Sequence record: OR896825.1
Length of the DNA stretch: 64,000 nucleotides
Direction: 5' to 3' (one strand)
Source: Escherichia phage Delraymugoa
The translations under genes were made by a program, and so were the position numbers. A model generated the notes under the pieces. The model worked only from the letters and a program-made list of their open reading frames with translations, was not told where the DNA came from and did not search any database. Positions 1-64,000 of this stretch are shown piece by piece (within the stretch, counting starts at the first letter, position 1; each line of letters opens with the position of its first letter).

Positions 1-1014
1 AATGCGGATTCTACCAAACCAGCAAGGATTAGATTTAATGGAGTGGAGATCGTTGGCACTGGCTATGAAAATGGCCTAAATTTTAAAGTTCTTACTCCAA
101 CTGGACAGCTACACGAAGAAAAGGTATTCTATGGTCGCGGTGCTGTTTTGGCAATGCGTGATTATCTTTCTTTGCTGAAAGGTGACTATATCATTGCGAT
201 GGCAACGCATGGAGAATTGTTTGCAGATCCGATAAGTGATGTTGTATTTTCTAAGATGGGATCTGTATCATTCCCGAATCACATTTTGTTACAGCAAATG
301 CCTCGTGTATCCTATGCAGCAATTTATTCTACTAAAATGGGTAAAATTGTGTGCGAAGGGATGCAAGCGACCAACGGGGAAGGACAAGATTCATCTATAC
401 AAATTGAGAAAGTCTATGATACTATAGATGATCTTGCTATAACAGGAACACCACAACGATTTTTAGATTATCCGGTTGAGTATGTTAGCGAAGATGCCGA
501 ACATTTCGAGCTAATACAATGGCCTCATGATGAGATCAGCGCACCACTTGAAGATTTTAACATAAAAGCAGGTGACAAACTATCAATATCTTTTGAATTG
601 TTCCGTGATAGTGCCGCAGCCGCAGCCAACGTAACAGCGCGTTTCTATCACAACTACTTCACCGATGGACAATATAAAACTGGTGTTCGATACAATGCCA
701 GCAAAAAAGATCAATGGGAAAAGTTTGAAGCCGTCTATACCGTACCGGAAGGAGTTGATAGTGTTACCACTGGTTGCGTTAGATATCCAACCAACTCAAA
801 TGAAGGTATTGTTAAAGTTAGAAACATACTAATAACGCCGATCAGTGGAGTTGTCAAAACGACTGGTCCTACTTCCTTTGGTGTTAACGGTGTTAGAACA
901 ACTCACATTCAGGATAACGGTGATTTTACTAACCCTGTAATGAGTCTTCTTAAACTACCCAGAGACAATAAACATATCACATCCAACAACTTTAAAGAGT
1001 TCGATGTTGATTAA
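1..1014 (+). CDS. long tail fiber protein, gp35-like (5' end lies outside window)
   Basis: Frame 1 is open from nt 1 to TAA at 1012-1014 (338 codons); sits directly upstream of gp36/gp37 homologues; a terminator follows. Confidence 0.5.
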   Translation, partial: NADSTKPARIRFNGVEIVGTGYENGLNFKVLTPTGQLHEEKVFYGRGAVLAMRDYLSLLKGDYIIAMATHGELFADPISDVVFSKMGSVSFPNHILLQQMPRVSYAAIYSTKMGKIVCEGMQATNGEGQDSSIQIEKVYDTIDDLAITGTPQRFLDYPVEYVSEDAEHFELIQWPHDEISAPLEDFNIKAGDKLSISFELFRDSAAAAANVTARFYHNYFTDGQYKTGVRYNASKKDQWEKFEAVYTVPEGVDSVTTGCVRYPTNSNEGIVKVRNILITPISGVVKTTGPTSFGVNGVRTTHIQDNGDFTNPVMSLLKLPRDNKHITSNNFKEFDVD

Positions 1015-1025
1015 CATTTTTAACA

Positions 1026-1056
1026 AGCCGATCCATGTGGTCGGCTTTATTTTTAT
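1026..1056 (+). terminator. rho-independent terminator after gp35-like gene
   Basis: Hairpin AGCCGA-N9-TCGGCT followed by TTTATTTTTAT; nearly identical element occurs inverted at 11381-11412. Confidence 0.6.
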
Positions 1057-1174
1057 ATAGTTGGTTAAAATGTAACCAAAACGAAGAAAGATCTTTAGAA
1101 TATAGAAAATTTGTTTCGGTTAAAAATTAGTCAGTGCCTCCGGCACGTCGCGAAGCGATATTTTGTTAACATTC

Positions 1175-1182
1175 TATAAATA
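1175..1182 (+). promoter_or_regulatory. T4-type late promoter (TATAAATA) upstream of gp36
   Basis: Exact TATAAATA about 34 nt upstream of the gp36 ATG; GAGG Shine-Dalgarno at 1205-1208. Confidence 0.6.
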
Positions 1183-1215
1183 CTCGGAACTATAACTAAT
1201 TTTTGAGGTTACTTT

Positions 1216-2706
1216 ATGGCAGATTTGAAACATGGATCTACTGTAGGCGGATCTCCCATTTGGACGCAAGGAAACTTGACGATCCAGCCAGCGGGGGATC
1301 AGCTTTTCTACAAAGGTCATAAAATCTATACCGCTTTTGATAGACCTTCGGCTACCGATTTTGATGCTGTTAGCGCATCCGAAGGTGGAACATTTCAAAA
1401 GCAAGTTCATTTCGAGGAAGGTTTAAGCGTAGGTAGCGCATCGGCGGGTGAAACCAAAAAGAATGGTATCTTTAAAGGCCAGAGTGATGCTGCTAATTTT
1501 GACGGTGTAAGCTGGGGTTTGCATTCATGGAAGTCAATCGGCTTTGTTAATGCCCGTGATGGCGTTATCATGGCGTATATTGACACCACAACGGGCGAAT
1601 TTAAGTCTAAAGGGACTATCGAAGGGACAACCATTAAAGACACTGGTCAACGCGTCTATAGCCCTGTTAATAAACCAACGAATAATGATTTAGATTTGGT
1701 GTCTCGTCGCGGTGATACTCTCACAGGAACATATAATTTAAACACTGTCACTGTTAAACTATCGGTTGATTCGAAATTAATTGCAAGGGAACGTGATTTA
1801 ATTAATTTTGATGCGACTAAGATCTATTATGGTAACGTTCTTGACACGTTGGTCTTCCGAAGTAAAGATGAGCCTACCATTTTTGTTAATGGCAGAGAAG
1901 GTCGTTTTTATCACACCAACAATAAACCAACTAAAGCCGATGTTGGGCTAGGCAATGTCACCAATGATGCACAGGTTAAACGTGCTGGTGATATTATGGA
2001 AGGTAACTTGCAAGCGCCTAGAATGTTGGCGACAAACGATCCTGCTGGTCCTAATGAATTGGTTCGTTTGAGCTACTTTGAGAGAAAATCAATGGTAGCA
2101 AATCCAACCATCATTGGAAACGTTGATTGGAACACTCTTATTAATCGCGGTATCTATCGTGTGGAAAATGCTGGATCCGGTACTAATAAACCGTCTGATA
2201 GCTATTATAACGGCGTTTTGATGGTATATCGCCCAGAAGATGCGGTCGGTACTCGTCGAATTGTTCAAGTGTATTATCCTGAATCTATTGACCATCCGAT
2301 GTGCTGGCGTTCGTGTTCTAATGAATCATGGACTGCATGGAACTATGTAGATCACCGTAAATTAGCCGATATTCGCTATGTTAACGTCACTGGCGATACA
2401 ATGACAGGACCGTTAACTGTTCCGGCTGCAAACGGTGTTAGAACAGCTAAAACTAACTATAACGGGGATAACTGTTATGCGGCGTTAAGCGGTGCTGATG
2501 GTACTGCTATGATTCACCGCATTAGTGATATTAAAGGGACCGAAAAGCTGGGGATCACCCACGACTCAAAGGTCGTGTTTTTCCGTTCTAGAAACAATAC
2601 TCAAACCGTGGACCGCTATCAGCTTTATCATGAAGGTAATAAACCTACTCCGGCTGATGTTGGCGCGGTTCCACTTAATGCGGTGATTGATTTTGGTACT
2701 TTCTAA
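1216..2706 (+). CDS. 36: long tail fiber subunit gp36-like (496 aa)
   Basis: N-terminus MADLKHGSTVGGSPIWTQGN matches recalled gp36 N-terminal consensus; internal YHxxNKPT repeats shared with gp37; synteny 35-36-37. Confidence 0.75.
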   Translation: MADLKHGSTVGGSPIWTQGNLTIQPAGDQLFYKGHKIYTAFDRPSATDFDAVSASEGGTFQKQVHFEEGLSVGSASAGETKKNGIFKGQSDAANFDGVSWGLHSWKSIGFVNARDGVIMAYIDTTTGEFKSKGTIEGTTIKDTGQRVYSPVNKPTNNDLDLVSRRGDTLTGTYNLNTVTVKLSVDSKLIARERDLINFDATKIYYGNVLDTLVFRSKDEPTIFVNGREGRFYHTNNKPTKADVGLGNVTNDAQVKRAGDIMEGNLQAPRMLATNDPAGPNELVRLSYFERKSMVANPTIIGNVDWNTLINRGIYRVENAGSGTNKPSDSYYNGVLMVYRPEDAVGTRRIVQVYYPESIDHPMCWRSCSNESWTAWNYVDHRKLADIRYVNVTGDTMTGPLTVPAANGVRTAKTNYNGDNCYAALSGADGTAMIHRISDIKGTEKLGITHDSKVVFFRSRNNTQTVDRYQLYHEGNKPTPADVGAVPLNAVIDFGTF

Positions 2707-2710
2707 TTTT

Positions 2711-2738
2711 AGCGGGGATTATCTCCCCGCTTTTCTAA
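2711..2738 (+). terminator. rho-independent terminator or attenuator after gp36
   Basis: Hairpin AGCGGGGA-TTATC-TCCCCGCT followed by TTTCT. Confidence 0.5.
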
Positions 2739-2776
2739 ATAATATTATTCTAATAACCGTTTAAGGATTTTATAAA

Positions 2777-5683
2777 ATGGCAGATTTAAGCAGAATCCAA
2801 TTTAAACGTACTAGCACTAAAGGCCGTCGACCTGATGCTGGTACGATGAATCCGGGGGAATTGGCAATCAACCTTGCGGATCAATATCTTCTTACTAAAA
2901 ATGATTCCGGTGCTATTATCAATTTAAGTTGTCCTCCGGTTTATGACAGCGATGTTACAATGGCGGGTAAGGTTAAAGGAAATAATTATATTTTAAGTAA
3001 AACCGCTAATTATTTTGAAGACCAAACCGCGCGAGATCTTAATTATTTTGGTGCGTTTCGACCGAATAATGCTGATGGTTGGTCTAACTTGATTCTGAAC
3101 ATTCCTCATCCCAGCGGTAAAGCACACGGTCGCGGGTTTGAATTTGAATATGGTTCTAGTTCCTCTCAGGTTAAAACCTATGGCTTTGATAAGGATGGTA
3201 ACAAGAGATTCAGCTTTCGCATGTATCACGAAGGTGATAAACCTACCCCATCGGAATTGAACGTTTATAGCAAACAAGAAGTTGACCGCATGTTTGTTAA
3301 AAACGTTAAAATGTCAACTCCTGCTGATGTAAGTAGAGGATATTTCAAAATTGCTACCGCTATGATCCCACAGCAAGGAAGAATGGCATTTATTCGTATC
3401 TATGGTGGTAATGGATATAACGTAAACTATATGGATCAAGTTGACTTTGTAGAAATCGTGATTCGTGGTGGGAATGGAAATCCTAAAGGTGTTAGTATTG
3501 CCGCATATCGACGAAATGCTTTAAATCAGCTTGAAGTATTTGCTATTAATACATCTGGTGATAACTATGATATCTATGTAAAATATGGTCGATACACCGA
3601 TAACGTTATTGTAGAATTTGGAAAAACGGTCGATGTTAATTTAACGGTTCATGATGTTCCGGCTTTTTCGGAAGCAAAACCTGCTGGTACTACCTTTGAA
3701 GGTCGTATTATTACCATGTTCAACACCGAAAACAAAGCAGGAACGTTGATGTTTGATAATAACTCACAAGCAACCTATGATATTGTGAGTCTTAGCAATG
3801 CACCTGATAATAGCCGAAATTATCTGCGTAAATTCCGTAGCAAAGCGAATGAAACAATATGGCATGAAACTGTTCAAGGTGATGTGTATCGTTTGGCTAC
3901 TGGTTCCACCGACCAAAAAGAAGTATTAAAAATTGTTGGTAGTGATGGTTTATTTGTCAATAGACTTCATCTGCAAGGCAATAACGCGATTCGTATGTGG
4001 CGTCCTACTGGTTGTAGTAACTATTTTGAATATATGGATCAGCGAGACGGGGCTAATAAACGTCAAGGGTGGTTTGGTTTTGGTTCTATAGAAACCAACG
4101 ATTTTCAATGGTATAGTGACGAAGGTAAAAACTTTGTTAAGCTAGAAGCAAGTGGTCAAGTATCTTTAAGCGCAGGTGCAACCAAAATTGTATACACTAA
4201 TGGTCAATATGTAGCTGCCAATTCTGATGCATACCGTATGATCTTTGGTAATTATGGTGCATTCTGGCGTAATGACGGCATTAAAGTTTATCTTCTGTCT
4301 ACTGCCGAAAATGATAGATTTGGTGGCTGGAACGGCAACCGACCATTCATTTACGATTTAACAACTGGTAAAGTTACTTTAGGTGGCGACGGTAACGAAG
4401 GCGCATTAGTTCTCGAAAGAGATAGCCGTGCTGCCCGTTTTGTGGGTGACATTTATGTCGGTAACGGAATGTTAACCTTTGATGCCGGACGATTAAATTC
4501 TCGCGATTACTTCCGGTTTAATCATTGGGGTGATAGCAATAACGCGCGTGATAACATCTTACAGCTTGACGATAGCATGGGTGCACACTTCACCACTGAA
4601 CGTACTTTAGCAACTGGTGCGATTAAAACTAAATTCTTCGGTGATTTGGAATCTGCTGGTCAAATTAAATGGGGTAAAGGGACCGCCGCATCTACGTTTA
4701 CTCTACGTGTATGGGGTAACGATAGTCGTAAACAAATATTTGAATGCGGCGATGAAAGCGGGTGGCATTGGTATACCCAACGCGCGGGCGGTCCGGATAC
4801 TTCTGCAATTGAGTTTGCCATCAACGGTACTGTTAAGCCTCAAGCAATTCACACTGGCGGTAATATCACGCTTAACGGTGCTGATATTGAATTTAAACGA
4901 AGCGGTAACAAGCATTTATGGTTTAGAGATCCGAACGGCTTAGAGTTGGGTCTGTTGTACTGCGATGATGCTGGTGTTATGCGTATTCGTGGGGAGAAAT
5001 CGACCGAAGTATGGAAATTCTCAGCAAAACAGATTCATCTGGAAACTGGTACTGCCGGAAATGGTGTAGGCTTGCTTCGTGGTGCTGTAGGTGGTGGCGC
5101 ATGGACTCAATGGCGAGATCGTGGCACTGGCTTGCAGGTTGATTGTCAGCAATCTGAAAACTCAGCGCATAACGTATGGAGAGCTACGCATCAAGGAAAA
5201 TACCACATCGCGGCAATGGGTGTACACGTTCCTGGTGGTACTATCGGAAATGCTATGGTGCGTATTCATGTACACGATGCAACTTTTGACTTTAGCGCAA
5301 CTGGTGATTTCCAAGCAGGTCGTAACGGTAATTTTAACGATGTGTACATTCGTTCTGATGCTCGCCTGAAAATCAATAAGGAAGAGTATAAAGAGAATGC
5401 CACCGATAAAGTTAATCGCTTGACGGTATACACCTATGACAAGGTTAAATCTTTAACCGACCGTACTGTCATTGCTCATGAAGTTGGTATTATTGCTCAG
5501 GATCTTGAGAAAGAATTGCCAGAAGCAGTAACAACCTCGAAGATCGGCGACGGTGATACACCAGAAGAGATCTTAACAATTTCTAACTCTGCTGTCAACG
5601 CTCTTTTAATTAAGGCGTTTCAGGAAATGAGCGAAGAATTGAAAGCCGTTAAAGCTGAACTAGCGGAACTTAAAAAGAATTAA
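2777..5683 (+). CDS. 37: long tail fiber distal subunit gp37-like with C-terminal intramolecular chaperone (peptidase S74-type) domain
   Basis: N-terminus RIQFKR..RP..GELAINL..DSG.II matches gp37; C-terminus has SDARLKINKEEYKENATDKVNRL autocleavage-type motif plus coiled-coil tail. Confidence 0.85.
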   Translation: MADLSRIQFKRTSTKGRRPDAGTMNPGELAINLADQYLLTKNDSGAIINLSCPPVYDSDVTMAGKVKGNNYILSKTANYFEDQTARDLNYFGAFRPNNADGWSNLILNIPHPSGKAHGRGFEFEYGSSSSQVKTYGFDKDGNKRFSFRMYHEGDKPTPSELNVYSKQEVDRMFVKNVKMSTPADVSRGYFKIATAMIPQQGRMAFIRIYGGNGYNVNYMDQVDFVEIVIRGGNGNPKGVSIAAYRRNALNQLEVFAINTSGDNYDIYVKYGRYTDNVIVEFGKTVDVNLTVHDVPAFSEAKPAGTTFEGRIITMFNTENKAGTLMFDNNSQATYDIVSLSNAPDNSRNYLRKFRSKANETIWHETVQGDVYRLATGSTDQKEVLKIVGSDGLFVNRLHLQGNNAIRMWRPTGCSNYFEYMDQRDGANKRQGWFGFGSIETNDFQWYSDEGKNFVKLEASGQVSLSAGATKIVYTNGQYVAANSDAYRMIFGNYGAFWRNDGIKVYLLSTAENDRFGGWNGNRPFIYDLTTGKVTLGGDGNEGALVLERDSRAARFVGDIYVGNGMLTFDAGRLNSRDYFRFNHWGDSNNARDNILQLDDSMGAHFTTERTLATGAIKTKFFGDLESAGQIKWGKGTAASTFTLRVWGNDSRKQIFECGDESGWHWYTQRAGGPDTSAIEFAINGTVKPQAIHTGGNITLNGADIEFKRSGNKHLWFRDPNGLELGLLYCDDAGVMRIRGEKSTEVWKFSAKQIHLETGTAGNGVGLLRGAVGGGAWTQWRDRGTGLQVDCQQSENSAHNVWRATHQGKYHIAAMGVHVPGGTIGNAMVRIHVHDATFDFSATGDFQAGRNGNFNDVYIRSDARLKINKEEYKENATDKVNRLTVYTYDKVKSLTDRTVIAHEVGIIAQDLEKELPEAVTTSKIGDGDTPEEILTISNSAVNALLIKAFQEMSEELKAVKAELAELKKN

Positions 5684-5725
5684 GGAAAAATCCCAGGGAA
5701 GGGAAACTACTAAGGAGAAACGGCT

Positions 5726-5965
5726 ATGGTCTATAATATCGTCATTGGTGCTTTGTCTAATTTCGGAATGAAATTATTGTCAAAGTTAATTAGTGAAAAG
5801 ATGCTCACTAAAATTTTCTTCTATTGCGCTCGTCGTCTTGCGGCTTATACCAATACGCCAATTGATGATCGTTTTGTGGAAGAACTTTATAAGGAGTTTA
5901 ATAAAGATCAGTCAGAAGATAGTAACGAGCAAGATAAACCTAGTGATAGTCAACTACCTAAATAA
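5726..5965 (+). CDS. hypothetical protein (79 aa) between gp37 and holin
   Basis: ATG with AAGGAG Shine-Dalgarno; hydrophobic N-terminus, acidic C-terminus. Confidence 0.4.
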   Translation: MVYNIVIGALSNFGMKLLSKLISEKMLTKIFFYCARRLAAYTNTPIDDRFVEELYKEFNKDQSEDSNEQDKPSDSQLPK

Positions 5966-5998
5966 GAGTACACTGTCATAGTTATCTTAGGGCATTAT

Positions 5999-6655
5999 AT
6001 GCAAGTTTCTGAAAAAGGGAAAGACTTTGCTATCTCAAATGTCCTGCGCGCTATTTTCACAACTAAAAGCACGGAGTTGCTCGTACTTCGTGTTTTTGCT
6101 GCCGTCGTGTTGTCCATATTAGCATTTGTCGTTTATAGTAAAAACGAGTTATTTGCGCTTTATAAAGAGACTCGTTATGAGACTTATGCTCACATTCTCC
6201 AGGTAGAGAAAGACCGCAATTTTGATAATGCAGCACAGGAGCAGTTACAGATAGTTCATGTGTCGGCTGATGCCGATTTTTCTGCTGTTTTTAGTTTTCG
6301 TCCGAAAAACCTAAACTATTTTGTTGATTTGGTGGCATATGAAGGAAAGCTACCTCACACAATCGATGAAAAAAATTTAGGCGGATTCCCTATCAATAAA
6401 ACGAGTGAAGAATATCGTAGGCATCTTTTAGGTAAATCATATTTTACCGATAAAGATTTCCAGTATATTCCATCAAGAGAAAAGAAATTAGAGAATATCG
6501 ATATAGGTTTCATGTATTCTTGTCCTATATTCAATCTCGATAATGTCTATTCTGGTAGTATCGCCATTTCATGGAAGAATAAACCGGATATTGACATTGA
6601 GAATTTAGATACTCTTTGCAATCAATCTGCCAGAATCCTCGGAAGGATTAGATAA
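5999..6655 (+). CDS. t: holin t (218 aa)
   Basis: Same length as T4 gpt; shares YETY, LQIVH.S.(D/E)ADFSAV(F/Y)SFRPKNLNYFVD and ARILGR motifs; N-terminal transmembrane segment. Confidence 0.9.
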   Translation: MQVSEKGKDFAISNVLRAIFTTKSTELLVLRVFAAVVLSILAFVVYSKNELFALYKETRYETYAHILQVEKDRNFDNAAQEQLQIVHVSADADFSAVFSFRPKNLNYFVDLVAYEGKLPHTIDEKNLGGFPINKTSEEYRRHLLGKSYFTDKDFQYIPSREKKLENIDIGFMYSCPIFNLDNVYSGSIAISWKNKPDIDIENLDTLCNQSARILGRIR

Positions 6656-6660
6656 CTTAA

Positions 6661-6692
6661 AGGGGAAGCCTTTCGGCCTCCCCTTCTTTTTA
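6661..6692. terminator. bidirectional rho-independent terminator at the late/early convergence point
   Basis: AGGGGAAGCC-TTTC-GGCCTCCCCT hairpin flanked by T-runs; lies between convergent genes t(+) and the 6690-6938 ORF(-). Confidence 0.6.
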
Positions 6693-6938
6693 TTGGCGCA
6701 TAGAAGCCCCTGAATCGCATTTTGACGCTGTATGATGAAAACAGGTAGCGTACCAGTCATCGGCTTGTTTGTCTTCGTCAGAAAACTCATAATTTCGTTG
6801 TATGCCGTTTTCTACTTTGACCAGTTCAATAGCTGTTTCTGGAAGATCAATCAGTCGGACAAAATCACCATCTTCCCACTCTACACGAGCAATATCATAT
6901 CCCATCTCAAAGTATACAATCGCTTGTTCTAATTTCAT
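6690..6938 (-). CDS. hypothetical protein (82 aa)
   Basis: ATG-initiated ORF in compact minus-strand array. Confidence 0.45.
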   Translation of the reverse strand: MKLEQAIVYFEMGYDIARVEWEDGDFVRLIDLPETAIELVKVENGIQRNYEFSDEDKQADDWYATCFHHTASKCDSGASMRQ

Positions 6939-7264
6939 TCTGGAAACTTCCCGTAAACATTCTCTGCCAGCTTACGTGCATCTTTTACAATATCTTTCAT
7001 GTAATGACTATAATTTTTAGCTAGATCAATGATGCAATCAACAAAGAAGTAATAGCGTCGCAGTGCTACCAGCTCAACATCTTCAAGATGACCATTTTCT
7101 CCAATCGCTGAAATATGTTTAAATTCCTTTCGGATCGCGTCCATCGCTACATTAACTTCTTTTATAATATCTTTCGTATTATATGCACCTCGACTAATCA
7201 AAATTTTGGTTAGGTCTTCTGCTTTTTCGTGAAAGTTGTCAATTTCAAACTCGATCATAATCAC
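6935..7264 (-). CDS. hypothetical protein (109 aa), paralog of 7373-7705
   Basis: GAGGTGA Shine-Dalgarno; C-terminus ..AENVYGKFPE resembles ..TENIFGKF of the neighbour. Confidence 0.5.
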   Translation of the reverse strand: MIMIEFEIDNFHEKAEDLTKILISRGAYNTKDIIKEVNVAMDAIRKEFKHISAIGENGHLEDVELVALRRYYFFVDCIIDLAKNYSHYMKDIVKDARKLAENVYGKFPE

Positions 7265-7372
7265 CTCTCATAATTTCACTCTGTTGTGTCAACATTTTTT
7301 CGTGGTTTGCTAATTCTATACCTTGTAATAGCATAACCAGTGCAATTTTCAATGATTCATCATCTTTCATAA

Positions 7373-7705
7373 TCAAAATTTACCGAAAATATTCTCTGTC
7401 ATAATTCTTGCTTCGTCGATTATTTTCGTCATGTTCATGGTGTAGTTATGATCATTTAGTGCCTTAATGACAACGAGCAAGGAATCTAAAAACACTCGAT
7501 ACCGGGTATATTCTACGCTATTTGTGAATACCGATGTTTTCTCTACTTTATCGATCAGATAGCCTAAAACCGATAGCGCCTCGTTTACTTCCCTTGTTAC
7601 TTTATCTGCGCTAAACAACACCGGATAAAGACGCGGTGTGATTAACCGCGCTGCCTCTTTCAATTCGGTCGCTTTCCATGATTCATATTTGTCATAGTTA
7701 AACAT
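7373..7705 (-). CDS. hypothetical protein (110 aa), paralog of 6935-7264
   Basis: ORF with C-terminal similarity to adjacent gene. Confidence 0.5.
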   Translation of the reverse strand: MFNYDKYESWKATELKEAARLITPRLYPVLFSADKVTREVNEALSVLGYLIDKVEKTSVFTNSVEYTRYRVFLDSLLVVIKALNDHNYTMNMTKIIDEARIMTENIFGKF

Positions 7706-7717
7706 TGTATAATCTCC

Positions 7718-8050
7718 TTACAGATGAAAACCTGTTACGATCACCGCATCGATCTTACCGCTAGGAATAAACGGTTCGCCCTCTTTTATTTCAACTTTGA
7801 ATTGATGCCATTTCGCTAATACTTCTTCCGGTACACCCAGCGATTCGGCGTCTGCTTTAGTTTCATCCATAATCCAACTAGGCTGCATGAGAGCATAGTT
7901 TACATAGTCCATTTCTGGGGTCATGTCATCAATGTTAATATATTTGCAGTTGACGCGTTTCAGAATTTCAAATTCTTTATTGTCAACCTGTACCATGTAT
8001 AATTCAGTAGTTTCTGGAATCAGTTCCCACACAATCAGTACATTTTTCAT
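7718..8050 (-). CDS. hypothetical protein (110 aa)
   Basis: ORF in array. Confidence 0.45.
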   Translation of the reverse strand: MKNVLIVWELIPETTELYMVQVDNKEFEILKRVNCKYINIDDMTPEMDYVNYALMQPSWIMDETKADAESLGVPEEVLAKWHQFKVEIKEGEPFIPSGKIDAVIVTGFHL

Positions 8051-8058
8051 AGTTCACC

Positions 8059-8427
8059 TCACTTAACAAAGATTTTCTTTAATGCTTTCAGGATCGTTGC
8101 TTCCGGCGCTTCTTCCGGTGGAGGAAGCAATTCTACCACTTCCTCTTCCAACTCGATATAGTCTACCAGATATTCTACATAGAATGCAAGTGCTTCCATG
8201 AAATTAGATGCTACATCCGATTCACCACAAGCGCCTACATGCATTGTATAAACATCACTGCGATCAAGTTTGTGGATGCTTCCCAGATAGTTTCGGTTAT
8301 ACCAGACTTCCCACACTTTCAGCTTTCCGGTTTTGGTTGCTGTTTTATAATCGGTTTCGTAATGATGCAATTGACGTTGCAGATCATTGATAATAACACA
8401 TTTTTCGTAATTATTTTGAATTTCCAT
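8059..8427 (-). CDS. hypothetical protein (122 aa)
   Basis: ORF in array. Confidence 0.45.
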   Translation of the reverse strand: MEIQNNYEKCVIINDLQRQLHHYETDYKTATKTGKLKVWEVWYNRNYLGSIHKLDRSDVYTMHVGACGESDVASNFMEALAFYVEYLVDYIELEEEVVELLPPPEEAPEATILKALKKIFVK

Positions 8428-8437
8428 GATGTAATCC

Positions 8438-8629
8438 TCACTTATCGTTAAGAAGTTCTAAAACTTTCTGTCGTACTTTGTCAATATTAGTTGATTCAAA
8501 AACTGTACGGTATCCCCAGCTTTGACCGTATGAGCGGTTGCAATCTCCATATCCCCATTGTTCAACCTGATAGTATTCAAGGAATGGGTGCTGCCGAACT
8601 ATGATACCATCGCGATTAAAAATTACCAT
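8438..8629 (-). CDS. hypothetical protein (63 aa)
   Basis: ORF preceded by GAGGATTATATTATG-type initiation context. Confidence 0.4.
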   Translation of the reverse strand: MVIFNRDGIIVRQHPFLEYYQVEQWGYGDCNRSYGQSWGYRTVFESTNIDKVRQKVLELLNDK

Positions 8630-8652
8630 AATATAATCCTCACGTCAACAAC

Positions 8653-8940
8653 TTATTTTCTGTTGTGGTCACGATATGTTTTAAAATATCCCTCGTACCA
8701 CGGTAAAATATCTGGATTTTTACCACTATACAGACCTTTAACCATCATGTCAATAAGGCCATCTGGTGTTTGATAGTTTCCAGCTTTTATAAGCTCTCTG
8801 ATTAAAATCTCTCTGTATATGTCTTTCGGATCTTCGTAATCAACTTGTATTGTGGTTGTGGTCTCATTCAATTTGGTTTCTGGATTATCTCGCATCGCAT
8901 CCCACCAATCTTTTGTGCTCTTCATGTTATTGAATTGCAT
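8653..8940 (-). CDS. hypothetical protein (95 aa)
   Basis: ORF in array. Confidence 0.45.
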   Translation of the reverse strand: MQFNNMKSTKDWWDAMRDNPETKLNETTTTIQVDYEDPKDIYREILIRELIKAGNYQTPDGLIDMMVKGLYSGKNPDILPWYEGYFKTYRDHNRK

Positions 8941-8951
8941 AATTTAACCTC

Positions 8952-9710
8952 TTACTTGCAAACGTATTGATCTACATCAATTGCGCCACCGAATGTAGGA
9001 TGACGTTTTTCAAATCTAATAGTTCCGTCGTTTGGTTCGAAAACGGAGTATTCATATAGATCTTTCTTGCCAACATTCTTATAAAACCCGCCTTTAGTCA
9101 TAACGGTTTCTTGTACGTTTGCTTTGTGTACGTTGTATTCGTCAATGTATACAAAATCAACCATCTTCCCATTTTTAATGGTTACTTTAAGATCTCCTGG
9201 TTGATTTCCATATTTGGCATACAGTGGCGCTTCTTTAATTTTTGTGGAAATTCCATCTTTCATACTCCACTCATAACGAACGGTGCATTGATAGGTAAAA
9301 GTTTCGACCTTCGGTTCTTCGACCACTTTTGCTTCCTGTTTCGGTTGTTCTTCTTCAACCTTCGCAGAAGTCTCTGAATCGCTTTCTGACGCGGTTTCTT
9401 CTTTAGGTAATACATTCATCAAGTTTTGGATTTGAGCGTTATATACAGCCTCCAGTGGCTGAATCTGCCCGATATTGATCATTGTATCACGAACAGTTTT
9501 ATTCCAGTTTCGTTGCTCTTGTTTCAGAGACGGATCAATCTTAACAGCCTTAACATACACCTCATGAAGTTTAGAGTCCAGTGCGGAGATAGACTCATTA
9601 GCACAAATAAACTTCTCTGATTTGGTAGTAGCTTTAGCGCAATCAAAGGACGCAGCGTTAGCACCGAAAGCAGTAGCAGAAAGAACGATAGCAGCGATAA
9701 TGTTTTTCAT
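8952..9710 (-). CDS. secreted protein with DUF1311/LprI-like (lysozyme-inhibitor-type) N-terminal domain (252 aa)
   Basis: Signal peptide MKNIIAAIVLSATAFGANA; then FDCAKA..E.FIC....L..LD..L..VY....QRNWNK..RD pattern; GAGGAA Shine-Dalgarno; own early promoter. Confidence 0.6.
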   Translation of the reverse strand: MKNIIAAIVLSATAFGANAASFDCAKATTKSEKFICANESISALDSKLHEVYVKAVKIDPSLKQEQRNWNKTVRDTMINIGQIQPLEAVYNAQIQNLMNVLPKEETASESDSETSAKVEEEQPKQEAKVVEEPKVETFTYQCTVRYEWSMKDGISTKIKEAPLYAKYGNQPGDLKVTIKNGKMVDFVYIDEYNVHKANVQETVMTKGGFYKNVGKKDLYEYSVFEPNDGTIRFEKRHPTFGGAIDVDQYVCK

Positions 9711-9744
9711 AATATATTCCTCACTGTTTTGTCTTGATGGGAGT

Positions 9745-9773
9745 ATCTTACTACTCCCTTAATCCGGTGTCAA
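9745..9773 (-). promoter_or_regulatory. sigma70-type early promoter with stem-loop (PeSL-like)
   Basis: Minus strand TTGACA-N17-TAAGAT; -10 lies in GGGAGTA..TACTCCC hairpin (9738-9757). Confidence 0.6.
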
Positions 9774-9784
9774 CTACTTTTAAA

Positions 9785-10084
9785 TTATTTTCGCCATTCA
9801 CCGGAAACAATAAAGTTTGTAAAGTGATCGTGGTCCATGATAACGTCATTAAGTACCATATGTGGATACACTTTAGTGATAATTTTACTAAGTACCATAT
9901 GCGGATATGCTTTAGTGTAATCACGTTTACGATCAGTCATCCAGCCAACGAAAGTTGGTGCAAAGTACGGTACACCGTCAGACGATGCCATATTAAACCC
10001 TTTATCAACCATAAATGCAGCCGCCCTAAGATTTTTAATTGAAGTAGTGCGACTAATTTCAAAAACTTTATCGGTAAAATTCAT
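9785..10084 (-). CDS. hypothetical protein (99 aa)
   Basis: Start moved to internal ATG (MNFTDKV) with GGGGG Shine-Dalgarno, which removes overlap with upstream gene. Confidence 0.45.
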   Translation of the reverse strand: MNFTDKVFEISRTTSIKNLRAAAFMVDKGFNMASSDGVPYFAPTFVGWMTDRKRDYTKAYPHMVLSKIITKVYPHMVLNDVIMDHDHFTNFIVSGEWRK

Positions 10085-10085
10085 T

Positions 10086-10295
10086 TTAAGCCCCCGCTCG
10101 TGCATTAATACGCATTTTCTGTATAGCCATGATCTGGTTTACTGCTTCTTCTTTACGTTCTTGCGTGATAATGTGACCAGATTCCGCAAACTCTCCAGCA
10201 ACTTCTTCTACGATCTCGCGAACTTGAGAACGTCCAAAGATGCGGTTTCCTTCGTAGCTCATAAACTCTGTTACTACTTGCTCGATAGATTTCAT
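10086..10295 (-). CDS. hypothetical protein (69 aa)
   Basis: ATG with GGAGAATCA leader directly downstream of promoter. Confidence 0.45.
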   Translation of the reverse strand: MKSIEQVVTEFMSYEGNRIFGRSQVREIVEEVAGEFAESGHIITQERKEEAVNQIMAIQKMRINARAGA

Positions 10296-10324
10296 GTGAT
10301 TCTCCTTTCGTTTGGTATGGGAGT

Positions 10325-10353
10325 ATGTTACTACTCCCTTATCTTTACGTCAA
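10325..10353 (-). promoter_or_regulatory. sigma70-type early promoter with stem-loop (PeSL-like)
   Basis: TTGACG-N17-TAACAT; GGGAGTA-GTAACA-TACTCCC hairpin over the -10. Confidence 0.6.
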
Positions 10354-10360
10354 CTAGTTT

Positions 10361-10603
10361 TTAGAAATTTTTCGCTTCTTCTTCGGTCATCATCACCGCG
10401 CATTCGTGCATAACTTTGAAAACCGGGTCAATCATATCGAATGCTTCGCTGGACAGTTTACGAGAAGCGATTTTGATTGCTTCAACGTCTTCTACTACAG
10501 GAACAAAAACAGTTTTCAGTTCGTCGAGCACGGCAGCTTCTTTTTCATTCAGGAAGATCCCAGCGTCGTACAGTGCAACTTCGATAACATTAACTTTAAC
10601 CAT
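10361..10603 (-). CDS. hypothetical protein (80 aa)
   Basis: Start set at internal ATG (MVKVNVIEV) with GGAGG Shine-Dalgarno downstream of promoter; track ORF began inside the upstream gene. Confidence 0.45.
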   Translation of the reverse strand: MVKVNVIEVALYDAGIFLNEKEAAVLDELKTVFVPVVEDVEAIKIASRKLSSEAFDMIDPVFKVMHECAVMMTEEEAKNF

Positions 10604-10637
10604 TTTTATTTCCTCCAGTTCGTTTCGGTATGGGAGT

Positions 10638-10666
10638 ATAATACTACCGATGACCTTTGGCGTCAA
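10638..10666 (-). promoter_or_regulatory. sigma70-type early promoter
   Basis: TTGACG-N17-TATTAT with A-rich upstream region. Confidence 0.55.
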
Positions 10667-10868
10667 CTGCTTTTTTATTATTTTCGTGAAAATTTTTCGT
10701 CGCCTCATGTGCTTTTCGCTGGGCTTCTTGTTGTGCTTGCTGGCGTGCTGCCTCTTGTGAAGCCATAACGGAAGCATTTGCAGCAGTTACAGCCGCTACC
10801 ATCGCTGCGGTATTAGCATTTACAGTACATGCACTAGCCAGCAAAGCAATTGCAATCATTTTCTTCAT
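10644..10868 (-). CDS. small secreted or lipoprotein-like protein (74 aa)
   Basis: Signal peptide MKKMIAIALLASAC; Ala/Gln-rich mature part; GGGGA Shine-Dalgarno; ATGA overlap with upstream gene. Confidence 0.5.
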   Translation of the reverse strand: MKKMIAIALLASACTVNANTAAMVAAVTAANASVMASQEAARQQAQQEAQRKAHEATKNFHENNKKAVDAKGHR

Positions 10869-11035
10869 AGTTTCCCCTTTAGGTTATCTTCGACCTTCAC
10901 CCATTCCGCGTATTCTTGCGCGGCTACTTTCGGATTTAGTCCGTCTTCGTACATTGCTTCAAGTAATTCTTCGTCGGTGGGCTTATACCCTAGATAAGCC
11001 TCCACCTGATTTTTCCAAATTTTATACCAGTTCAT
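10865..11035 (-). CDS. hypothetical protein (56 aa)
   Basis: Start moved to internal ATG (MNWYKIW) with GGTGA Shine-Dalgarno. Confidence 0.4.
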   Translation of the reverse strand: MNWYKIWKNQVEAYLGYKPTDEELLEAMYEDGLNPKVAAQEYAEWVKVEDNLKGKL

Positions 11036-11039
11036 ATTA

Positions 11040-11312
11040 TCACCAGTCAAGAGCGCGTGTCTCTGCGTCTTCCCATGCTTGATCCATAACAGCCTTGAAA
11101 ACATATTCTAAAGTATCATCTTTAGAGAATCCGAAGACCTTAGACGGAATATCTTCAATTGCTACTCCCGCGACTTCTGCATTACGCGCTTGGCAATAAT
11201 GCAACTCTAAGTTATCGAGATAGCGACCGCCTAATTTCTCCATATCATCCCAGCATTTCCAGTAACCTACTTTATTTGCAATCGCTAACACCTTGCTGTT
11301 TTCGTTGTTCAT
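11040..11312 (-). CDS. hypothetical protein (90 aa)
   Basis: Start at ATG (MNNENSK) with GGAGAATCAAAG leader downstream of promoter. Confidence 0.45.
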   Translation of the reverse strand: MNNENSKVLAIANKVGYWKCWDDMEKLGGRYLDNLELHYCQARNAEVAGVAIEDIPSKVFGFSKDDTLEYVFKAVMDQAWEDAETRALDW

Positions 11313-11343
11313 CTTTGATTCTCCTTTTGTTTGGTATGTGTGT

Positions 11344-11372
11344 ATTATGCAATGATGGATTTGTGAAGTCAA
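11344..11372 (-). promoter_or_regulatory. sigma70-type early promoter
   Basis: TTGACT-N17-CATAAT followed by conserved leader ACACACATACCAAACAAAAGGAGAATCAAAG-ATG. Confidence 0.55.
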
Positions 11373-11380
11373 CAACTTTT

Positions 11381-11412
11381 TAAAATAAAAAAGCCGACCA
11401 CACGGATCGGCT
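11381..11412 (-). terminator. rho-independent terminator
   Basis: AGCCGA-TCCGTGTGG-TCGGCT then TTTTTTATTTT on minus strand; inverted copy of the 1026-1056 element. Confidence 0.65.
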
Positions 11413-11422
11413 TAATAATCAG

Positions 11423-11818
11423 TTACTTACTAAATTTCTTTTTGGCTTCGTCTACCGCATGAGATGCCAGTACCGCAGCCGCATGTGCACTTTTATCTGT
11501 GTTGCAGAGAACGCCCAGATAAACATCACGCCAAAGTTTAATCATCTCGTAGATCATATCAATATCATTTTCTTGTTTGTTGGCGATGCTATTCGTCGTT
11601 ATCTGGTAAGGTAACGGCTTGATCTGTACTGGTTCCGCCATCGGGCTAATCGGTTTCGGATCAGTCATAATAGGTGCTGTTGTGGGTGGTGTTTTCCATA
11701 CGTCATTATTCCACGGTTTAATCGTTGTATCGTAAAGTTTATAAGGATTTTTGTCTGGATTAACCATCCAGGCATGATGAGTACCCAAACCATTTGAAGT
11801 GATGCGTCGTTCAGTCAT
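11423..11818 (-). CDS. hypothetical protein (131 aa)
   Basis: ORF downstream of gp52. Confidence 0.45.
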   Translation of the reverse strand: MTERRITSNGLGTHHAWMVNPDKNPYKLYDTTIKPWNNDVWKTPPTTAPIMTDPKPISPMAEPVQIKPLPYQITTNSIANKQENDIDMIYEMIKLWRDVYLGVLCNTDKSAHAAAVLASHAVDEAKKKFSK

Positions 11819-12020
11819 ACTTTCCCTCCAAAAATTCTTTCATCAAATAGTCTATCGTTGCTCTGTGTTCTGGTGTGTTTGTTATCTCTGCTAACTTAGT
11901 CAGAGATTCAATAGTGATCCGGTTGGCTTCTTCCATAGTCTCAACGACCATTGGCACAATCTTTTTATTGTTGTACACAAATGCAATATAACCGCCTTCT
12001 GGATATTCTTTCATAATCAA
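11811..12020 (-). CDS. hypothetical protein (69 aa)
   Basis: ORF with 4-nt overlap with gp52 stop. Confidence 0.4.
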   Translation of the reverse strand: MIMKEYPEGGYIAFVYNNKKIVPMVVETMEEANRITIESLTKLAEITNTPEHRATIDYLMKEFLEGKYD

Positions 12021-13363
12021 CCCTTCTTAAGTTCTTTAAGATCTTTCTTATATTCCTTCATTGCGGTCGTCTTTGTCCAATACTCATATTCACTATGATG
12101 TTTATCGGCATCTTTGACCAGTCGATCATACTCTTCTTGAGTAACGCTATACAATGGCATAGAAACTAGCTTATCGGCGTATGGACGCAGTTTTTCATGT
12201 CCATTGATGGATTGCATTACCTCGGCCTTTTTCTTGCCCTGTAGCTCGATTTCGCCCTTAATTACGCGGTCGATAAATTCAGCTTTAGCCATTGCATAAT
12301 TGTATGCTTCCAGTGTTTCCGCTTGCATCAATTCAATGCGTTTATCGACATACCCTAATCGGATTTCGACGAATCGACGGATCAGATCGCTCGCTTTCTC
12401 GAATACTTCAACTAAACCACGTTCATTAACCACTACGATATTCTGGGCTACTAACTGCGTTAGTTTAAAATCCTTCATGATTTGCTCATGTCGAGCGGAT
12501 TCATCTTCGCTTTTGAAATAATCGCGTTTCAGTGTTACTTCAAATCTGAATCCGTCCTTAGAGCAACGGTCATTATACGATACAATCAGATCTTTTTCTT
12601 CCAGTGCATCAAGTACCGCTACATATTCTTCACGGTCGAACTTATAAGGAACTTCTGATATTGTCAGCTTAGTCTTGCCGTTTAGTTCATATGTACCCTC
12701 AAGAATCACACCATCGCGATCATCTCGCGGGATAACTTTACCCGTGAATTTCGGGAATTGAACACTAGGTTCTTTATCCAGTTTTCCGGCAAGTGCTAGC
12801 TCTGTGCATTCAATGAGGCTTTCCAGTGAATGCGGTAAAATGTCAGTTTTATACCCTGTAGCAATACCACTAATACCATTAGCCAATACCATTGGCACAA
12901 CTGGCAAGTAGAACGCTGGCGGGATGTGTTCCAGATCTTCGTGCTTGGGTGCGCAATTCATATCTTTATAGATTTTAAAGAAGTTTTCATGCACGCGAGC
13001 AAAGATATAACGTGCCGCACCTGCTTTCTGGACTAAACGCGATCCGAAGTTACCTTGACCGTCAAGCAGTGGAGTATTATTGCTCCATGTATTCGCCATA
13101 AGTGATCCGGCTTCTACGGCATTAGTTTCCCCGTGGTGATAACCCAACTCGGCAACACCAGATCCAATATCTGCCATCTTACGGAATTTCTTACGGTCGC
13201 CTTTACTCTTTTGCAAAGCACATTCCATAACAAAGCGTTGCACTGGTTTAAGCCCATCTACTAATTGAGGAATCCCGCGTTCCTCGGCAGAATAGATCGC
13301 ATATTCCTTAGCTTCATTATGTACAATGCTTTCAAGGCTGCGGTAAGTAACTGATTTATTCAT
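12017..13363 (-). CDS. 52: DNA topoisomerase II medium subunit gp52 (GyrA-like)
   Basis: DGLKPVQR motif, GVAELGYHHGE, QGNFGSR; start moved to ATG (MNKSV) overlapping GAGGTGA Shine-Dalgarno; T4 synteny. Confidence 0.9.
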   Translation of the reverse strand: MNKSVTYRSLESIVHNEAKEYAIYSAEERGIPQLVDGLKPVQRFVMECALQKSKGDRKKFRKMADIGSGVAELGYHHGETNAVEAGSLMANTWSNNTPLLDGQGNFGSRLVQKAGAARYIFARVHENFFKIYKDMNCAPKHEDLEHIPPAFYLPVVPMVLANGISGIATGYKTDILPHSLESLIECTELALAGKLDKEPSVQFPKFTGKVIPRDDRDGVILEGTYELNGKTKLTISEVPYKFDREEYVAVLDALEEKDLIVSYNDRCSKDGFRFEVTLKRDYFKSEDESARHEQIMKDFKLTQLVAQNIVVVNERGLVEVFEKASDLIRRFVEIRLGYVDKRIELMQAETLEAYNYAMAKAEFIDRVIKGEIELQGKKKAEVMQSINGHEKLRPYADKLVSMPLYSVTQEEYDRLVKDADKHHSEYEYWTKTTAMKEYKKDLKELKKG

Positions 13364-13370
13364 CTTCACC

Positions 13371-13733
13371 TCATACACGCTTACAAATCACATTCTTTAC
13401 TTTATCAGATTTATCAGCCCAATCCAATAGCCATTTTAACGGAAGGATTGACACAATAAACGGGGCAGCAATCAAAGCAAACATGATACACCTGATAATC
13501 AGGAAAACGCAAGTGACAAAACTAGCGATAGTGATCCCGACAAAACAAAATACCATAGAAAACAGAGTAATGATATAGAAAGGCCAGAATACCCACTCCC
13601 GCATCTTAACGCCTTTGTATTCTCTGAATTGCTTAAAATCTACAAACAACTCTCGGATAGACGCGTACAGGACAGAAAAATCATCTTTCATTGCTCTGAA
13701 TGAGCAATCTTCTATTTTAGAATGACCTAGCAT
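13371..13733 (-). CDS. membrane protein (120 aa)
   Basis: Two to three hydrophobic helices (FYIITLFSMVFCFVGITIASFV, IMFALIAAPFIVSIL). Confidence 0.45.
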   Translation of the reverse strand: MLGHSKIEDCSFRAMKDDFSVLYASIRELFVDFKQFREYKGVKMREWVFWPFYIITLFSMVFCFVGITIASFVTCVFLIIRCIMFALIAAPFIVSILPLKWLLDWADKSDKVKNVICKRV

Positions 13734-13735
13734 TA

Positions 13736-14029
13736 TTAACCGCCTTTAACCATTGATACAGGAATTGTTTTCTGATTTGTGTATAAGTGGCCTACTTCAA
13801 TTTTTTCTTGAATCACCACGACGTTACAATATCCACTGTCTTTAAGTTTTCTGATAATGACTCGCTTTTGTTCGTCGGTGATAGGATTGACTGTTCTCAC
13901 CAATTCACCGCAAATAATAGCACCATCTTTACAATTACCAGTAACTTTCATGCTACGACCGTGAACAACAACCACGTCACCGTAAATCACATTTTCGTCG
14001 TCGTATTTGGTAATAACCGTGACCGTCAT
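13736..14029 (-). CDS. hypothetical protein (97 aa)
   Basis: ATG preceded by GAGGGAA Shine-Dalgarno. Confidence 0.45.
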   Translation of the reverse strand: MTVTVITKYDDENVIYGDVVVVHGRSMKVTGNCKDGAIICGELVRTVNPITDEQKRVIIRKLKDSGYCNVVVIQEKIEVGHLYTNQKTIPVSMVKGG

Positions 14030-14043
14030 AATGTATTCCCTCT

Positions 14044-14066
14044 AAGAAAGGCCGCGCAAAGCGGCC
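14044..14066 (-). promoter_or_regulatory. intergenic RNA hairpin (possible weak terminator or processing signal)
   Basis: GGCCGC-GCAAA-GCGGCC perfect stem between two minus-strand genes, followed by TTTCTT. Confidence 0.4.
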
Positions 14067-14074
14067 TATGTTGA

Positions 14075-14407
14075 TTATTGTTCTACAGTATAACCGTTGT
14101 TTTCAAGCCATGCAATAACAATCTTTTCGCCAATTTCATCGAGCATTTCATCAGCGCCATATTCTTTAATGAAAGTCGATGGATCATTATTGCTTACTAC
14201 GTGCTGGATCACAACATGTTCAGGAATTGCGTCTAGTAGTTCGCTATGATCATACTCATTAACGATATCTTCAACACTAACATTATTAACCAAATCAACA
14301 TCATCCATAGTCACAGTAACGCGACCGGACGGACGCAATGAATATTGGCTACTTTCAACTTCAACATGTGCACTTTCGCAAGTAACTTTCATATCAACCA
14401 TAATCAA
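14075..14407 (-). CDS. hypothetical acidic protein (110 aa)
   Basis: ORF downstream of rIIB. Confidence 0.45.
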   Translation of the reverse strand: MIMVDMKVTCESAHVEVESSQYSLRPSGRVTVTMDDVDLVNNVSVEDIVNEYDHSELLDAIPEHVVIQHVVSNNDPSTFIKEYGADEMLDEIGEKIVIAWLENNGYTVEQ

Positions 14408-14415
14408 TTCCTCTG

Positions 14416-15417
14416 TTAGTAATGGCTAAAACCTTCGGTCACATCTTCAACCACATAGTAACGATGACAGCGCATTTTGGCATTTGCATAATCTTTCGGG
14501 ATACTTACAACGTGACGCGGATCAACTTTGCATTTAATGATTCGGCCTCGTCCACCGCCATAGTGCGGAATATAGTGTTTCGCTGCAACGTGGAGGCCAT
14601 TAGAGCAAGTGCGATCATCATCTGGGTCCACGTCTTTACGCTTCATTTTAACCGTGCGACCTGGGCTATTATCAAACGTATGCGTAAAGAAATCTTTATA
14701 ATCAACATCAACACGTTTCCATGCATAGAAACAACCATCTTCCACGATCTCAATGTCGTTGTGCTCTAAGAAGTCAAATAGACGATCTACGGCCTTACGG
14801 CTAGGGTTTTTCTTGCACTTCTCAAAGAAGTTCAGATAGTGCGTATATGGCTTATTCTCTTTAATCGACTCCACAACTCGACGAGTCAGATTATTATCAA
14901 GAACAATATTATGATAATACACAATACCATTTTCGATACGGAAAGCACCGTGATAATATACTTCAACCGCTTTCTTAATGTCAATCAGCGTAATAGCTTT
15001 GATGAAATCATTATGTTTAATCGCTTCCAGTGCTTCATTAAAGTTAACATGTGATGGATCAGCAGTATAAACAATGTCACCACATGTAATAGTAATAAAC
15101 TTAGTTGAGGCTATGGCTACGATTTTTGAGGAAGTAGTCACGGGCTTTTTTGCGCGTTCACCGCCTTTTCCTTTACTGGTTTTACGGCGTGCTTTACGTT
15201 TTTCTAGTGCCTTACGACCTTCCGCTACTGCGTCTTTCTGAATCAGTAATACGCGGGAAGCAGTACGACGAGATACACCAAATGCTGCCGCAAGTGCTTC
15301 GCGGGTAGTAAACTTACCTTCACCCCACTGTTTAGCCAGTTTGATTTGTTTCGCAGAATCCAGGCATTGAACGTTACGGTCAGAGACGGTGATTTTTGCT
15401 TTAGTCATAGTATTCAT
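14416..15417 (-). CDS. rIIB: rIIB-like protein (333 aa)
   Basis: Directly downstream of rIIA; size close to T4 rIIB; N-terminal HTH-like segment; conserved SRLFDFL..NDIEI.EDG.FYAWK block recalled from rIIB. Confidence 0.7.
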   Translation of the reverse strand: MNTMTKAKITVSDRNVQCLDSAKQIKLAKQWGEGKFTTREALAAAFGVSRRTASRVLLIQKDAVAEGRKALEKRKARRKTSKGKGGERAKKPVTTSSKIVAIASTKFITITCGDIVYTADPSHVNFNEALEAIKHNDFIKAITLIDIKKAVEVYYHGAFRIENGIVYYHNIVLDNNLTRRVVESIKENKPYTHYLNFFEKCKKNPSRKAVDRLFDFLEHNDIEIVEDGCFYAWKRVDVDYKDFFTHTFDNSPGRTVKMKRKDVDPDDDRTCSNGLHVAAKHYIPHYGGGRGRIIKCKVDPRHVVSIPKDYANAKMRCHRYYVVEDVTEGFSHY

Positions 15418-15470
15418 TCCTCTATTAGTTGGGCGACTATCGCCGCCCGATTCACATCATTATACCAGAA

Positions 15471-15602
15471 TTACTTTGCTTCGACAACCTTGCGGATTGT
15501 GCGGTCTGATACATTATAGATTCGTGCCAGTTCGCCTTTAGTCAAGCCGCGAGCGTATTGTTTACGGATGGTTTCTTTCTGGATAGCGGTCAGTTTAGTC
15601 AT
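15471..15602 (-). CDS. small HTH protein (43 aa) between rIIA and rIIB
   Basis: ATG with GAGGTGA Shine-Dalgarno 11 nt after rIIA stop; product MTKLTAIQKETIRKQYARGLTKGELARIYNVSDRTIRKVVEAK has a helix-turn-helix signature. Confidence 0.45.
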   Translation of the reverse strand: MTKLTAIQKETIRKQYARGLTKGELARIYNVSDRTIRKVVEAK

Positions 15603-15613
15603 AATATCACCTC

Positions 15614-17722
15614 TTAAAATTTAACATTCTTAACCAGTTTCATAAAGTCTTGTGCGCGTTTGTCGTTATGCAGAATACGATACCAGTTATCTACAATATC
15701 ATACAGTAACGGGCTATTCTCTTTAAACTTCTCACAAACTGCTTTAATTCGTTCGTTTGCTGCCGTGAATTTTTCATCACAGATCTTTTTAGTTTCTTCG
15801 TCCATAATCCAACGAGTATGAAGGAGTAACTTGGAAACCTCTTTATTATAATGACGACCGTACAGTCTGTCAATAAATTCTGGAATACAGCGTTCTAGTT
15901 CATCGTCATGAAACAACATAGTGATCACACCCAGATATTCGCCATACCCCAGATGATTGGTCTTAACCTTCTTAGCCAGACCAGCCAGCTTACCGCGAAC
16001 AAATTCTAGCGCACATTCCAATTGTTCGTCAACGAGATATTTTTGTGTCTCGTTTCGAGTAATAATATACTTTGTTACCCCGAAGTAGTCAAGCGCCGTG
16101 TGTAATGTATTTTCACTATGGATCGATTTACGACTACGGCTTTCGAATGCATCACCTACGCGGAACATGTGCAAGCCTGATAACTCGCGAATCTCTGCCG
16201 CTTTCATGTGATGGCTGGTTTTATGCCAACTGTCACCAATCTTTTCCATGATATACACGTTAGGCAGCTTAGGAGTCGCTTCACGTTGTGTACGCTCGGT
16301 CTTTTCCGGCTTAACTGCTTTAGCACGCAGATCATCGGCCTCGGACACTTTAATCACGGTCATTTCAGAATCATCATAATACTGTTTGATGTACTCGAAA
16401 GTCTCCATATGTTTTTCGTTGCGCTGACGGAACACAAGTACCTTTTTATTGATGCCGTATTCCTGGACCATACCGTTAAGAGTCAGTGCACGCAGTTTCG
16501 GTTTATCGGTATCATCAATAAGACACGTAATATCTTCTTTATGCATCCATACAAAATGCGTAATGTTGTATTGACTGCTAACGAAAGCAGGGCGCAATTT
16601 ACTGATTGTGTGACGAGTACGATACAGAGTATACACCTGACCTTCTACGTCATTAGGCGAATCTTTACCCGCATTCACAAACTTATTATAGATTGCTACC
16701 GGATCATCCCACTGCCCGATCTTACCCATCTTGCTAATAATATTGCGTTGAGTCGATGAATACTCGCTCATAAATTGCGCAAGTTTACGCTCTGTTTTAA
16801 TGTTGGCGATCTTCTCTTTAACCTTTTCCAACATCATTTCATTGATTTCTGCAATGCGTTTTTCGATGTTCGCTTTAGTCTCAATTGACAAGTGAACTTC
16901 TTCACGCGATGGCATCAGGTCCAGATCACCCAACTCAAAATTAATGTAAATGGTCTGGTGCTGGCGGTTTACAGCTTCTAACCATGTTCCGCGAACATAT
17001 TCATACGGGATCGGGTACTGGATCTTACCCATGATTGCATATACCACATAGGAATCGTTATCACGCCCATTACAAACATAATAATTATCAAAGCTAGGGA
17101 AATAATTAATTTCGATTGCATTGATATTAGGTTTGTGTTCCCCAAAATGACGCAGTACAAACTGTGCTTCTCGATGCCATGTCTGAATATCTTTCTCTTT
17201 CACCGGAATAGTGATTTTCAGACCATTGTCTTCATATGTCGGTTCGTCGAAAATCTGCACCATTTTCGGCATCGAGTTTTGCACAAATGCCGTAAAGCCA
17301 TAAGCGCGACCATTGTAATAGTTTACGATTGTAAAGGTGTCGGTATAGCTATAAGCAGACTTCGCACCCAAACCAAAAGACCCGATATAGTCATTAGTCT
17401 GGTCTTTTGTTGATTCAAAGTAAACCGTAAACAGTTGTTCTAATTCTTTCTTAGACGGAATACCAGTACCATAATCACGCACAGAAAAATACGGTTCGAT
17501 TGCAGTCGGTAAATGAATATCAAACGGACGATCTAAGGTTCCGGCTTCTTTGTGAGTGTCGGTAGCATTGCACGAATACTCACGGACGCAAGCACGCTCA
17601 CAATATTGATAAGTGTTCTTAGAAAGCACCATAAAAGCCTTGCTACTTGCTTTCAGTGAAAAATCAACCGCACCGCTCAAGTCACTGCCAAATACTTCTT
17701 CATTATCAATATGCATTTTCAT
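15614..17722 (-). CDS. rIIA: rIIA protein (702 aa) with GHKL-type ATPase-like N-terminal region
   Basis: GSFGLGAKSAYSYTDTFTI motif as in T4 rIIA; length and position upstream of rIIB. Confidence 0.85.
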   Translation of the reverse strand: MKMHIDNEEVFGSDLSGAVDFSLKASSKAFMVLSKNTYQYCERACVREYSCNATDTHKEAGTLDRPFDIHLPTAIEPYFSVRDYGTGIPSKKELEQLFTVYFESTKDQTNDYIGSFGLGAKSAYSYTDTFTIVNYYNGRAYGFTAFVQNSMPKMVQIFDEPTYEDNGLKITIPVKEKDIQTWHREAQFVLRHFGEHKPNINAIEINYFPSFDNYYVCNGRDNDSYVVYAIMGKIQYPIPYEYVRGTWLEAVNRQHQTIYINFELGDLDLMPSREEVHLSIETKANIEKRIAEINEMMLEKVKEKIANIKTERKLAQFMSEYSSTQRNIISKMGKIGQWDDPVAIYNKFVNAGKDSPNDVEGQVYTLYRTRHTISKLRPAFVSSQYNITHFVWMHKEDITCLIDDTDKPKLRALTLNGMVQEYGINKKVLVFRQRNEKHMETFEYIKQYYDDSEMTVIKVSEADDLRAKAVKPEKTERTQREATPKLPNVYIMEKIGDSWHKTSHHMKAAEIRELSGLHMFRVGDAFESRSRKSIHSENTLHTALDYFGVTKYIITRNETQKYLVDEQLECALEFVRGKLAGLAKKVKTNHLGYGEYLGVITMLFHDDELERCIPEFIDRLYGRHYNKEVSKLLLHTRWIMDEETKKICDEKFTAANERIKAVCEKFKENSPLLYDIVDNWYRILHNDKRAQDFMKLVKNVKF

Positions 17723-17736
17723 AATATAATCCTCAC

Positions 17737-17994
17737 TTAATTAAAATCTTCTTTGTCCATCTCTGCGTAGATTACATCCCACGCCCATAAATCAATAAAC
17801 GCATTATATGTCACGGTGCAATCGTTGTCAATCACTTCTTTCGCATATTTCTTGATGTTTTCGTAGGAAACTTGCGGGTCAATTTTGTGTTTACGAAGGT
17901 GCGCATATTCATATCTCAGACATTTCATAAACAGGTCCATCGATTTCTTTTCTCGATGACACTTGGCGATCATAAAATCAAAACTTCGACTCAT
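17737..17994 (-). CDS. hypothetical protein (85 aa)
   Basis: ORF immediately upstream of rIIA. Confidence 0.45.
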   Translation of the reverse strand: MSRSFDFMIAKCHREKKSMDLFMKCLRYEYAHLRKHKIDPQVSYENIKKYAKEVIDNDCTVTYNAFIDLWAWDVIYAEMDKEDFN

Positions 17995-18005
17995 TTTTCT
18001 ACTCC

Positions 18006-18200
18006 TTATACATTTTCAATTACCCATTGCAGATGGGCTTCTGCGTCAACCAGTTCAGCGCGGCTTTTCTCTAAGCACTTGCTGTATTCTTTACGTTCCC
18101 ACTCGGTAATTTCGTTTTTCAGGACTTCTTCATAGTAAGCAATTACGCCTTTCAGGTCTGAAACTTTACGGCTTGCCAATTCGATGTAATGGTTACGCAT
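18006..18200 (-). CDS. hypothetical protein (64 aa)
   Basis: ATG with GGAGAATCAAA leader. Confidence 0.4.
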   Translation of the reverse strand: MRNHYIELASRKVSDLKGVIAYYEEVLKNEITEWERKEYSKCLEKSRAELVDAEAHLQWVIENV

Positions 18201-18387
18201 TTTGATTCTCCTTTGTTACTAGATAACGAATTTGGTCTTGCATTGCGATCAGTTCCCAGCGTGCTACTTTCATCATGGAAACTGACTCTTTGAACATAAT
18301 ATTAGCTTTTTCCTTCTCCCCTGTCAAGTAGATTTCTGCAATTTTTTCACAAAATTTTTGAGTTTCTTCATTCTTAAACGGTTTCAT
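18193..18387 (-). CDS. hypothetical protein (64 aa)
   Basis: Start moved to ATG (MKPFKNE) downstream of promoter. Confidence 0.4.
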   Translation of the reverse strand: MKPFKNEETQKFCEKIAEIYLTGEKEKANIMFKESVSMMKVARWELIAMQDQIRYLVTKENQNA

Positions 18388-18417
18388 ATAAGTCAACCTT
18401 TTGTTTTCGATGGGGAC

Positions 18418-18446
18418 ATTATGATATATCCCCGATCCAGTGTCAA
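18418..18446 (-). promoter_or_regulatory. sigma70-type early promoter
   Basis: TTGACA-N17-CATAAT; GGGGA..TCCCC inverted repeat across the -10. Confidence 0.55.
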
Positions 18447-18453
18447 CAGATTT

Positions 18454-18753
18454 TTAATCTTTTTTCAGTGCATCCATTACTCGCTCTGCGATCAGTTCTC
18501 GTAAGCACTGATAACCATGATATTTGATGGCAATGTCACGCAGATCATTAACCAGTTCCCGTACTTCATGGTCTTTCAGATCGTCTCTGTATTTCGATTT
18601 AACCGTGTCTTTAGGTGGATTGCGGATAACCTGAAAACCTTGTTCTGCAATCACTGCGGCTTCGCGCTGGCGTTCATGTTGTACTGTATTTTTGATCAGG
18701 TCTGCTTCCATGAACTTTGCCATACTCATCATCATGTTATTCTTTTTGCTCAT
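18454..18753 (-). CDS. hypothetical protein (99 aa)
   Basis: Start moved to ATG (MSKKNNM) with GAGGA Shine-Dalgarno downstream of promoter. Confidence 0.45.
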   Translation of the reverse strand: MSKKNNMMMSMAKFMEADLIKNTVQHERQREAAVIAEQGFQVIRNPPKDTVKSKYRDDLKDHEVRELVNDLRDIAIKYHGYQCLRELIAERVMDALKKD

Positions 18754-18787
18754 TATTAAATCCTCATAAAAGAAAAGGGAGACTCCC

Positions 18788-18815
18788 ATTATAGAGAATC
18801 TCCCTTGTATGTCAA
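18788..18815 (-). promoter_or_regulatory. sigma70-type early promoter inside terminator-like stem-loop (PeSL-like)
   Basis: TTGACA-N16-TATAAT; -10 in loop of GGGAGA..TCTCCC stem followed by TTTTCTTTT; -35 abuts gp39 stop. Confidence 0.6.
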
Positions 18816-18818
18816 GTG

Positions 18819-20642
18819 TTATGATTGCATCCAAATTTTGCGCTGATCTGCATCTTCACTATAGAGCAAATCGAATAGCTCTTTATAGTTTTCCGGTAAC
18901 GTGATGATCTCCATGACAGGATCGTTGATCACGCGATGATAGTCTGATTCTGTGAGCGATGCTAAACCTTTGATATATCGAATGCTATAACCTTTGATAT
19001 TATCTCGGTCGTTCTCGAAATCTTCTAGGTCATAATACCATCGAACATCATCACCTTTCTTTGGTTCCGCAATGATAATAGGTGTTTTGATAAACCGGAT
19101 TCGTCCATCTTCGAACAATTCAGGCCAACGTGCAAAGAAAGAGATCAGACTAGGTTTAATAGACCCGATCCCGTCAGTATCAGCGTCGGTCATAATCGCA
19201 ATATTTTTGTATTGCATAACTTCCAATGCATCAACACCAAATTGCAAGCCAGTGATCGCCATGATGTTAAAAATTTCGGCGTTCTTAACGATCTTTGCCT
19301 CCGGTTGTTCCCACGTTGTAAGAGTTTTGCCTCGCAACGGGAAACCTCCATGTAAATCTTGATCGCGTACAGAGATCAGATAGTTGATCGCGGAATCACC
19401 TTCCGTCAAAAACAGGGTAGTTTCTGCGTCAGTTCCAATAAGGTTAGCTTTAACGTGTTTTGCCACCTTAGCCCGTTTCGCTGCCTTTGCTGCCTTAGTC
19501 GCTGCCGCTTTATCTGCTGCCTCTTTGCGTGCCAGGACTACAGCAATAATAGGCATGATAATGTTTTCTTTCTTAGCAATGGCTTTAGCCAGCTTTTTAA
19601 AATCAAGATCAATATGACGCTTGATATCACCAGTTGGATTAGTCAATCGTTCTTTTGTCTGTGAATCAAAACGAAGGTTAGGCAATTCACGAACAATAAG
19701 AATACAGGTCAATCCAGACTTAACCGCAGCTTTAGTAACATCAACCTTATATTCTTTCTTGATTCGTTTTACAATCTCTTCACAAAGATCATCTGTCACA
19801 TAATCAACGTGTGTTCCCCCGTTTTTGGTAAACAGACCATTAGCAAAGGATACTGATTTAAAACCTTCTCCCTCGACCGCAGGAACTAGGGCAAGTGAAA
19901 AGTTTTTATCTTCAATGACAAACGGATCATCATTGTATAGTTTAGCATAATCCTTGAACTTACTAACAATACGTTTACCATTAAACTTAAACGTGATCTT
20001 AGGAAAGATTACGCTCAATGATTGCAGACGATCATGAACAATATCTAAAACAGAGTTGTCCATCATATAACCTTCGAAGTGGTCGAAGTCTGGACAAAAT
20101 GTAACCTTCGTTCCCTTCAATTTTGATGGTTTTGATGACCATGTGATATTTTCAGCACCGTTTGTGCACTGTACGGTCATTTCTGTTTCGCCGTCACAGG
20201 TCACACCAGTAAACCAATCGCTAAAGAAATTTGACAACGACGACCCCACACCGTTCATCCCTTGCGTTAATCGATTGGTATCATCAAAGTTAGACCCTGC
20301 TTTTGTTCGTGTCCATGCGGCTACAGGTTGCGGAATCTGCGTGCCCTCTGGGGTAGTAACCATATGTTGAGGAATACCGCGACCATTGTCTGTTACCGTA
20401 ACAATATTGTTTTGGATATCGACGCTAATCACATTGGCAAATTCAAAATTAGTGCGGATCGCCTCGTCTACAGAGTTGTCGATAATCTCATCAATGATTT
20501 TAACCAGCCCAGGAACATATGAAATTTTTGTCCATTTACCGAACAGGAAACGTTGATGTTCTTCGTAAGTTGTTGATCCTATATACATTCCTGCACGCTT
20601 AAGGACATGTTCACGATCAGATAAAATGCGGAACTCACTCAT
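18819..20642 (-). CDS. 39: DNA topoisomerase II large subunit gp39 (GyrB-like ATPase, fused gp39+gp60 form)
   Basis: GHKL/GyrB N-terminal motifs; 607 aa is about T4 gp39+gp60 combined; T4 synteny. Confidence 0.9.
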   Translation of the reverse strand: MSEFRILSDREHVLKRAGMYIGSTTYEEHQRFLFGKWTKISYVPGLVKIIDEIIDNSVDEAIRTNFEFANVISVDIQNNIVTVTDNGRGIPQHMVTTPEGTQIPQPVAAWTRTKAGSNFDDTNRLTQGMNGVGSSLSNFFSDWFTGVTCDGETEMTVQCTNGAENITWSSKPSKLKGTKVTFCPDFDHFEGYMMDNSVLDIVHDRLQSLSVIFPKITFKFNGKRIVSKFKDYAKLYNDDPFVIEDKNFSLALVPAVEGEGFKSVSFANGLFTKNGGTHVDYVTDDLCEEIVKRIKKEYKVDVTKAAVKSGLTCILIVRELPNLRFDSQTKERLTNPTGDIKRHIDLDFKKLAKAIAKKENIIMPIIAVVLARKEAADKAAATKAAKAAKRAKVAKHVKANLIGTDAETTLFLTEGDSAINYLISVRDQDLHGGFPLRGKTLTTWEQPEAKIVKNAEIFNIMAITGLQFGVDALEVMQYKNIAIMTDADTDGIGSIKPSLISFFARWPELFEDGRIRFIKTPIIIAEPKKGDDVRWYYDLEDFENDRDNIKGYSIRYIKGLASLTESDYHRVINDPVMEIITLPENYKELFDLLYSEDADQRKIWMQS

Positions 20643-20704
20643 TATTAAACCTCTTCATAACATAACCATAACTTACTGCAACCGCCACAAAGACGGCTGC
20701 AACA

Positions 20705-20732
20705 ATCATATTAAAAATTGAGTGATTGTCAA
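20705..20732 (-). promoter_or_regulatory. candidate early promoter upstream of gp39
   Basis: TTGACA-N16-TATGAT on minus strand. Confidence 0.35.
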
Positions 20733-20741
20733 GTATATGAC

Positions 20742-20915
20742 TCATGACACGCGCACATTTTTATCATAGTACCCGCCATTAATCCCGCGCGGGGCAGTTA
20801 ATCCCTGTTTGCATTCTTTACCACATTCAGGGCATTCTGCCTTTTCACGTTCGGAAATTTTGCGGATTTTCTGAAATTGACCGTGTTCTTCACAAGAATA
20901 ATCATATAATGGCAT
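20742..20915 (-). CDS. small zinc-ribbon protein (57 aa)
   Basis: Start at ATG (MPLYDYSCEEHG) with GGGGA Shine-Dalgarno; CxxH..CxxC pattern; begins 1 nt after dexA stop. Confidence 0.45.
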   Translation of the reverse strand: MPLYDYSCEEHGQFQKIRKISEREKAECPECGKECKQGLTAPRGINGGYYDKNVRVS

Positions 20916-20916
20916 A

Positions 20917-21585
20917 TTATCCCCTTTGTTTCTTAACTGAATTTGGATCTGGATTTTCTGGTAGGTCTTCCAGACCCATAGCATAACGTTGTGCATAGAT
21001 TAGCATAAGAATATCGCGAGCGCAATCATGAATTGCATCATGTGCGATAAAACCATCTAGCGTACCCATTGGTAACGGACACTCACACATCCCGCGATGC
21101 ATCAATGTACGCTCAATGGCGGTGCGAACATCTCGGATATTCCAGAATCGCACAGGTTCAAGGCTGAACGTCTCTCGTGTATTGTGTGCACGTCGAATCA
21201 TATCAACTAGTAATGGAATATCAAACGCATTACCGCGTGACCACATTACGGATTTAACCGGATCTACCCCTACGGATTCACAGAATGCGTTAAAACGCGC
21301 TAAACCTTCTTTAGTTGATACTTCCGTACCATTTGTGATTAATTGCTTTCTCATGCCTTCTGAGGCGGTATTCTTCCACCATTCAACCACACCATGATCA
21401 AACACCCTTACACCTTTCTGGGAAGGAATATCAAATTTTACCAGAAAGGAATTGTCAACCAGTTCTTTAAATGTAGGTGGATTGTGCGGATCTTCTTTAA
21501 ATCCGATTGCCGCCATATTGATAACCGCCCCATCAGGCGGATAACCTAAACTTTCAAAGTCAATCATTAAATCCACTGGAAGCAT
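20917..21585 (-). CDS. dexA: exonuclease DexA-like (DEDD/DnaQ-type 3'-5' exonuclease)
   Basis: N-terminal MIDFESLG (Exo I D-x-E) motif; about 222 aa as T4 dexA; position between 39 and dda; GGAGGA Shine-Dalgarno. Confidence 0.7.
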   Translation of the reverse strand: MLPVDLMIDFESLGYPPDGAVINMAAIGFKEDPHNPPTFKELVDNSFLVKFDIPSQKGVRVFDHGVVEWWKNTASEGMRKQLITNGTEVSTKEGLARFNAFCESVGVDPVKSVMWSRGNAFDIPLLVDMIRRAHNTRETFSLEPVRFWNIRDVRTAIERTLMHRGMCECPLPMGTLDGFIAHDAIHDCARDILMLIYAQRYAMGLEDLPENPDPNSVKKQRG

Positions 21586-21586
21586 G

Positions 21587-21829
21587 TTAAATATCCTCCG
21601 CGATATGCCGGAACAACTCCAGATCGTTTTTATCCAGAATGAAACCGCTACAATCAATAATCCCGTTACCGTAATTATCGGTTAACAGTCGTTCCGTTGC
21701 CATGTATGCGCGTACTTTGTTGTTAAAATTCATTACATGTTGTGCATAGTCACAATGAATCTTTTGACGGTTCCACGCGACAATTGATTGTAGATGTATT
21801 ACATTAGCCACATTATTAATAACAACCAT
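21587..21829 (-). CDS. hypothetical protein (80 aa)
   Basis: Start at ATG (MVVINNV) with GAGGG Shine-Dalgarno inside a duplicated initiation cassette. Confidence 0.45.
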   Translation of the reverse strand: MVVINNVANVIHLQSIVAWNRQKIHCDYAQHVMNFNNKVRAYMATERLLTDNYGNGIIDCSGFILDKNDLELFRHIAEDI

Positions 21830-21830
21830 A

Positions 21831-22007
21831 TCAAAACCCTCGCTTAGTGGAATGTTCTGGCATTTTATTGATACATTCAGCTTGGTAGTCACGAGATTTT
21901 TTTGACGAATTAAGAGCTACAGCCAAAAAATCCTGTAACTGTTCGTTTGTCATTTTTGGCTTACACCGCGTATCTAAACCCTTCGTTCTTCTAGCTTCAT
22001 TAGCCAT
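21831..22007 (-). CDS. small hypothetical protein (58 aa), paralog of 22009-22176
   Basis: Below the track threshold; ATG with GAGG Shine-Dalgarno; C-terminus ..CINKMPEHSTKRGF matches the neighbour. Confidence 0.4.
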   Translation of the reverse strand: MANEARRTKGLDTRCKPKMTNEQLQDFLAVALNSSKKSRDYQAECINKMPEHSTKRGF

Positions 22008-22008
22008 A

Positions 22009-22176
22009 TCAAAAACCTCGCTTAGTGAAATGCTCGATCATTTTATTGATACATGCAGCTTCACTATCGCCGGACACGTTCCAGCCGTATAGACCCCATC
22101 TAAAGCACATGGTAACAGTTCCATTGTGACGGCTTACCGTCACATCATTAAATTCTGGGATACTTCGCATAATCAT
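22009..22176 (-). CDS. small hypothetical protein (55 aa), paralog of 21831-22007
   Basis: ATG with GAGGAA Shine-Dalgarno just after dda stop; C-terminus ..CINKMIEHFTKRGF. Confidence 0.4.
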   Translation of the reverse strand: MIMRSIPEFNDVTVSRHNGTVTMCFRWGLYGWNVSGDSEAACINKMIEHFTKRGF

Positions 22177-22186
22177 AATAATTTCC

Positions 22187-23578
22187 TCAAATATAGTCTA
22201 CTCGATACCTCGCACGGGTAACACCCACATATAATAACTGCATTGCCAATTCAAAGTCAACATTGTCTGTACACATGCAAGGAGTATACAGGAACACGCG
22301 GTCTACGCTGATCCCTTGTGACTTATGAATGGTGCAAGCTGGTAATGCTTTTACATTCAAGAACATACGCTTCATCGTCCAGAAGGAATCCCAATCTGGT
22401 TTAAATTTTGGATTCTCTTTCTTCATTTCGCGATATTGTCCGGCGACCGTATTCAGATAGATAGAGAAAATGTTCTTCTGACGTTGTTCTGTCAGAATGT
22501 TGATTTCTACTAAATCTGGTTTATCTGTAGTGATTCCGACTGCATCTAAACCGACTTTCTGATTTAGGATTTCTTTGTCTTCGTCATCATCGACGCTTTC
22601 CACTTTCAGAGTATATCCTAAAACTGGTTGCGGATCTACCCCCGTGCAACGTAATGTAAATTCACGCGGGATGACCTCTTTAACTCGGATCATCTCACCA
22701 TTGTTAAAAATAACATTGGGAATCTTCTTCCCGCGTTCATCTCGCAGATATTCGATCAATGGTTCCTGAGTAACCAGAATTTCATCTACAATCACTGGTT
22801 CATCGGTGTTATAAACGCGCTTACGTACAATTTCATTGAGTTTTTCGACGCTCTTGTTAGTGTAGGCCAGAATACGGTTTTCTAGAAGGTCTTCCGGCGT
22901 TTTAACGGTTTCGAAATAATGCTTCATAAACTCCGGCAGAGTTGAGCTATGGAATACACCCTCGTTACCGCACTGCTTTTCGAATACCCATTTACCATTA
23001 CGGACAGCGGTCGCCACATCAATTATTGGAGCATTAGATCGTTTAATCTCTGTAAGTTCTACATTCTGAAACCTTTCATCGGTGAAGAAAGGAGAGATCG
23101 ACGTTGCACCGCTCGGATCAACTGGTCGTAACTGGTTCAGATCACCCACGGCAATAATAACAATTCGACCGTTGATACTCTTCATGAGAATATCAAATAG
23201 TTTCTTATCGACCATACTCGCTTCATCAACAATGATGATCTGAACATCATCTAGCTTAGGAGTATCTTTTTGCTCAAATACTTGAGTATCTTCATAGTTG
23301 GTCGGGTTTAGTCGCAGTAGTGCATGTAAAGTAAATGCTTGACGACCTACCGCTTTACTCAAAACTTTTTTAGCCTGGTGGGTAGGCGTTGCCAAAACCA
23401 CACCAGTTACCCCACGACGGACCATTTCCTGAACAATGAATTTCATCATTGCGGTTTTACCAGTACCCGCCGCACCACGGACAGTTGTATGCTTCTTTTG
23501 TTCAATACGTTTCATTAGAACATCAAAAGCATGTTTTTGCCCGTCTGTTAACATATCGAAAGTTAATACTCTGCTCAT
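22187..23578 (-). CDS. dda: Dda DNA helicase (SF1)
   Basis: GAAGTGKT Walker A, IIVDEASM Walker B, VGVTRAR motif VI; T4 synteny. Confidence 0.9.
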   Translation of the reverse strand: MSRVLTFDMLTDGQKHAFDVLMKRIEQKKHTTVRGAAGTGKTAMMKFIVQEMVRRGVTGVVLATPTHQAKKVLSKAVGRQAFTLHALLRLNPTNYEDTQVFEQKDTPKLDDVQIIIVDEASMVDKKLFDILMKSINGRIVIIAVGDLNQLRPVDPSGATSISPFFTDERFQNVELTEIKRSNAPIIDVATAVRNGKWVFEKQCGNEGVFHSSTLPEFMKHYFETVKTPEDLLENRILAYTNKSVEKLNEIVRKRVYNTDEPVIVDEILVTQEPLIEYLRDERGKKIPNVIFNNGEMIRVKEVIPREFTLRCTGVDPQPVLGYTLKVESVDDDEDKEILNQKVGLDAVGITTDKPDLVEINILTEQRQKNIFSIYLNTVAGQYREMKKENPKFKPDWDSFWTMKRMFLNVKALPACTIHKSQGISVDRVFLYTPCMCTDNVDFELAMQLLYVGVTRARYRVDYI

Positions 23579-23892
23579 TATCCTAAAATCCTCACCTTGC
23601 GAACACAGATAGTATTGAGTTCTCGCCGTACCCGTTCTTTTTCATATTCAGGAATTTTATATTCGATACCATCCCGAACAATTTCAGAAGACCGGATTAT
23701 GCCAAATTTTCGTTTAGGTACAACCTTGTATTTCGGTTCACCCGCCAATAGACTCTCACAATAATCTATCTGATCACACATTGACGCTAACGCAGCATCA
23801 TGTGTTTCGCAAGTTAGGACGCGACCCTTCGCGTCCACTGAGTATTGAAAGAATCCGTCTTTATCACGATAACATACAGCAAATACATGCAT
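23578..23892 (-). CDS. hypothetical protein (104 aa)
   Basis: ORF overlapping dda start by 1 nt. Confidence 0.45.
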   Translation of the reverse strand: MHVFAVCYRDKDGFFQYSVDAKGRVLTCETHDAALASMCDQIDYCESLLAGEPKYKVVPKRKFGIIRSSEIVRDGIEYKIPEYEKERVRRELNTICVRKVRILG

Positions 23893-24647
23893 TATAAACC
23901 TACCTTCGCTTTCATCAATTCAATCCACGACGCATCAATCGGAAGCCCGTATTTCACGCGTTCTTTTTGTGCTGGCGTTAAGTTCTCGTACTTAGAAAGA
24001 GATTCAATCAAAACGCTGGTATATTTTAGCACGATTTCGGTATTGTTTGCAATAGCCTTAAGTTTTTCTTCTTTCTTGTTGATTTCGCTAAGTGCTTGCT
24101 TGAGATCTGCAATTTTCTGATAACGTTCTTCCATACGGAAGAGAGTATTTTTAATCGCTCGCTCGGCTGCCTCTGCTTTCTCCGGTTCGTTGTGCTTTTT
24201 ATGGCGCTCGATTGCTAATTTCTTTTCTTCGATTGCCATTTCCTGATTTTTGATGCGATTCTCGTTAAGTTCGATCCACTCGATGTACTTCGCACGTAGG
24301 GCAATTTCATCATCAGAAAGTTTACCGTTAGTTCCTAGTTCCTGGATCTCTTTAAGAGATTCGATAGTGTGATTGCCACGGAAAGAATTGTATTTCAGTT
24401 TAACCGGAATTACATTGCCATCAACATATCCCAGATTGCAATCAATGCGCTCTAAGGAGAGTCCGTCATCACCTTCACCGAAAGCCTCACCTGAATAGGC
24501 ACAATGAGTCTGACGGTAAATGTTACGAACAGTGACTAAGCTCATAGAGAAGTCTTTGTTGCGACGTGAAGCACCAGCCATGATAGAGTTCAGCCGGAAA
24601 ACAACCAGCGCCAATTCTTCGTTAGATTTAAAAGCAAACAGTTTCAT
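23892..24647 (-). CDS. hypothetical protein with coiled-coil C-terminal half (251 aa)
   Basis: AAGGAG Shine-Dalgarno, own promoter; Cys/His-containing N-domain (HCAYSGE..LSLERID..GYVDGNV) and Lys/Glu-rich helical C-terminus. Confidence 0.5.
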   Translation of the reverse strand: MKLFAFKSNEELALVVFRLNSIMAGASRRNKDFSMSLVTVRNIYRQTHCAYSGEAFGEGDDGLSLERIDCNLGYVDGNVIPVKLKYNSFRGNHTIESLKEIQELGTNGKLSDDEIALRAKYIEWIELNENRIKNQEMAIEEKKLAIERHKKHNEPEKAEAAERAIKNTLFRMEERYQKIADLKQALSEINKKEEKLKAIANNTEIVLKYTSVLIESLSKYENLTPAQKERVKYGLPIDASWIELMKAKVGL

Positions 24648-24676
24648 AATTGATTCTCCTTAGTTGGTATGTGTGT

Positions 24677-24705
24677 ATTATTGTCTATCTGGTTTGTGCT
24701 GTCAA
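24677..24705 (-). promoter_or_regulatory. sigma70-type early promoter
   Basis: TTGACA-N17-AATAAT followed by leader ACACACATACCAACTAAGGAGAATCAATT-ATG. Confidence 0.55.
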
Positions 24706-24708
24706 CAC

Positions 24709-25212
24709 TTAAATTAAAGAAAATTTGTAAATCTCTATCAGATCGCCATTACACGCGTAAACTTCCTCGATCTCATCAAGGATCATGGTCGTCCCTGTCT
24801 TGTATATGCACTCGCGCTCATCTGCCAACATAGCATACAAAGACAGTCGAGTAGTCGGATTGTCATACTCTTTAGACACCACTCGGTCAATAGCATGTTC
24901 GTAATAATTCATGCAAGGCTTGGTAGGTTTTATTGCAATAATCTTTCCTGTTGCATAAACATCGGTCGCAAAGTCCTCTGCTGTTGATTGCAGTGGCGTA
25001 AAGCTCATAGGACGCTCTACAACGAAAGAATCGCCTACAATTAAGGTATCCAGCTTACGACCTTCTCTTTTGCTCACACCGCGATACAAGGCTTCATGAT
25101 GCACTAACCGCTCAGTCTTTTCGATCAATCCATTAAGGATCGACATATCGATATTTTCTTTAGAGTTCATCACTTCATCAATGATGTTAAGTTCTTCTGG
25201 TGTAAATTGCAT
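24709..25212 (-). CDS. putative ADP-ribosyltransferase (Mod-like)
   Basis: R-S-E-like motif set (LYRG, SFT, ERE); size and position after dda as T4 modA/modB. Confidence 0.45.
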   Translation of the reverse strand: MQFTPEELNIIDEVMNSKENIDMSILNGLIEKTERLVHHEALYRGVSKREGRKLDTLIVGDSFVVERPMSFTPLQSTAEDFATDVYATGKIIAIKPTKPCMNYYEHAIDRVVSKEYDNPTTRLSLYAMLADERECIYKTGTTMILDEIEEVYACNGDLIEIYKFSLI

Positions 25213-25245
25213 AATAAAAAAGCCTCCAATCTTTCGACGGGAGGC
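25211..25245 (-). promoter_or_regulatory. hairpin plus U-run that sequesters the Shine-Dalgarno of the Mod-like gene (terminator or translational control)
   Basis: GCCUCC-N12-GGAGGC stem; the 3' arm is the Shine-Dalgarno sequence; followed by UUUUUUAUU-AUG. Confidence 0.5.
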
Positions 25246-25274
25246 ATAATAAAACCATTATAGAGTAGTGTCAA
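25246..25274 (-). promoter_or_regulatory. sigma70-type early promoter
   Basis: TTGACA-N17-TATTAT immediately upstream of the hairpin; predicted start site falls in the hairpin loop. Confidence 0.5.
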
Positions 25275-25282
25275 CTAATTTT

Positions 25283-25801
25283 TTAGTAGCCGCGTTCTTG
25301 ACGGGCGAAGTTTTCAGCATTTTTCAGATAGTACAGAATAAAGAGTTCTTGAGCGTCAATACCCAGCGGGATCATCTTTGACAGAATGAAGTGGATCGCG
25401 TCCACAAATTCAAATTTCACTTCAAGCTGATCTTCCGGTGACAGTTCAGAGAATTTACGCGCTCGCGCTTCTCCGTGGTTCTTTTTCCACATTTTCCAGA
25501 TTGCACTTGCATCTTTACCATTGGACATTCCACCCAGCGATGTGTAAAGCTCTCGTGTTTCGTCTGCGATAGCGTCATCCATCCGTTGCATCCAATCCAG
25601 CATTTCACCGCAAGTCTCTAGCTTAGTTGGATTTGGGACCCAATCAAATTTTTCGGATAATGCAACCTGCAAACCAGTTTGCATTTCGAGCATCACCTGA
25701 AACGGATCTTTACCTTCTGCAATAGCGTGATGATATGCGGCGATAGCCGCGTTAATATCTTTTTCGTTAACCAGACCAGCACAAGAATTAAATTCTGACA
25801 T
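25283..25801 (-). CDS. 56: dCTP pyrophosphatase gp56 (MazG-like)
   Basis: Shared T4 gp56 blocks DPFQVML(E/D)MQ, KLET.G(E/D), SPEDQLE.KFE, YYLKN.ENFARQ.RGY; start moved to ATG (MSEFNSC) with GAGGTGA Shine-Dalgarno. Confidence 0.85.
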   Translation of the reverse strand: MSEFNSCAGLVNEKDINAAIAAYHHAIAEGKDPFQVMLEMQTGLQVALSEKFDWVPNPTKLETCGEMLDWMQRMDDAIADETRELYTSLGGMSNGKDASAIWKMWKKNHGEARARKFSELSPEDQLEVKFEFVDAIHFILSKMIPLGIDAQELFILYYLKNAENFARQERGY

Positions 25802-25815
25802 ATTCACCTCATTAA

Positions 25816-26844
25816 TTAAAATTTACAATATTTCATAAACCGCATTTTAGCCATCAGACCTTGTACGGTGTTCTCTTTGATGTATTCCATGATCTGGTCG
25901 CGTGTAGCGCCCTCGTCCTGAATCATGGCGTTAACGTCTTTAGAATGCCACGGGCAACGATCCCACAATACAATCTTTTCCCCTGCATTGATAAACTTTT
26001 CCAGTCGGTGCATTGTATCGGCAGACCGTGGTTCCGCATCAAGTACAAACACTCGCTGGTCTGGGAAAGGGATTTCATCTAATCCCAAAGTACCGCCAGT
26101 AATTGCACACCCGTTATCAATAAACAATGAATCGATCGGACCTTCTAAGAAATACACTGGTTTACTCGGATCGGCGCGTTCAAGACCATAGACCTTACTC
26201 GCTAACTCGTGAGTTTTAATCGTCATATATTTGGTCTTTCCGTAATCCTTTCTCAATGCTCGCCCCTGAATGGATTCTATCTTGTTCTCGCGGTTAAAGA
26301 TAGGAATCACTAAACGCGGTTCAGGTTGTGGATTCTTGAAAGTATCAGCCTTAATGTGATTTGCTACCTTTTGCCATTCTCTCGTGAAATACAGAAGATC
26401 CCATTTATCGTGAGGAATACAGCGATCACTGACATACTTTATTATAGGATGATTAGCCGGAAGAGTATCTAATCTCTCGCAGAAAGGCAATGTTTGCACT
26501 TTCTTAATCTCCGGCTTTTCTACCTTTTTCAGTGGCTTGAACGTGGTGTTCTTGTGGTCGCCTTGTTCCTTCCGTCGTTCCATAAGCCATTCCCTGAATA
26601 GGTCCGGCTTATACTGTTTGAGAAATTCACCTAACGGCTGATTGTAGTTACAGTTGAAACAGCCGCAACGCAAACTATCCTTATAGGTATAGATACGGAA
26701 TCGCGCTTGAGTATGATTTTTCTTTGAGTCACCGCAGATCGGACAACTACAGACCAGCGTAAATGAGCTAGTATGCAACCGTTTAAAATTTCGTTCGCCG
26801 TATATGGCTTTTTCCGCTATTTCATAATCTGCGTAGTAAATCAT
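25816..26844 (-). CDS. 61: DNA primase gp61
   Basis: Zinc finger CPICGDSK, PRLVIPIFN, LEGPIDSLFIDNGCAITGG, GLMAKMRFMKYCKF blocks shared with T4 gp61; 342 aa. Confidence 0.9.
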   Translation of the reverse strand: MIYYADYEIAEKAIYGERNFKRLHTSSFTLVCSCPICGDSKKNHTQARFRIYTYKDSLRCGCFNCNYNQPLGEFLKQYKPDLFREWLMERRKEQGDHKNTTFKPLKKVEKPEIKKVQTLPFCERLDTLPANHPIIKYVSDRCIPHDKWDLLYFTREWQKVANHIKADTFKNPQPEPRLVIPIFNRENKIESIQGRALRKDYGKTKYMTIKTHELASKVYGLERADPSKPVYFLEGPIDSLFIDNGCAITGGTLGLDEIPFPDQRVFVLDAEPRSADTMHRLEKFINAGEKIVLWDRCPWHSKDVNAMIQDEGATRDQIMEYIKENTVQGLMAKMRFMKYCKF

Positions 26845-26853
26845 ATTAACCTC

Positions 26854-27057
26854 TTATAGCTCAAATTTCATGAAAGTTCCCACACTTTCATTTTCATTCT
26901 CTCCGTTCTCATCTAAGCCAAATTTGTAGACACTACCATCTGGCGATGTGTAAGAGAATACACGAAAACGGCCTACCGAATCAAGTTCTGTAAATTCATA
27001 TTCTTTTCCGGCTTCAAAAAGTGCATATGTGCTTTTAAGACATTTCATCGTAATCAT
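26854..27057 (-). CDS. hypothetical protein (67 aa)
   Basis: ORF in array. Confidence 0.4.
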   Translation of the reverse strand: MITMKCLKSTYALFEAGKEYEFTELDSVGRFRVFSYTSPDGSVYKFGLDENGENENESVGTFMKFEL

Positions 27058-27212
27058 TTAAGCGCCACCGACAACAGAATGAGAACTACACCAACATACA
27101 TTGTGATCTCGGATAACTTTTCTGTTTTTGTTTTGTGTCCAGATAATCCGAAAACAACAACACCGACAATAGCGGACAGCAAGCCAACGATAAACATGAT
27201 GATACTAAGCAC
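27054..27212 (-). CDS. small membrane protein (52 aa)
   Basis: Start moved to GTG preceded by AAGGAG; two hydrophobic helices. Confidence 0.4.
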   Translation of the reverse strand: MLSIIMFIVGLLSAIVGVVVFGLSGHKTKTEKLSEITMYVGVVLILLSVALK

Positions 27213-27381
27213 CGTCTTTCTCCTTTTTGCGTTTTTCTTTACCAACTACACTAGGTCCACGATTGGTAATAGATCCGCTCGTTTCCCCTGCTGCGATCTT
27301 CTCAGGATTGCCGCCAGCATCGCCAGCGGTCATATCTTCTTTGAGTTTATTTTCTTCAACAAACTGTTTAAATCCAATCAT
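27205..27381 (-). CDS. small hypothetical protein (58 aa)
   Basis: Below the track threshold; ATGA overlap with upstream stop; open frame across an otherwise unannotated 130-nt gap. Confidence 0.3.
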   Translation of the reverse strand: MIGFKQFVEENKLKEDMTAGDAGGNPEKIAAGETSGSITNRGPSVVGKEKRKKEKDGA

Positions 27382-27755
27382 AGAATAATCTCTTTCAGTA
27401 AGTCAACAATCTGGTCTTTCGTCAGTTTATCCTGATTCTCTACAATCTTGATAACACAAGCATTAACATCTTTTCGAGTCACGCGGGAGATCGTTTTAAT
27501 ACGATGAAACGGTTCGTAGAAATATACTGCTTCATTATAGAGCGCAGCAATTTTTCGACGCATTTGATCTTTATCTGACAAGAAAACAAGTGCTGTTTTA
27601 TGACCTTCTACACCCGCCACGTTATATAGTTCAGCAACACCCCAGCGACCTTCCGGTTCAATCATTCCGGCGTGTTTACCGTCGATAAAAATAAGAATAT
27701 CTCCGTTGAATGCGGTTTTGAATGCTACATCTTCCGGCGTAATCATATTTTTCAT
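27378..27755 (-). CDS. hypothetical protein (125 aa)
   Basis: ORF in array. Confidence 0.45.
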   Translation of the reverse strand: MKNMITPEDVAFKTAFNGDILIFIDGKHAGMIEPEGRWGVAELYNVAGVEGHKTALVFLSDKDQMRRKIAALYNEAVYFYEPFHRIKTISRVTRKDVNACVIKIVENQDKLTKDQIVDLLKEIIL

Positions 27756-27785
27756 AATATAGTCTCCTTAGAGTTTCATTATAGA

Positions 27786-28421
27786 TCAATCGAATGTAGA
27801 AAGCAAATGTTTTGTTTCTTTCAGTTGTCGTTCAAGATTTTTGCGTTTCTCTTTAAGTTGCATTTTAGCATTATTTCGCTCTCTTGTAACCTCTTTATCA
27901 ATACTCTTATTCCAGTTATCAATATCAGAATAAGTTGGCATACCCAATTCTAGACCTAATGCGGTTGGATACAAGGTAACAGTCCATAAACCGCTAATCT
28001 TCTTAAATAGGTCGGGGTGTAGTGTACTACCTACATCTTCCGGTGTCAACTCTTTTTCTTCTTTCAGTGGTGGGATCTCGTCATATGGTTCCAGTGCATT
28101 TACTTTAATATCAGATACCTCATCAAAGAATCCGCGTACATCCGCAGGAAATACACAAGCAATTTCCCAACCGTGATCACGCAGAGAAGTAATATTTTTC
28201 ACTCCCCCACCATGTGTGATGATTGATGTGACATTGCCATCAAGGTCCACCGAATTTACGAGAAATGGCTTATCGTCTGTCAGATCATTATAAAACTGTG
28301 CTTCGGCTGTAGTCATCTCCAGAAACAGATCTCGGATCGGACGACCATCAGGTGCGTTACCTTCCTTGAGAGTATAAAAGCGACTTACGATCCATTTTGG
28401 CGGTAAAGCATTAGCGATCAT
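27786..28421 (-). CDS. hypothetical protein (211 aa)
   Basis: ORF between gp41 and gp61. Confidence 0.5.
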   Translation of the reverse strand: MIANALPPKWIVSRFYTLKEGNAPDGRPIRDLFLEMTTAEAQFYNDLTDDKPFLVNSVDLDGNVTSIITHGGGVKNITSLRDHGWEIACVFPADVRGFFDEVSDIKVNALEPYDEIPPLKEEKELTPEDVGSTLHPDLFKKISGLWTVTLYPTALGLELGMPTYSDIDNWNKSIDKEVTRERNNAKMQLKEKRKNLERQLKETKHLLSTFD

Positions 28422-28471
28422 GTTATATCTCCTATCAAATCATTCACCAGCGCCCCGTAGGGCGCATTTTA

Positions 28472-29884
28472 TTAGAAAGTCATGTTATTTGCTAGCTCGT
28501 CGAGTTTTTCTCGTTTCTCGGCTTGCTGTGCGCTTTGTGGTTTAACTTGTGCATTCTCCTGATCTGCGATCTGGTTTGGGACTTCATACCAACGCTGATT
28601 GCCTTTTTTCACACCAACGTTAAACCGTGAATAATAGTTCTTATCACCGTAACGAGACTTGATCTGCTTCATGAGTTGGACGCCCATTTTAGCCAGGTCT
28701 TCGGTTTCGATAACACCCAACATAAAGTCGGCAGTAGCCGGAAGACCTGCTGATTCAGCGGTATCACTCATGTTAAGGTCGGAAGCATCCCAACCAGCAC
28801 GGGTAGTTTGTGCCGCAGTCCAACCAACAACATCCCACTTAACAAAAAATCCGCGAAGTTCTTCCGCAATCGCTTTAACGAGAGTGTAGCTATTCTCAGA
28901 GTATACACGCAAGCGAGACGATGCGCAAATCCCCAGATAGTCAACAATCACAACATCAGGTTTAAACTGTTTCTTGAGTCGCAATTCATTCATTAACGCC
29001 TCAAAGTGATTGGAGTTCGCGCCACCAGTCGGATACTGCTTGATCATCAATTTTCCAACCGGACGATCTCCGATCTTCTTATTCTTAACACGCTTCATAC
29101 GTGCGGAATATTCCGCAAAAGAAACATTACCATTATCCAATTCATCTAATGTAATGTCAAGCAAGTTTGCGTCGATACGTTTGGCTACGACATGCTCTGC
29201 CATCTCCATTGAGATATACAATACATCATAACCACATTCCATATAATCCGCAGCAAGAGAACATAATCCAAGCGATTTACCAACATTTACACCAGCAAGC
29301 AACACATTTAGCGTTTTTCTTTCCGCGCCTCCTTTCGTGATTTTATTCAACATCGGCAGCTTAAACGGGATCTTATTCGCCTTAGTCTGATATAGCAAGA
29401 ATCGTTTTTCAAAGTCATTAAACCAGTCATGACCTACATCAGAATCAAACGTAATGGATAGTGCTTCCTGCATAATCTCAGGAATAGCGCCCTCACTCGG
29501 CAATTTCTTATTCTGTTTCTCTTTTGGTAGTTGTGCGTTCGCCTGAATCTCTAGCGCCCGTGACATTGCATTATACATGGCACGGTCACGAATAAATTTT
29601 TCTGTTTCCTTCATTAACCAATCAAGGTCTTCCGGTGTATTCTCCAGCGAATCGAGAAGAGTTTTAGCCCCTTCATATGTTGTCTGATTGCCTCTCTCCT
29701 TGTCTAAAGCAATCTGTAATGCAGTTGGCGTAGGAATGTTGGAATATTCGTCTACGTGCTTTTTAATCAGTTTATAAATCAGTTTTTCTTCGTCTTCGGT
29801 GAAGTAGTCCGCTTTAAGGTGAGGCCATACATTCGTAAAGAATGCGCCATTGTAAATCAACTGTGAAAAGATAGTTTTAATCAT
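28472..29884 (-). CDS. 41: replicative DNA helicase gp41 (DnaB-like)
   Basis: Walker A GVNVGKS, RecA-fold motifs, about 470 aa; T4 synteny 61-41-uvsX. Confidence 0.9.
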   Translation of the reverse strand: MIKTIFSQLIYNGAFFTNVWPHLKADYFTEDEEKLIYKLIKKHVDEYSNIPTPTALQIALDKERGNQTTYEGAKTLLDSLENTPEDLDWLMKETEKFIRDRAMYNAMSRALEIQANAQLPKEKQNKKLPSEGAIPEIMQEALSITFDSDVGHDWFNDFEKRFLLYQTKANKIPFKLPMLNKITKGGAERKTLNVLLAGVNVGKSLGLCSLAADYMECGYDVLYISMEMAEHVVAKRIDANLLDITLDELDNGNVSFAEYSARMKRVKNKKIGDRPVGKLMIKQYPTGGANSNHFEALMNELRLKKQFKPDVVIVDYLGICASSRLRVYSENSYTLVKAIAEELRGFFVKWDVVGWTAAQTTRAGWDASDLNMSDTAESAGLPATADFMLGVIETEDLAKMGVQLMKQIKSRYGDKNYYSRFNVGVKKGNQRWYEVPNQIADQENAQVKPQSAQQAEKREKLDELANNMTF

Positions 29885-30198
29885 ACATAGCCCCCAACTA
29901 CACGCATAACAAAGGTCTTGAGTTTATACCAGAAAGTTTCTTTTTTCAACTTTTCTTCTGCTTCTTTGATCTGCGCGGTTAACGCCTTAATGACGTGTGG
30001 ATATACCACATCACGATCTGACGGCGTGGAGTAGTCGACCACAATACCTTTAGTGTCTGGATCGTATTCAACATTATGAATATAGACAATATGATGTTCT
30101 CCCTCTTCATCAACAATTATCAGTTCCTGAATAACTGTCTTCATTGCTTCTTGAATCAAGCCGTGTGCTTCTTCTAAACTTGTTGGTTTCTTATCCAT
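29881..30198 (-). CDS. hypothetical protein (105 aa), gp40 position
   Basis: Occupies the T4 gene 40 slot between 41 and uvsX; assignment by synteny only. Confidence 0.4.
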   Translation of the reverse strand: MDKKPTSLEEAHGLIQEAMKTVIQELIIVDEEGEHHIVYIHNVEYDPDTKGIVVDYSTPSDRDVVYPHVIKALTAQIKEAEEKLKKETFWYKLKTFVMRVVGGYV

Positions 30199-30215
30199 AA
30201 TATAATCCTCTCTAG

Positions 30216-30240
30216 ATATGAAAAAGGGGCACGTAGCCCC
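30216..30240 (-). terminator. rho-independent terminator after uvsX
   Basis: GGGGC-UACGU-GCCCC followed by UUUUUCAU on minus strand. Confidence 0.55.
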
Positions 30241-30253
30241 TTTACTACCATTG

Positions 30254-31324
30254 TTATGCTAACATATCTTCGATTTCTTTGTCAACTGCTTCGTCGCTGA
30301 TCACTTGCCCCAGCTTATAATGATCGTTGATTGCTTCGTTAAACTTATCGTTTGTCAGAAGTGGTTTCCAGAACTCAATGCTATTGGTTTCTTTAGCACG
30401 GAACTTGCGTTCTTCGGTTTCCATCTCTCCGGTCTCGGTATTTAGGATTGAACGAGAATACCAGCCGTTTGACGGTTTCACTACCCAGCCTAACTCTACA
30501 GCCAATTCCAGCAACCCGGAATAAGGATCGATACCACCGCTAAATGTTACGCTAATCGGGAACTTAGATTTTTCTTTAACGGTTCGTGATTTTTCCGCAT
30601 TCAGGATAAAATCATAACCAGTAATTTCGGTTCCTTCTTTCTGCTGACGACGACCAATAATGAAAACTTCATTGGCTGAATACATCGCGCCCGTACCGCC
30701 GGACATAACGGTCTTACTAAACATTTCTTGCGTTTCGTAAGTGTGGTTAATAGCGATGCACGGGATATCATTCATAGTCAGATACGGCGTAACCATACGG
30801 AACAAGCCTTTAAGTGCTTTAGCTCGCGTCATATCCTGCGCTGATTTCTCATTAATCGCGTCTTCAACTTCTTTTTTGCTTGCTAAGTTACCGATTGAGT
30901 CAATAAAGATGATCACTTTATCTTCACGGGTAATTTGCTCAAGCTGGTTCATGATTTCAAATTTCAGTTCTTCGATGTTCTTGATTGGAACATGCACCAC
31001 GCGATCAGGATCTACACCCATAGATTCAAGATAAGCGGACGTAATACCAAACTCAGAATCAAAGAACAAGCACGCCGCATCAGGATTCTGTTTCATGTAT
31101 GCACTAACGCAAGTTAATCCCATGTTTGATTTAAAGTGCTTAGACGGACCAGCAAAGAAAATCAGACCAGATTGAAAGCCTTTTTTAAGATCACCTGAAA
31201 ACGCAATATTCAGCATCGGGATCTTAGTGCGAGTATTTGTTTTTTCGTTAAAGAAGCTGGATTTAGACAGTACCGCAGTAGTTTTCAGGGTAGAGTTCTT
31301 TTTCAGTTTTTCCAGTACAGACAT
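30254..31324 (-). CDS. uvsX: recombinase UvsX (RecA-like)
   Basis: Long identity blocks with T4 UvsX (KIPMLNIAFSG, CIAINHTYETQEMFSKTVM.GGTG, RTVKEKSKF). Confidence 0.95.
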   Translation of the reverse strand: MSVLEKLKKNSTLKTTAVLSKSSFFNEKTNTRTKIPMLNIAFSGDLKKGFQSGLIFFAGPSKHFKSNMGLTCVSAYMKQNPDAACLFFDSEFGITSAYLESMGVDPDRVVHVPIKNIEELKFEIMNQLEQITREDKVIIFIDSIGNLASKKEVEDAINEKSAQDMTRAKALKGLFRMVTPYLTMNDIPCIAINHTYETQEMFSKTVMSGGTGAMYSANEVFIIGRRQQKEGTEITGYDFILNAEKSRTVKEKSKFPISVTFSGGIDPYSGLLELAVELGWVVKPSNGWYSRSILNTETGEMETEERKFRAKETNSIEFWKPLLTNDKFNEAINDHYKLGQVISDEAVDKEIEDMLA

Positions 31325-31335
31325 TATTAATACCT

Positions 31336-31563
31336 CTATTCAGTTAATCCGTAATACTTTAATTGCTTCATTGTTATTCGATCTTTGTAGTGCTCTTGAA
31401 TTAACTTTTTCATCGCATCAACATCGATCGTCACAAATACTTCGTTGCTGTGATTTCCGTGAACTTTCTTGAAATGCTCTATGCCTTCCTCACGTTCACG
31501 TTTAATCTTTTCAATGTCTCTCATCGTATATTTCTCACGTTGGCGGGTATCGTCACCCAACAC
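31336..31563 (-). CDS. hypothetical protein (75 aa)
   Basis: Only ORF between uvsX and gene 43. Confidence 0.4.
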   Translation of the reverse strand: MLGDDTRQREKYTMRDIEKIKREREEGIEHFKKVHGNHSNEVFVTIDVDAMKKLIQEHYKDRITMKQLKYYGLTE

Positions 31564-31585
31564 CCGCCATTATACACACTTTATC

Positions 31586-34264
31586 TTAAATGTCAAACAG
31601 GTCAGTCAGAGAAGCAACTTTCTCATATTGCAGCTTTGCAGCCGTGGTAATGTTCTCCAGTGGTTTGACGAAAGTCTTATTAAACAACAAAGGCCAGTCT
31701 AACCACTTTAACACCTCTGATTCAATTTCTGGAGGAATACGAGTACCGGACAACCAACCAAAACAGATTTCTCCAAACGGATTTCGATCTTTCAGCGGTA
31801 CAATCATAACCTTCTCGCCCTCACGAATTGGATCTAGTCCGAATTTTCGAGCATTACGATTATAACACAATACACTCTTAACCGCATACGGACAACCCTT
31901 AATCGGATACCCGTTTGAATCGCTGTATTTCTGTAGGTTGTTTGCAGATGATACCGCAGCAACCTCAAGATAATCAAGTTTTCTAAATTCTTGCTCAAAA
32001 ATACCGTAGTATTCCTGCAATGACTCTTCACCTTCCTGCAACATACGGCGAATACATTCTTTCAGTGATTTCTGACATGCTTTAGGGGTGGAGCTACGTT
32101 GCGTTTCCAAGCCCATGATTTTTAGCTTAGGTTCAGCAAAGCGCGTTCCTTCCATATCCCAAACATTAAGAGCATAACGCTTTTTGCCAGTCCAGAATCC
32201 ACCGATACCCGCAGATTTCAACGGAGGACCAGCAATTGCCTCACGGTCCATAAACATCAAGTGCTCATAGTTGTTCATGTACTCGCATAACTCGCGATAT
32301 CCCTTGTCGATAATAGGTTCCATTCGATGTTTACCGAAATTATCAAGGAAGTCAACAAGTTTTTCGGTATCGTCGAAACGGTCTTCCCCGCCAACCTTAT
32401 CAACAACATTGTTAACCAGCACATAAACGGAGTCAGTATCACAATAACGAACATATGCAAAATCGGTTGTTCCGCAAAGCTCGTTTAAGTATTCGTTAAT
32501 CTTACGCTCAATCCACTGAATTGCAAGCTGACCAAACAAGGTGATCGCACTAGCGTTACGGAGATCATAAAAACGGAATTTAGGATTCCCCAACGCACCA
32601 TAAAGGGAGTTGATCAAAACTTTTCGAGAAAGCTGGTTTGTATTGCACAAGATCGACTCGTCTTTACATTCTTCCAGCAATTTCTCTAAGGCATCTTTAC
32701 TTAATTCAGAAAGCATCGATTTAAACGCTTCATCAAAGTCGTGACGTACTTCAACGCTATAGCTAATGGTTCCCCCATAAACATGATTTTCATCGTGTAG
32801 AATCGCTTTACAGAGTTCAGCATTGCGATCACATGCCAACATCATGTTTTTGTACTGCTTACGCTGATCGAATACCTTTTTAATCTCAATCGGTACGATA
32901 CCGTGAATATCTTTTCTATACATCCATCCGTTAGGAGAGCAAGAATACTCATCACTCGGACGTGGTGCAGTTTTATTGATATACTCGTGCATCGGTGCAG
33001 CATCAAAAGATCCGGCGATTGTTTCCGGCGAAATGTTAACCTGTCGAATAATAGATGGGTACAGACTTGTTAAGTCAAAGCTCATCATCCAACGGTAAGC
33101 ATTCGGCACAGGTTCTTTTACGAATGCGCCTGGATACGTCTGCTTAGGCTGTATCTTATTTTCCGGTACTACTTTACCCTCAGCTTTCAGAGATCCGAAG
33201 ATAATAGCATCCCATACTTTCATCGGGTTATAAACATGGTTAAATTTAATCTTTGCATAGAAACATAGACTATACACCAGATCGATAAATCCACGCTTTT
33301 TATCAATCGCCAGCACACGATCAACGTCGCCGATGTTATAATCGATGTAAAGTTGATGGTTGTCATCACGCAATTTCTTTAACGGACCATCATAATCAAC
33401 CTTACCGATTCCTGTCTCATATTCAGCAACATAATCTAACGCATATGTTGGTTGAGTCGTAAAGCTAAATTTCTTGTATAGGTCAATATAATCAAGGCTT
33501 TCGATCCCCATGATCGTAAATGCTTCACGCTCGTTGCCAAAATCATCCTGTGAGATTCGGGATTTAATCTTACCGCACGGGCTTAGACGGTTAGCGGTTC
33601 TACTTCCGAACTTATTACTGATACGTTTAATGATATATGGAATATCGAATGTTTCTGTGTTCCAGCCAGTGAAACCAACGGGTCGGTTTTCCTCAAAGAA
33701 TCGGATGTATTCTAACAGCAATTCATCTTCTGTGTCATAGACGTTATAAACAACGCGATCTACAATATCAGGTCGAAGAATAGACTTGCTTGCTTCCCAG
33801 ATTTCACCGTTTTTTCCTTTCAAATCAAATACAAAGAAACGATCATGTACGGAATCATAATGCGTAATTGCATCGATAGGATATTTCGCTTCTTCTGGTT
33901 TAGGAAATTCCGGTGCAGTGACCTCGATATCAACCCATGCTACACGGATTTTATTTCGGTCATATCGAATCTCGCCTTTATACGTATCAGACAGATAGGA
34001 GATGATAAAATCATCCATCCCTAGCGCCTCTTGCCCCATTTCTCCCATCTTTTTACGCCATTTGTTGGCCTCGTTCATAGAGGGGAATTTTTTAGCAATG
34101 CAAGGCTTGCCATAGATATCTTTATAATTCGTAACCATACCAGGCGCGGCATGATGAAATAAAGTTGGCGTATATTCAACGTAACGCTCTTGTTCTTGTC
34201 CAGCATCATCAATATAACGCTCGTAGATCTTATCACCCACTCGCTCACATGACAGAAAATACAT
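31586..34264 (-). CDS. 43: DNA polymerase gp43 (family B)
   Basis: Exo and Pol motifs shared with T4 gp43 (YPSIIRQVNISPETI, NSLYGALGN, YCDTDS); start moved to ATG (MYFLSCERVG) with AAGGAG Shine-Dalgarno. Confidence 0.95.
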   Translation of the reverse strand: MYFLSCERVGDKIYERYIDDAGQEQERYVEYTPTLFHHAAPGMVTNYKDIYGKPCIAKKFPSMNEANKWRKKMGEMGQEALGMDDFIISYLSDTYKGEIRYDRNKIRVAWVDIEVTAPEFPKPEEAKYPIDAITHYDSVHDRFFVFDLKGKNGEIWEASKSILRPDIVDRVVYNVYDTEDELLLEYIRFFEENRPVGFTGWNTETFDIPYIIKRISNKFGSRTANRLSPCGKIKSRISQDDFGNEREAFTIMGIESLDYIDLYKKFSFTTQPTYALDYVAEYETGIGKVDYDGPLKKLRDDNHQLYIDYNIGDVDRVLAIDKKRGFIDLVYSLCFYAKIKFNHVYNPMKVWDAIIFGSLKAEGKVVPENKIQPKQTYPGAFVKEPVPNAYRWMMSFDLTSLYPSIIRQVNISPETIAGSFDAAPMHEYINKTAPRPSDEYSCSPNGWMYRKDIHGIVPIEIKKVFDQRKQYKNMMLACDRNAELCKAILHDENHVYGGTISYSVEVRHDFDEAFKSMLSELSKDALEKLLEECKDESILCNTNQLSRKVLINSLYGALGNPKFRFYDLRNASAITLFGQLAIQWIERKINEYLNELCGTTDFAYVRYCDTDSVYVLVNNVVDKVGGEDRFDDTEKLVDFLDNFGKHRMEPIIDKGYRELCEYMNNYEHLMFMDREAIAGPPLKSAGIGGFWTGKKRYALNVWDMEGTRFAEPKLKIMGLETQRSSTPKACQKSLKECIRRMLQEGEESLQEYYGIFEQEFRKLDYLEVAAVSSANNLQKYSDSNGYPIKGCPYAVKSVLCYNRNARKFGLDPIREGEKVMIVPLKDRNPFGEICFGWLSGTRIPPEIESEVLKWLDWPLLFNKTFVKPLENITTAAKLQYEKVASLTDLFDI

Positions 34265-34296
34265 AATATAAACTCCTTCACTTACGAAAGACACTC

Positions 34297-34325
34297 ATTA
34301 TAGGGGAATCGACTTAGTTTGTCAA
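34297..34325 (-). promoter_or_regulatory. sigma70-type promoter for gene 43
   Basis: TTGACA-N17-TATAAT between regA stop and gene 43; flanked by ATAGGGG..CCCCTAT inverted repeat. Confidence 0.55.
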
Positions 34326-34346
34326 TACCCCTATCCCATCAGTATC

Positions 34347-34709
34347 TTATCGCCCGATCTGATATTTCTCGATCAGCGTCCACTCTTCTTTCTGTTTGAA
34401 AGACAGTACACGGAAATTATTAACTTCGGTAGTTTCAAAATCACTATCAATCAGGGTACACAGATTCCACTGCGCAAGAAGTTTTGCAATGTTATTACGG
34501 CGTAATTCATCTTCCCACGTCATTTTAACACTACGACCATCTAATTTCAACAACTCCTTGAAATGAACGATGTAATAGCGCCCTTTCTTCTGGAGAATAT
34601 GACAAGACTGATACAGTGTCTTGTCACGATTGTTGGCAATGCCGCAGCGGGTTAAAGTTTCCTTAATTTTAAGGAAGTTTTCAGGACTAATCAAATTAAT
34701 TTCAATCAT
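34347..34709 (-). CDS. regA: translational repressor RegA
   Basis: About 60 percent identity to recalled T4 RegA (KETLTRxGIANN.DK.LYQSCHILQKKG.YYIVHFKE). Confidence 0.9.
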   Translation of the reverse strand: MIEINLISPENFLKIKETLTRCGIANNRDKTLYQSCHILQKKGRYYIVHFKELLKLDGRSVKMTWEDELRRNNIAKLLAQWNLCTLIDSDFETTEVNNFRVLSFKQKEEWTLIEKYQIGR

Positions 34710-34710
34710 T

Positions 34711-35289
34711 TTACCACCTTTCTATAATCTTTTTAAGTCGTTTCCTTTCTGTCTGATTCTTAGTAACACCCGCCAAAAGTTCATCGGTCGCATACGGTTT
34801 AATGTGCTTCAATAACTTGTCCATATATCCCTTTTCATTAGCCAAATCGAGATAAAACCGGGCGTCATCCATATTTACACAATATGCTTTCGCCACTGCC
34901 ATTAAAACCAATTTTTGGTCCAATTCTTCTGTTAGTTTAGCCCATTTACCGTATCGTTTCCCCTTAGAAATACTCTGTAAGAGATAATCAAAATGCATTT
35001 GATCTGGGAGGCCATGACCGATTAAATTCATCACATACGCGCTATATAGACAATCTGCGTGCTGCGAAAGAGCGGTATTAATCCATCTCTGATTGTATGC
35101 AGAATTGTTTCCCACATTAACGCGCTGTTTATCTAAGGTGATATGATCCATCAGAGCAAATAATGCATTGTCGGTTTTCTCGGTGAATGTATCCGCTAAT
35201 TCAGACACTTTTTCCCAATCACGAGAGCGCCATGCAATTTCATGCTCGTTTAATTGTGTATCATCTTCACCGAAAAATTGACCTAACAT
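34711..35289 (-). CDS. 62: clamp loader small subunit gp62
   Basis: QLNEH..AW.S.DW, RYGKWAKL blocks as T4 gp62; synteny. Confidence 0.85.
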   Translation of the reverse strand: MLGQFFGEDDTQLNEHEIAWRSRDWEKVSELADTFTEKTDNALFALMDHITLDKQRVNVGNNSAYNQRWINTALSQHADCLYSAYVMNLIGHGLPDQMHFDYLLQSISKGKRYGKWAKLTEELDQKLVLMAVAKAYCVNMDDARFYLDLANEKGYMDKLLKHIKPYATDELLAGVTKNQTERKRLKKIIERW

Positions 35290-36263
35290 TATACGAACTC
35301 CAATTCAACCATTAATTGCATTAACAAAAAGACAATGTGAATCTCTTTATCAGCCGCGTGCGCAAACATCTGATTATTTTCACCGATAATCTCAGTGAGA
35401 CGAATAATAGAAGCTGGCTTAACTTGAGTATACAACTCATTATAAAGTTTCTTGACAAATTGAGCGTATGTATTGGTATATCGCGGTGCAAGTTTACGCA
35501 CATTAGCAAACTGTTTAGTTTTCAGTGCTTCCACCACATCGGTTACTTCGGTATTGCTACTTTCGATAACCATGCTTAATACGCCAGCATCAATTTTACC
35601 ATGTTTAGCGTAGCGGTCCAAAAGTTTCATTACGCGTCGGAAGTCTGGGAAGTTCTGTTTAACCAGTTCCGCTAATACGCGCATTTCTTCTACTGGAACA
35701 CCTTCTTTATCAAGAATTGCTTTACACCGGACGATCATTTCTTTCATCATGCGAAGCTGATCATCTTTAGTCGGAGATCCAAACGTGATGGGATCAAATC
35801 GAGATCGCAATGCCGGGATAATACCTTCTAGATCGTTTGCTGTGATAATGAATGTCACGTTGTTTGAGTATGCCTCAGAGAAACTACGCAAGTGTCTTTG
35901 AGCGTCAGCCAACCCCACTCGGTCATACTCATCGATAATAACAACTTTGCCTTTTTCTCGTTTTTCTTCATCGAGTGATACACTCTGCGCAAAGCGTGTA
36001 ATCTCATCGCGGATAAAATCAATCTTACAATCTGCGCCGTTAACAAACAGATAATCAACACCCACATCTTCGCAAAGCGCCTTAGCAACGGTTGTTTTAC
36101 CAGTACCCGGCGATGGGCTATGCAGGATCATAGAAGGGATTCGGCCTTGCTTAACAATCTGCGCGAAGATCTTTTTATCTGCTTCCGGCAGAATACATTC
36201 AGAAATTGATTTCGGACGGTATTTCTGTTCCCACTGAAACTCATTTTCATTAACACTCAGCAT
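35289..36263 (-). CDS. 44: clamp loader large subunit gp44 (AAA+)
   Basis: HSPSPGTGKTTVAKAL Walker A, VIIDEYDR, SRxxxI; start moved to ATG (MLSVNENEF) with GAGGTGA Shine-Dalgarno. Confidence 0.9.
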   Translation of the reverse strand: MLSVNENEFQWEQKYRPKSISECILPEADKKIFAQIVKQGRIPSMILHSPSPGTGKTTVAKALCEDVGVDYLFVNGADCKIDFIRDEITRFAQSVSLDEEKREKGKVVIIDEYDRVGLADAQRHLRSFSEAYSNNVTFIITANDLEGIIPALRSRFDPITFGSPTKDDQLRMMKEMIVRCKAILDKEGVPVEEMRVLAELVKQNFPDFRRVMKLLDRYAKHGKIDAGVLSMVIESSNTEVTDVVEALKTKQFANVRKLAPRYTNTYAQFVKKLYNELYTQVKPASIIRLTEIIGENNQMFAHAADKEIHIVFLLMQLMVELEFV

Positions 36264-36296
36264 ATAATCACCTCTCACAAATTACATCATTAAAAC

Positions 36297-36316
36297 GGGG
36301 AGTATTTACACTCCCC
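36297..36316 (-). promoter_or_regulatory. intergenic stem-loop between gp45 and gp44
   Basis: GGGGAGU-N6-ACUCCCC; same stem family as the promoter-associated hairpins but with no -35 element. Confidence 0.4.
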
Positions 36317-36328
36317 ACAAACATTATA

Positions 36329-37015
36329 TTAGTCGGTGTAGCTGGAGTCAAGGTCACACGCGATCATATAAGATACGGTTTCACTTGCCAGCCATACAGC
36401 CTTACGGCGAGTGAAGCTCAGTTTGTAATCGCCGAAGTCAGTAGCAACCAGTTTCATGTTATCTTTACGAATAAAGAAATGGAAGTCTGCGGTTCCGGTA
36501 TATTCGCCCATATCAAGACAAAACATCTCATTAGGATTATTTTTGTCAATCTCTTCCCAACCTTTGATCATCAGACGACCATCAATCGGGAGAAATTCAA
36601 GGCGGTCCACTTTAAGCTGATTGCTCATTTTCATAAGCTGTTTCAGATCGTCGTTGCTCAGTTCGTAATCTACATCGCTTGCGGGTGGAGTAACTCGGCC
36701 TTTCGGTGATACGATGGCGGCAGCACTAGCACCAGGATAATTAATTTTCAGACGATCGTTAGACACACGAATGTTACCAGTGCGGTCATCAACCGTAATA
36801 TCTGCTTCATCGCCTACCAGATTCAGAATACCCAAGAAAGAGTTAAGATCATAGATCCCAATTTCGTGTTCCAGTTCTTGATTCAGAGTCGCTTCACCAT
36901 ATACAACGTTTGTCATGTTTTTGGTGATCAGGACGTTTCCTTTTTTCAGGATGATACCTGGGTTAATAGCGGAAAAGTTTTTCAGGGTAGCAATGGTTTC
37001 TTTAGTCAGTTTCAT
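36329..37015 (-). CDS. 45: sliding clamp gp45
   Basis: MKLTKETIATLKNFSAINPGI matches T4 gp45 N-terminus; 228 aa from the ATG. Confidence 0.9.
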   Translation of the reverse strand: MKLTKETIATLKNFSAINPGIILKKGNVLITKNMTNVVYGEATLNQELEHEIGIYDLNSFLGILNLVGDEADITVDDRTGNIRVSNDRLKINYPGASAAAIVSPKGRVTPPASDVDYELSNDDLKQLMKMSNQLKVDRLEFLPIDGRLMIKGWEEIDKNNPNEMFCLDMGEYTGTADFHFFIRKDNMKLVATDFGDYKLSFTRRKAVWLASETVSYMIACDLDSSYTD

Positions 37016-37045
37016 CAAATCACCTTTATCATGTTAATCAATTAA

Positions 37046-37444
37046 TTACGGGTTTACTTCGTGCTCATTTTGAATCTTTAGCATTCTTTCGATAAATTTT
37101 TTCTCGGCTTCCTTGTCGGATGAGTGAGTATACTTCAATCCAATGTAAGCTGTCAAGTATTGTTGCAGAGCATAGACAGTAACAGGATTCTTTGCGGTCT
37201 TTTTGCCGTCGAGATATACCAGATCACCACGAACATCAAACGCAAGTTTACGACGAATCACATCATCAACAAATTTATCTAGGACAAAATACCACTCAAT
37301 ACATTCTATCCCGTGACGGTAGTTCATTACATCGTTATCTTTGATATAGTCAAACGGAATATGACATAATTTACGATTTTGTAGGATGAATAGCATTTGT
37401 TCTTTTAAGCTCATACGTTTCATTCCATCACTTCCCATCAGCAA
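37046..37444 (-). CDS. hypothetical protein (132 aa), rpbA position
   Basis: Occupies the T4 rpbA slot next to gene 45; assignment by synteny only. Confidence 0.4.
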   Translation of the reverse strand: MLMGSDGMKRMSLKEQMLFILQNRKLCHIPFDYIKDNDVMNYRHGIECIEWYFVLDKFVDDVIRRKLAFDVRGDLVYLDGKKTAKNPVTVYALQQYLTAYIGLKYTHSSDKEAEKKFIERMLKIQNEHEVNP

Positions 37445-37820
37445 TTGCGATCAGACGAGTTACTACTACGCTAGCGGCTTCAATCAGCAGTTCATCAGTG
37501 TCAATCTGATAACCCTTTTCGAGAATATCTTTACCTCGAATAGTTTTAGCACCTTTAGCAATTGAATCATCGTAATACTTGCGCATTGCCGCGATCCATT
37601 CTTTTTGCACCATATCATCAATATGCGCGTACAGTTCAAAGCGTGCTTGCTGCGGGATAACCTTCATTTTAGCTTTCTCGCTTTCTGGCATTTGTAGTAC
37701 CCACGCTTTACGGATCTTGTTCATTGCTCGGTCAAATTCGAGACTGGTTTTCTTGTTCTGAATGTCTGCTACAGTAATTTTAGCCAGGTTTGCGGAAGTA
37801 GTCATAATATTAATCTCCAA
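37428..37820 (-). CDS. hypothetical protein (130 aa)
   Basis: ORF in array. Confidence 0.45.
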   Translation of the reverse strand: MEINIMTTSANLAKITVADIQNKKTSLEFDRAMNKIRKAWVLQMPESEKAKMKVIPQQARFELYAHIDDMVQKEWIAAMRKYYDDSIAKGAKTIRGKDILEKGYQIDTDELLIEAASVVVTRLIAIADGK

Positions 37821-37835
37821 AATAAAATCAGTATA

Positions 37836-38066
37836 TCACGTTCTAAAGTTTGTTGCAACCCCAGCATCAGGGTAATCAAGTTTATCAAAGTTGGGGACCA
37901 GCATAAACTCATGATGACGGCAAGACAACATTTTTGTTATGTCTTCATCGCTGTATATGCTGTTTTTCATATCCCACATACTAACTACATATTCTTCACC
38001 GGAATATAGATTGATTAAGGTATACAATTCTAACTCCGGCTGCGTTACTCTGTCAAATGTTAACAT
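37836..38066 (-). CDS. hypothetical protein (76 aa)
   Basis: ORF in array. Confidence 0.4.
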   Translation of the reverse strand: MLTFDRVTQPELELYTLINLYSGEEYVVSMWDMKNSIYSDEDITKMLSCRHHEFMLVPNFDKLDYPDAGVATNFRT

Positions 38067-39735
38067 TCATTTCAGTGAATCGCCCACGTTTAACCATCTT
38101 GAGATGACGGCTAAAATCATCAGGGTTATGGTCACGATGGCTGATAATATACACGTTATCATCTAACTCGTCAATGATGGAATCAAGTGCTTTTACGCCT
38201 TGAACGTCCGTAGCCCCATCATAAATTTCGTCGAGTACCAACAAAGAAATATTAGTACCAGATACTTTACCAGCAACATCACGCCATGTAAAGAGCATCG
38301 CAAGGTCAATACGTGCTTTTTCGCCTTGACTGAATGATGTATACGAAAACGATTCACGCCCCCGTGATTTGATTGTTTCGTTAAACTCTTCATCTAGCGT
38401 AAAGATATAATCCGCTTCCATGATATCTAGATAATACGCAATCCGATCATTGAAATATGGAATATATTTCTTGACGATAGACGCCTTAACACCGGAATCC
38501 TTCAACATTTCTGTTACAAATCCACGATGATATTTTTCAAGAACTAGCTTTGATTTTTCATTAGTAATCTCTACCAGTTCGTGTTCCAGTTTAGCAAGTT
38601 CTTCGGAATTGTCAACCCTTTCTTTTTGTAATTCCTGAATTGCTTTCTGGATCTGTTTAGCCCGACCTACAGATGCCGTTAAATTCGCTCTCTGTGACTC
38701 TATAGCGCGTTTAATTTCCAAGACCTTAGTTTGTGCTGTCTGGAAAGAATTGGCTTTCTCTGCGTATTCTACGCGTTTCTCGTCAATAAGAGACAGTTTA
38801 TGTTCGGCTTGTGCTTTTTGTTCGCGTACAGCCTGATCATTACCCTGAATGATCGGTTGTGTGCACGTAGGACAGATCCCGCCTTTCTCGTGCATATGGA
38901 TAACACGGTCAAAGTTCTGGATCTGCTCACCAATCTGTGCGATAGCAGTATTAATTTTAGCCAATGCTGCGCTAGGATCTTCCGGCATAACAACAGCCAA
39001 TAGCTCATCGGTCAAGCGCGTTTCTTCGGCTTTAAACGCTTTAGCTGATTCTACTTCTTTCTCGTACATATTCTGCAAACGCTGTAGATTCTCGGCACTC
39101 GCCTTGCTAGCGTCTTCTATGTACTTTTTATGAGTGTTGATTTGTTGCTGAACGTGATTAGCTTTCATTTCCTGCATTTGGATATTCTGGGTAATCTCTC
39201 GCACATACGCTTTATTCAGTTTATCCATTTCGCCTAGCGTAGCAATATCAAGCAAATCCTCGACCAGTTTACGGCGACCCGCTGCCGGAAGACTCATAAA
39301 CGGAACATAACCAGCAGTGCCTAAAACAACGATCTGTTTAAAGCTGGCTAGGTTCATGCCTATGATACCTTCAAAATATTCCTGAAAGTCTTTGGTGCTT
39401 GCGCTCTCGTCGATCTTTTGACCGTCGCGATGCACTTCGAATACTTCCGGTTTTTGACCACGTTTGATATAAAACTCTTTCCCGTCCAGTTCAAACCAGA
39501 CTTCGACTAACAGTTTCTTTTTGTTGACGCTGTTAATCAATTGGCCTTTCTTGATACTACGAAACGGTTTACCGAACAACACAAAGCAAAGCGCCTCGAT
39601 CATTGTTGATTTACCAGCACCGTTAACACCAGTGATTAGTGTCTTTTTGAATCCGTCTAGCTGAATCTCTACAGGTTCAGCACCCACGCTCATTATATTT
39701 TGATAGCGCAAGGTTTTAAAATTTAACTTTGCCAT
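38053..39735 (-). CDS. 46: recombination endonuclease subunit gp46 (Rad50/SbcC-like)
   Basis: N-terminal Walker A GVNGAGKST, coiled-coil middle with CPTC zinc hook, C-terminal signature; start moved to ATG (MAKLNFK) giving 560 aa as in T4. Confidence 0.9.
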   Translation of the reverse strand: MAKLNFKTLRYQNIMSVGAEPVEIQLDGFKKTLITGVNGAGKSTMIEALCFVLFGKPFRSIKKGQLINSVNKKKLLVEVWFELDGKEFYIKRGQKPEVFEVHRDGQKIDESASTKDFQEYFEGIIGMNLASFKQIVVLGTAGYVPFMSLPAAGRRKLVEDLLDIATLGEMDKLNKAYVREITQNIQMQEMKANHVQQQINTHKKYIEDASKASAENLQRLQNMYEKEVESAKAFKAEETRLTDELLAVVMPEDPSAALAKINTAIAQIGEQIQNFDRVIHMHEKGGICPTCTQPIIQGNDQAVREQKAQAEHKLSLIDEKRVEYAEKANSFQTAQTKVLEIKRAIESQRANLTASVGRAKQIQKAIQELQKERVDNSEELAKLEHELVEITNEKSKLVLEKYHRGFVTEMLKDSGVKASIVKKYIPYFNDRIAYYLDIMEADYIFTLDEEFNETIKSRGRESFSYTSFSQGEKARIDLAMLFTWRDVAGKVSGTNISLLVLDEIYDGATDVQGVKALDSIIDELDDNVYIISHRDHNPDDFSRHLKMVKRGRFTEMNVNI

Positions 39736-39979
39736 TAATCCACTCCGCAATCACACATTCCATAATATTAAATGCTAACACATCTTCATCAATGTTGTAA
39801 ACACTTGCCGCCTTCACTTTAACTAATGTGTCTCTGCGATCTGGCAGCATGACCACATAATCCAGTGTCACAGGATCATATGTCATAAAGGGATCAACAT
39901 AAATCCCTTTATTCAATGCCAGATATTCGCGAAGACCTTCTATAACCCTGTGTCGAAGGTAGGTCATCGATAGAATCAT
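39716..39979 (-). CDS. hypothetical protein (87 aa)
   Basis: ORF between 46 and 47. Confidence 0.4.
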   Translation of the reverse strand: MILSMTYLRHRVIEGLREYLALNKGIYVDPFMTYDPVTLDYVVMLPDRRDTLVKVKAASVYNIDEDVLAFNIMECVIAEWINGKVKF

Positions 39980-40548
39980 TTTAGTTTATGTTCCTCTAAA
40001 AATTCTTCAATTTCACCTTGCAGATCTTCCGCTTGTTGTTCCAGAATGTCACGAAATTCACCTACAGTCAAGCGGTAATCACATTTCACCAGTCGATGCG
40101 GGAGAATATACCCTTTATACATTGTCTCTGACGCTTCCAGGAATACCCCACTATGCATGACAGAGATCCAACCTGTTAGCGTCAATGGAGTATTCGGAAA
40201 ATAATACTTGCTGGATTGTTTCCACTGGACGAAAGCACCATATACAATCGGATTATATTCACCAACCACACTCTTAATAATGGATTCTACTTTGTCTTTT
40301 ACAAATACGCCCATATCCATAGTGGTCATCAATTCTTGTGGATGAATCACTTTAAGGTAACGACGATAGTCATCATCATAATACAGCTTAACTACTGGTT
40401 CACCCCACATTTGAGCAATATTCGCTTTCAGATATCCATAGATCGGATTCTTATCATATGATTGTTTTAGCGTGTAGGTATGCAACAGCGTAATAAAATG
40501 TCGCATTACCAGTTTATCTGGATCAACCGCGCCCATAGTCGTATTCAT
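39976..40548 (-). CDS. hypothetical protein (190 aa)
   Basis: Start moved to ATG with GAGGAA Shine-Dalgarno. Confidence 0.45.
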   Translation of the reverse strand: MNTTMGAVDPDKLVMRHFITLLHTYTLKQSYDKNPIYGYLKANIAQMWGEPVVKLYYDDDYRRYLKVIHPQELMTTMDMGVFVKDKVESIIKSVVGEYNPIVYGAFVQWKQSSKYYFPNTPLTLTGWISVMHSGVFLEASETMYKGYILPHRLVKCDYRLTVGEFRDILEQQAEDLQGEIEEFLEEHKLK

Positions 40549-40840
40549 AATATGTTCCTCGTTCAATTTCATATTGTTTCAGGTCTTCTAAGAGTTCATC
40601 CACTGCTTGTTTCAGCACATGACGCAGCGTAAAGTAATAGCTTTCATCAAATTCTATTTCCGCGCGAGGAATAGAGCGAAACTTACACTTAACGGTAGTA
40701 TCAGTTAGTCGCTTTTCGACCATCATCCGAACTTCTTCATGCTCTTTGGAATACCATACATCAACGGAGACCCCCTTACGTCGAGCAAACATAGGCAATG
40801 CCGCATTAAATTCCATTACCTTTTGTGCAAGTGTTTTCAT
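40523..40840 (-). CDS. hypothetical protein (105 aa)
   Basis: ORF in array. Confidence 0.45.
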   Translation of the reverse strand: MKTLAQKVMEFNAALPMFARRKGVSVDVWYSKEHEEVRMMVEKRLTDTTVKCKFRSIPRAEIEFDESYYFTLRHVLKQAVDELLEDLKQYEIERGTYYEYDYGRG

Positions 40841-41088
40841 CGTACAGACTCCATAGATCCACGCGCAATAACATTCTGGGTAATATCAGCAATCTTACGG
40901 GATACGATGTTTGTTAGCCCCTCTTTGGTGATATTTTCACGATCAAATGGGATTTCGTCATGAGTCCACAAACCATAGTTAGATCGAAATGATAGCATAT
41001 ACTGACCATCTCGCACAACCTCAAATACATGGATCTTAGTGAATTTCGATAAACCTTCGTTGATTTCTTTCAGTGCATTAGTAATCAT
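40837..41088 (-). CDS. hypothetical protein (83 aa)
   Basis: Start moved to ATG (MITNALKE) with GGAGG Shine-Dalgarno downstream of promoter. Confidence 0.45.
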   Translation of the reverse strand: MITNALKEINEGLSKFTKIHVFEVVRDGQYMLSFRSNYGLWTHDEIPFDRENITKEGLTNIVSRKIADITQNVIARGSMESVR

Positions 41089-41113
41089 AACAACCTCCAA
41101 TCAATTTTTAGAG

Positions 41114-41142
41114 AGTATAACGGGGATTTCTCCCCGCGTCAA
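41114..41142 (-). promoter_or_regulatory. sigma70-type early promoter with palindromic spacer
   Basis: TTGACG-N17-TATACT; spacer contains CGGGGA-TTTC-TCCCCG. Confidence 0.55.
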
Positions 41143-42168
41143 CTAACTTTTTGCGCTATTTACCTCGGCTAAAAGTTCATCAGAAATACGCTTGACCGCC
41201 GCAAGTTCTTCCGGTTCTAGGTTTTGTTCTTCCAGATATTCATAGACCATCTGAATAGTGCTTTTAACTTCAATAACACCTGTTTCCTGTGATGCGCTAC
41301 TCTCCAGCTTATGGACCACTTTTAGCTTGTGTACAACGGCCTCTAACGCGCTTTCTAACTTAGTTAACCCATTATCAGCGACCGTTGCAATAAGACGCAC
41401 ACTAAGCCCCTTAAAGCGTTCTACATCGATTTTATCATCTGACGGGTAAGTGATACGCACATGATAAGTTTTGTCATTCTGGATAAACTCCTTTTTGTGT
41501 GTATCGGTATCGAATACCCAAAACCCACGCGGATCGTTTTCGTCACCCGCCGTTAGTGTGTATGGTGTACCTATATACGTTACGTTACCGCCATCGCTGA
41601 TAGTATGAAAGTGACCAGAAAACACTTCACGGTATTTCTTGAGGAAGTCCGCGCTATAACCTTCGGATTTTAGTCCTTTATAGAAATAGTAGCCAGACAA
41701 TTCCCAATGGCCTACACAATATTCGCTGAATGAGTTTTGAATAAACTCTAAAATCTCTGATTTATTGTCATCACAAAACCACGGGAACAGATCAAATGAT
41801 ACACCATCAAAGGTAACTGTTTCCGGTTTATCGATAACCTTAATGCAATCATACTGGCTTAACACTTCACGCGGTGCGTTAGGCTGGATCTTGTTTCGTT
41901 TAAACATATCATGATTCCCGACCGTGGTATAACAAGTAATACTAGCCTCTTCCAGTAACGGGATGATCTTAGTACGGTTAAATTTCATGGTTTCATGGGT
42001 AATTGCTTTTCGGCAATCAAACCAATCCCCTGTTTGAATCCATGTCTTAATATTATGCTCTTTGGAGTATTCAACCGCTTTCTTGATGGTGTCAAGAATA
42101 TACTCATGCACCCACGGATCATCGCCACCGATACCAGTATGCAGATCACCTAAAAGCAAAATTTTCAT
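41143..42168 (-). CDS. 47: recombination endonuclease subunit gp47 (Mre11/SbcD-like phosphoesterase)
   Basis: MKILLLGDLHTG, GNHD, GHxH phosphoesterase motifs; 341 aa; synteny. Confidence 0.9.
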   Translation of the reverse strand: MKILLLGDLHTGIGGDDPWVHEYILDTIKKAVEYSKEHNIKTWIQTGDWFDCRKAITHETMKFNRTKIIPLLEEASITCYTTVGNHDMFKRNKIQPNAPREVLSQYDCIKVIDKPETVTFDGVSFDLFPWFCDDNKSEILEFIQNSFSEYCVGHWELSGYYFYKGLKSEGYSADFLKKYREVFSGHFHTISDGGNVTYIGTPYTLTAGDENDPRGFWVFDTDTHKKEFIQNDKTYHVRITYPSDDKIDVERFKGLSVRLIATVADNGLTKLESALEAVVHKLKVVHKLESSASQETGVIEVKSTIQMVYEYLEEQNLEPEELAAVKRISDELLAEVNSAKS

Positions 42169-42206
42169 AGTCTCTTCCTCTCTTCGTTTTCGATGCTCTC
42201 ACTATA

Positions 42207-42236
42207 TCACAGAAAAATAAAAAGGGAAACCCCTTT
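42207..42236 (-). terminator. rho-independent terminator upstream of gene 47
   Basis: AAAGGG-GUUU-CCCUUU hairpin followed by UUAUUUUUCUG. Confidence 0.45.
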
Positions 42237-42259
42237 CAGAGTCTCCCTTATAAAAGCCA

Positions 42260-42547
42260 TTACAGCATACTTAATACCGTTTGCCGTGTACTAATCCACA
42301 TAGCAGAAAGCAGTTCTGGCGTGTGTGGCTGTTTGTAGATATCACGTAACTTTCCGATAGCGTAGATATACGCATCACGGTTATCATCGATGATAGCTTG
42401 TTCAGCCCACAGCTTAAGGCGTGCAATCTCTCGCGAGTTCTTACGCAAGATCTTTTCCGCTTTCTTAGAGGCTTTCGCCTCTAGTTCTGCTTGTACTTTG
42501 TCTACTTCATTCACTACAATCTGGTCATGTTGTTCATCGTAAGTCAT
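42260..42547 (-). CDS. hypothetical protein (95 aa)
   Basis: ORF in the slot where T4 carries alpha-gt. Confidence 0.45.
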   Translation of the reverse strand: MTYDEQHDQIVVNEVDKVQAELEAKASKKAEKILRKNSREIARLKLWAEQAIIDDNRDAYIYAIGKLRDIYKQPHTPELLSAMWISTRQTVLSML

Positions 42548-42548
42548 A

Positions 42549-42782
42549 TTATTTTCCTTCTGGGATATAGTCGATGATTAAAGAAAATTCATCTTCTGAT
42601 ACATTATAGCTATGTGAGATTGTACCCGTAAAGACCTCAAGATCCGGTGATTTGATATTGCACGGATCGATAATCACCGGAACGCCGCAATCTCTCAAAA
42701 ATAATTTGGCGAAATACGGCACGAGGTCAGTTTCAAACTCTGCTTCTTCCAGCAAACGGGAAATGTTAATTTTCAATCTCAT
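42549..42782 (-). CDS. hypothetical protein (77 aa)
   Basis: ORF in array. Confidence 0.4.
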
Positions 42783-43299
42783 AAAATTGGTCCAGGCTAG
42801 GCAATTCCTCGGTCAATACATCTTCAACCTTTGGCGCTTTCGGTTTATTGACCGATTCCTCGTAGTTGTTGATTTTATCGTAAATGTCCTGTATGAATGC
42901 CTCATCAGCAATCTGGCACATATCAGCGTCGCGTTCGTCATATACATGATGCACAAAATATTTGTATTTTGCGGCTGTCGCTGTTCTCTCTTTTTTAATG
43001 CGCTGTACAAAAGCATTAAAGCACGCTTGCGTGATGTAAGCATGAGGATTTTTATACTTTGTCTCGTCAAAATTAATCAAACCCTTGACCGCCGCTTCGA
43101 TTCCGTCGTCGATCATTTCTTCGCGCCATGTTTGACTATAACCAGAAAAGTTAAAACGACGTGATAGATTTTTAGAGATTTGCATAATTGCTAGGCCGAT
43201 TTGATCGCTCATTGGAACTTGCCGACCTTCTGCTGCAATTTGTTGTTTCCAACGGCAAATTTCTTCGTAAAGCTCTTTATTGTTTACATAATCAGACAC
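42766..43299 (-). CDS. 55: late transcription sigma factor gp55
   Basis: [57 protein letters not shown] near-identical to T4 gp55; GTG start with GAGGG Shine-Dalgarno. Confidence 0.95.
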
Positions 43300-43339
43300 T
43301 TCGCACCCTCGCTATTATTTAGGAAATAACCCTTTCGGG

Positions 43340-44809
43340 CTATTCCCCATTGCCATTATACTTTCTTTGCTTAGTTATCCACACTCTAACCATCTCTACA
43401 GATTCGCCGTCAGACGGATCAAGAGTTTTTCCCTTTTTCTTCATGCGGTACTTAAATCCGTTAAATCTTGCATTCTCTTGCTCGTTAAAATCGAACATCT
43501 TTTTAAATGATTTTCGCCCTTTACGCTCACCACATTCTAGCGGAATCATTCGGTCTGTTATTACATTGGCATTAGGTAGAAACGTTTTTAGATAATCTAC
43601 CAACGCCCAATCAGGAACATATAGATTAACATTCTCCTTGCTCTCGTTGTCTCTCAGGTTACAACGCAAACATAATTGAAATGCTGGTTCCAGATAATCA
43701 GACACATGACGCGCTTTCAAAAACTCATTTGTCGGGAGATCACAACTATTAGCAAGACCTTTTAAAATATCAATCTCCCATCGTTGAGGGTTAAAGCTGA
43801 ACATCACAGCAACATTTTTATGATGAATGTAAGAGTTAAGACCATAAGACCCGTAAGGTATCCGCTCACCAATACCATTTGTACACGCTTCACGGTCCCG
43901 ATTCACGGTATAAATGAAGTCATCGCCACATTCATTTTTAACCATATCAACAAGACGTTCAAAGGTATTGTTTGTTTCTGACTGGTGACGCGACCATCGT
44001 TCAGAGTCCGTCATAAGGATGATATTAACTCTATCTGTATTTTTATACTCTTTGAAATATAGTCTGGATTCTAGCGCACTCGGAACAAAATCGCAATTTG
44101 CATAGTATCGTAGATACTTCCCACTATATGTATCAAAGAGATTTGCACATGCTATCGTAACCTTTTTAAAGTCTCCCCACGTACCGTGTTTGTTATCGTT
44201 CAAGAAAACAATTTTCGACCCATTCTTCCGGTGTCCTTCGTTATGTTTTACCATAACGTTGATTTTCTTCTCTAATAACGCCTCATAAAGCCCTCTAAGA
44301 GAAGAATCGATCATATCAGTACCATCCTTCGCACTTTCTATCTTTTCTTTGATAGCGGCCTTCTCAGAGTCTTTTAGAACTAAGTTCTGTAGGCATTCCG
44401 ATTCGTCGGCGATTGGTTCGCAATGCTTCGTGATAAGTTCAAGATTAGACTTAAACGGATACTCATTAAATTCAACCAGTTGAGGAACTTCATCAATGTA
44501 AAGAGCATATTCACCAAACATTTTTGAACGTTCCATATTAGATAACGCTGTATGTGTAATGAATATCACATCAGCACCGTCTTTAACTGATTGCATTATC
44601 GACGCTTGCACTGTCTTAAGGCTTCTTAGTCTTGTGCTATCAATCAAGACAGCACGACCGCCCATTCTTTTAAACTTATTGTAAGATTGTTCACTTAAAA
44701 CACGAGATGGCGAAGCAATAACCGCTTTTTCTTTTGTCTCTAGGACGTGGGAAAGTATAGCATCAGTTTTCCCTGCCGCTGGCAATGCGATTAATGTTTC
44801 AATCTTCAT
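43340..44809 (-). CDS. P-loop NTPase with helicase-like N-terminal domain (489 aa), function unknown
   Basis: Walker A LPAAGKTD, motif Ia-like VIASPSRV, Walker B-like YIDEV in first 110 aa; C-terminal 370 aa without recognisable motifs; no T4 counterpart at this position. Confidence 0.6.
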   Translation of the reverse strand: MKIETLIALPAAGKTDAILSHVLETKEKAVIASPSRVLSEQSYNKFKRMGGRAVLIDSTRLRSLKTVQASIMQSVKDGADVIFITHTALSNMERSKMFGEYALYIDEVPQLVEFNEYPFKSNLELITKHCEPIADESECLQNLVLKDSEKAAIKEKIESAKDGTDMIDSSLRGLYEALLEKKINVMVKHNEGHRKNGSKIVFLNDNKHGTWGDFKKVTIACANLFDTYSGKYLRYYANCDFVPSALESRLYFKEYKNTDRVNIILMTDSERWSRHQSETNNTFERLVDMVKNECGDDFIYTVNRDREACTNGIGERIPYGSYGLNSYIHHKNVAVMFSFNPQRWEIDILKGLANSCDLPTNEFLKARHVSDYLEPAFQLCLRCNLRDNESKENVNLYVPDWALVDYLKTFLPNANVITDRMIPLECGERKGRKSFKKMFDFNEQENARFNGFKYRMKKKGKTLDPSDGESVEMVRVWITKQRKYNGNGE

Positions 44810-45096
44810 TAGAAACCCTTACGTCGTGCTTTCTGGCATTTCTTGATCATTTTATCAGAAATTTCGCGCTTAGGTGCAATCTCTTTCACACCGAAAGCAC
44901 TAATGCCAAATTCAGAGAGAATATATTCAACCAACAATTCACGCACACGCGCTTTACCGATATTCACGCCGTTATTTTTCAGATATGTCTGGCCTTCGAC
45001 TTGCATCAGATCTAAATCTGCGTCGGTAATATTGATTTCTTCCATGCGCCCAAATCGAGAATAAACCATGTGTGCGATTGCATTGTGTACTAACAT
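44809..45096 (-). CDS. hypothetical protein (95 aa)
   Basis: Start moved to ATG (MLVHNAI) with GAGGA Shine-Dalgarno. Confidence 0.45.
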   Translation of the reverse strand: MLVHNAIAHMVYSRFGRMEEINITDADLDLMQVEGQTYLKNNGVNIGKARVRELLVEYILSEFGISAFGVKEIAPKREISDKMIKKCQKARRKGF

Positions 45097-45117
45097 AATA
45101 TATTCCTCACTCAAGAA

Positions 45118-45276
45118 TTACTTAATGATACTTACTTTACCAGATCCGTGACAATGAGCACAACACCCATCACCACGCAATCCTGTTCCGTTACAGTGTT
45201 TACACTTCTTCAACGGTAAAGCCATTATAGCAAATAAAGCAATAATGAATACCGAAACTAAATTCTCAATAATCAT
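45118..45276 (-). CDS. small membrane-anchored zinc-ribbon protein (52 aa)
   Basis: Below the track threshold; hydrophobic N-terminus then CKHC..CCAHC; overlaps upstream stop by 11 nt. Confidence 0.35.
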   Translation of the reverse strand: MIIENLVSVFIIALFAIMALPLKKCKHCNGTGLRGDGCCAHCHGSGKVSIIK

Positions 45277-45535
45277 AAATCGCCCTCAGTTCTTTATAGC
45301 CTCCAATGTGCTCGTTGTCAATGAATATCTGGGGGTATACAAATCGGAGGCTCTTTGAGTTCAGCCTCCCCGCCAGTTCTTCAATCATATCACGGTCGGG
45401 AATAATGTCAACCCCGACCTGCTTGAATACTGGTTTAAGTGTATACGGAATACCCAGATCATCCAGTAGCTTCATTGCACTAATACAACCATAACAATGA
45501 TAAGCCTCTTTCGGTATGCCGTATATCTCGATCAT
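45266..45535 (-). CDS. glutaredoxin/thioredoxin-like protein (NrdC/NrdH family)
   Basis: CYGC active site and C-terminal PQIFIDNEHIGGYKEL as in T4 nrdC-type thioredoxin; sits at the T4 nrdH position. Confidence 0.75.
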   Translation of the reverse strand: MIEIYGIPKEAYHCYGCISAMKLLDDLGIPYTLKPVFKQVGVDIIPDRDMIEELAGRLNSKSLRFVYPQIFIDNEHIGGYKELRAIYDY

Positions 45536-46008
45536 TTTTCAGCCTTTAATCTTTCTAGTTCTTCTTCCAGTTCCTTGATCCGTTGGTCACGTTCAAAGTC
45601 ACGCTGCAACTTAGTGGCGAATACTCGTTTAAACTGATTGTAATCATCGATTTTAAACACTTCTTCTTCGCCATAGCGACGCACAGAAACTTCGTAGTTA
45701 TTGAAGAATTGTTGCATCATTGCTTCGGATGATAGCTCTGCTGATACCACTTTAAAATATTGATCTTCTGTAGGCGAAAACCAATTACAAGCATAAAGAT
45801 AAACCTTTTCATTGTCTGGACACTGGTAAGCCTTACCATCGATTTCAATCACAGAAACATATTCAGGTATACTAGATGAATCAATAGCTAAGACTTTAAA
45901 CGCACGGTCCCCGATAAACTCGGAGATCACACGATTCGCATCACTGGTTGCAAATGCTTTACGCGCTTGTTCGTTTTTCCACTGATAGGTCATGCCAACA
46001 ACAAACAT
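45532..46008 (-). CDS. paralog family A member (158 aa; one WKxE..DRKFF-type domain plus coiled coil)
   Basis: MTYQWKNEQARKAF...VIEIDGKAY pattern shared with next three genes; start moved to ATG with GAGG Shine-Dalgarno. Confidence 0.5.
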   Translation of the reverse strand: MFVVGMTYQWKNEQARKAFATSDANRVISEFIGDRAFKVLAIDSSSIPEYVSVIEIDGKAYQCPDNEKVYLYACNWFSPTEDQYFKVVSAELSSEAMMQQFFNNYEVSVRRYGEEEVFKIDDYNQFKRVFATKLQRDFERDQRIKELEEELERLKAEK

Positions 46009-46009
46009 A

Positions 46010-46834
46010 TTACCAACCTCGCTCTTTACCAATCAAAAATTCAACTTCACGACGTTTAATGTCTTCTTGAAGGTCTTTAATCTTCTGGCGATCTTGCATG
46101 ATTTCATCCATCTTGTCAAGTGCCGCAATGAAATCATCGAAACGTTCAAAGGTTTTACCTTCATTTGCTTCGCCAAATTTAACCATTGTCAGGCCGTAAC
46201 GACTACTAAACAGACGTTTCAACTGTCCAACGATTTTAGAATCAGTGGTTATAACTTCCAATTCTTCTACTTCACGAAAGAATTTTCTATCAGAATCAAT
46301 AAACCAGCTAGTTCCTTTATGGTCTCTATCTTCGGTTGCGCTCATTAGAGTATGGTCTTTACCATCAATTTCAATTACATCAATTTGCCCACATGGACGA
46401 ACATTTTTAACAGTAAAAGGTCTATAATTTATTGCTCGTGCAATAACATAATTAAGGTTAGATACGTTTTCAGCATAATGGCAGAAGTCGGTCATAGCAT
46501 TCACATCTTTCCAAGTATAAGTTTTACCAACTTCCCATTTCTGGGGAACTTCTTCAACTTCACGAAAGAATTTTCGATCGAATGGACTAAAGAAATATGT
46601 TGCAGTCCAAATGTCTTTTCCTGTAGCAGTTTTCGCCGTATGATAAACACCGTCTAGCTCTATTGCATTAATCCAACCGTTACCCTCGATCTCGATGATG
46701 GTAAATGGCTTGTCACCAATAGCTGCACTAATATCGCTGTTAAGCGGAGAAAGAACACCTTCTCCGTTAGTAATAAACTCAGTTTTAGCGTTTTCATCTT
46801 TCCAAGTGTAAGTTTTACCAATTTCCCATTTCAT
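46010..46834 (-). CDS. paralog family A member with internal tandem duplication (274 aa)
   Basis: Two copies of WE.GKTYTWKD...IEIDG...DRKFFREVEE within one ORF. Confidence 0.55.
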   Translation of the reverse strand: MKWEIGKTYTWKDENAKTEFITNGEGVLSPLNSDISAAIGDKPFTIIEIEGNGWINAIELDGVYHTAKTATGKDIWTATYFFSPFDRKFFREVEEVPQKWEVGKTYTWKDVNAMTDFCHYAENVSNLNYVIARAINYRPFTVKNVRPCGQIDVIEIDGKDHTLMSATEDRDHKGTSWFIDSDRKFFREVEELEVITTDSKIVGQLKRLFSSRYGLTMVKFGEANEGKTFERFDDFIAALDKMDEIMQDRQKIKDLQEDIKRREVEFLIGKERGW

Positions 46835-46846
46835 AATATATTCCCC

Positions 46847-47311
46847 TTAACCGATTTTATCAAGTTCGTTTAATGCTTTCTCAGCTTCCTGTATAGCTTG
46901 CACTCTTTCCGGCATTTTGTCAAGAAAATCTTTCAACTCTTCAAAACTGGAGATATGACGCAAGGCGTTAGCACCGATAGCCGCATGTGATTTGCATTCA
47001 AAGCGGATTTTATAATTATCCATCGCCAATTTGAGAAGATCAATTAATTTAGATTCTTCTGGAATAATAATTTCTTCAAATCTGCTACGGTCATGATCCA
47101 GAAACCAACAAGATAGACCTACATCGGTTGAACTCATATAAGTTCCATCATGAAGATAAACAGACCGCACGTATCCTTTTTTCGCATCAACCGACGCAAC
47201 TTTAAACGGTAATCGCAGATATTTCAAATAATCAACATCATACCATTTAAAAAATTGGTTTGCATCTTTTACATCTTTCCACGCATAGGTCTTACCAGCT
47301 TCCCATTTCAT
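46847..47311 (-). CDS. paralog family A member (154 aa)
   Basis: MKWEAGKTYAWKDVKDANQF N-terminus; start moved to that ATG. Confidence 0.5.
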   Translation of the reverse strand: MKWEAGKTYAWKDVKDANQFFKWYDVDYLKYLRLPFKVASVDAKKGYVRSVYLHDGTYMSSTDVGLSCWFLDHDRSRFEEIIIPEESKLIDLLKLAMDNYKIRFECKSHAAIGANALRHISSFEELKDFLDKMPERVQAIQEAEKALNELDKIG

Positions 47312-47315
47312 AATA

Positions 47316-47843
47316 TCATCTCTCATTTTTGATACGTGATTCTAATTGGATCATACGGTCGCGCGTTTGTTTGTATTCTCGGATAGCACCGATCCGGCTA
47401 GGCATACCATCCAGTACGCTCTTAATACCTTCTAGGGTAGTAATTTTGGCAATGCTATTATGTAACCCCATCTTATCGATCAACTGAATGTCGTAGGCTT
47501 CCATAAGCAGACCCAGGCGTTCTAAAGTTAGGTCTTCTTCTTTTTCTTCTGAATCTGGAATCTTAGGTTCAATAGTAACTTCGGTAAAGAAACGACGCTC
47601 ACCCGACCAAAACCACACACCAGAACAACCAATAGGGGATTCTTTTAACGTCATAGAGTCGAAATCACTACCAATAATAGTAATTTCTCTAACATCACCA
47701 TCATCGTCAAGGTCTTCTACCCTAAACGGGCGACCAGCCAACAAGTCAACAATACATCTGTTAATAGACGACGAAAATTTAGTCAGTTCGGCTTTCGACG
47801 CTTCGCATTCAATCTTGTAAGTTTTACCAACTTCCCATTCCAT
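47316..47843 (-). CDS. paralog family A member (175 aa)
   Basis: MEWEVGKTYK N-terminus with GAGGTGA Shine-Dalgarno; ..GERRFFTEV motif. Confidence 0.5.
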   Translation of the reverse strand: MEWEVGKTYKIECEASKAELTKFSSSINRCIVDLLAGRPFRVEDLDDDGDVREITIIGSDFDSMTLKESPIGCSGVWFWSGERRFFTEVTIEPKIPDSEEKEEDLTLERLGLLMEAYDIQLIDKMGLHNSIAKITTLEGIKSVLDGMPSRIGAIREYKQTRDRMIQLESRIKNER

Positions 47844-47853
47844 AATAATCACC

Positions 47854-48357
47854 TCAAATAATTTTCACTGGAATACTATTAACAATCTTGTATTGTACTT
47901 GATTGTCAGATCCCCGCCACGGCTTCTTCGTTGGCATATCTTTAATATAACGCCCATCGATGAACATGTCAACTGATTCTACAATTTTTCTTTGCTCATC
48001 ATTCAATTGGTCAAGGGTATAACCGGACCATAGCCAAATATCTTTATTTGGCATCCATGATTTTACTTCATCGATGATCCGCTGTACACCCTTTAAATTG
48101 CGTTTATACAGTGGATCGCCACCTAAGAATGTTAGCCCCTGAATAAAATCAGGTCTAAGCAGGTCCAGAATCAATCCCATTGTATCATCGGTGAATGGTT
48201 CCCCGTTCTTAGGATTGAGTAGGCTAGCATTAAAGCAACCATCACATGCGTGTGAACATCCGGTAACGTAAAGGGAGACTCTCACTCCCTCACCGTTAAC
48301 CATATCACAATCTTTAATATCGGCATAGCGTAGTTTGCCGTATGTATCAGAACTCAT
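47854..48357 (-). CDS. nrdG: anaerobic ribonucleotide reductase activating protein NrdG (radical SAM)
   Basis: CSHACDGC radical-SAM cluster motif; about 167 aa; adjacent to nrdD. Confidence 0.85.
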   Translation of the reverse strand: MSSDTYGKLRYADIKDCDMVNGEGVRVSLYVTGCSHACDGCFNASLLNPKNGEPFTDDTMGLILDLLRPDFIQGLTFLGGDPLYKRNLKGVQRIIDEVKSWMPNKDIWLWSGYTLDQLNDEQRKIVESVDMFIDGRYIKDMPTKKPWRGSDNQVQYKIVNSIPVKII

Positions 48358-48499
48358 ATTCAATTACCCCGAACTCGTTTACAATCTGCGCTTTATAGTA
48401 ACCACCGCGAGATGCTAATAGATAAGCTGGGCTTAGGTATTCGTATTCACGGATTTCTACTTGTGCGTTTTCAGTTTCCCAAATCAGTAAAGTCCACAT
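48347..48499 (-). CDS. small hypothetical protein (50 aa)
   Basis: Start moved to ATG (MWTLLIW) with GGAGAA leader downstream of promoter. Confidence 0.35.
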   Translation of the reverse strand: MWTLLIWETENAQVEIREYEYLSPAYLLASRGGYYKAQIVNEFGVIEYEF

Positions 48500-48541
48500 A
48501 TTTGATTCTCCTGTAAAGTTGTATCTCGTCTTGATGAATAT

Positions 48542-48570
48542 AGTATAGGGGATCTCGCGATCCCCGTCAA
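48542..48570 (-). promoter_or_regulatory. sigma70-type early promoter with GATC-containing palindromic spacer
   Basis: TTGACG-N17-TATACT; spacer GGGGATC-TCGC-GATCCCC carries two GATC sites. Confidence 0.55.
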
Positions 48571-48574
48571 GCAT

Positions 48575-49102
48575 TTATTTTAAATTTTTTCGAATGTATT
48601 CAGACCATTCCTTCCCTGTCATTTCGGACCCGTTCTGGAAACTGAAATATTCATACGGCATCGAGTCAAGATAAAACAGGATCATACATCGCGCCATATA
48701 ATACCAATCACGATTAAAGTAAACTACGTTATCACCAGTACCATCAACCCCTTTATCATAACCATCGCGGGTACGGGCGACCCATTGAATAGTATCATTT
48801 TTCTCGCGGATCGTAACAGGTTCCCAATATCCAGCACATCCAGCATGACCACACGAACAAGTCAGGAAATATTGACCTTTTGCTTTGTTGTCATCCCATT
48901 CACGATGGATTGGTTCGATCTCGTGAAACAGTGCTAAGCAATCATGATTATGCAACACTGGCTTACCATCAATCAATGCATGGAATGTATACAAACGACC
49001 AGTAGACAAATAGCTATCCTCACGCTCAACCAGTTCAATAGCAATCTTTTTAGCTCGTTCTTTGTGTCGTTGTGCTTTACGCTTACGGTTTAATGATTTC
49101 AT
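48575..49102 (-). CDS. hypothetical Cys/His-rich protein (175 aa)
   Basis: Start moved to ATG (MKSLNRKRK) with GAGGTGA Shine-Dalgarno; CSCGHAGCAGY segment. Confidence 0.45.
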   Translation of the reverse strand: MKSLNRKRKAQRHKERAKKIAIELVEREDSYLSTGRLYTFHALIDGKPVLHNHDCLALFHEIEPIHREWDDNKAKGQYFLTCSCGHAGCAGYWEPVTIREKNDTIQWVARTRDGYDKGVDGTGDNVVYFNRDWYYMARCMILFYLDSMPYEYFSFQNGSEMTGKEWSEYIRKNLK

Positions 49103-49119
49103 ATTCACCTCACACATTA

Positions 49120-49665
49120 TCAAAGGTCGCGATATAGTACATTATGAAAATGAGAACTTGCATTACCAATATTGTAGATAATAAATTCTTCATCCGGCGC
49201 TTGCGCTACAAATTGAGTACGAGCAACCGCCACAACCTTAAAAATACGATCCGTGATCTTGTGTTTAATTTCGGCTCCTACTTCCATAGGAACATATTCA
49301 TGTGTTTCTGTTTCAGTCGCAAAACAGCCATCTTCTTCATAAGCACGAACAAATCGATCGCAATCAGTACGCTTAACAAATTCAAGAGTATACAATTCTC
49401 GTGAATTGTCGGTATAGACTAATACAGAATTATTCTGATAGCGAATCACATACAGGTTATTATCATCGTCAATTACGCAAAAGCTACGGATTTGTGTTCC
49501 TTCGCCTTTACTCCAGCAGATATTAACCACAGTTCCTCTAATAAAAAAACTTTCCTTTAAATTAAAACTAGCCAATGTGCTAGCGTGCATTTTAACAACA
49601 ACACCATCGCCAATTTCCAGTTTACGAAGTTTAACTTCTTTGCTCAGTACACAAAACATCATCAT
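49120..49665 (-). CDS. hypothetical protein (181 aa)
   Basis: ATG triplet start with GAGGA Shine-Dalgarno downstream of promoter. Confidence 0.5.
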   Translation of the reverse strand: MMMFCVLSKEVKLRKLEIGDGVVVKMHASTLASFNLKESFFIRGTVVNICWSKGEGTQIRSFCVIDDDNNLYVIRYQNNSVLVYTDNSRELYTLEFVKRTDCDRFVRAYEEDGCFATETETHEYVPMEVGAEIKHKITDRIFKVVAVARTQFVAQAPDEEFIIYNIGNASSHFHNVLYRDL

Positions 49666-49694
49666 GTTGTCCTCTCGTTGTTTTCGATGTGAGC

Positions 49695-49722
49695 ATTATA
49701 CATTAGCTAATCATGTTGTCAA
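49695..49722 (-). promoter_or_regulatory. sigma70-type early promoter
   Basis: TTGACA-N16-TATAAT immediately downstream of the nrdD terminator. Confidence 0.55.
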
Positions 49723-49726
49723 CACC

Positions 49727-49760
49727 CCAAAACGAAAAAGCCGACCCTTTCGGATCGGCT
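49727..49760 (-). terminator. rho-independent terminator after nrdD
   Basis: AGCCGA-UCCGAAAGGG-UCGGCU followed by UUUUUCGUUUU. Confidence 0.65.
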
Positions 49761-49765
49761 GAAAT

Positions 49766-51628
49766 TTACATGTGCTTAACGCGGTTTACCATCTCGGAGT
49801 GTTTCCCGTGGTTAAATGGACGCAGATCAACAGATCCAAGATATCCACTAACGCGACGGATAACATTCATCTTTTCCAGATTGTCATTGCCGCAATCAGG
49901 ACAAACAAAACCAGACTCGGTTGCTCTCATTTCCTTAGTAGATCCGCATACATGACATACATCAGAAGGAGTATTAACACCGAAGTAGTGCAATTTATCC
50001 ATTGCATAGTCTACTACAGTTTCAAGACCTTTCAGGTTGTTTTTCATGTCTGGGAACTCAACATAAGAGATCATGCCACCGGACGCCAGCCAGTGATAAT
50101 CTTTCTCAAAGTCGATTTTCTCAAATGGAGTGACTTTCCGGTCTACGTCAAGGTGGAATGAGTTGGTGTACCAGTCTTTATCGGTAGCACCCTTAACAAT
50201 ACCAAATTTCTCTCTGTCCAGTCGATTAAATCGATAGCAAAGACTCTCGGCTGGCGTACCGTAAAGACTAAACCCAAGTCCGGTTTCGTCCTTCCATTTT
50301 TCAGTATAATGACGCAAGATCTTAAGAATATGTTTACCGTATCGCTGCGCATCTTCCGAATCAAACGGATGAACACCAAACAGGACGCTCAATACCTCAT
50401 GTAAACCAATATATCCAAGAGAGATACTAGCGCGACCATCTTTCAGCACTTCCAAAATTTCATCGTTTTGATGAATACGGAAAAATGCACCTTCTGTATA
50501 CAGCACCGGAGCAACATTGGCTTTAGCCCCTTTTAAAGCGTCTACGCGACTCATGAGCGCATCAAAGCAAATAGGCATACGATTAGCTAGCTCTTGTTCG
50601 AATAGCTCAATTCTGCGCATTACAGACGCTTTACCAGCACGACGAGCGACAATAAGGGCAATACGCGGAAGATTCAGAGTCACAACACCTAAGTTATTAC
50701 GTCCGTCTAATACTTCTTCGCCTTTCTCATTATGCCACACACCCAGGAAGCTACGACAACCCATCGGGCTAACCGGAACACTAGATCCAGTGATGCTACG
50801 GTTATTCTTCGCAGAGATATAATCAGGGTAAAGACGCTTACTAGAACATTCCAATGCAAGTTGCTTAATGTCGTAGTTCGGATCTTCCGGTTTAAGGTTT
50901 AATCCTTCTTCTAAGAACATCACCAGCTTAGGAAACACCGGAGTGATACCATCTTTACCTAAACCTTTAGTTCGAACGTTCAGGATCGCTTTCTGAATCA
51001 GTTTTTCTTCCCAGCTAGTACCCATACCAAAGGTTAAAGTCACAAAAGGCGTTTGACCGTTGGTGGAGAACAAAGTGTTGATTTCATATTCCAACGCTTG
51101 ATACCCGTCTAAAGTTTCTTTTTCTGTCTTCTCTTGTGCATAGAGAGTATCAGCTTTGATTCCGTAGGTTTCGGCATCAGCAAGGTGTTTATGATATGTT
51201 TTCTCAACATACGGTGCTAACACCTGATCGATGTTTGCGATTGTGGTCCCGCCATATTGATGACTTGCCACCTGTGCGATAATTTGAGCGGTTACAGCAC
51301 AAGCAACGCCGATTGATTTCGGACTTTCGATTTGTGCGCTACCCAATTTAAAACCATTCTCTAACATGTCTTTGAGATTAACAAGACAGCAGTTAGTAAA
51401 CGGCATAGCGGGTGCATAATCCATATCATGATAATGAATGTCACCGTCTACATGCGCTTTATAGATGTGCTCAGGTAACACGGTGTTAGCAATCTGTTTA
51501 GACACAGCACCAGCAATCAGATCTCGACGTGTCGGGAATGTTCGCGCGTCTTTGTTCGCGTTCTCTTTGCTTACTTCGTTTTCTTTACCCGTTGCGATCT
51601 CTGTAATGTCTTTGATTAGTTTTTCCAT
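49766..51628 (-). CDS. nrdD: anaerobic ribonucleoside-triphosphate reductase NrdD
   Basis: C-terminal glycyl-radical motif RVSGYLG and CxxC zinc ribbon; 620 aa; GGTGA Shine-Dalgarno. Confidence 0.9.
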   Translation of the reverse strand: MEKLIKDITEIATGKENEVSKENANKDARTFPTRRDLIAGAVSKQIANTVLPEHIYKAHVDGDIHYHDMDYAPAMPFTNCCLVNLKDMLENGFKLGSAQIESPKSIGVACAVTAQIIAQVASHQYGGTTIANIDQVLAPYVEKTYHKHLADAETYGIKADTLYAQEKTEKETLDGYQALEYEINTLFSTNGQTPFVTLTFGMGTSWEEKLIQKAILNVRTKGLGKDGITPVFPKLVMFLEEGLNLKPEDPNYDIKQLALECSSKRLYPDYISAKNNRSITGSSVPVSPMGCRSFLGVWHNEKGEEVLDGRNNLGVVTLNLPRIALIVARRAGKASVMRRIELFEQELANRMPICFDALMSRVDALKGAKANVAPVLYTEGAFFRIHQNDEILEVLKDGRASISLGYIGLHEVLSVLFGVHPFDSEDAQRYGKHILKILRHYTEKWKDETGLGFSLYGTPAESLCYRFNRLDREKFGIVKGATDKDWYTNSFHLDVDRKVTPFEKIDFEKDYHWLASGGMISYVEFPDMKNNLKGLETVVDYAMDKLHYFGVNTPSDVCHVCGSTKEMRATESGFVCPDCGNDNLEKMNVIRRVSGYLGSVDLRPFNHGKHSEMVNRVKHM

Positions 51629-51640
51629 TGTATCACCTAT

Positions 51641-51662
51641 GAAAAAGCGGGATTTCTCCCGC
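51641..51662 (-). terminator. hairpin plus U-run upstream of nrdD (attenuator or terminator)
   Basis: GCGGGA-GAAA-UCCCGC followed by UUUUUCAU. Confidence 0.45.
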
Positions 51663-51672
51663 TCGTTGATAG

Positions 51673-52167
51673 TTATTTTACCAGTTCTGCTAATTCTTTT
51701 TCTTTAGCTTCTAGTTCAGCTTTAAGCTGTTTAATCTCTTGTCGCTTCTTATTAGCGGCTTCTTGCTTACTATTTCGGATAACCTGATCTAGATACAACT
51801 CCCAATCCTGAATATTTTTGATAATGTAACCGTCAACATTAATTGGTCGGAGATTCAGTACAGCTTCCAGTTTAGTCGCAAAAACTTTAATTGCTGGCGT
51901 GAAGTATTCATATTCGTTATCTTCAAACCAATAACCTAGACTTGCATTATCAATACGAAGACGAAGTTCAAGATCAAGGTCTTTATCTTCGGTGTAAAGA
52001 TCTTTCACCTGACCCAGCGAACTAACAACAACTTTAAAACGAATTTTATCTACACCACCAAACACATCAGTAAGGATACCAGCAATTGAGCTATTAGCGC
52101 AAGATTGGTCGCTGAATGCGTCAAGGTTTTCTTTAGTTACAGTATACCAAACATCTTGTACCCACAT
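51673..52167 (-). CDS. hypothetical protein with C-terminal coiled coil (164 aa), possible family B relative
   Basis: Own promoter; C-terminus QEIKQLKAELEAKEKELAEL. Confidence 0.45.
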   Translation of the reverse strand: MWVQDVWYTVTKENLDAFSDQSCANSSIAGILTDVFGGVDKIRFKVVVSSLGQVKDLYTEDKDLDLELRLRIDNASLGYWFEDNEYEYFTPAIKVFATKLEAVLNLRPINVDGYIIKNIQDWELYLDQVIRNSKQEAANKKRQEIKQLKAELEAKEKELAELVK

Positions 52168-52197
52168 AATATAATCCTCTCGTTGTTAAGTGGGAGT

Positions 52198-52225
52198 ATT
52201 ATAGCATACTCCCTTCGCATGTCAA
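52198..52225 (-). promoter_or_regulatory. sigma70-type early promoter with stem-loop (PeSL-like)
   Basis: TTGACA-N16-TATAAT; -10 inside GGGAGTA..TACTCCC hairpin; -35 overlaps upstream stop codon. Confidence 0.6.
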
Positions 52226-53400
52226 GCACTAACTTTTTTCTTTACTGCTTTCACCTTCTGGCGAATTGCTCGAATCTCTTCGATCTCTTTTTCAGTATCT
52301 TTAACAATTTCTTTGCGATTCTGAATATCTTTATCGAGATTATCATCAAGTTTAGGCAGCATGTCAATCAAGAACTTTTTAAGGTCTTTCAGGTTGCGAA
52401 TAACAGTACCTTCACCCATTACCGCCACGCCTACACCATCCGGCAGATCACCAAACAGTTTAACCAGTTCAGACAGATGATCATGATCTTCTAGTGCTTC
52501 TTCCGGTTCAGATGGCAGTTCAACAAAGTAATAACGTTCATCATTGCTGATCAGGTGATACCAGCAAAGCCCAAAAGATTTAGGAGTATATTCTACACCA
52601 CCAACTTCAACTGCATCAACACTTCCGAAAGAATCTACTTTAGTTACCTTAAATCCATGTTCCAGCGTTTTAATAATTTCAATAACATGACTGGATACGG
52701 TTTCAGTATTAAACCAATGAGGCAAATTATGTGGATTTGGCTTGTATCGTTCGCCTACTTTAAATCTCTGACCACGCTCTTGCATACGGACATATTCAAC
52801 TCGCGTGATTTCCGCGAAGTATTCAAATTCGCTACCGTCAAACAAGCAATTCCATTGATCACAAAAACGGTCCGCCTTGACGGTTTCACCTTTCGCGGTG
52901 ATCATGGTAGCTGATCCGTGCAATTCTTCTTCAACTAAAAAGCCATATTCGACAAAATCAACAAGTTTCATGGCTTCTTTGTGCTCTGGGTCATGCTCTC
53001 CCCAGAATCGCTTAAATTCTTGCAAACCTTCTGGGGTAAACGAATAACATTTACCTTTTTCAAAGTAAGTCGGCATTGCATCCTCTTTCTTGTTCATCGC
53101 TTCGTATGCCTCTTTTGAGATACGTTTAAAGTATTTGCGCTCATTGTGCATAATCATAGTAGACCAATAATAAACGATATCCTCAGCGGAATAAACTACA
53201 TCTCCAGCTTCAATAGTAATAACATGACCGTGGTCATCTTTTTCTAATACTTTAAAGCCCTTTTCTACGATTTCAGCAACCCGAATATGACCACGGCGCG
53301 AAGCATCGGTCAGAATAATTGAATAGCGAGAAAAGTCTAGAAACTCATCTTTACCGCCTTCACGGAATGCATAGTAATGACCTTCAAAGAATTTAGCCAT
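52222..53400 (-). CDS. paralog family B member with three internal repeats (392 aa)
   Basis: Repeats containing GFKV(L/T)..D..G.V and (N/D)ER(K/Y)YF motifs; Lys/Glu-rich coiled-coil tail. Confidence 0.55.
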   Translation of the reverse strand: MAKFFEGHYYAFREGGKDEFLDFSRYSIILTDASRRGHIRVAEIVEKGFKVLEKDDHGHVITIEAGDVVYSAEDIVYYWSTMIMHNERKYFKRISKEAYEAMNKKEDAMPTYFEKGKCYSFTPEGLQEFKRFWGEHDPEHKEAMKLVDFVEYGFLVEEELHGSATMITAKGETVKADRFCDQWNCLFDGSEFEYFAEITRVEYVRMQERGQRFKVGERYKPNPHNLPHWFNTETVSSHVIEIIKTLEHGFKVTKVDSFGSVDAVEVGGVEYTPKSFGLCWYHLISNDERYYFVELPSEPEEALEDHDHLSELVKLFGDLPDGVGVAVMGEGTVIRNLKDLKKFLIDMLPKLDDNLDKDIQNRKEIVKDTEKEIEEIRAIRQKVKAVKKKVSA

Positions 53401-53431
53401 AATATAATCCTCTCGTTGTTTAGACGGGAGT

Positions 53432-53460
53432 ATCTTACTACTCCCGTTTCATCATGTCAA
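53432..53460 (-). promoter_or_regulatory. sigma70-type early promoter with stem-loop (PeSL-like)
   Basis: TTGACA-N17-TAAGAT; CGGGAGTA-N6-TACTCCCG hairpin. Confidence 0.6.
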
Positions 53461-54023
53461 GCGTTAAATGACTTTTGGATCTCTTTCAGTTCAGCTACTT
53501 TATCGGCGCTGAATTTAGCGTAGGCATCATGTCGAATAATTTCACTTTCAAGAAAGGTTTCCAGCCGAGATCTATTTTCAATAAGGAACTCTTTCAGGTC
53601 TTCCGCGTTCTTGATAAAGATTTTATTGTCGGTAATGTCATCTTCAATCGCAAAGGAGATAGAGCGAACTTTACCAAACAAGTTAATCAGATCTTCCAGA
53701 GATTCTTCTTTCTTAACTGGTTTCATTTCTTCAAACTGCTTTTTAGTGATGCGTTTAAAGTATTTGCGCTCGTTTGCAGCAATCAGAACAGATGCACCTT
53801 CATACCCATGAGTTTCTACCAGATACACACGCCCCATCGCATCAACAGTGAGAACTTTAAAGCCGTTACAAAGCACGTCATACAAGAACTTATTATGTTG
53901 CGGACATCGCTTGATAAATTCTGCGGCTGTTTCTGCATTACGGAAAGTGTAATAACGACCTCGTTCAAAAACAGCATCATTTGAAGACTTAGCCGGATAC
54001 AATTTATACGTTTTCTGTACCAT
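53457..54023 (-). CDS. paralog family B member (188 aa)
   Basis: GFKVLTVDAMGRV...NERKYFKRITKKQFEEM; start moved to ATG with GAGGA Shine-Dalgarno. Confidence 0.5.
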   Translation of the reverse strand: MVQKTYKLYPAKSSNDAVFERGRYYTFRNAETAAEFIKRCPQHNKFLYDVLCNGFKVLTVDAMGRVYLVETHGYEGASVLIAANERKYFKRITKKQFEEMKPVKKEESLEDLINLFGKVRSISFAIEDDITDNKIFIKNAEDLKEFLIENRSRLETFLESEIIRHDAYAKFSADKVAELKEIQKSFNA

Positions 54024-54037
54024 AATATAATCCTCTA

Positions 54038-54310
54038 TCATTTCACTAATTGAACAGCACGGAACAGAATGCGCTCACACGGAAGCAGCATAAATTCCCA
54101 ACGCGGATCAAAGTCTTTAGCGGTGTATGTTTTCCCATCAACCGAGATTTCACTTACATAACCAACAGGTGACACTTTAAGAACAGTAAACCCATTCTTG
54201 ATGACTTCGTAGGTATCTTTCACCCCTTCGTATTCATCATCTAAGAAGTCTTTATGTGCTTGCTCAGATTTAAAAACATAGGCCACACCGGATTTAAACA
54301 TCTTACGCAT
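54038..54310 (-). CDS. paralog family B member (90 aa)
   Basis: GFTVLKVSPVGYV motif; start moved to ATG (MRKMFKS) with AAGGAG Shine-Dalgarno downstream of promoter. Confidence 0.45.
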   Translation of the reverse strand: MRKMFKSGVAYVFKSEQAHKDFLDDEYEGVKDTYEVIKNGFTVLKVSPVGYVSEISVDGKTYTAKDFDPRWEFMLLPCERILFRAVQLVK

Positions 54311-54341
54311 TGTTGATTCTCCTTCTTGATTAGATGGGAGT

Positions 54342-54370
54342 ATTTTACTACTCCCATTTCTTATTGTCAA
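54342..54370 (-). promoter_or_regulatory. sigma70-type early promoter with stem-loop (PeSL-like)
   Basis: TTGACA-N17-TAAAAT; GGGAGTA-N6-TACTCCC hairpin. Confidence 0.6.
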
Positions 54371-54373
54371 CTA

Positions 54374-54847
54374 CTATCTTAATCTTTGTATGAATTGTTT
54401 CTTATACTTCTTCGTGATCTCTTCTCTTGTATCCGCGTCACAGTAATCGAAACCTTCTGCGTCCATAATAGCAACCATCTCCGCTCGTGTCAAGCGTGAA
54501 AATCGTTTTACTTTATCAACAGCATATTGAGGATGTAAATGATTGTTGGTGTAGTCTCCTTTGATGTAATTAACATAGTTTGTAGCCCAAACAACGAAAT
54601 CAGCACCTAAAGCACCAACACCAAACCGTTTAAAGTCTCCGGTCAACGATCCTTCTAGGCGGTTGCAACACGAATGAAGCAATCCCCTTACGCGGCCTTG
54701 CCCTTTCCCATCTAGATCATGATCATGGTCAAGATGGTTTTTGCTCATATCCTCAAAAAGTGGCAATTGACAAAGGGGGCAAATGCCCCCCTGTTTTTCG
54801 AATAGTTCTTGTTTGTACTCTTTAGCACTCTTAGCAGTCAGTAACAT
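54374..54847 (-). CDS. 49: endonuclease VII gp49 (Holliday junction resolvase)
   Basis: NHLDHDH...G..RGLL..CN..EG and C-terminal blocks as T4 endo VII; 157 aa from ATG with GGAGGGTGA Shine-Dalgarno. Confidence 0.9.
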   Translation of the reverse strand: MLLTAKSAKEYKQELFEKQGGICPLCQLPLFEDMSKNHLDHDHDLDGKGQGRVRGLLHSCCNRLEGSLTGDFKRFGVGALGADFVVWATNYVNYIKGDYTNNHLHPQYAVDKVKRFSRLTRAEMVAIMDAEGFDYCDADTREEITKKYKKQFIQRLR

Positions 54848-54871
54848 AAATTCACCCTCCAAAGAAGGTAT

Positions 54872-55153
54872 TTAACCATTAATCTTGTTTTTGACTACAA
54901 AGGATCGGAACTCATCAAAGCCACCGATATAATCACCATCATAGAAAATCTGCGGCATGGTGGCAATAACTTCTACCCCTGCGCGATCCTGAATATCGGC
55001 AATGATAGAATCAATCTTTACCGGACGACCGTTTTCGTCCACACCATCATTAACCGGAATGTAGATGTAAGGGATCTTACGCGCTTCACAAAGGCGCTTT
55101 GCATTCTGGCAATACTTACAGTTGTAACCTTCAAAACCAAAAATTTCTACCAT
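54872..55153 (-). CDS. nrdC: thioredoxin/glutaredoxin NrdC-like
   Basis: CKYC active site, MPQIFYDGDYIGGFDEF as T4 NrdC; start moved to ATG (MVEIFGF). Confidence 0.8.
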   Translation of the reverse strand: MVEIFGFEGYNCKYCQNAKRLCEARKIPYIYIPVNDGVDENGRPVKIDSIIADIQDRAGVEVIATMPQIFYDGDYIGGFDEFRSFVVKNKING

Positions 55154-55161
55154 GTTATACC

Positions 55162-55974
55162 TCAATCTACGTTAGTTACATAAACTTCTTGCGTATCAGA
55201 AGACTTACCACCTGAACGATCTAGGCAATAGGTCTTATTCAACAGGACGCAGTTTAAATCATTCCGCTTGATAAAGTCAAGGAGATGATCATTTACCTTT
55301 CCCTTATGATGTGTGACATTACTGATACCAAACTGAAAACCACGCGCCATAATAGATTCTACCCACTGATAGAATTTAATCTCTTCCTCGTCACTCCAGA
55401 ACTTATTGTATTCCGCAGAAGTGATAAGGTACGGCGGGTCCAAATAAACGAAATCACCTGGCAAGATCTCGATCTCGTCATAACGACCAGACGTAAAACT
55501 GATTCGACCGTCTTTGTTTTCTTCCTTAAAATTCAGGACACGCTCTATCGCGTTTTCGTTAAAAGTCCGGCGACCAAAATTAGCATTAAATTCTCCCTTC
55601 CGGTTATGGCGGTTAAGGTTGCTAAAACTGTGCTGAATCAACACAAACAGCGATAGAGGGTCTGGATTCTCGTTATACTTCTTACGGAATGTCATGTAAG
55701 CGTCTTTATCTTCGCGAGACAAACCATTTTCGGCAATAATACGCTTGATCGTAGAAACCGGATCAGGACACTCGTCAATCGCTTTGTACGCGTCTATTAA
55801 GCGGTGATCATAGTCATTAGCCAACACATCCCCTTCGACGTACATAGACACGCTCAAGCCGCCACAAAAGGCATCAACAAAGCGGTTATAGTGCTTAGGG
55901 AAATACTTACTAACACCCGGCAATAACTTTTCCTTATTGCCAGTATAGGGAATTAAACCTAATGCTTTCTTCAT
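55162..55974 (-). CDS. dam: DNA adenine methyltransferase Dam (N6-adenine, GATC-type)
   Basis: FCGG AdoMet motif, DPPY catalytic motif, FVYLDPPYLIT..YNKFWS..EE block shared with T4 Dam. Confidence 0.9.
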   Translation of the reverse strand: MKKALGLIPYTGNKEKLLPGVSKYFPKHYNRFVDAFCGGLSVSMYVEGDVLANDYDHRLIDAYKAIDECPDPVSTIKRIIAENGLSREDKDAYMTFRKKYNENPDPLSLFVLIQHSFSNLNRHNRKGEFNANFGRRTFNENAIERVLNFKEENKDGRISFTSGRYDEIEILPGDFVYLDPPYLITSAEYNKFWSDEEEIKFYQWVESIMARGFQFGISNVTHHKGKVNDHLLDFIKRNDLNCVLLNKTYCLDRSGGKSSDTQEVYVTNVD

Positions 55975-56405
55975 TATCCCTTCCTCACATAAGTTCGCTC
56001 AATCTCTACCAGTTCGAAAAATTCTTGCCAATCACACGGAAAATTGCAGTTTCCGAAATGATCCTCTTTGTAAAGTTCTTTACCGGATAGCAGCTTAATA
56101 TCTGTTACGCTGTAGTATCCGCAACAATCGCAATCACCCTCTGTATATTCTGTTTTAGTAGGAATATCCATCATTGCCAGATACAAAGGTACATCGTCTT
56201 GCTCAAAGTTCATGTAACCTTCATGGTCGAATGAAACAAAGTTATCATCGCCACCGAAAGGGATATAATGGTCATAATCGGTTACAGATTGACCGTGCAA
56301 TTCCCATTCTACAATTTTAACATTACCACTAAAATTGATACCCATAATTTCAACAAGAAAATGAGTATCGTCAATGTAAATCTTACTAGGGGTTGGATAA
56401 ACCAT
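55974..56405 (-). CDS. hypothetical Cys-rich protein (143 aa)
   Basis: GAGGA Shine-Dalgarno; CDCCGY and CNFPC segments. Confidence 0.45.
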   Translation of the reverse strand: MVYPTPSKIYIDDTHFLVEIMGINFSGNVKIVEWELHGQSVTDYDHYIPFGGDDNFVSFDHEGYMNFEQDDVPLYLAMMDIPTKTEYTEGDCDCCGYYSVTDIKLLSGKELYKEDHFGNCNFPCDWQEFFELVEIERTYVRKG

Positions 56406-56415
56406 TATATAATCC

Positions 56416-56712
56416 TCATATCTCAGAGAATAGAATCTCTGTTAGCTTCACTGACTGCTCTCTGAATGTTAGCGTATACTCGAAAGGAAAGTCAACACCC
56501 AACTTCAAAAGAGAATAGCCTACCGCCTCTTTATGCTTATCGGTTAGGGCGATCCTAACCAATTCCCGTTGAATCTCTTTAGGCGGTGAATGGATAGTAA
56601 CACGGGTATCATGTAATGTCCAGTCACCATTTCGAATTAAGATTAACGGTTTATCATCATTGAAGATCACCGACCCCTTTCCGGTCGGTGAATGTTTTAT
56701 ATTAATCATCAA
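56416..56712 (-). CDS. hypothetical protein (98 aa)
   Basis: ORF in array. Confidence 0.45.
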   Translation of the reverse strand: MMINIKHSPTGKGSVIFNDDKPLILIRNGDWTLHDTRVTIHSPPKEIQRELVRIALTDKHKEAVGYSLLKLGVDFPFEYTLTFREQSVKLTEILFSEI

Positions 56713-56923
56713 ATTCTAAGAAATATTCTGGAACGATATAACCGTTAAAGTCATTGCACTTATAAAAATGTGGTGCATTTAATGCTGGATGGGCATTAGT
56801 AAAGAGTTTACCCTCTAGAAACAGAATGTAATTAATCGGTCTAATACCGACAGAATCAGGGTCTAAACCTTTTTCTTTCAGTTCAGCCAGCGTTAAAACT
56901 CGTCCAGATCTTAACTTAGCCAT
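56702..56923 (-). CDS. hypothetical protein (73 aa)
   Basis: ORF in array. Confidence 0.4.
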   Translation of the reverse strand: MAKLRSGRVLTLAELKEKGLDPDSVGIRPINYILFLEGKLFTNAHPALNAPHFYKCNDFNGYIVPEYFLEFDD

Positions 56924-57209
56924 GATTTACCCCCAATTCATCAAGATTATGTCGCAGCATTTCAGAGTATTTTTCTACTTCCTTAATCTTAGTGTGGATC
57001 TCCACGATCTCATCCACACTATCAGAAATTTTAATGGCATTCGCGAGCGTGCTTTTACCCGCTTTCACAGTCTCTTTCATTTCAACCAACATGTCCGCGT
57101 GTTTCAATAGTAATTCTTCACGTCGAACATAAGCGGCGGTCAAAGCCTCATCAGCGATTTCTAAAGCATTTTCAGCGACACCAACAACCATTTTACGAGT
57201 AGACAGCAT
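56916..57209 (-). CDS. hypothetical protein (97 aa)
   Basis: ORF in array. Confidence 0.45.
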   Translation of the reverse strand: MLSTRKMVVGVAENALEIADEALTAAYVRREELLLKHADMLVEMKETVKAGKSTLANAIKISDSVDEIVEIHTKIKEVEKYSEMLRHNLDELGVNHG

Positions 57210-57223
57210 AAATTCACCTCACA

Positions 57224-57532
57224 TTATTTCACGTTAACGCCGTCATCAATCCAGCCGACGCTATTTGGTTTAACAGTTTTACCATAGGATGCATACTTAA
57301 TCAAGCATGGTTTAACATCATTATCAAATCTTCCTAAACGTACTCCCAAATCAGGAATATCCATGTATGCGGCTTTATATCCCCATGTGCCATATTCAGA
57401 ATCAATCTCAACCGGACGGCCTTTAAAAGCATACACTACACCGTGACGGTCAACGATAACATAGCGATAGCCAGCCGGAAGATACACAGTTTCGCCGTAA
57501 ACTTTAACTGGAGTAGCAGAAGAGATAAACAT
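57224..57532 (-). CDS. hypothetical protein (102 aa)
   Basis: Start moved to ATG (MFISSATP) with GAGGA Shine-Dalgarno downstream of promoter. Confidence 0.45.
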   Translation of the reverse strand: MFISSATPVKVYGETVYLPAGYRYVIVDRHGVVYAFKGRPVEIDSEYGTWGYKAAYMDIPDLGVRLGRFDNDVKPCLIKYASYGKTVKPNSVGWIDDGVNVK

Positions 57533-57566
57533 AATATAATCCTCACATCGTTCATTTGATGCGGTC

Positions 57567-57595
57567 ATTATATGATAACCGCATTTTCATGTCAA
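57567..57595 (-). promoter_or_regulatory. sigma70-type early promoter
   Basis: TTGACA-N17-TATAAT; GCGGT..ACCGC inverted repeat across the -10. Confidence 0.55.
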
Positions 57596-57601
57596 CAGTT
57601 T

Positions 57602-57910
57602 TTAAAAATCTTCTTCCGGTTTATATCGACCGTCATCGACTGGTTTTGGACTGAATCCTTTATGCGTGCGCGGCTTCGCTTCCGGTTTACCAGCAATCAT
57701 CAAACCAAAACATTTCAGCCCCTTATAACACATAACAATATCAACCACGGTCCACGTTATAGGCCAGACGATTGCAGCAATACAAAATGCTCCTGTATCG
57801 ACCTCTTTGGTGTCCTTGTCGAATCTGGCATACAAGCAGAATACTAGATACGAGATCATTGCACCAGTAATCCAGATATAAAGCACATTAACAATATCTT
57901 GTGTTGTCAC
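57602..57910 (-). CDS. membrane protein (about 102 aa)
   Basis: GTG start 5 nt after GGAGG; two transmembrane helices. Confidence 0.45.
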   Translation of the reverse strand: MTTQDIVNVLYIWITGAMISYLVFCLYARFDKDTKEVDTGAFCIAAIVWPITWTVVDIVMCYKGLKCFGLMIAGKPEAKPRTHKGFSPKPVDDGRYKPEEDF

Positions 57911-57920
57911 ATTATCCTCC

Positions 57921-58199
57921 TTACATGTCTTGCAGTGCATAAAAGCATTTTTCTTCGTAGTCATAGAAAATGTCAAAGTATGCTTTTTCTACATACTCAC
58001 CATTAATCCAAGCGGCAGTAACAATCAGAGTGGTCCAGTTAGATCCGCTCTCAACGGTAAAGGTTTTAATACCCAGCTTCGCTGCCAAGTCGAACGCAAA
58101 CCGGACGCAACCACGGCAGGAAGTGATATTGGAAGTTTTGATTTTAAAGCCACCGCGAGTTTTAGAAATTTCTACTTTAGCGAAAGACAGGTTGCTCAT
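57921..58199 (-). CDS. hypothetical protein (92 aa)
   Basis: Start at ATG (MSNLSFAK) with AAGGAGAATCAA leader downstream of promoter. Confidence 0.45.
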   Translation of the reverse strand: MSNLSFAKVEISKTRGGFKIKTSNITSCRGCVRFAFDLAAKLGIKTFTVESGSNWTTLIVTAAWINGEYVEKAYFDIFYDYEEKCFYALQDM

Positions 58200-58241
58200 T
58201 TTGATTCTCCTTAAGAAAGTGTGTTTCGTTTTGATGTGTGT

Positions 58242-58270
58242 AGTATAGGGGATCACCGATCCCCTGTCAA
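58242..58270 (-). promoter_or_regulatory. sigma70-type early promoter with GATC-containing palindromic spacer
   Basis: TTGACA-N17-TATACT; spacer GGGGATC-ACC-GATCCCC. Confidence 0.55.
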
Positions 58271-58279
58271 CAACTTTTT

Positions 58280-58543
58280 TTATGATTTTAGTGAATTAAC
58301 TACTACATCAAAATGATGTACAGAGTACACCTTATTAAACACATACTCATCGTGTTTAGGAATAGCCCCTAATCGCTCTATTTCGCTCGCTAACACGATA
58401 AACTGTTTATCCGGTGCATTTACCTTATATGCTTCAACAACGCACGGAAAACGCGTTTTAGCGAGTTCGGGATAGTTTTCTGACTCCATCAGGACAATGA
58501 ATACTCTGTTACATTGATTGTAGAATCCTGTTTTTGATTTCAT
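58280..58543 (-). CDS. hypothetical protein (about 87 aa; start uncertain)
   Basis: ORF overlapping the upstream gene; start placed at internal ATG. Confidence 0.35.
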   Translation of the reverse strand: MKSKTGFYNQCNRVFIVLMESENYPELAKTRFPCVVEAYKVNAPDKQFIVLASEIERLGAIPKHDEYVFNKVYSVHHFDVVVNSLKS

Positions 58544-58850
58544 CAAGTTTTCTTCTATGTTCAAGTCGCGCAATCTTCTTTTCATGATTTCGTTGGTTCT
58601 TGTCTTCACAGTTTACCCACTCAACAAGATCTTTACCTAACTCGAAAGCCCATTCTCGGTCCTGCTTTACGTTTTGTAGGTATGGACTTTCTGACACTCT
58701 ACGAAGTGATGTTGTCGTAACAAGAATGATCTCAGGAATGGTCGGATGTTCTTTTCCATATACAATAGGACGCGAGTCACTATCAATACCTTGTAAGAAG
58801 GTGTATCCTGAATCACTTAGAATCATATACTTTTTCATTTCACACATCAC
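58509..58850 (-). CDS. hypothetical protein (113 aa)
   Basis: ORF in array. Confidence 0.4.
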   Translation of the reverse strand: MMCEMKKYMILSDSGYTFLQGIDSDSRPIVYGKEHPTIPEIILVTTTSLRRVSESPYLQNVKQDREWAFELGKDLVEWVNCEDKNQRNHEKKIARLEHRRKLDEIKNRILQSM

Positions 58851-59104
58851 AGTTTCCTCAACCAGTTATTCAAGCGAGTAAACCATGATGCTTTTCGTGC
58901 TTCTTTTACTTTATGTGCACGTAAACCACTGAAACACCATTCATAATCATCACTGAAACATGATTCAACAGGAACACCCGCATTTCGTAGTTCTCTGGTC
59001 TTTATCATGAATCCTTGACATAAGGGGCGACCTTCAACAATGATAGGAAGTTTAACTTTTTCCATGAAAGTATACCCAGCACGGTCAATAATTTCAATTT
59101 TCAT
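58847..59104 (-). CDS. hypothetical protein (85 aa)
   Basis: ORF in array. Confidence 0.4.
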   Translation of the reverse strand: MKIEIIDRAGYTFMEKVKLPIIVEGRPLCQGFMIKTRELRNAGVPVESCFSDDYEWCFSGLRAHKVKEARKASWFTRLNNWLRKL

Positions 59105-59349
59105 TTTACATTATCTCCATAGATCTTTCCATCAATATCAATTTCACCAGCGCGAACATCTAGGATAAGATGCGGTAGGTGTATGCAGTTTTCCCACCCT
59201 ACTCGCTTCATTTCTGAAACAGTGACGTAAGCCCACCCGTTCGCTGTAATAAAGTCTACTTCAACCTTGAGAGGAAAGCAAGACTTTTCTATGTCTTCGA
59301 ATCCGATAATGTGTTTTGTCGTTGAATATGGAATATATCCGATGATCAT
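59101..59349 (-). CDS. hypothetical protein (82 aa)
   Basis: ORF in array. Confidence 0.4.
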   Translation of the reverse strand: MIIGYIPYSTTKHIIGFEDIEKSCFPLKVEVDFITANGWAYVTVSEMKRVGWENCIHLPHLILDVRAGEIDIDGKIYGDNVK

Positions 59350-59780
59350 TTTGTGATCTCCTTATACTCAACACACCATAAGCGGGTAGCCCATGATAAA
59401 CGCTCATAACGCTGGCAGAAATCGGACCATAGATATTGTGTACCGTCTTGCATGGTTGAAATATGCGTTTTCTCACCTACTTTCACGAAAGAAGTATTCG
59501 ATTTTGTGATCTCGACCGGAGTATATCCGAAAGCGGGTTCCAAGTCAACATCTGAACTAAATGCCAATTTAACAGAATTTGTTTTTCTGACCGCTGTCCG
59601 GTTTCCTTCTGGGTACAGCACAGCAGGTTTAGCGCCTAAGCGGATAAACTCAGTATTTTTAATGAACAGAATATCATGATAACCGTCATATTCCGACACT
59701 TCCATAGTAACAGGAAAATCGACATGTGCTAAACCTGGTAGATCTCGCATATCATGAAAGGTCGCCATCAACTTTTTCAT
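59346..59780 (-). CDS. hypothetical protein (144 aa)
   Basis: Start moved to ATG (MKKLMATF) with GAGGA Shine-Dalgarno. Confidence 0.45.
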   Translation of the reverse strand: MKKLMATFHDMRDLPGLAHVDFPVTMEVSEYDGYHDILFIKNTEFIRLGAKPAVLYPEGNRTAVRKTNSVKLAFSSDVDLEPAFGYTPVEITKSNTSFVKVGEKTHISTMQDGTQYLWSDFCQRYERLSWATRLWCVEYKEITK

Positions 59781-59790
59781 TCTATATTCC

Positions 59791-59988
59791 TCACTCTTCT
59801 GTTTCATTTCTTTTATATGGTACTATAACAGGATTAATACAGCAAGCACCAATTACGTTATGAGCACCACAATTTAAACATTTATAGTCATGGAACTTAT
59901 TAAGGAATCGACCAAACTCATAACCGACTAGCGCCGCATGTACTTGAGTCTCGATCTCATCCATATCAGCCAATGTTTTAACCTTCAT
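59791..59988 (-). CDS. small zinc-ribbon-like protein (65 aa)
   Basis: CLNCGAHNVIGACC segment; GAGGA Shine-Dalgarno. Confidence 0.4.
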   Translation of the reverse strand: MKVKTLADMDEIETQVHAALVGYEFGRFLNKFHDYKCLNCGAHNVIGACCINPVIVPYKRNETEE

Positions 59989-59998
59989 AATATAATCC

Positions 59999-60289
59999 TC
60001 AAATTGTAGTTTTGCGAAGATGGTTATTACATGCTTTTAATGCATCATTCGCGGTGTCATAGCGAGTATTATCATAGCACCAATAACCATCTGTCAACCG
60101 ATAAATTAATCCATCCTTTTTAGCTTCAATGAAAGACAATTCTTTGAAAGTTTCTACTTTCTTTGCTGATACTCCACGGTCACGGCGCTTATAGAGTTTA
60201 GCCAAAATGCGTTCAGCTTGTTCCTCTTTATCACCAGACAGATCCCAGATGATGTTTCGGATATGCTTGATTAATTGTTCAGTGGTCAT
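59999..60289 (-). CDS. hypothetical protein (96 aa)
   Basis: ATG with AAGGAGAATCAAAG leader downstream of promoter. Confidence 0.45.
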   Translation of the reverse strand: MTTEQLIKHIRNIIWDLSGDKEEQAERILAKLYKRRDRGVSAKKVETFKELSFIEAKKDGLIYRLTDGYWCYDNTRYDTANDALKACNNHLRKTTI

Positions 60290-60318
60290 CTTTGATTCTC
60301 CTTAGTTGGTATGCGTGC

Positions 60319-60346
60319 ATTATAGCATTGTGATTATCTTTGTCAA
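60319..60346 (-). promoter_or_regulatory. sigma70-type early promoter
   Basis: TTGACA-N16-TATAAT immediately after terminator. Confidence 0.55.
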
Positions 60347-60350
60347 CACA

Positions 60351-60383
60351 CAAAAACAAAAAAGGCTACCCCGAAGGATAGCC
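60351..60383 (-). terminator. rho-independent terminator after gp38-like gene
   Basis: GGCUAUCC-UUCG-GGGUAGCC with UUCG tetraloop, followed by UUUUUUGUUUUUG. Confidence 0.65.
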
Positions 60384-60390
60384 CATAAAA

Positions 60391-61176
60391 TTACACGCGA
60401 GCACCGTAGATCGTGCCTACTTTATCCCAGCGAGGGGCATTACCAGTAACAGCTTTACCCGCAGCACCACCCGAGTGAACAGTTCCACCAGTACCACCTT
60501 TAATATATGAAGATTTGCCAGCAGCTCCCAAATCTCCACCATCTCCTCCATAATGAACCCCAGAAACAGTGCCTTTACCTGGGGCAGAAATTGTACCAGC
60601 AGATGCTGCCGCTGCGCCGCCTCCTGCCGCACCCGCAGCACCAAATGGACGGCCTCCACCGCCGCCAAATTTCATATCCATTTGAGGGAAAGGATTGTAT
60701 CTAGCACCAGCACCGCCACCACCGCCACCACCAATAATACCATTATTGTTTATTCTTAAACGAGTTCCAATTCCGTTATTTATTGCATTTCCTCCTGCTC
60801 CACCAGCAGAGTTACTTCCGCCATTTCCTCCACGACCTAATACATGAACACCAGAGTTAATAATGAGTGTTACATATTCGTTTGTCAGTGAGCTAGGGAA
60901 ATCAAGACAAGGAACGCCAGTAGATTGGGAAACAATATTACCCGTGATAGTAATTACTACCGGAGTAGATCCTTGTGCTTTCATCCAGTTAATAAGAGTG
61001 TCTTTATTGTAAGAGTTACTAGCACCAATGCTATAATGAATCTCTTTAGAGCGTCCGACCATTGCCGACATATACGCCGGACGACCTAAGCGAACAGCTT
61101 GCATTGCGGCGCTCATCCACCGTTGACCAGTCTCGGACACAGCAGATGATCCTACCCATCCAGAAGATATTGCCAT
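60391..61176 (-). CDS. 38: glycine-rich gp38-like receptor-recognition adhesin (T2/T6 type), 261 aa
   Basis: N-terminus GWVGSSAV.ETGQRWMS and polyglycine motifs (GRGGNGG, GGGGGGG, GGGGRPFG) separating short variable segments, as recalled for T2/T6 gp38; GAGGAAA Shine-Dalgarno. Confidence 0.6.
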   Translation of the reverse strand: MAISSGWVGSSAVSETGQRWMSAAMQAVRLGRPAYMSAMVGRSKEIHYSIGASNSYNKDTLINWMKAQGSTPVVITITGNIVSQSTGVPCLDFPSSLTNEYVTLIINSGVHVLGRGGNGGSNSAGGAGGNAINNGIGTRLRINNNGIIGGGGGGGAGARYNPFPQMDMKFGGGGGRPFGAAGAAGGGAAAASAGTISAPGKGTVSGVHYGGDGGDLGAAGKSSYIKGGTGGTVHSGGAAGKAVTGNAPRWDKVGTIYGARV

Positions 61177-61190
61177 AAAATTTCCTCACA

Positions 61191-61212
61191 AGAAAAGCCC
61201 CAATTAAGGGGC
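61191..61212 (-). promoter_or_regulatory. hairpin (weak terminator or attenuator) upstream of gp38-like gene
   Basis: GCCCC-UUAAUU-GGGGC followed by UUUUCUUG. Confidence 0.35.
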
Positions 61213-61230
61213 ATTGATTGATAATATTAC

Positions 61231-61452
61231 TTAGATGACCTCTGCTTCACCATTCAGGAAGAAAGACCATGTTTTGTTAGGATAGCGAAGCGCCCATGAT
61301 TCAGCGGTTTTAACACCAGCTTCGAACAATTGACGGCTGGTTACTTTAGCCATACCATCTTCGATGGCAACGTTTTCAATAATCATCGGGTACTTAGCGC
61401 CACGCATGAAACCGAAGCCAGCGGAAGATTTGATAATTTTAACCGTTGCCAT
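61231..61452 (-). CDS. hypothetical protein (73 aa) co-transcribed with gp38-like gene
   Basis: ATG with GGAGAATCAAAA leader downstream of promoter. Confidence 0.45.
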   Translation of the reverse strand: MATVKIIKSSAGFGFMRGAKYPMIIENVAIEDGMAKVTSRQLFEAGVKTAESWALRYPNKTWSFFLNGEAEVI

Positions 61453-61493
61453 TTTTGATTCTCCTAGAAAGTGTATCTCGTTTCGATGTGTGT

Positions 61494-61522
61494 ATTATGC
61501 AATAACACCGGATCGCTGTCAA
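61494..61522 (-). promoter_or_regulatory. sigma70-type early promoter
   Basis: TTGACA-N17-CATAAT with conserved leader. Confidence 0.55.
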
Positions 61523-61541
61523 CACTTTCTAAGAAAAATTT

Positions 61542-61826
61542 TTAAACTAATCGAATATAGCCCAGAATTTCAGCACCTTTAGCCAGTCCTAAAACTTCCC
61601 ATTCAAGGTCTCCATAGTCATAATTTGCAACCATCAACTGACCATTTTTCATGCAGCAATCATGAGAGAAAATTTGCCCCGCATAAACTACGATAGTGAT
61701 AAACTTTCCTGATTCTGGCGGTGTGGAAGACAAAGCGACCATATGACCATTCAGCTTAGTCACCAGTGATGGAACAATAAAATTCGGGCTTACCTTAATA
61801 CCGTTAAATTCGTTTGTGTCTTTCAT
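61542..61826 (-). CDS. hypothetical protein (94 aa)
   Basis: ORF in array. Confidence 0.45.
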   Translation of the reverse strand: MKDTNEFNGIKVSPNFIVPSLVTKLNGHMVALSSTPPESGKFITIVVYAGQIFSHDCCMKNGQLMVANYDYGDLEWEVLGLAKGAEILGYIRLV

Positions 61827-62173
61827 GCCAGACCTCGCAAAACACTAATAGCATAATCATGCTGGTTATTCATAATATCAATTGCATTGTGATAACGAGC
61901 TAAACCATCAAGGATAAATTCTTGTTTATCTTGTTTCAGTTTGGTATCACGCGCAGCCATAAGAGCATCAAGAACAGGTCCAAAGTGATTATCTAATTCA
62001 TCTTCGGTTGCAATGTTTCCTATTGCCTCGTCGATCCGTGATTCTAATGCTTGCTTTTCGTTGATCACTTGCTGGGTATATTCCAACACATCAAGAATAT
62101 CGCGGGTAACATCGCCATGATAAGGTATTCCCGCATGAAGATGATCAATTAGTCGTTGAATGTCAATGTTCAT
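61823..62173 (-). CDS. hypothetical protein (116 aa)
   Basis: ORF in array. Confidence 0.45.
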   Translation of the reverse strand: MNIDIQRLIDHLHAGIPYHGDVTRDILDVLEYTQQVINEKQALESRIDEAIGNIATEDELDNHFGPVLDALMAARDTKLKQDKQEFILDGLARYHNAIDIMNNQHDYAISVLRGLA

Positions 62174-62508
62174 TTGTAACCCTCCTCTGAAAGCACATCC
62201 CAGATCGTTGAGTCAAGGTGCATTAAATTCCACATAATAGAGTCATAACTACCGAAGCCAGAAGTAAAAATTACATCACACTGGCGATAGGTCTTATGAA
62301 AATCGGTGGCTGTCTCTGCATCAATAGGCATATCGTCACCGGAAAGCACCAGACATTTAAGAATCATAACTCTGTTAGCCGTTGGCGCTTGCTTAGTCTT
62401 TTCAGCATATTTTTCGATGATCCGTTTTGCCTTTTCTTCTTTGATACGTCCAGACCAAATCCGGTTTCGGTATTGATTCATAATAATTTCAATCACATCA
62501 TTTTGCAT
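62170..62508 (-). CDS. hypothetical protein (112 aa)
   Basis: ORF in array. Confidence 0.45.
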   Translation of the reverse strand: MQNDVIEIIMNQYRNRIWSGRIKEEKAKRIIEKYAEKTKQAPTANRVMILKCLVLSGDDMPIDAETATDFHKTYRQCDVIFTSGFGSYDSIMWNLMHLDSTIWDVLSEEGYK

Positions 62509-62707
62509 TCTTCACGGTCTCCATAATTGTTTTGTAAGCCAGTTTAAGATGATCACCGAAAAACTTTGCGGTGTTACCCTTCGGATCGCGGAGCATGGTT
62601 TCTACGATCTCATCGGCAGTAACAATTTCTCCTTTCTTTGCTGCATGTTCTACCATATACTTCAAAGTTTCTTCGGAAGCAAGTGCTGCCGCTACTGGAT
62701 TAATCAT
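62498..62707 (-). CDS. hypothetical protein (69 aa)
   Basis: ATG with GGAGAATCAAAA leader downstream of promoter. Confidence 0.4.
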   Translation of the reverse strand: MINPVAAALASEETLKYMVEHAAKKGEIVTADEIVETMLRDPKGNTAKFFGDHLKLAYKTIMETVKNAK

Positions 62708-62737
62708 TTTTGATTCTCCTTTGTTGTCGATGTGTGC

Positions 62738-62766
62738 ATTATGCTATACCCTATTCCGGTTGTCAA
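62738..62766 (-). promoter_or_regulatory. sigma70-type early promoter
   Basis: TTGACA-N17-CATAAT. Confidence 0.55.
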
Positions 62767-62771
62767 CACCT

Positions 62772-62810
62772 AAAAACGAAAAAGCCACCCTTTCGGATGG
62801 CTTTTGATTA
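62772..62810. terminator. bidirectional rho-independent terminator
   Basis: GCCACCC-TTTC-GGATGGC hairpin with T-runs on both sides; same family as the 49727-49760 element. Confidence 0.55.
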
Positions 62811-63035
62811 TATTTTATTCACGTCCATTTGTATAGTAGTGTTTGAATCGACCTTTGCTAAACTAGTTAAACATAGTAACCAATTCACCATCCCTTTCCA
62901 ATGATAACCCTTCCTCGTCTTAGACGGGTCTTCCGATTCGGCAGTAATTGAACACGCGAAAGTATGAGGAAGCCAAATAGTTGTGTTAATGCTAGTATTC
63001 TTTTACTTCTGGTATGCATCCCACGGTGACTAACA

Positions 63036-63434
63036 TTAAGACAGTCGAGTGAGTTTATAAATTGTTTTAAAACATAGAGCTTTGATATCGTCTAAAACGC
63101 TCTGTAACGAGCTATCAACATCATTATAAATCTCACTAGCCATTTGCGTTAACTCTTGCAAATAGGCAATTTCGCTAATCTCCTTGCGGACGACCAACGT
63201 TGGCTGATAACGACCAGTGATCCCAATATTGGTTTCAGTGAAATCATCAACCAATTCTTGCATTTCAAGATAGAACTCTTCTAGAGCCTTATGTTTTGCA
63301 TAAGATCCAGGACCAGTTACCCCAAAATGCGCAGAATGCATATAAGTAACACTCATCAGACATTCACCGATAAAGCGGTCAACTTTATTAGCTTTCCCCT
63401 CTTCGGACGTCTTTCGAAAATCACTGAATTTCAT
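63036..63434 (-). CDS. hypothetical protein (132 aa)
   Basis: Start moved to ATG (MKFSDFRK) with GGAGAA Shine-Dalgarno; lies downstream of rI. Confidence 0.45.
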   Translation of the reverse strand: MKFSDFRKTSEEGKANKVDRFIGECLMSVTYMHSAHFGVTGPGSYAKHKALEEFYLEMQELVDDFTETNIGITGRYQPTLVVRKEISEIAYLQELTQMASEIYNDVDSSLQSVLDDIKALCFKTIYKLTRLS

Positions 63435-63723
63435 GTTCTCGATTCTCCATATTATGCAACATAACAAACTGTTGTGCGGCATATTCCCCCATAATAAAAC
63501 ACTGCTTAGAATCCATACATTTACTACGAGCATACATCTTCATAATATGGGCATGAAATTTCTGGCTGGTTTCAATGGAAGGAGATATTTTGTTTACATA
63601 TACTATCATTGCACCGTCGAAATAATCAGTAAAGTCACCAGTTGGATCATATTGATCAGCACTGACACTTCCGACCGCAGTCAAGCATATTGCCGCTGTT
63701 AGAGTTTTACGAATAAATGACAT
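63421..63723 (-). CDS. rI: lysis inhibition regulator rI-like secreted protein (100 aa)
   Basis: Signal peptide or anchor MSFIRKTLTAAICLTAVGSVSA; about 100 aa; adjacent to tk as in T4; late promoter upstream. Confidence 0.6.
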   Translation of the reverse strand: MSFIRKTLTAAICLTAVGSVSADQYDPTGDFTDYFDGAMIVYVNKISPSIETSQKFHAHIMKMYARSKCMDSKQCFIMGEYAAQQFVMLHNMENREHEIQ

Positions 63724-63732
63724 AAGTCATTC

Positions 63733-63772
63733 CCCCAGATTAAAAATATTCAGTTATATTTATAATCTGGGG
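63733..63772 (-). promoter_or_regulatory. 10-bp perfect inverted repeat that sequesters the rI Shine-Dalgarno in read-through transcripts
   Basis: CCCCAGATTA (63733-63742) pairs with TAATCTGGGG (63763-63772); the Shine-Dalgarno GGGGGA lies in the 3' arm. Confidence 0.55.
63757..63764 (-). promoter_or_regulatory. T4-type late promoter TATAAATA for rI
   Basis: Exact TATAAATA on minus strand about 35 nt upstream of rI ATG, inside the inverted repeat. Confidence 0.6.
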
Positions 63773-63791
63773 CTTTATTTATGATTAACTC

Positions 63792-64000
63792 TTATTTGGT
63801 AGTACCGTCAATAAAATGTTTACGGCACACAGAGACATATTTATCCTCTGCACCAACTTCTATTTGAGCACCATCGCGAATAACATTACCCTCTTTATCT
63901 ACACGAAGGACCATTGTTGCTTTCTTGCCACAATGACAAATACCCTTCATTTCGACCAGTTTATCAGCAAATGCCATTAATGCCGCAGATCCTTCAAATA
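63792..64000 (-). CDS. tk: thymidine kinase, C-terminal part (5' end outside window)
   Basis: ORF open to window end; C-terminal zinc motif CHCGKKA...CRKH typical of thymidine kinases; adjacent to rI as in T4. Confidence 0.6.
   Translation of the reverse strand, partial: FEGSAALMAFADKLVEMKGICHCGKKATMVLRVDKEGNVIRDGAQIEVGAEDKYVSVCRKHFIDGTTK

Follow-up and report, generated by a model that had tools for sequence, protein, structure and literature searches.

Absence of cytosine-modification and MotA/AsiA genes and retention of gp56 in the replication region of an RB49-like Krischvirus

Introduction

T4 has a 5-hydroxymethylcytosine (hmC) DNA modification system. The DNA of RB49 and TB34, two of the RB49-type coliphages (genus Krischvirus), contains ordinary cytosine (PMC4041780, PMC13390438). 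HpaII and NheI, two enzymes that hmC blocks, digest RB49 DNA (PMC4041780, Fig. S1), and HPLC-MS of the DNA of Krischvirus TB34 detected canonical cytosine only (PMC13390438); unmodified cytosine in these two phages is thus taken here from the literature. The absence of gene 42 from RB49-type phages has been published, and the genus has been scored positive for dCTPase and denA and negative for hmC, denB, ndd and alc (PMC12115623). In RB49, neither a motA orthologue nor a middle-promoter consensus was found (PMC1524935). The Pseudotevenvirus phages (RB43/RB16-type), which form a different genus, resemble Krischvirus in having dCTPase/dUTPase and denA and in lacking gene 42, denB and alc, but differ from it in having ndd (PMC12115623, Table 4).

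That RB49-type phages lack gene 42, the glucosyltransferases, alc, denB and MotA but keep gene 56 has been in print since 2002–2010 and was restated in 2025–2026. The pattern described below is therefore already documented for Krischvirus, and the finding is correct but ordinary. It concerns a window of 64 kb, the whole stretch analysed; the complete genome measures about 164 kb.

Results

Phage identity

The window shows 97–99% nucleotide identity to RB49-type coliphages, and the similarity spans all three of its thirds: RB49, kaaroe, W115, kvi, SAP and TB34 align at this level over 93–100% of three window segments. The ICTV criterion for a genus is at least 70% nucleotide identity. As the gene order is also colinear with that of RB49, the window is assigned to the genus Krischvirus, as a portion of the early/replication region of an RB49-like phage of the T4 type infecting E. 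coli. It differs from every record, none being identical; RB49 carries an HNH endonuclease gene between gene 47 and a-gt.4, and SAP and TB34 carry HNH genes around gene 61, all of which are missing here. The remaining 100 kb or so of the genome were judged from the 97–99% identical relatives.

Gene order and emptied slots

The genes of the 18-kb region 25283–43299 are on the minus strand in the order 56, 61, a 61.1-like gene, Dc1, Dc2, 41, 40, uvsX, a small ORF, 43, regA, 62, 44, 45, rpbA, 45.2, 46, four small ORFs, 47, ORFs of 95 and 77 aa, and 55. The same order and the same empty slots are found in RB49, phi1, JSE, kaaroe, W115 and kvi. In total, 57 records are colinear with this region, and hence the empty slots are genus-wide.

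Gene 61, encoding the primase (25816–26844, minus strand; RB49p016), is 51% identical to T4 gp61 (E 1e-110) and abuts gene 56. T4 has dam between these two genes, and none is present here. The dam gene adjoins nrdC/49 instead (55162–55974, minus strand; RB49p063). Its 270-aa product, a Dam-type N6-adenine DNA methyltransferase, shows 45% identity to the T4 enzyme (E 2e-63) and contains the Pfam domain MethyltransfD12 (PF02086, 1.6e-30); the D12-class domain and the T4 homology establish the class, GATC specificity being putative.

The helicase gene 41 (28472–29884, minus strand; 57% identity to T4 gp41) is followed by the uvsX recombinase gene (30254–31324, minus strand; 63% identity to T4 UvsX). 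Between uvsX and gene 43, T4 has 3.6 kb with segA, beta-gt, 42, imm and imm.1; here the gap is 262 bp. Its sole ORF (31336–31563, minus strand; RB49p025) matches PHROG 12120, a family of unassigned function, by residues 14–75, and a Pfam search yielded no match. It is 75 aa long from a GTG and 62 aa from the ATG at 31524, which is the start used in RB49 and probably the start here as well. The product is hydrophilic and charged, and hence it is not an Imm-like membrane protein. The DNA polymerase gene 43 (31586–34264, minus strand; RB49p026) is 55% identical to T4 gp43 over 903 aa, and gene 44 is 53% identical to its T4 homologue.

The second slot is between gene 47, encoding a nuclease subunit (41143–42168, minus strand; 57% identity to T4 gp47), and gene 55, encoding the late sigma factor (42766–43299, minus strand; 61% identity to T4 gp55). 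The distance is 598 bp, compared to 3.15 kb in T4. The two ORFs in this slot are homologues of T4 a-gt.4 (95 aa, 42260–42547, minus strand; tblastn E 6e-15, Pfam DUF2654 3e-22) and a-gt.5 (77 aa, 42549–42782, minus strand; tblastn E 2e-7); the latter matches Pfam DUF5491 at 3e-4, short of the family cut-off. Thus, the neighbours of T4 alpha-gt are retained, and alpha-gt itself is gone. An earlier note on this DNA had listed one 75-aa ORF in the first slot and only the 95- and 77-aa ORFs in the second, and both descriptions hold. It had also placed an intact gp56 and Dam in the region 25283–43299: both genes are real, but dam lies outside it.

The gp56 protein

Gene 56 encodes a dCTPase/dUTPase-family pyrophosphatase of 172 aa (25283–25801, minus strand, ATG at 25801); the listed ORF has 174 aa from a GTG at 25807. 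The family assignment follows from full-length homology to T4 gp56 (49% identity over 171 of 171 residues, E 2.5e-50) and from the Pfam dUTPase_2 (PF08761) score of 24.8 bits, above the gathering threshold of 22.9; the protein also matches PHROG 173, NTP pyrophosphohydrolase (5e-37). It is 51% identical to its Pseudotevenvirus counterpart. All 24 family-invariant residues, scored in 122 and in 51 aligned homologues, are retained, including D80, E81, E84, E127, E131, D134, K160, N164 and R167; in line with the superfamily, we assign metal binding to the conserved acidic ones. The predicted fold may be that of the all-alpha NTP pyrophosphohydrolases (dimeric dUTPases, MazG, HisE, DCTPP1/RS21-C6): the model has pLDDT 95, and the all-alpha NTP-pyrophosphatase scores are moderate, those of generic helical bundles being only slightly lower. 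A sequence search for a solved structure found none.

Since the classical partner, gp42, is gone, gp56 might be a functionless relic of an hmC-containing ancestor that is now being lost. We consider this very unlikely. The ORF is intact with every invariant residue in place, and its identity to the T4 protein, 49%, is comparable to that of the replisome proteins (51% for 61, 57% for 41, 55% for 43 and 53% for 44). Two Krischvirus alleles that differ at 59% of synonymous sites (pS 0.59) have a pN/pS ratio of 0.36, which fits purifying selection. The gene differs from that of RB49 by one base, synonymously. Moreover, gene 56 is kept in all non-giant T4 relatives, and where it is missing, a host-like dUTPase apparently substitutes for it (PMC2993671). 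A search for a trimeric Dut homologue, made with an approximate Dut query, found no other dUTPase gene in the window, RB49 or SAP.

Cytosine-modification genes

Searches with tblastn using T4 beta-gt, gp42, imm, alpha-gt, MotA, AsiA, alc, denB, ndd and arn produced no match in the window (E > 0.3), nor did motB. Likewise, no match to beta-gt, alpha-gt, imm, motA, asiA, alc, denB, ndd, arn or motB occurs in the complete SAP genome or in the RB49 genome past base 489. For the DNA alpha- and beta-glucosyltransferases, nothing better than E 0.5 was obtained in the window, RB49 or SAP. The same set of T4 proteins, applied to the same three sequences, recovers 56, dam, denA, cd, frd, srd, a-gt.4 and a-gt.5. 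Of the T4 hmC system, gp56 and Dam are common to T4 and the window, and RB49 also has, elsewhere in its genome, gene 1, cd, td, frd and denA. No homologue was found for gp42, for either glucosyltransferase, or for alc, denB, arn, ndd and imm.

The gp42 query yields in RB49 and SAP a weak match to td only (E 0.006–0.013), td being the only thymidylate-synthase-family gene of both phages. At that, td retains the thymidylate-synthase Cys and Asn (in LGLPFNVASY). In dCMP hydroxymethylase, Asp occupies the position of this Asn.

The earlier note had left two alternatives: either the phage uses unmodified cytosine, with gp56 in another role, or the modification genes are elsewhere in the genome. The latter has some grounds, as only 64 kb of about 164 kb are visible and the lineage has relocated further T4 genes, namely dam, now beside nrdC/49, and the gene for a gp38-like adhesin, now far from gene 37. 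However, a hydroxymethylase and glucosyltransferases encoded outside the window are very unlikely, given that neither the complete genome of SAP nor that of RB49 past base 489 has homologues, and that their sole thymidylate-synthase-family gene carries the synthase-type Asn. Further, alc, denB and arn, which have the same distribution as gene 42 in T4 relatives, are absent too, and the genus-wide published surveys agree (PMC12115623, PMC13390438, PMC2993671). The former alternative is supported by the gene absences in RB49 and SAP and agrees with the RB49 digests (PMC4041780) and the TB34 HPLC-MS data (PMC13390438).

A different possibility is raised by SAP itself. A 2026 paper (PMC13390438) reports sensitivity of this phage to the type IV enzyme BrxU, together with 5-hmdC, alpha-glucosyl-hmdC and alpha-gentiobiosyl-hmdC in its DNA; genes for a synthase or a glucosyltransferase could not be detected. 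Krischviruses, including this phage, might then replace cytosine with hmC-type bases by a pathway non-homologous to gene 42 and the T4 glucosyltransferases; gp56, with catalytic residues the same as those of T4, would be the only part of it that can be recognised, excluding dCTP in its classical role so that the modified nucleotide alone enters DNA, and the many ORFs without known function could supply the rest. On the other hand, TB34, 99.96% identical to SAP and with an identical gene 56, has canonical cytosine, and the SAP profile coincides with that of seven Tequatroviruses from the same collection (PMC13390438). The latter coincidence suggests, in our reading rather than that of PMC13390438, a mixed or swapped stock. 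Our tblastn search of the SAP genome found no homologue of gp42 or a glucosyltransferase; hmC-sensitive enzymes digest the DNA of RB49 (PMC4041780); and RB49-type phages perform generalised transduction of host cytosine DNA (PMC12115623). Gene content points to a stock mix-up behind the SAP report more than to a hidden pathway, and we regard such a pathway in Krischviruses as very unlikely.

MotA, AsiA and promoters

In T4, the asiA/arn/motA slot is flanked by the holin gene t and the topoisomerase subunit gene 52. Both borders are present in the ORF list of the window: t (5999–6655, plus strand; RB49p254) and 52 (12017–13378, minus strand; RB49p269). The gap between them is 5.4 kb, exceeding the 3.0 kb of T4, and is filled with 15 small ORFs of 63–252 aa (6690–12020, minus strand). 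The claim that this gap holds no ORFs of motA or asiA size is literally false, as sizes equal to that of AsiA and close to that of MotA do occur. Its substance stands: Pfam and PHROG scans assign none of the 15 ORFs to the AsiA or MotA family, and tblastn with T4 AsiA, MotA, Arn, arn.2-4 and asiA.1 finds no match in the gap. In the window as a whole, motA and asiA have no tblastn match (E > 1). AsiA, MotA or a glycosyltransferase may have remote, non-homologous counterparts among the ORFs without assigned function, beyond the reach of sequence searches.

Middle promoters with a MotA box were sought with the pattern GCTTNA-N11-13-TANNAT. The window has two matches against 2.7 expected, that is, the chance level, and both are placed where they cannot drive local genes. 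The 45 kb of the syntenic T4 region, where 3.0 matches are expected, contain 14; of these, 12 are on the gene strand. Thus, T4 has motA, asiA and MotA-box promoters, whereas the window has none of the three, as published for RB49 (PMC1524935). The modifiers of host RNA polymerase Srd, ModB, RpbA and gp55 are common to T4 and Krischvirus.

Six sigma70-like sites with at least 11 of 12 matches were found, all on the minus (coding) strand; five precede a gene start by no more than about 50 bp, and the sixth is inside gene 41. Gene 43 is preceded by a 12/12 site (34325–34297, minus strand). The suggestion that the absence of MotA fits reliance on sigma70-type promoters is supported by the null searches and these counts, in agreement with the published work on RB49.

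Discussion

We favour the reading, with a probability of about 0.85, that this is a Krischvirus with cytosine DNA, which lacks the modification and MotA/AsiA systems and has retained gp56 for further roles. By the searches of the window, RB49 and SAP, the whole T4 hmC network is absent from the lineage, not relocated: gene 42, the alpha- and beta-glucosyltransferases, and alc, denB and arn, which are directed against cytosine DNA or shield hmC DNA. With MotA, AsiA and the MotA promoters absent, transcription would rely on two promoter classes, sigma70-type early and gp55-dependent late.

The retention of gp56 would be explained by T4-type gp56 doing more than excluding dCTP. Being the phage's only dUTPase-family enzyme, it would keep uracil out of DNA, and with dCMP deaminase (cd), td and dihydrofolate reductase (frd) it would direct dUMP and dCMP into dTMP synthesis, a supply serving the 60% A+T genome. 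This double role, the only dUTPase and a supplier of dUMP and dCMP for dTMP synthesis, seems the likeliest. We infer that gp56 works mainly as a dUTPase, the dCTPase activity being reduced or balanced so that the dCTP pool survives; cytosine DNA would be difficult to explain if the dCTPase were fully active. The catalytic residues are indistinguishable from those of T4, and so the sequence gives no sign of reduced dCTPase activity. Comparison of gp56 from a cytosine-DNA phage with gp56 of T4 would bear on the discrimination between dCTP and dUTP in this enzyme family and on how a "dCTPase" is compatible with ordinary cytosine in phage DNA.

Gene order relative to T4

A tblastn search with the proteins of the T4 reference record demonstrates that the T4 order 56, 61, 61.1, 41, 40, uvsX, 43, regA, 62, 44, 45, rpbA, 46, 47, 55 is kept. 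The matches to the respective T4 proteins place gene 56 at 25283–25801, uvsX at 30254–31324, gene 43 at 31586–34264, gene 47 at 41143–42168 and gene 55 at 42766–43299, all on the minus strand.

Two of the T4 slots are much reduced. The spacing between uvsX and gene 43 is 262 bp, as compared to 3.6 kb in T4, where segA, beta-gt, 42, imm and imm.1 are situated. This bears out the claim of the earlier note that the slot holds a single ORF, of 75 aa, or 62 aa if translation starts at the ATG used in RB49. The small ORF was considered as a substitute for Imm and rejected, as its protein is hydrophilic and charged, not of the membrane type. Between genes 47 and 55 (598 bp) there are, as had been noted, only two ORFs. 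That of 95 aa is a homologue of T4 a-gt.4 (E = 6e-15; Pfam DUF2654), and that of 77 aa is a homologue of a-gt.5 (E = 2e-7); compared to T4, these two genes are retained, whereas alpha-gt, mobB, a-gt.2 and a-gt.3 are gone.

The earlier note had also placed intact gp56 and Dam in this region. Both exist, but only gp56 lies here. Dam (270 aa, 45% identity to T4 Dam, D12-class methyltransferase domain, 1.6e-30) is encoded at 55162–55974, outside 25283–43299, where it adjoins nrdC/49, whereas dam of T4 sits between 56 and 61.

Immediately upstream of gene 55, an ORF of 489 aa (43340–44809, minus strand) is similar to DEAD/DEAH-box helicases (Pfam E = 3e-6); a gene of this type is absent from this position in T4.

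Close relatives

The 18-kb region is 97.4–98.8% identical, over its full length, to more than 50 RB49-like Krischvirus coliphages, and on either side of it the window is 96–98% identical to those genomes. None of the matching Krischvirus genomes is an identical database record, the nearest relative overall being phage kaaroe. The G+C content of the window is about 40%, and nearly all genes are on the minus strand. The equivalent of the region in RB49 is 9490–28064.

The content of homing endonucleases differs among otherwise near-identical Krischvirus genomes: the HNH endonuclease gene RB49p040, situated in RB49 between 47 and a-gt.4, is absent from window 42168–42260. Another gene of note is an ORF of 261 aa (60391–61176, minus strand), the counterpart of an RB49 gene annotated as a gp38 adhesin of the T2/RB69 type; it lies amid early-region ORFs, distant from the tail-fibre genes, which are at the beginning of the window.

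Search for the modification genes

Absence outside the window was judged from close relatives, that is, RB49 minus its first 489 bases (tblastn) and the complete SAP genome. The whole-genome annotation of RB49 contains none of 42, alpha-gt, beta-gt, motA, asiA, alc, denB, ndd, arn and imm, while 56, dam, cd, td, frd, denA and gene 1 are present; tblastn with the T4 proteins against the window, RB49 minus these 489 bases and SAP agrees with this annotation. Hence the possibility that the hydroxymethylase and glucosyltransferases are encoded elsewhere in the genome, left open by the earlier note, finds no support in RB49 and SAP.

The only match of gp42 is td (E = 0.006–0.013, 23% identity). This gene (136870–138102 in the RB49 record; 10691–11923 in the SAP sequence L008) encodes 410 aa through an internal insertion of about 130 aa relative to ordinary enzymes, and could be suspected of being gene 42 in disguise. 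An Asn in the motif LGLPFNVASY marks dUMP-specific thymidylate synthases, dCMP hydroxymethylase having Asp at this position. Since td retains both this Asn and the catalytic Cys, and its extra length is the internal insertion, it is not a disguised gene 42. The larger uncharacterised ORFs near gene 55 and nrdD show no glycosyltransferase or thymidylate-synthase-like domains, the sole informative match being the helicase-like one. The other RB49 "DNA methyltransferases" were rejected as cytosine-C5 enzymes: RB49p143 resembles the MTS/Eco57I type, and RB49p189 has no Pfam hit.

These results agree with what has been published. Gene 42 is absent from RB49-type phages, and alc and denB share its distribution (Petrov et al. 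2010). RB49 lacks the hydroxymethylase and beta-glucosyltransferase, and its DNA is cut by HpaII and NheI (Yaung et al. 2014, PMC4041780). Krischvirus is tabulated as dCTPase+, hmC-, denB-, denA+, ndd-, alc- (Nikulin et al. 2021, 2025; PMC8056088, PMC12115623), and the cytosine of TB34 is canonical by HPLC-MS (PMC13390438). Given the gene absences and the DNA data for RB49 and TB34, the first interpretation of the earlier note, unmodified cytosine with gp56 in another role, is right.

The t–52 interval

The interval between t and 52 (6656–12016) is 5.4 kb long, compared to 3.0 kb in T4, and contains 15 ORFs of 63–252 aa on the minus strand. It had been described as having no ORFs of the size of motA or asiA; this does not hold for size, but searches of the 15 ORFs by tblastn, Pfam and PHROGs gave no match to AsiA, MotA or Arn. 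The annotated domains are limited to a Tad2-like and an LprI-like one. The former is in an ORF of 82 aa directly after the holin gene t (6690–6938, minus strand), which scores above the Pfam cut-off for the Tad2-like domain (Thoeris anti-defence 2; E = 3.8e-6) and also matches PHROG 1048 in its C-terminal part. This ORF may be an anti-defence gene, and occupies the position of asiA in T4. The latter is N-terminal in an ORF of 252 aa (8952–9710, minus strand; lysozyme inhibitor-like, Pfam E = 1.4e-5), the sole one near the size of MotA, yet unrelated to it. Two ORFs of 109 and 110 aa (6935–7264 and 7373–7705, minus strand) are tandem paralogues, both matching PHROG 9457 (8e-57 and 3e-43).

Promoters

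Middle promoters were sought as a MotA box (GCTTNA, 11–13 bases, TANNAT), the expectation being derived from shuffles. The 64-kb window has two matches (2.7 expected), both on the strand opposite to the local genes and hence not placed to drive them. In the syntenic T4 region of 45 kb, used as a positive control, the box occurs 14 times (3.0 expected), in 12 cases on the strand of the genes. Nolan et al. 2006 report that a motA orthologue and a middle-promoter consensus could be found in RB49 neither by themselves nor by Desplats et al. 2002 (PMC1524935).

Sigma70-type sites number 62 in the 18-kb region (48.6 ± 6.7 expected). The coding strand carries all six of the best ones, in which 11 or more of 12 positions match; one is inside gene 41, and the other five precede a gene start by no more than about 50 bp. 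Two perfect promoters (12/12; TTGACA, 17 or 16 bases, TATAAT), at 34325–34297 and 31596–31569 on the minus strand, directly precede gene 43 and the small uvsX–43 ORF, respectively. The "hypothetical early promoters" of the RB49 annotation are counterparts of the sigma70-type sites. The proposed absence of MotA along with many early promoters of this type is thus upheld by the lack of a homologue, the chance level of MotA boxes and the strand of the best sites. The late-promoter octamer TATAAATA shows no enrichment, with 2 matches where 5.9 are expected, and is therefore uninformative for this early region.

Conservation of gp56

The gp56 protein (172 aa) is 49% identical to T4 gp56 end to end, and this divergence is within the range of replisome proteins (51–57% identity for 61, 41, 43 and 44). 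It scores above the Pfam threshold for dUTPase_2 and matches the NTP pyrophosphohydrolase PHROG. Every invariant residue is kept in alignments of 122 and 51 homologues, including the acidic clusters D80-E81-E84 and E127-E131-D134. AlphaFold predicts an entirely helical structure with high confidence (pLDDT 95); no PDB entry matches gp56 by sequence.

Gene 56 has a mosaic pattern within Krischvirus: between the window and RB49 there is a single synonymous base difference. The allele shared by SAP (L008, 46156–46674) and TB34 (L011, 1564–2082), identical in these two phages, is 69% identical to that of the window in protein, with pS 0.59, pN 0.21 and the ratio 0.36; the flanking 61, uvsX and 55 are nearly identical. 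The ratio is consistent with purifying selection on both alleles. HNH homing-endonuclease genes adjoin 56 and 61 in SAP and TB34, and there are none at these positions in the window.

The SAP anomaly and the probable role of gp56

One report stands apart. According to a 2026 paper, the DNA of SAP (OZ034687.1), a phage 99.96% identical to TB34 (OX001802.1), contains hmC as well as its glucosylated form, no pathway having been found (PMC13390438). The divergent gp56 allele was rejected as the cause of the difference between SAP and TB34 DNA, as gp56 is the same in both, and tblastn reveals no homologue of gp42 or of a glucosyltransferase in the SAP genome. Seven Tequatroviruses in this collection have the same nucleoside profile as SAP (PMC13390438), and therefore we suspect a mixed or swapped stock. 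Only a genuine cytosine modification of the SAP type would add interest to the finding, and we consider it highly improbable.

Under the preferred reading, unmodified cytosine with gp56 in another role, the phage would replicate ordinary cytosine DNA and transcribe it solely from sigma70-type early and gp55-dependent late promoters. A search with an approximate query sequence gave no homologue of the trimeric Dut in the window, in RB49 or in SAP; gp56 would be kept as the dUTPase of the phage and, with Cd, Td and Frd, form a part of the dTMP supply route. Its catalytic residues are the same as in T4; it may prefer dUTP, or its dCTPase activity may be restrained. The observation as a whole is mostly right and does not go beyond established knowledge of this group: all the observed absences, together with the retention of gp56, are already an established feature of RB49-like phages.

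What the first reader, a model, noticed from the sequence alone, without database searches (positions are those of the whole stretch)
43340..44809. 489-aa P-loop ATPase with helicase-like N-domain at the gp55 boundary, with no T4 counterpart
The first 110 residues contain Walker A (LPAAGKTD), a motif Ia-like segment (VIASPSRV) and a Walker B-like motif (YIDEV), reminiscent of SF2-helicase or type III restriction 'res' N-terminal domains. The remaining 370 residues show no helicase domain 2 motifs. The gene is translationally coupled to the downstream ORF (TAATG overlap) and sits where T4 has only small 55.x genes. It is a candidate novel NTP-driven enzyme in nucleic acid or anti-defence function.
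Basis: partly seen in the sequence, partly recalled or inferred. Interest (0 to 1): 0.55.

Follow-up and report, generated by a model that had tools for sequence, protein, structure and literature searches.

The report
Uncharacterised XPD/DinG-like phage helicase
The 489-residue gene next to the late sigma factor gene of this RB49-type phage encodes a complete two-lobed superfamily-2 helicase, most like the XPD/DinG DNA-repair helicases but without their iron-sulfur domain; it belongs to a large, never-studied phage protein family, so it is a real but only moderately surprising find.

Summary
The ORF is real (43340..44809, minus strand, 489 aa) and is 100% identical to RB49ORF044c, annotated "hypothetical protein". 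The three N-terminal motifs are present and conserved.

- **Second helicase lobe.** The C-terminal 370 residues do contain one. An AlphaFold model (pLDDT 87.6) shows two RecA-like lobes. Across 134 relatives at about 20% identity, only motifs I, II, V and VI are invariant: K14, D106/E107, G323/N325 and Q378/R382/R386.
- **TAATG overlap.** It couples the gene to the upstream 55.2 homolog, not to the downstream gene 55.

The family (PHROG 2467, function unknown) has at least 766 clusters at E<1e-10. Its members lie in T4-like phages outside the T-even group, in jumbo phages and on a rhizobial megaplasmid. T4 has only the small gene 55.1 in this slot.

My best reading is an early-expressed, ATP-driven DNA helicase that assists phage replication, recombination or repair. 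The biological role is inferred, not shown. I rate it a new variant of a known kind, of moderate interest.

The parts
43340..44809 (-). Complete ORF of the 489-aa SF2 helicase (RB49ORF044c ortholog; PHROG 2467); stop codon at 43340-43342
   Evidence: ORF list and sequence. 100% identity to RB49 AAQ15319.1. PHROG 2467 over the full length, E 8.8e-175.
44765..44788 (-). Motif I / Walker A, residues 8-15 (ALPAAGKT)
   Evidence: P10, G13, K14 and T15 are invariant in 42 homologs. K14 is invariant in 134 distant relatives.
44687..44725 (-). Motif Ia, residues 29-41 (AVIASPSRVLSEQ); the wide-family consensus is IAxPTxxLxxQ
   Evidence: This segment aligns to motif Ia of DEAD-box proteins, reverse gyrase, PriA and Mfd in a profile search of PDB sequences.
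44543..44569 (-). Motif Ib-like strand, residues 81-89 (VIFITHTAL)
   Evidence: V81, F83, T85 and L89 are invariant in the T4-like set. The wide-family consensus is VxxITHxAL. The model has a strand at 81-85.
44483..44503 (-). Motif II / Walker B, residues 103-109 (LYIDEVP)
   Evidence: D106 and E107 are invariant in both alignments. Coordinates checked against the sequence.
44165..44482 (-). Family-specific insert between motifs II and III, residues 110-215 (strands plus three helices); it sits where XPD/DinG have the Arch domain
   Evidence: Secondary structure of the model. Insert length is conserved at 88-128 aa in 134 relatives. XPD and DinG are the best structural matches, with 316-371 aligned residues. 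The Arch domain's position in XPD is from my own knowledge.
44120..44164 (-). Motif III-like strand, residues 216-230 (KVTIACANLFDTYSG)
   Evidence: T218 and N223 are nearly invariant and G230 is invariant in the T4-like set. A222 is nearly invariant in the wide set. The model has a strand at 216-221.
43550..44053 (-). Second RecA-like lobe, residues 253-420
43829..43861 (-). Motif V, residues 317-327 (IPYGSYGLNSY; family consensus HGLNxY)
   Evidence: G323 and N325 are invariant in 134 distant relatives.
43652..43696 (-). Motif VI, residues 372-386 (YLEPAFQLCLRCNLR); the arginines are candidate arginine fingers
   Evidence: Q378, R382 and R386 are invariant in 134 distant relatives. Coordinates checked against the sequence.
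43343..43528 (-). Basic C-terminal three-helix tail, residues 428-489 (pI 10.1)
   Evidence: Helices at 435-438, 443-458 and 468-484. E445 and W477 are invariant. 17 of 62 residues are K or R. Many other family members carry a clear HTH at the equivalent position, but no homology to those HTH tails was detected.
44809..45114 (-). Upstream gene, homolog of T4 55.2; its stop codon overlaps the helicase ATG (TAATG)
   Evidence: 42% identity to T4 gp55.2, E 9e-20. PHROG 1475. A 55.2 homolog lies upstream on the same strand in 28 of 29 related Straboviridae loci.
42766..43299 (-). Downstream gene 55 (late sigma factor); a neighbour, not part of the unit
   Evidence: PHROG 234, E 4e-63. In RB43 the helicase is followed by gene 34 instead.

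Best explanation
The gene encodes a complete, probably active superfamily-2 helicase or translocase.

**Anatomy.** ATP would bind between two RecA-like lobes: motifs I and II on lobe 1, and motifs V and VI with the arginine fingers on lobe 2. The layout is that of XPD/Rad3/DinG helicases. It has an insert of about 105 residues between motifs II and III, where those enzymes carry the Arch domain, but it lacks their iron-sulfur domain. A conserved, strongly basic three-helix tail follows the core and probably adds nucleic-acid or partner binding.

**Mechanism (inferred).** By analogy with its nearest structural relatives, it most likely moves 5'->3' along single-stranded DNA. That would let it unwind duplexes or branched intermediates such as D-loops, R-loops and stalled forks.

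**Role (inferred).** It is co-transcribed and translationally coupled with the 55.2 homolog, inside the early nrd-55-47-46 DNA-metabolism cluster. I read it as an accessory helicase for phage DNA replication, recombination or repair.

**Shown:** the ORF, the motif conservation, the predicted fold and its structural neighbours, the gene context and the phyletic spread. **Inferred:** enzymatic activity, DNA rather than RNA as substrate, polarity, and the biological role.
For: - The ORF and its motifs are present.
- In 134 relatives at about 20% identity, the only invariant columns are K14, D106/E107, G323/N325 and Q378/R382/R386. That is the pattern expected of a working SF2 ATPase.
- The AlphaFold model has pLDDT 87.6 and pTM 0.77 and shows two alpha/beta lobes.
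- The top 17 Foldseek PDB hits are all CasDinG, DinG, XPD or Rad3.
- The insert between motifs II and III is conserved in length, 88-128 aa.
- The N-lobe profile matches DNA and RNA SF2 helicases in PDB sequences. Pfam DEAD scores just above its threshold.
- The context is conserved early DNA-metabolism genes: nrdD, nrdG, nrdH, 55.2, 55, 47 and 46.
- Other family members carry a C-terminal HTH DNA-binding domain in place of the tail, and one long form hits PriCT_1, which points to DNA rather than RNA.
- The family is large and conserved: 766 clusters at E<1e-10.
Against: - There is no sequence-level link to XPD/DinG. Pfam DEAD_2 and Helicase_C_2 are not matched by the query or by any of 88 relatives. 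hhalign against E. coli DinG and YoaA aligns only motifs I-Ia.
- No iron-sulfur domain is present.
- Lobe 2 is undetectable by sequence against the PDB, so its identification rests on a predicted structure plus conservation.
- TM-scores to XPD/DinG are only 0.41-0.52.
- I could not align the insert with the Arch domain separately.
- The phage type already encodes other helicases according to the literature (gp41, Dda, UvsW; PMC2993671), so the specific need for this one is unknown.
- No experiment on any family member was found.
Confidence: 0.55

Rival explanations
1. Replication-initiator helicase. The protein would be site-specific: its basic tail binds a phage origin or another specific site and the SF2 motor opens it. 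Herpesvirus UL9 and the phage T5 'D2' origin-binding helicase are proposed to work this way.
For: - The tail position holds a clear HTH in many relatives: Pfam HTH_23 in 10, HTH_28 in 6 and HTH_29 in 6 of 88 members.
- Two of 88 relatives give weak Herpes_ori_bp hits, best E 1.4e-3.
- The VZV origin-binding protein is a Foldseek BFVD hit, E 1.8e-6.
- Long-form relatives carry an extension of about 350 aa with a DxD-type motif, and one has a PriCT_1 hit at E 1.2e-4. That resembles helicase-primase fusions.
- T5 D2 sets the precedent of an SF2 helicase plus HTH proposed to act as an initiator (PMC3632103).
Against: - The family HMM does not recognise the T5 protein: E 0.017, Walker A region only.
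- The T4-like tail shows no detectable homology to the HTH tails of other members; hhalign probability is 0.2%.
- Homeodomain hits for the tail are sub-threshold, E 0.14-0.5.
- No iterons or repeats above chance lie in or around the gene.
Confidence: 0.17
2. Partner of gp55.2 in host takeover or DNA-topology control. The helicase and the small protein encoded immediately upstream would act together on host topoisomerase I or on supercoiled or R-loop-containing DNA. In T4 that small protein inhibits E. coli topoisomerase I.
For: - The two genes share a TAATG stop/start overlap.
- A 55.2 homolog lies upstream on the same strand in 28 of 29 Straboviridae loci and directly abuts the helicase in 21.
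- The pair stays together in RB43, where gene 55 is not the downstream neighbour.
- T4 gp55.2 inhibits topoisomerase I (PMC4396842).
Against: - T4 keeps 55.2 without the helicase.
- Family members outside the Straboviridae have no 55.2-like neighbour.
- In seven loci other genes are inserted between the two.
- The adjacency can be explained by the conserved synteny of this region.
- No interaction data exist.
Confidence: 0.1
3. RNA helicase or RNP remodeller of the DEAD-box kind, acting on phage or host transcripts.
For: - Pfam DEAD is the only model above threshold.
- The best PDB sequence hits of the N-lobe profile are DEAD-box proteins: DDX52 at E 4.6e-7, then Mss116.
Against: - Motif II is DEVP rather than DEAD, and motif VI is QxxxRxxxR rather than HRxGRxxR. 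DEAD-box proteins also carry a Q motif and a SAT motif III (own knowledge); I saw neither in the sequence.
- DEAD-box proteins have no large insert between motifs II and III (own knowledge).
- The whole-protein structural neighbours are DNA helicases.
- Relatives carry dsDNA-type HTH tails.
Confidence: 0.07
4. Anti-defence or defence effector. The helicase would counter a host immune system or exclude competing phages; this is the first reader's anti-defence suggestion.
For: - The gene is accessory: it is absent from T-even type phages and lies in a variable region.
- Relatives give weak sub-threshold PADLOC hits to type IV CasDinG, Cas3 and PbeA, confined to the Walker A region.
Against: - The query has no significant PADLOC hit; the best is E 0.0088 to an unrelated model.
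- The gene sits at a conserved position within DNA-metabolism genes across several Straboviridae genera.
- There is no nuclease or sensor domain.
- No literature links the family to defence.
Confidence: 0.06
5. One reading: a half-helicase P-loop domain fused to about 370 residues of a novel, non-helicase enzyme.
For: Sequence methods alone see only the N-lobe.
Against: - The model has a second RecA lobe.
- XPD and DinG align over 316-371 residues.
- The motif V and VI residues are invariant.
Confidence: 0.03

Closest known systems
XPD/Rad3/DinG family of SF2 5'->3' DNA helicases (archaeal XPD, E. coli DinG and YoaA)
   Different: This protein has no 4Fe-4S domain; the segment from motif Ia to motif II is only about 60 aa with at most one Cys. 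It gives no DEAD_2 or Helicase_C_2 Pfam match. Only motifs I-Ia align by hhalign. Motif II is DEVP, not DEAH. At 489 aa it is much smaller than the 550-720 aa of those enzymes. It has an extra basic C-terminal tail.
CasDinG (Csf4) of type IV-A CRISPR systems
   Same: CasDinG structures give the best and third-best Foldseek PDB hits, 8s35_M at E 2.7e-10 and 8e2w at 2.7e-9. Relatives give weak TIGR03117 (type IV CRISPR-associated Csf4) and PADLOC typeIV_DinG hits around Walker A. From my own knowledge, CasDinG is a DinG-type helicase that also lacks a functional iron-sulfur cluster.
   Different: There is no CRISPR context, since this gene is phage-encoded. The sequence hits are far below threshold and confined to the P-loop. 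The size and the accessory domains differ.
Herpesvirus UL9 and phage T5 'D2' origin-binding SF2 helicases (Pfam PF02399)
   Same: All are viral SF2 helicases with an added DNA-binding module encoded among early replication genes. HTH modules occur in many members of this family. See PMC3632103.
   Different: The family HMM does not recognise T5.108 (E 0.017). The query has no PF02399 match. In T5 the HTH lies N-terminal to the core, whereas here the extra module is C-terminal. UL9 is not among the top structural hits.
T4 UvsW (the SF2 helicase of T4-like phages)
   Different: The families are different. UvsW is not detected by sequence, and only one lobe aligns well (126-162 residues). UvsW belongs to the shared T4-like DNA-replication and repair gene set (PMC2993671), whereas this gene is accessory.

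Membership tests
Superfamily 2 helicases (core) | Motif I (Walker A, GxGKT) and motif II (Walker B, DExx) on a RecA-like lobe | tested here: met
   AAGKT at residues 11-15 and DEVP at 106-109. K14, D106 and E107 are invariant in 134 relatives. Pfam DEAD scores 27.4 bits against a cut-off of 26.
Superfamily 2 helicases (core) | Second RecA-like lobe carrying motifs IV-VI, including arginine fingers | tested here: met
   The model has an alpha/beta lobe at about residues 253-420. XPD and DinG align over 316-371 residues. G323/N325 and Q378/R382/R386 are invariant. Caveat: this lobe is not detectable by sequence (Helicase_C in 2 of 88 relatives at E 0.023; no PDB sequence hit).
Superfamily 2 helicases (core) | Nucleic-acid-stimulated NTPase and unwinding or translocation activity | not testable with these tools
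   This needs purified protein.
XPD/Rad3/DinG family | 4Fe-4S cluster domain (four Cys) inserted in lobe 1 between motifs Ia and II | tested here: not met
   That segment has a median length of 60 aa. It holds at most one Cys in all 42 T4-like homologs and four or more Cys in only 1 of 134 relatives. The family definition is from PMC6300356.
XPD/Rad3/DinG family | Arch domain inserted in lobe 1 after motif II | tested here: inconclusive
   An insert of about 105 aa (residues 110-215) lies at that position and is conserved in length across the family. The long XPD and DinG alignments are consistent with this. I could not compare the insert on its own with an Arch domain. The position of the Arch domain in XPD is from my own knowledge.
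XPD/Rad3/DinG family | Sequence-profile membership (Pfam DEAD_2 PF06733, Helicase_C_2 PF13307) | tested here: not met
   Neither model matches the query, and neither is among the listed families matched by the 88 relatives. hhalign against DinG and YoaA aligns only motifs I-Ia.
XPD/Rad3/DinG family | Closest fold among solved structures | tested here: met
XPD/Rad3/DinG family | 5'->3' translocation on ssDNA | not testable with these tools
   This needs polarity assays.
UL9 / T5 D2 origin-binding helicases (PF02399) | Profile match to Herpes_ori_bp, or homology to T5.108 | tested here: not met
   The query gives no hit. Two of 88 relatives hit at a best E of 1.4e-3. The family HMM against T5.108 gives E 0.017, and hhalign aligns 48 columns around Walker A.
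UL9 / T5 D2 origin-binding helicases (PF02399) | Sequence-specific DNA-binding domain | tested here: inconclusive
   The basic three-helix tail is conserved. It has no detectable homology to the HTH tails of relatives, and its homeodomain hits are only sub-threshold.
DEAD-box RNA helicases | The DEAD form of motif II and the HRxGRxxR form of motif VI | tested here: not met
   Motif II is DEVP and motif VI is QLCLRCNLR.
PHROG 2467 (phage protein family, function unknown) | Full-length profile match | tested here: met
   E 8.8e-175 over residues 1-489 of the protein and positions 8-502 of the 502-position profile.

The most novel reading that the evidence does not exclude
The helicase and the translationally coupled gp55.2 form a two-protein topology module. 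In T4, gp55.2 inhibits E. coli topoisomerase I. Here gp55.2 would capture host topoisomerase I, and the SF2 motor would use it or counteract its loss. Together they would resemble a split, reverse-gyrase-like or RecQ-Topo III-like machine that remodels supercoiling or R-loops on phage DNA.
Probability: 0.05. Interest if true: 0.8.

Novelty: new variant of a known kind. Interest (0 to 1): 0.4.

Why it matters
T4-type phages are the reference system for DNA replication and recombination. Yet a whole branch of them carries an extra, conserved helicase that T4 lacks and that nobody has studied. That branch includes RB49, RB43, Aeromonas phages 25/44RR/65, and T4-like phages of Proteus, Cronobacter and Erwinia.

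The gene belongs to a large family, at least 766 clusters at 50% identity. This family appears to be a minimal XPD/DinG-like motor without an iron-sulfur cluster. Elsewhere the same core is fused to HTH domains or to an extension of about 350 residues that may be primase-like.

Characterising it would do two things. It would add a compact model for the XPD-type translocation mechanism. It would also show what extra DNA transaction these phages need. It would not overturn any current view.

Tried and rejected
- **Sequence searches of the PDB** with the single protein, the T4-like profile and a lobe-2-only profile found nothing useful. The wide profile found only generic SF2 N-lobes.
- **NCBIfam and PADLOC** gave no meaningful hits for the query, and only P-loop-level hits for relatives.
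- **hhalign of the family profile** against single sequences of E. coli DinG and YoaA and of T5 D2 and D10 aligned only motifs I-Ia. This does not discriminate between families.
- **Is the T4-like tail an HTH?** A PDB profile search gave sub-threshold homeodomain hits. Pfam gave nothing coherent. hhalign against the HTH tails of relatives gave 0.2% probability. Not demonstrated.
- **Iterons or an origin near the gene.** Repeats and promoter or terminator matches are at chance level.
- **Link to cytosine modification.** I rejected the idea that the gene tracks unmodified-cytosine phages, because Aeromonas phages 44RR, 31 and 25 have gene 42 (PMC2993671) and also carry the helicase.
- **Context of distant members** (wastewater phage contig, Atu_ph07, a 572-kb contig, S. 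meliloti pSymB) showed no recurrent informative neighbour.
- **Other attempts.** Two further word-index homolog searches added almost nothing. The AFDB50 fold library was unavailable. The 'DprA-like' annotation of the upstream gene in Aeromonas phage 25 could not be verified by a PDB sequence search.
Full report
**1. The observation**

The window holds an ATG-started ORF of 489 codons on the minus strand at 43340..44809. Its product is 100% identical to RB49ORF044c (AAQ15319.1, "hypothetical protein") of Escherichia phage RB49, genus Krischvirus. The window is a close RB49 relative rather than RB49 itself. It lacks the HNH endonuclease gene that RB49 has between a-gt.4 and gene 47.

They are not chance. 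In 42 homologs down to 31% identity, P10, G13, K14, T15, S33, D106 and E107 are invariant.

The TAATG overlap is real (44807-44811), but it joins the ORF to the gene upstream of it on the coding strand (44809..45114). The downstream gene 55 starts 40 nt after the stop codon.

**2. The rest of the protein is a helicase too**

An AlphaFold2 model built on the 42-sequence alignment is confident, with mean pLDDT 87.6 and pTM 0.77. It shows four parts:
- a first alpha/beta lobe, residues 1-109 and 216-252;
- an insert of about 105 residues at 110-215;
- a second alpha/beta lobe, about residues 253-420;
- a three-helix tail at 428-489.

A profile search of 1.84 billion cluster representatives found 1330 relatives at E<1e-3 and 766 at E<1e-10. 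In an alignment of 134 of them, at about 20% identity to the query, only eight columns are invariant:
- K14 (motif I);
- D106 and E107 (motif II);
- G323 and N325 (motif V, consensus HGLNxY);
- Q378, R382 and R386 (motif VI, consensus YQxxxRTSxR).

That is the signature of a working SF2 ATPase site formed between two RecA lobes. A profile of lobe 2 alone finds no PDB relative, and Pfam Helicase_C is hit by only 2 of 88 relatives at E 0.023.

**3. Which kind of SF2 helicase**

The insert between motifs II and III lies where XPD/DinG carry the Arch domain. The XPD position is from my own knowledge. The insert's length is conserved across the family at 88-128 aa.

The defining iron-sulfur domain of the XPD family (PMC6300356) is absent. 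The segment between motifs Ia and II is only about 60 aa, with at most one cysteine in all 42 T4-like homologs. No XPD-type Pfam model is matched by the query or by 88 relatives. hhalign against E. coli DinG and YoaA aligns only motifs I-Ia.

So the protein resembles XPD/DinG in layout, but I cannot file it as a member of that family. By sequence it is simply a generic SF2 helicase:
- Pfam DEAD scores 27.4 bits against a cut-off of 26.
- ResIII is matched by 39 of 88 relatives.
- The N-lobe profile hits DEAD-box proteins, reverse gyrase, PriA, Mfd and UvrB.

**4. The family**

The query matches PHROG 2467 (unknown function) over its full length at E 8.8e-175, and more weakly PHROG 31024. In cultured phages, 242 records have a homolog:
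- Krischvirus;
- RB43-like phages;
- Aeromonas phages 25, 44RR, 31 and 65;
- T4-like phages of Proteus, Morganella, Serratia, Erwinia, Cronobacter, Citrobacter, Enterobacter, Klebsiella and Yersinia.

None is a T-even type phage. More distant members occur in several other places:
- Pseudoalteromonas phage PH357;
- the jumbo phages Atu_ph07 and phiRSL1;
- a wastewater phage contig;
- a 572-kb contig with phage-like genes;
- Sinorhizobium megaplasmids.

There are two size classes. The short forms, about 470-550 aa, end either in an obvious HTH or in a basic GRPK...AERQxxYRxRxK motif. Pfam HTH_23, HTH_28 and HTH_29 are matched by 10, 6 and 6 of 88 members.

The long forms, about 750-850 aa, add roughly 350 residues:
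- Their conserved motifs are LDxDxGD, RxR, GxDxSK and FYLP.
- One of 15 hits PriCT_1 at E 1.2e-4.
- This suggests, but does not prove, a primase-like module. A profile search of PDB sequences found nothing.

The T4-like tail is conserved and basic, with pI 10.1. Homology to the HTH tails of other members could not be shown: hhalign probability is 0.2%, and homeodomain hits are sub-threshold.

**5. Context**

The gene lies in the early DNA-metabolism cluster nrdD-nrdG-nrdH-55.2-[helicase]-55-47-46. T4 has the 87-aa gene 55.1 in this slot.

The upstream gene is a true 55.2 homolog, 42% identical to T4 gp55.2 at E 9e-20. In T4, gp55.2 inhibits E. coli topoisomerase I (PMC4396842).

A 55.2 homolog lies upstream on the same strand in 28 of 29 related loci, and it abuts or overlaps the helicase in 21. 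The pair persists in RB43, where gene 34 rather than gene 55 follows.

Three facts weaken the case for a functional link:
- T4 keeps 55.2 alone.
- Members outside the Straboviridae have no 55.2-like neighbour.
- Other genes are inserted between the pair in seven loci. In the Aeromonas phage 25/44RR group the inserted gene is annotated "DprA-like", an annotation I could not verify.

The link is therefore suggestive, not established. No repeats or promoter or terminator signals above chance mark the locus.

**6. Mechanism and rivals**

Most likely (0.55) this is an ATP-driven DNA helicase or translocase with XPD/DinG-like mechanics, meaning 5'->3' movement on ssDNA. It would serve phage replication, recombination or repair early in infection.

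The rivals are:
- a site-specific initiator helicase like UL9 or T5 D2 (0.17). The T5 protein is not a family member (E 0.017), and UL9 is not a top structural hit;
- a functional partner of gp55.2 in topology control (0.10);
- an RNA helicase (0.07);
- an anti-defence or defence effector (0.06);

**7. What was already known**

Nolan et al. 2006 already listed RB49ORF044c with a marginal DEAD/DEAH match at E 0.069 (PMC1524935). I found no functional study of any family member.

**8. Verdict**

This is a real gene and a real, complete helicase. It belongs to a large uncharacterised family with an XPD/DinG-like layout but no iron-sulfur domain. I rate it a new variant of a known kind, with interest 0.4.

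Noticed in passing
window 45532-47852 (minus strand): ORFs 45532..46032, 46010..46834, 46847..47326 and 47316..47852: Four consecutive paralogous genes between nrdG and nrdH (RB49ORF048c-051c). All open with a W(E/K)xGKTYxWK-type module, and the 274-aa one holds two copies. They match PHROG 5347 strongly and 'goF mRNA metabolism modulator' PHROGs weakly. This looks like a locally amplified gene family of unknown function.
   Followed up: partly
window 45118-45276 (minus strand): A 52-aa ORF with an N-terminal hydrophobic helix followed by KCKHCNGTGLRGDGCCAHCHGSG, that is, two CxxCxGxG-like zinc-knuckle motifs of the DnaJ type. It matches PHROG 3931, function unknown.
   Followed up: no
window 44809-45114 (minus strand): A homolog of T4 gp55.2, the E. 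coli topoisomerase I inhibitor, translationally coupled to the helicase. The 55.2-helicase pair is conserved across Straboviridae genera and survives the rearrangement seen in RB43 (PMC4396842).
   Followed up: yes
window 42168-42260, compared with L001 8641-9195 (RB49): The window lacks the HNH/AP2 homing-endonuclease gene (RB49ORF040c) that RB49 carries between a-gt.4 and gene 47. The window is therefore a close relative of RB49 rather than RB49 itself.
   Followed up: no
Relatives P0065, P0076, P0077, P0084, P0087, P0089, P0090, P0100, P0102 and others; locus L035 8001-10508; L036 5995-8283: Long-form family members (about 750-850 aa) carry a C-terminal extension of about 350 aa. Its conserved motifs are LDxDxGD, RxR, GxDxSK and FYLP, and one member hits PriCT_1 at E 1.2e-4. 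This may be an SF2-helicase plus primase-like fusion with the helicase at the N-terminus, the reverse of the usual primase-helicase domain order (own knowledge).
   Followed up: partly
L014, L015 and L016 at 3429-4004; L032 at 3432-4004 (Aeromonas phage 25/44RR group): In these phages a gene of about 190 aa, annotated 'DprA-like DNA recombination-mediator protein', is inserted between 55.2 and the helicase. It overlaps the helicase start by 4 nt. A PDB sequence search could not confirm the annotation.
   Followed up: partly
L041 7974-9440 (Sinorhizobium meliloti M270 pSymB); also S. fredii and S. meliloti BL225C megaplasmids: A 488-aa ORF that clearly belongs to the family (family HMM E 2e-70) lies on rhizobial megaplasmids. 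It lies in a stretch for which the plasmid collection lists no annotated gene.
   Followed up: partly
window 43317-43335 (minus strand), between the helicase stop codon and gene 55: A small GCCC-GAAA-GGGT hairpin (a GNRA tetraloop) sits immediately after the helicase stop codon and before the GAGGG ribosome-binding site and GTG start of gene 55. It may be an RNA-stability or processing element.
   Followed up: no
H61, Klebsiella phage phi1_146015 (PP889466.1) 37245-38504: One GenBank record annotates the ortholog as 'DNA primase'; every other listed record that has an annotation calls it a hypothetical protein. Nothing in the short form supports a primase function.
   Followed up: no

Follow-up and report, generated by a model that had tools for sequence, protein, structure and literature searches.

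A tandem array of genes encoding GoF-like β-barrel proteins between nrdG and nrdH in the Krischvirus Escherichia phage Delraymugoa

Sequence comparison identified the domain that is repeated in four genes between nrdG and an nrdH-like gene of Escherichia phage Delraymugoa (sequence record OR896825.1; the window analysed comprises 64,000 nucleotides) as a homologue of the N-terminal small β-barrel of phage T4 GoF (ComC-alpha). GoF has puzzled geneticists ever since the rho/nusD work. The GoF/MotB.1/Frd.2 family, to which an 'LSm-like fold' was ascribed, was described in 2025 by Kim et al. (PMC12152347) from three T4 proteins with one barrel domain each, and the array is an expanded member of this already known family. 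The phage studied here is an RB49-like Krischvirus (99% identical) and lies outside the subfamily Tevenvirinae named in that paper. We favour, with a probability of roughly 0.55, the explanation that the array arose by an old expansion of the GoF family and encodes early-expressed dimeric modulators of host RNA metabolism in which the barrels serve as cassettes.

The array consists of four co-oriented, tightly packed genes, and inspection of the sequence revealed a Shine-Dalgarno motif before each of them. The genes, taken from the ORF listing, and their flanks are:

45266-45535, minus strand: nrdH-like glutaredoxin gene, downstream flank (Pfam Glutaredoxin and phrog_22)
45532-46008, minus strand: g4 (= RB49p048), 158 aa; barrel 45733-46008, Lys/Glu-rich helical C-terminus
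46010-46834, minus strand: g3 (= RB49p049), 274 aa; first barrel (d3a) 46544-46834, second barrel (d3b) 46253-46543, C-terminal module 46010-46252
46847-47311, minus strand: g2 (= RB49p050), 154 aa; barrel 47054-47311 and C-terminal module
47316-47843, minus strand: g1 (= RB49p051), 175 aa; barrel 47559-47843, acidic linker, helical C-terminal module
47854-48363, minus strand: nrdG, upstream flank (Pfam Fer4_12, E 2e-43)
49695-49760, minus strand: stem-loop terminator followed by a perfect sigma-70 promoter (TTGACA-16-TATAAT), a PeSL-like element (concept from PMC2839356 and PMC4122927)

The boundaries of g1-g4 agree with those of RB49p051-p048. The stop codon of g4 overlaps the start of the nrdH-like gene and the gap between nrdG and the start of g1 is only 10 nt; nrdG and the array are probably co-transcribed. 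The promoter, at 49722-49695 within this element, is likely the early promoter of a unit p055-p054-p053-nrdG-g1-g4-nrdH, which has the orientation of early genes. From this consensus promoter behind nrdD the array would be transcribed early, together with nrdG and nrdH. The T4 genes of the GoF family are likewise sited among early-region genes. The slot equivalent to that of the four-gene array is filled in T4 only by the 70-aa gene 55.8.

The original prediction of four consecutive paralogous genes with five domain copies between nrdG and the gene in the nrdH position was borne out by the ORFs and by pairwise comparison of the five N-terminal copies, with E-values scaled to a database of 1e8 residues. 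The two barrels of g3 are 50% identical (E 3e-22), the remaining pairs show 28-35% identity with E-values of 1e-6 to 3, and all five copies are chained by significant links. The similarity is thus far above chance, which disposes of the caveat that it might not be significant in proper alignment. The internal tandem duplication proposed for g3 is also confirmed: the repeat unit spans 291 nt, and the 3'-terminal 30 nt of its two copies, which are spaced by 288 nt, show 93% identity. The motifs by which the domain had been described (WExGKTYxWKD, IEIDG and DRKFFREV) are matched best by d3a and d3b, whereas g1, g2 and g4 have degenerate forms of them. A coiled coil had been assigned to each of the five copies, but the array has only four C-terminal helical modules, because d3b directly follows d3a. 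With mutual identities of 22-35%, g1-g4 are by their sequences true paralogues, which arose when the GoF family expanded in tandem long ago; therefore, the array is not a recent amplification.

Contrary to the earlier view that the domain has no counterpart among canonical T4 proteins, T4 GoF scored 26.6 bits against a profile of the five array copies and 43 bits against a profile of the 12 copies found in the window. The family of T4 GoF, phrog_622 (E 5e-38), also matches g3 (3e-18), g1 (2e-10), g4 (3e-7) and g2 (2e-3). The 12-copy profile detected Frd.2 weakly (14 bits) and did not detect MotB.1. Residues Y9, F20, F43, V45, G52 and F89 are kept in 12/12 window copies. The original prediction was to be abandoned if the repeats matched a T4 family that is well characterised and has a known function; this applies only by half, as the match obtained is to a named T4 protein, but not to one with a known wild-type function. 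The closest match overall is phrog_5347, a family without functional annotation of which g1-g4 are full-length members (E 1e-66, 2e-59, 3e-92 and 1e-60 for g1, g2, g3 and g4, with nearly all 165 profile positions covered). PHROG 622, 3710, 5804, 8944, 13003 and 2980 are, together with 5347, the closest families, and g1-g4 cross-match three 'goF' phrogs more weakly. The label 'goF mRNA metabolism modulator' of related phrogs, which RefSeq already gives to the neighbours RB49p058 and RB49p059, was carried over from T4 genetics and not from a tested activity. Scans of g1-g4 against Pfam, including Pfam FeoA, and NCBIfam gave nothing above threshold, and the whole window contained no Rfam match at the gathering score.

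The family extends beyond the four array genes that had been described. A further five genes of the window encode seven additional copies of the domain:

27786-28421, minus strand: Dc2 (RB49p021 homologue), 211 aa; GoF-like barrel (83.6 bits) and helical C-terminus
51673-52167, minus strand: RB49p057 homologue; one GoF-like barrel and a coiled coil
52222-53400, minus strand: RB49p058 homologue ('frd.2 / goF mRNA metabolism modulator'), 392 aa; three tandem barrels (78-87 bits) and a C-terminal module; phrog_8944 E 3e-210
53457-54041, minus strand: RB49p059 homologue ('goF mRNA metabolism modulator'); one barrel and a C-terminal module
54038-54310, minus strand: RB49p060 homologue, 90 aa; barrel only

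For comparison, the g1 barrel, itself among the members of the 12-copy profile, scored 98.7 bits against it. The Dc2 gene lies immediately downstream of the helicase gene 41. The window total is 12 barrels in nine genes, which are spread over three loci; no further copies were present in the genome of RB49. For T4, three single-barrel proteins are reported (PMC12152347), whereas some of the proteins encoded here have two or three barrels. The Krischvirus genes also occur in tandem arrays and their barrel cassettes are polymorphic, neither of which features in PMC12152347.

In the AlphaFold2 models, the domain forms a barrel of five strands in which two helices are inserted between strands 1 and 2. 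The barrel is succeeded by a helix, a β-hairpin and a long Lys/Glu-rich helix. The barrels were modelled with pLDDT values of 80-94 and the g2 model with 82.7; the C-terminal module in the g3 model is of low confidence (pLDDT 38-77). A helical C-terminal module, set apart from the barrel by a short acidic linker, is present in all four array proteins (4/4). The order of barrel, acidic linker and C-terminal domain is shared with T4 GoF, whose N-terminal barrel of ca. 90 residues is the homologous part. The C-terminal module is common to many other family members, but its homology to the C-terminus of GoF, which it resembles by eye, was rejected, as hhalign returned a probability of 0.2% and there is no profile similarity. 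Foldseek retrieved 65 viral models at E<=1e-3, and nearly all of those that carry a phage name belong to T4-like phages; Dc2 of phage ECD7 was among the proteins matched. The closest solved structures, all at low Z, are the Mib repeat of Mind bomb, FeoA, the SH3-like C-terminal domain of DtxR/IdeR, the Tudor domain of UvrD/PcrA, domain I of EF-P, CarD-RID and the KOW barrels of NusG/Spt5. FeoA and IdeR were reported as structural neighbours of GoF too (Kim et al., PMC12152347). The likeness of the FeoA/DtxR-type SH3-like domains to the array barrels is one of fold only.

Comparison of 57 Krischvirus genomes with flanks that are 97-100% identical showed that the array is present in 57/57. Each barrel exists as discrete alleles of 40-56% identity, counted by searching the phage collection with each barrel in tblastn, that are joined to C-terminal modules of 96-100% identity. 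DNA identity profiles fall sharply to 35-73% over the barrel-coding blocks only, and in protein alignments, too, the barrel stands out in this way from the C-terminal module. Allele frequencies are bimodal across the 57 genomes and the combinations of alleles differ between phages. In about half of the Krischvirus records, g2 has an alternative barrel with 43% identity, although its C-terminal module is 100% identical, and the g4 barrel has at least three allele classes among the 57 records. The comparison of copy number among related phages that had been suggested showed that only the second barrel of g3 varies; d3b is missing in phage E26 and replaced in JK32. Outside the array, the RB49p057 homologue of phage Whisky has a swapped barrel on an identical C-terminus. 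Judged from these alignments, the barrel behaves as an exchangeable cassette within Krischvirus while the C-terminal half of each gene is kept. Of the original proposal of a hyperplastic, host-interaction type of region, the plasticity stands at the level of the population, where N-terminal domains are swapped as cassettes between near-identical phages; the rapid local amplification is not supported, given the low identity of the paralogues and the presence of the array in all Krischvirus genomes compared.

Modular shuffling mediated by PeSLs was described for the hyperplastic regions of RB49 and phi1 (Arbiol et al. 2010, PMC2839356; PMC4122927), and nrdG and nrdH are not mentioned in the former paper. 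The two processes concern the same phage group and in both, modules are replaced between near-identical genomes. However, PeSL shuffling exchanges whole genes flanked by PeSLs, whereas in the array a domain is swapped inside a gene. The conserved 5' barrel codons (a 69-nt repeat) and the conserved C-terminal coding sequence are the likely homology arms for the swap. Exchange of domain cassettes within genes widens the view of how the hyperplastic regions of T4-like phages evolve, which so far was that of whole-gene shuffling between PeSLs.

With respect to function, our best guess is that the array proteins are dimeric adaptors acting on host RNA metabolism or another host target. By analogy with GoF and MotB.1, which dimerise in vitro, the long C-terminal helix would dimerise the protein, so that two barrels, or four in case of g3, are presented. 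The barrel would be the recognition module, with a working face that includes the helical insert, to which the gain-of-function change D25Y of T4 GoF maps. Homology with GoF suggests modulation of host RNA metabolism as the most likely activity, and the proteins would bind either RNA itself or a factor of the host that handles it (Rho, RNA polymerase or the degradosome); paralogues and alleles would then cover different variants of the target. GoF(D25Y) stabilises mRNA post-transcriptionally, prolonging its half-life, and both D25Y and G84R rescue T4 on rho mutants, while wild-type GoF has little effect in a reporter assay (PMC12152347). The residues aligned with D25 are F in g1, W in g2 and Y in g3b, and those aligned with G84 are R in g1 and K in both g3a and g3b. 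The T4 suppressor changes therefore create residue types which some array copies already carry naturally. This coincidence is weak evidence because both positions are variable across the family: position 25 is aromatic in 17/84 family sequences and position 84 is K or R in 30/89. Four of the five array barrels are acidic (net charge -4 to -8; the g2 barrel has +1), which argues against generic RNA binding. A new mechanism is not yet established by the array data. The Krischvirus arrays do offer material for learning the binding target of the barrel, with 12 natural variants in one genome, multi-barrel proteins, natural allele swaps on constant C-terminal scaffolds and copies that have the suppressor-type residues from the outset.

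Less probable, though still a serious competitor, is that the proteins are inhibitors for counter-defence or host takeover that act by protein-protein binding with RNA not involved, which corresponds to the original proposal. The barrel would then bind a polymorphic protein of the host or of a competing phage, for example the sensor of a defence system, and the conserved C-terminal module would provide oligomerisation or a common effector contact. The discrete barrel alleles persist at intermediate frequencies and are shuffled between near-identical phages, as is seen in arms-race loci. The acidic barrels, the mostly protein-binding nature of the nearest folds (SH3-like FeoA, Mib, Tudor, CarD-RID and KOW) and the location in a variable slot that is filled differently in T4 also agree with this explanation. 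However, no characterised anti-defence protein was found to be similar. PADLOC, which covers defence and not anti-defence proteins, gave only noise for the array proteins, with a sub-threshold CARF_PIN match (E 1.6e-3, 15.7 bits) over linker and helix. Literature searches turned up neither work on the RB49 array nor GoF-family genes in screens for defence, anti-defence or essentiality, and no paper tying these genes to defence systems; such functional data as the family has all relate to mRNA stability and rho.

A more elaborate and rather doubtful proposal is combinatorial recognition, in which the conserved coiled-coil C-termini form homo- or heterodimers and shuffled barrels are specificity cassettes that track a polymorphic host target. 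T4 GoF would be a low-activity member of the family, in which D25Y and G84R restore residue types that are natural in g1 (F/R) and g3b (Y/K). If this were true, the target would be a variant surface of Rho, an RNase or RNA polymerase, or a defence-system sensor.

It is improbable that the proteins are true Hfq-like (LSm) RNA chaperones whose barrels assemble into rings and, by direct contact with RNA, remodel phage transcripts or protect them. The barrel does share with Hfq and other Sm/LSm proteins a small, bent five-strand architecture, Kim et al. use the label 'LSm-like' for the family and count Hfq as a structural relative of GoF (PMC12152347), and a relative, GoF(D25Y), affects mRNA stability by lengthening half-life. 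In the predicted models, however, the N-terminal helix of the Sm fold is absent and two helices are found between strands 1 and 2 instead, and the domains are acidic. Furthermore, AlphaFold3 gave no confident GoF hexamer in the study of Kim et al. (PMC12152347), and tandem barrels in one chain with a coiled coil suit dimers better than closed rings.

Chance similarity or functionless, decaying duplicate ORFs can be dismissed: some pairs are weak on their own, such as d1/d2 with E=3 (1e8-residue database), but the pairwise links that form the chain have E-values down to 3e-22, the profile gives scores of 74-109 bits, the ORFs are intact with ribosome-binding sites in 5/5 other arrays read (RB49, kvi, Brandy, E26 and JK32), at least 80% of the region aligned in 55/57 Krischvirus records, the C-terminal modules are conserved at 96-100% and the models fold confidently.

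Relatives were also sought in larger collections. The metagenomic multi-barrel relatives P0095 and P0109 had no cultured phage counterpart by tblastn. A 154-aa chimera of g1 and g3 (P0068) was set aside as evidence because it may be a repeat-induced assembly artefact; it was traced to one Logan contig, in which the array is collapsed and g4 is split. A word-indexed protein search with the C-terminal module of g2 alone gave no matches, and the same type of search with the 12-copy alignment gave eight. From a search of 1.84 billion proteins, 18 long matches (466-5094 aa) were discarded as spurious, since they consist of repeated matches to profile positions ~24-62 only; among five that were checked, four proved to be bacterial proteins with Ig, cadherin or SpaA repeats, and the fifth had no Pfam match. 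The 68 true clusters that were left all have lengths of at most 400 aa.

Between nrdG and an nrdH-like glutaredoxin gene, the genome of Delraymugoa, a Krischvirus, carries four tandem paralogous genes (g1 to g4), each with one Shine-Dalgarno sequence and separated by gaps of 1-12 nt. In T4, the slot between nrdG and nrdH is filled by gene 55.8 (70 aa) alone. The RB49 counterparts are annotated as hypothetical proteins.

Genes of the array and its flanks
47854-48363, minus strand: nrdG, flank of the array
47316-47843, minus strand: g1, counterpart of RB49p051
46847-47311, minus strand: g2, counterpart of RB49p050
46010-46834, minus strand: g3, counterpart of RB49p049
45532-46008, minus strand: g4, counterpart of RB49p048
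45266-45535, minus strand: nrdH-like glutaredoxin, other flank of the array

The repeat noticed in the original prediction is real: five N-terminal copies of a domain, referred to here as the barrel, can be aligned over ca. 90 residues, and pairwise E-values (scaled to a database of 1e8 residues) chain all five. The two barrels of g3 (d3a and d3b) are 50% identical (E 3e-22), the remaining pairs 28-35%. The internal duplication in g3 was likewise confirmed, with a unit of 291 nt and 30-nt 3' ends that are 93% identical. The first 69 nt show 67-75% DNA identity among four of the five barrel copies, g4 being the exception. A coiled-coil module had been proposed after each copy; the count is four C-terminal helical modules, not five. 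The observation as a whole stands, but the interpretation attached to it only in part.

The g1-g4 proteins have no Pfam or NCBIfam assignment. In PHROGs all four fall in phrog_5347 (E 1e-60 to 1e-92), with weaker matches to phrog_622 as well as to three families that bear the label 'goF mRNA metabolism modulator'. T4 GoF is itself a member of phrog_622 (E 5e-38) with a cross-match to phrog_5347, and it is found by a profile of the five copies (26.6 bits) and by a profile of all 12 barrels in the window (43 bits). The latter profile also gave 14 bits for Frd.2 and did not detect MotB.1. Given these matches to T4 GoF, it is incorrect that no canonical T4 protein has the domain. The array represents a branch of the GoF/MotB.1/Frd.2 family that has expanded, with multi-barrel proteins and cassette swapping; the family was described in 2025 in a paper that makes no mention of RB49, Krischvirus, tandem arrays or duplications (PMC12152347). 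The three genes (goF, motB.1, frd.2) are all dispensable in laboratory hosts, and both GoF and MotB.1 occur in monomer and dimer forms (PMC12152347).

With the same profile, seven more barrels were found in five other genes, bringing the window to 12 barrels in nine genes at three loci. The complete RB49 genome, scanned in six frames, contains no barrels beyond these 12, and goF, motB and motB.1 are absent from their T4 position in RB49.

Further family members
51673-52167, minus strand: RB49p057 homologue, found with the barrel profile
52222-53400, minus strand: RB49p058 homologue (392 aa), three tandem barrels, RefSeq 'frd.2 / goF mRNA metabolism modulator'
53457-54041, minus strand: RB49p059 homologue, found with the barrel profile
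54038-54310, minus strand: RB49p060 homologue, a barrel alone
27786-28421, minus strand: Dc2 (RB49p021 homologue), GoF-like barrel (83.6 bits), directly downstream of helicase gene 41

The first four form a second GoF-family array (51673-54310, minus strand) with six barrels, located between nrdD and gene 49. Dc2 lies next to gene 41, whose mRNA levels T4 GoF(D25Y) restores; this adjacency may be a coincidence. Among 1.84 billion representative proteins, 86 clusters matched at E<=1e-3. Eighteen of these (466-5094 aa) were rejected as spurious, matching through repeated partial alignments alone; a Pfam check of five of them identified four as bacterial Ig, cadherin or SpaA repeat proteins. The other 68 clusters comprise proteins 58-392 aa long, of which several contain two or three barrels. 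Foldseek searches of viral models located the fold in many T4-like genera, with phages of Morganella, Cronobacter, Pectobacterium, Aeromonas, Proteus, Edwardsiella, Enterobacter, Citrobacter and Klebsiella, and in phAPEC8.

Structure prediction indicates that the domain is an SH3/Sm-like small β-barrel; it is not an LSm fold in the stricter definition. In the AF2 model of g2 (mean pLDDT 82.7), strand 1 (residues 8-11) is followed by helices 14-22 and 27-33, strands 2-4 (36-41, 48-52 and 58-60), short helices 61-64 and 72-77, strand 5 (78-81) and a linker. The C-terminal module consists of helix 89-100, a β-hairpin (104-120) and helices 123-131 and 133-153. For g3, the model has two barrels of this type (pLDDT 80-89), and the C-terminal module, modelled with lower confidence, has a final helix of 40 residues. 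The window C-terminal module has no profile similarity to the GoF C-terminus; a similar helix-hairpin-helix-coiled-coil layout is shared by many other members of the family. In the window proteins the linkers are acidic and differ in length between alleles. The linker of T4 goF is acidic as well, and an in-frame 21-bp deletion in it, with no known phenotype, reached a frequency of 72% during experimental evolution in a gut-on-a-chip (PMC9271167).

The rapid local amplification suggested by the original prediction is not borne out: the paralogues diverged long ago (22-35% identity; d3a/d3b 50%) and the array is present in all 57 Krischvirus records, so that the expansion is not recent. These are the phage records that match window bases 45200-48400, all from Krischvirus-type coliphages and Shigella phages, with RB49, TB34 and SAP at 99.0-99.3% identity. 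The plastic element of the array is the barrel. Phages kvi, Brandy, E26 and JK32 match the window at 97-100% DNA identity throughout the region, apart from sharply delimited blocks. In kvi only the g2 barrel drops (39-72%) and in Brandy only g4 (52-87%); in E26 identity falls in g4 as well as in the g2 barrel and d3b has been deleted, and in JK32 d3b is replaced (35-54%). At the protein level, such barrels are 40-56% identical vs 96-100% for the structured C-terminal modules, in g1, g2, g3, g4 and p057; phage Whisky has a swapped p057 barrel with an identical C-terminus. Over the 57 genomes, barrel identities are bimodally distributed: the g2 barrel is window-like in 28 and ca. 43% identical in 29, the g4 barrel falls into three classes (35, 9 and 13 genomes), and the g1 barrel and d3b divide 50/1/6 and 52/5, respectively. 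The g3 protein occurs as forms of 274 aa, 277-281 aa (in most of which the second barrel differs) and 174-185 aa (single-barrel). Exchange boundaries coincide with the linker and with the conserved codons that open the barrel, and homologous recombination through such conserved stretches is the probable mechanism. Whereas PeSL shuffling, as reported from RB49 and phi1, concerns whole genes (PMC2839356, which does not treat the g1-g4 locus), the exchange seen here is at the domain level. A collapsed array is found on a Logan contig (SRR11185258, 3001-3938), with nrdG, a 154-aa chimera joining the g1 N-half to a variant d3b C-end at a 'DDD' microhomology, g4 split into two ORFs, and nrdH; this could be a deletion recombinant of natural origin or an artefact of assembly across the repeats.

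Membership of the GoF family, the domain layout, the class of fold and the polymorphism of the cassettes are established here, and a mode of action can be proposed. The long C-terminal helix would dimerise the protein and so present two or four barrels, each acting as a recognition module whose functional face may include the helices inserted between strand 1 and strand 2, at the topological position of the SH3 RT loop. Given the homology to GoF, action on host RNA metabolism is favoured, because it is the sole phenotype known for the family: GoF(D25Y) is one of the mutants that allow T4 growth on rho mutants, and it stabilises mRNA with the gene-41 leader, on which wild-type GoF has little effect (PMC12152347). 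In the alignment with T4 goF (5842-6267 in the compared T4 sequence), D25 maps to the turn that connects the two inserted helices, occupied by F in g1, W in g2 and Y in d3b, and G84 to the short helix before strand 5, with R in g1 and K in d3a and d3b. The suppressor changes D25Y and G84R therefore create residue types, aromatic and basic, that are natural in the array. This coincidence is a lead rather than proof, as both positions vary family-wide. Nearly as likely is a purely protein-binding role in counter-defence or host takeover: four of the five array barrels are acidic (net charge -4 to -8; g2 +1), the nearest folds are mostly protein-binding modules, and the allele pattern resembles that of an arms-race locus. 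The nearest solved folds of the family are Hfq and the SH3-like domains of FeoA/IdeR (PMC12152347). Of the three readings, a true Hfq-like ring chaperone has the least support.

Two promoters accompany the arrays.

Promoter elements
49760-49695, minus strand: terminator (9-bp stem), then a perfect TTGACA-16-TATAAT promoter, just after nrdD
52225-52198, minus strand: second perfect sigma-70 consensus promoter (TTGACA-16-TATAAT), preceding p057

The former heads a co-oriented run of p055, p054, p053, nrdG, g1-g4 and nrdH, and has the arrangement of the PeSLs reported from RB49 and phi1. As RB49 has neither motA nor recognisable middle promoters (PMC1524935), the array is likely transcribed early.

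Three neighbouring genes may be mentioned. A 75-aa DUF7170 protein (48347-48574, minus strand; Pfam E 2e-17) overlaps the nrdG start and is annotated as a shorter, 50-aa protein in RB49. The RB49p046 homologue (45118-45276, minus strand; 52 aa) has a hydrophobic N-terminal segment followed by two CxxCxGxG motifs (CKHCNGTG and CAHCHGSG) of the DnaJ-type zinc-finger repeat, and looks like a tiny membrane-anchored zinc-ribbon protein. The RB49p044 homologue (43340-44809, minus strand; 489 aa) starts with a P-loop-like 'PAAGKT' motif, a reading backed solely by a weak DEAD/helicase flag in Pfam for the homologous gene of a metagenomic contig; the gene is kept in all Krischvirus loci examined.
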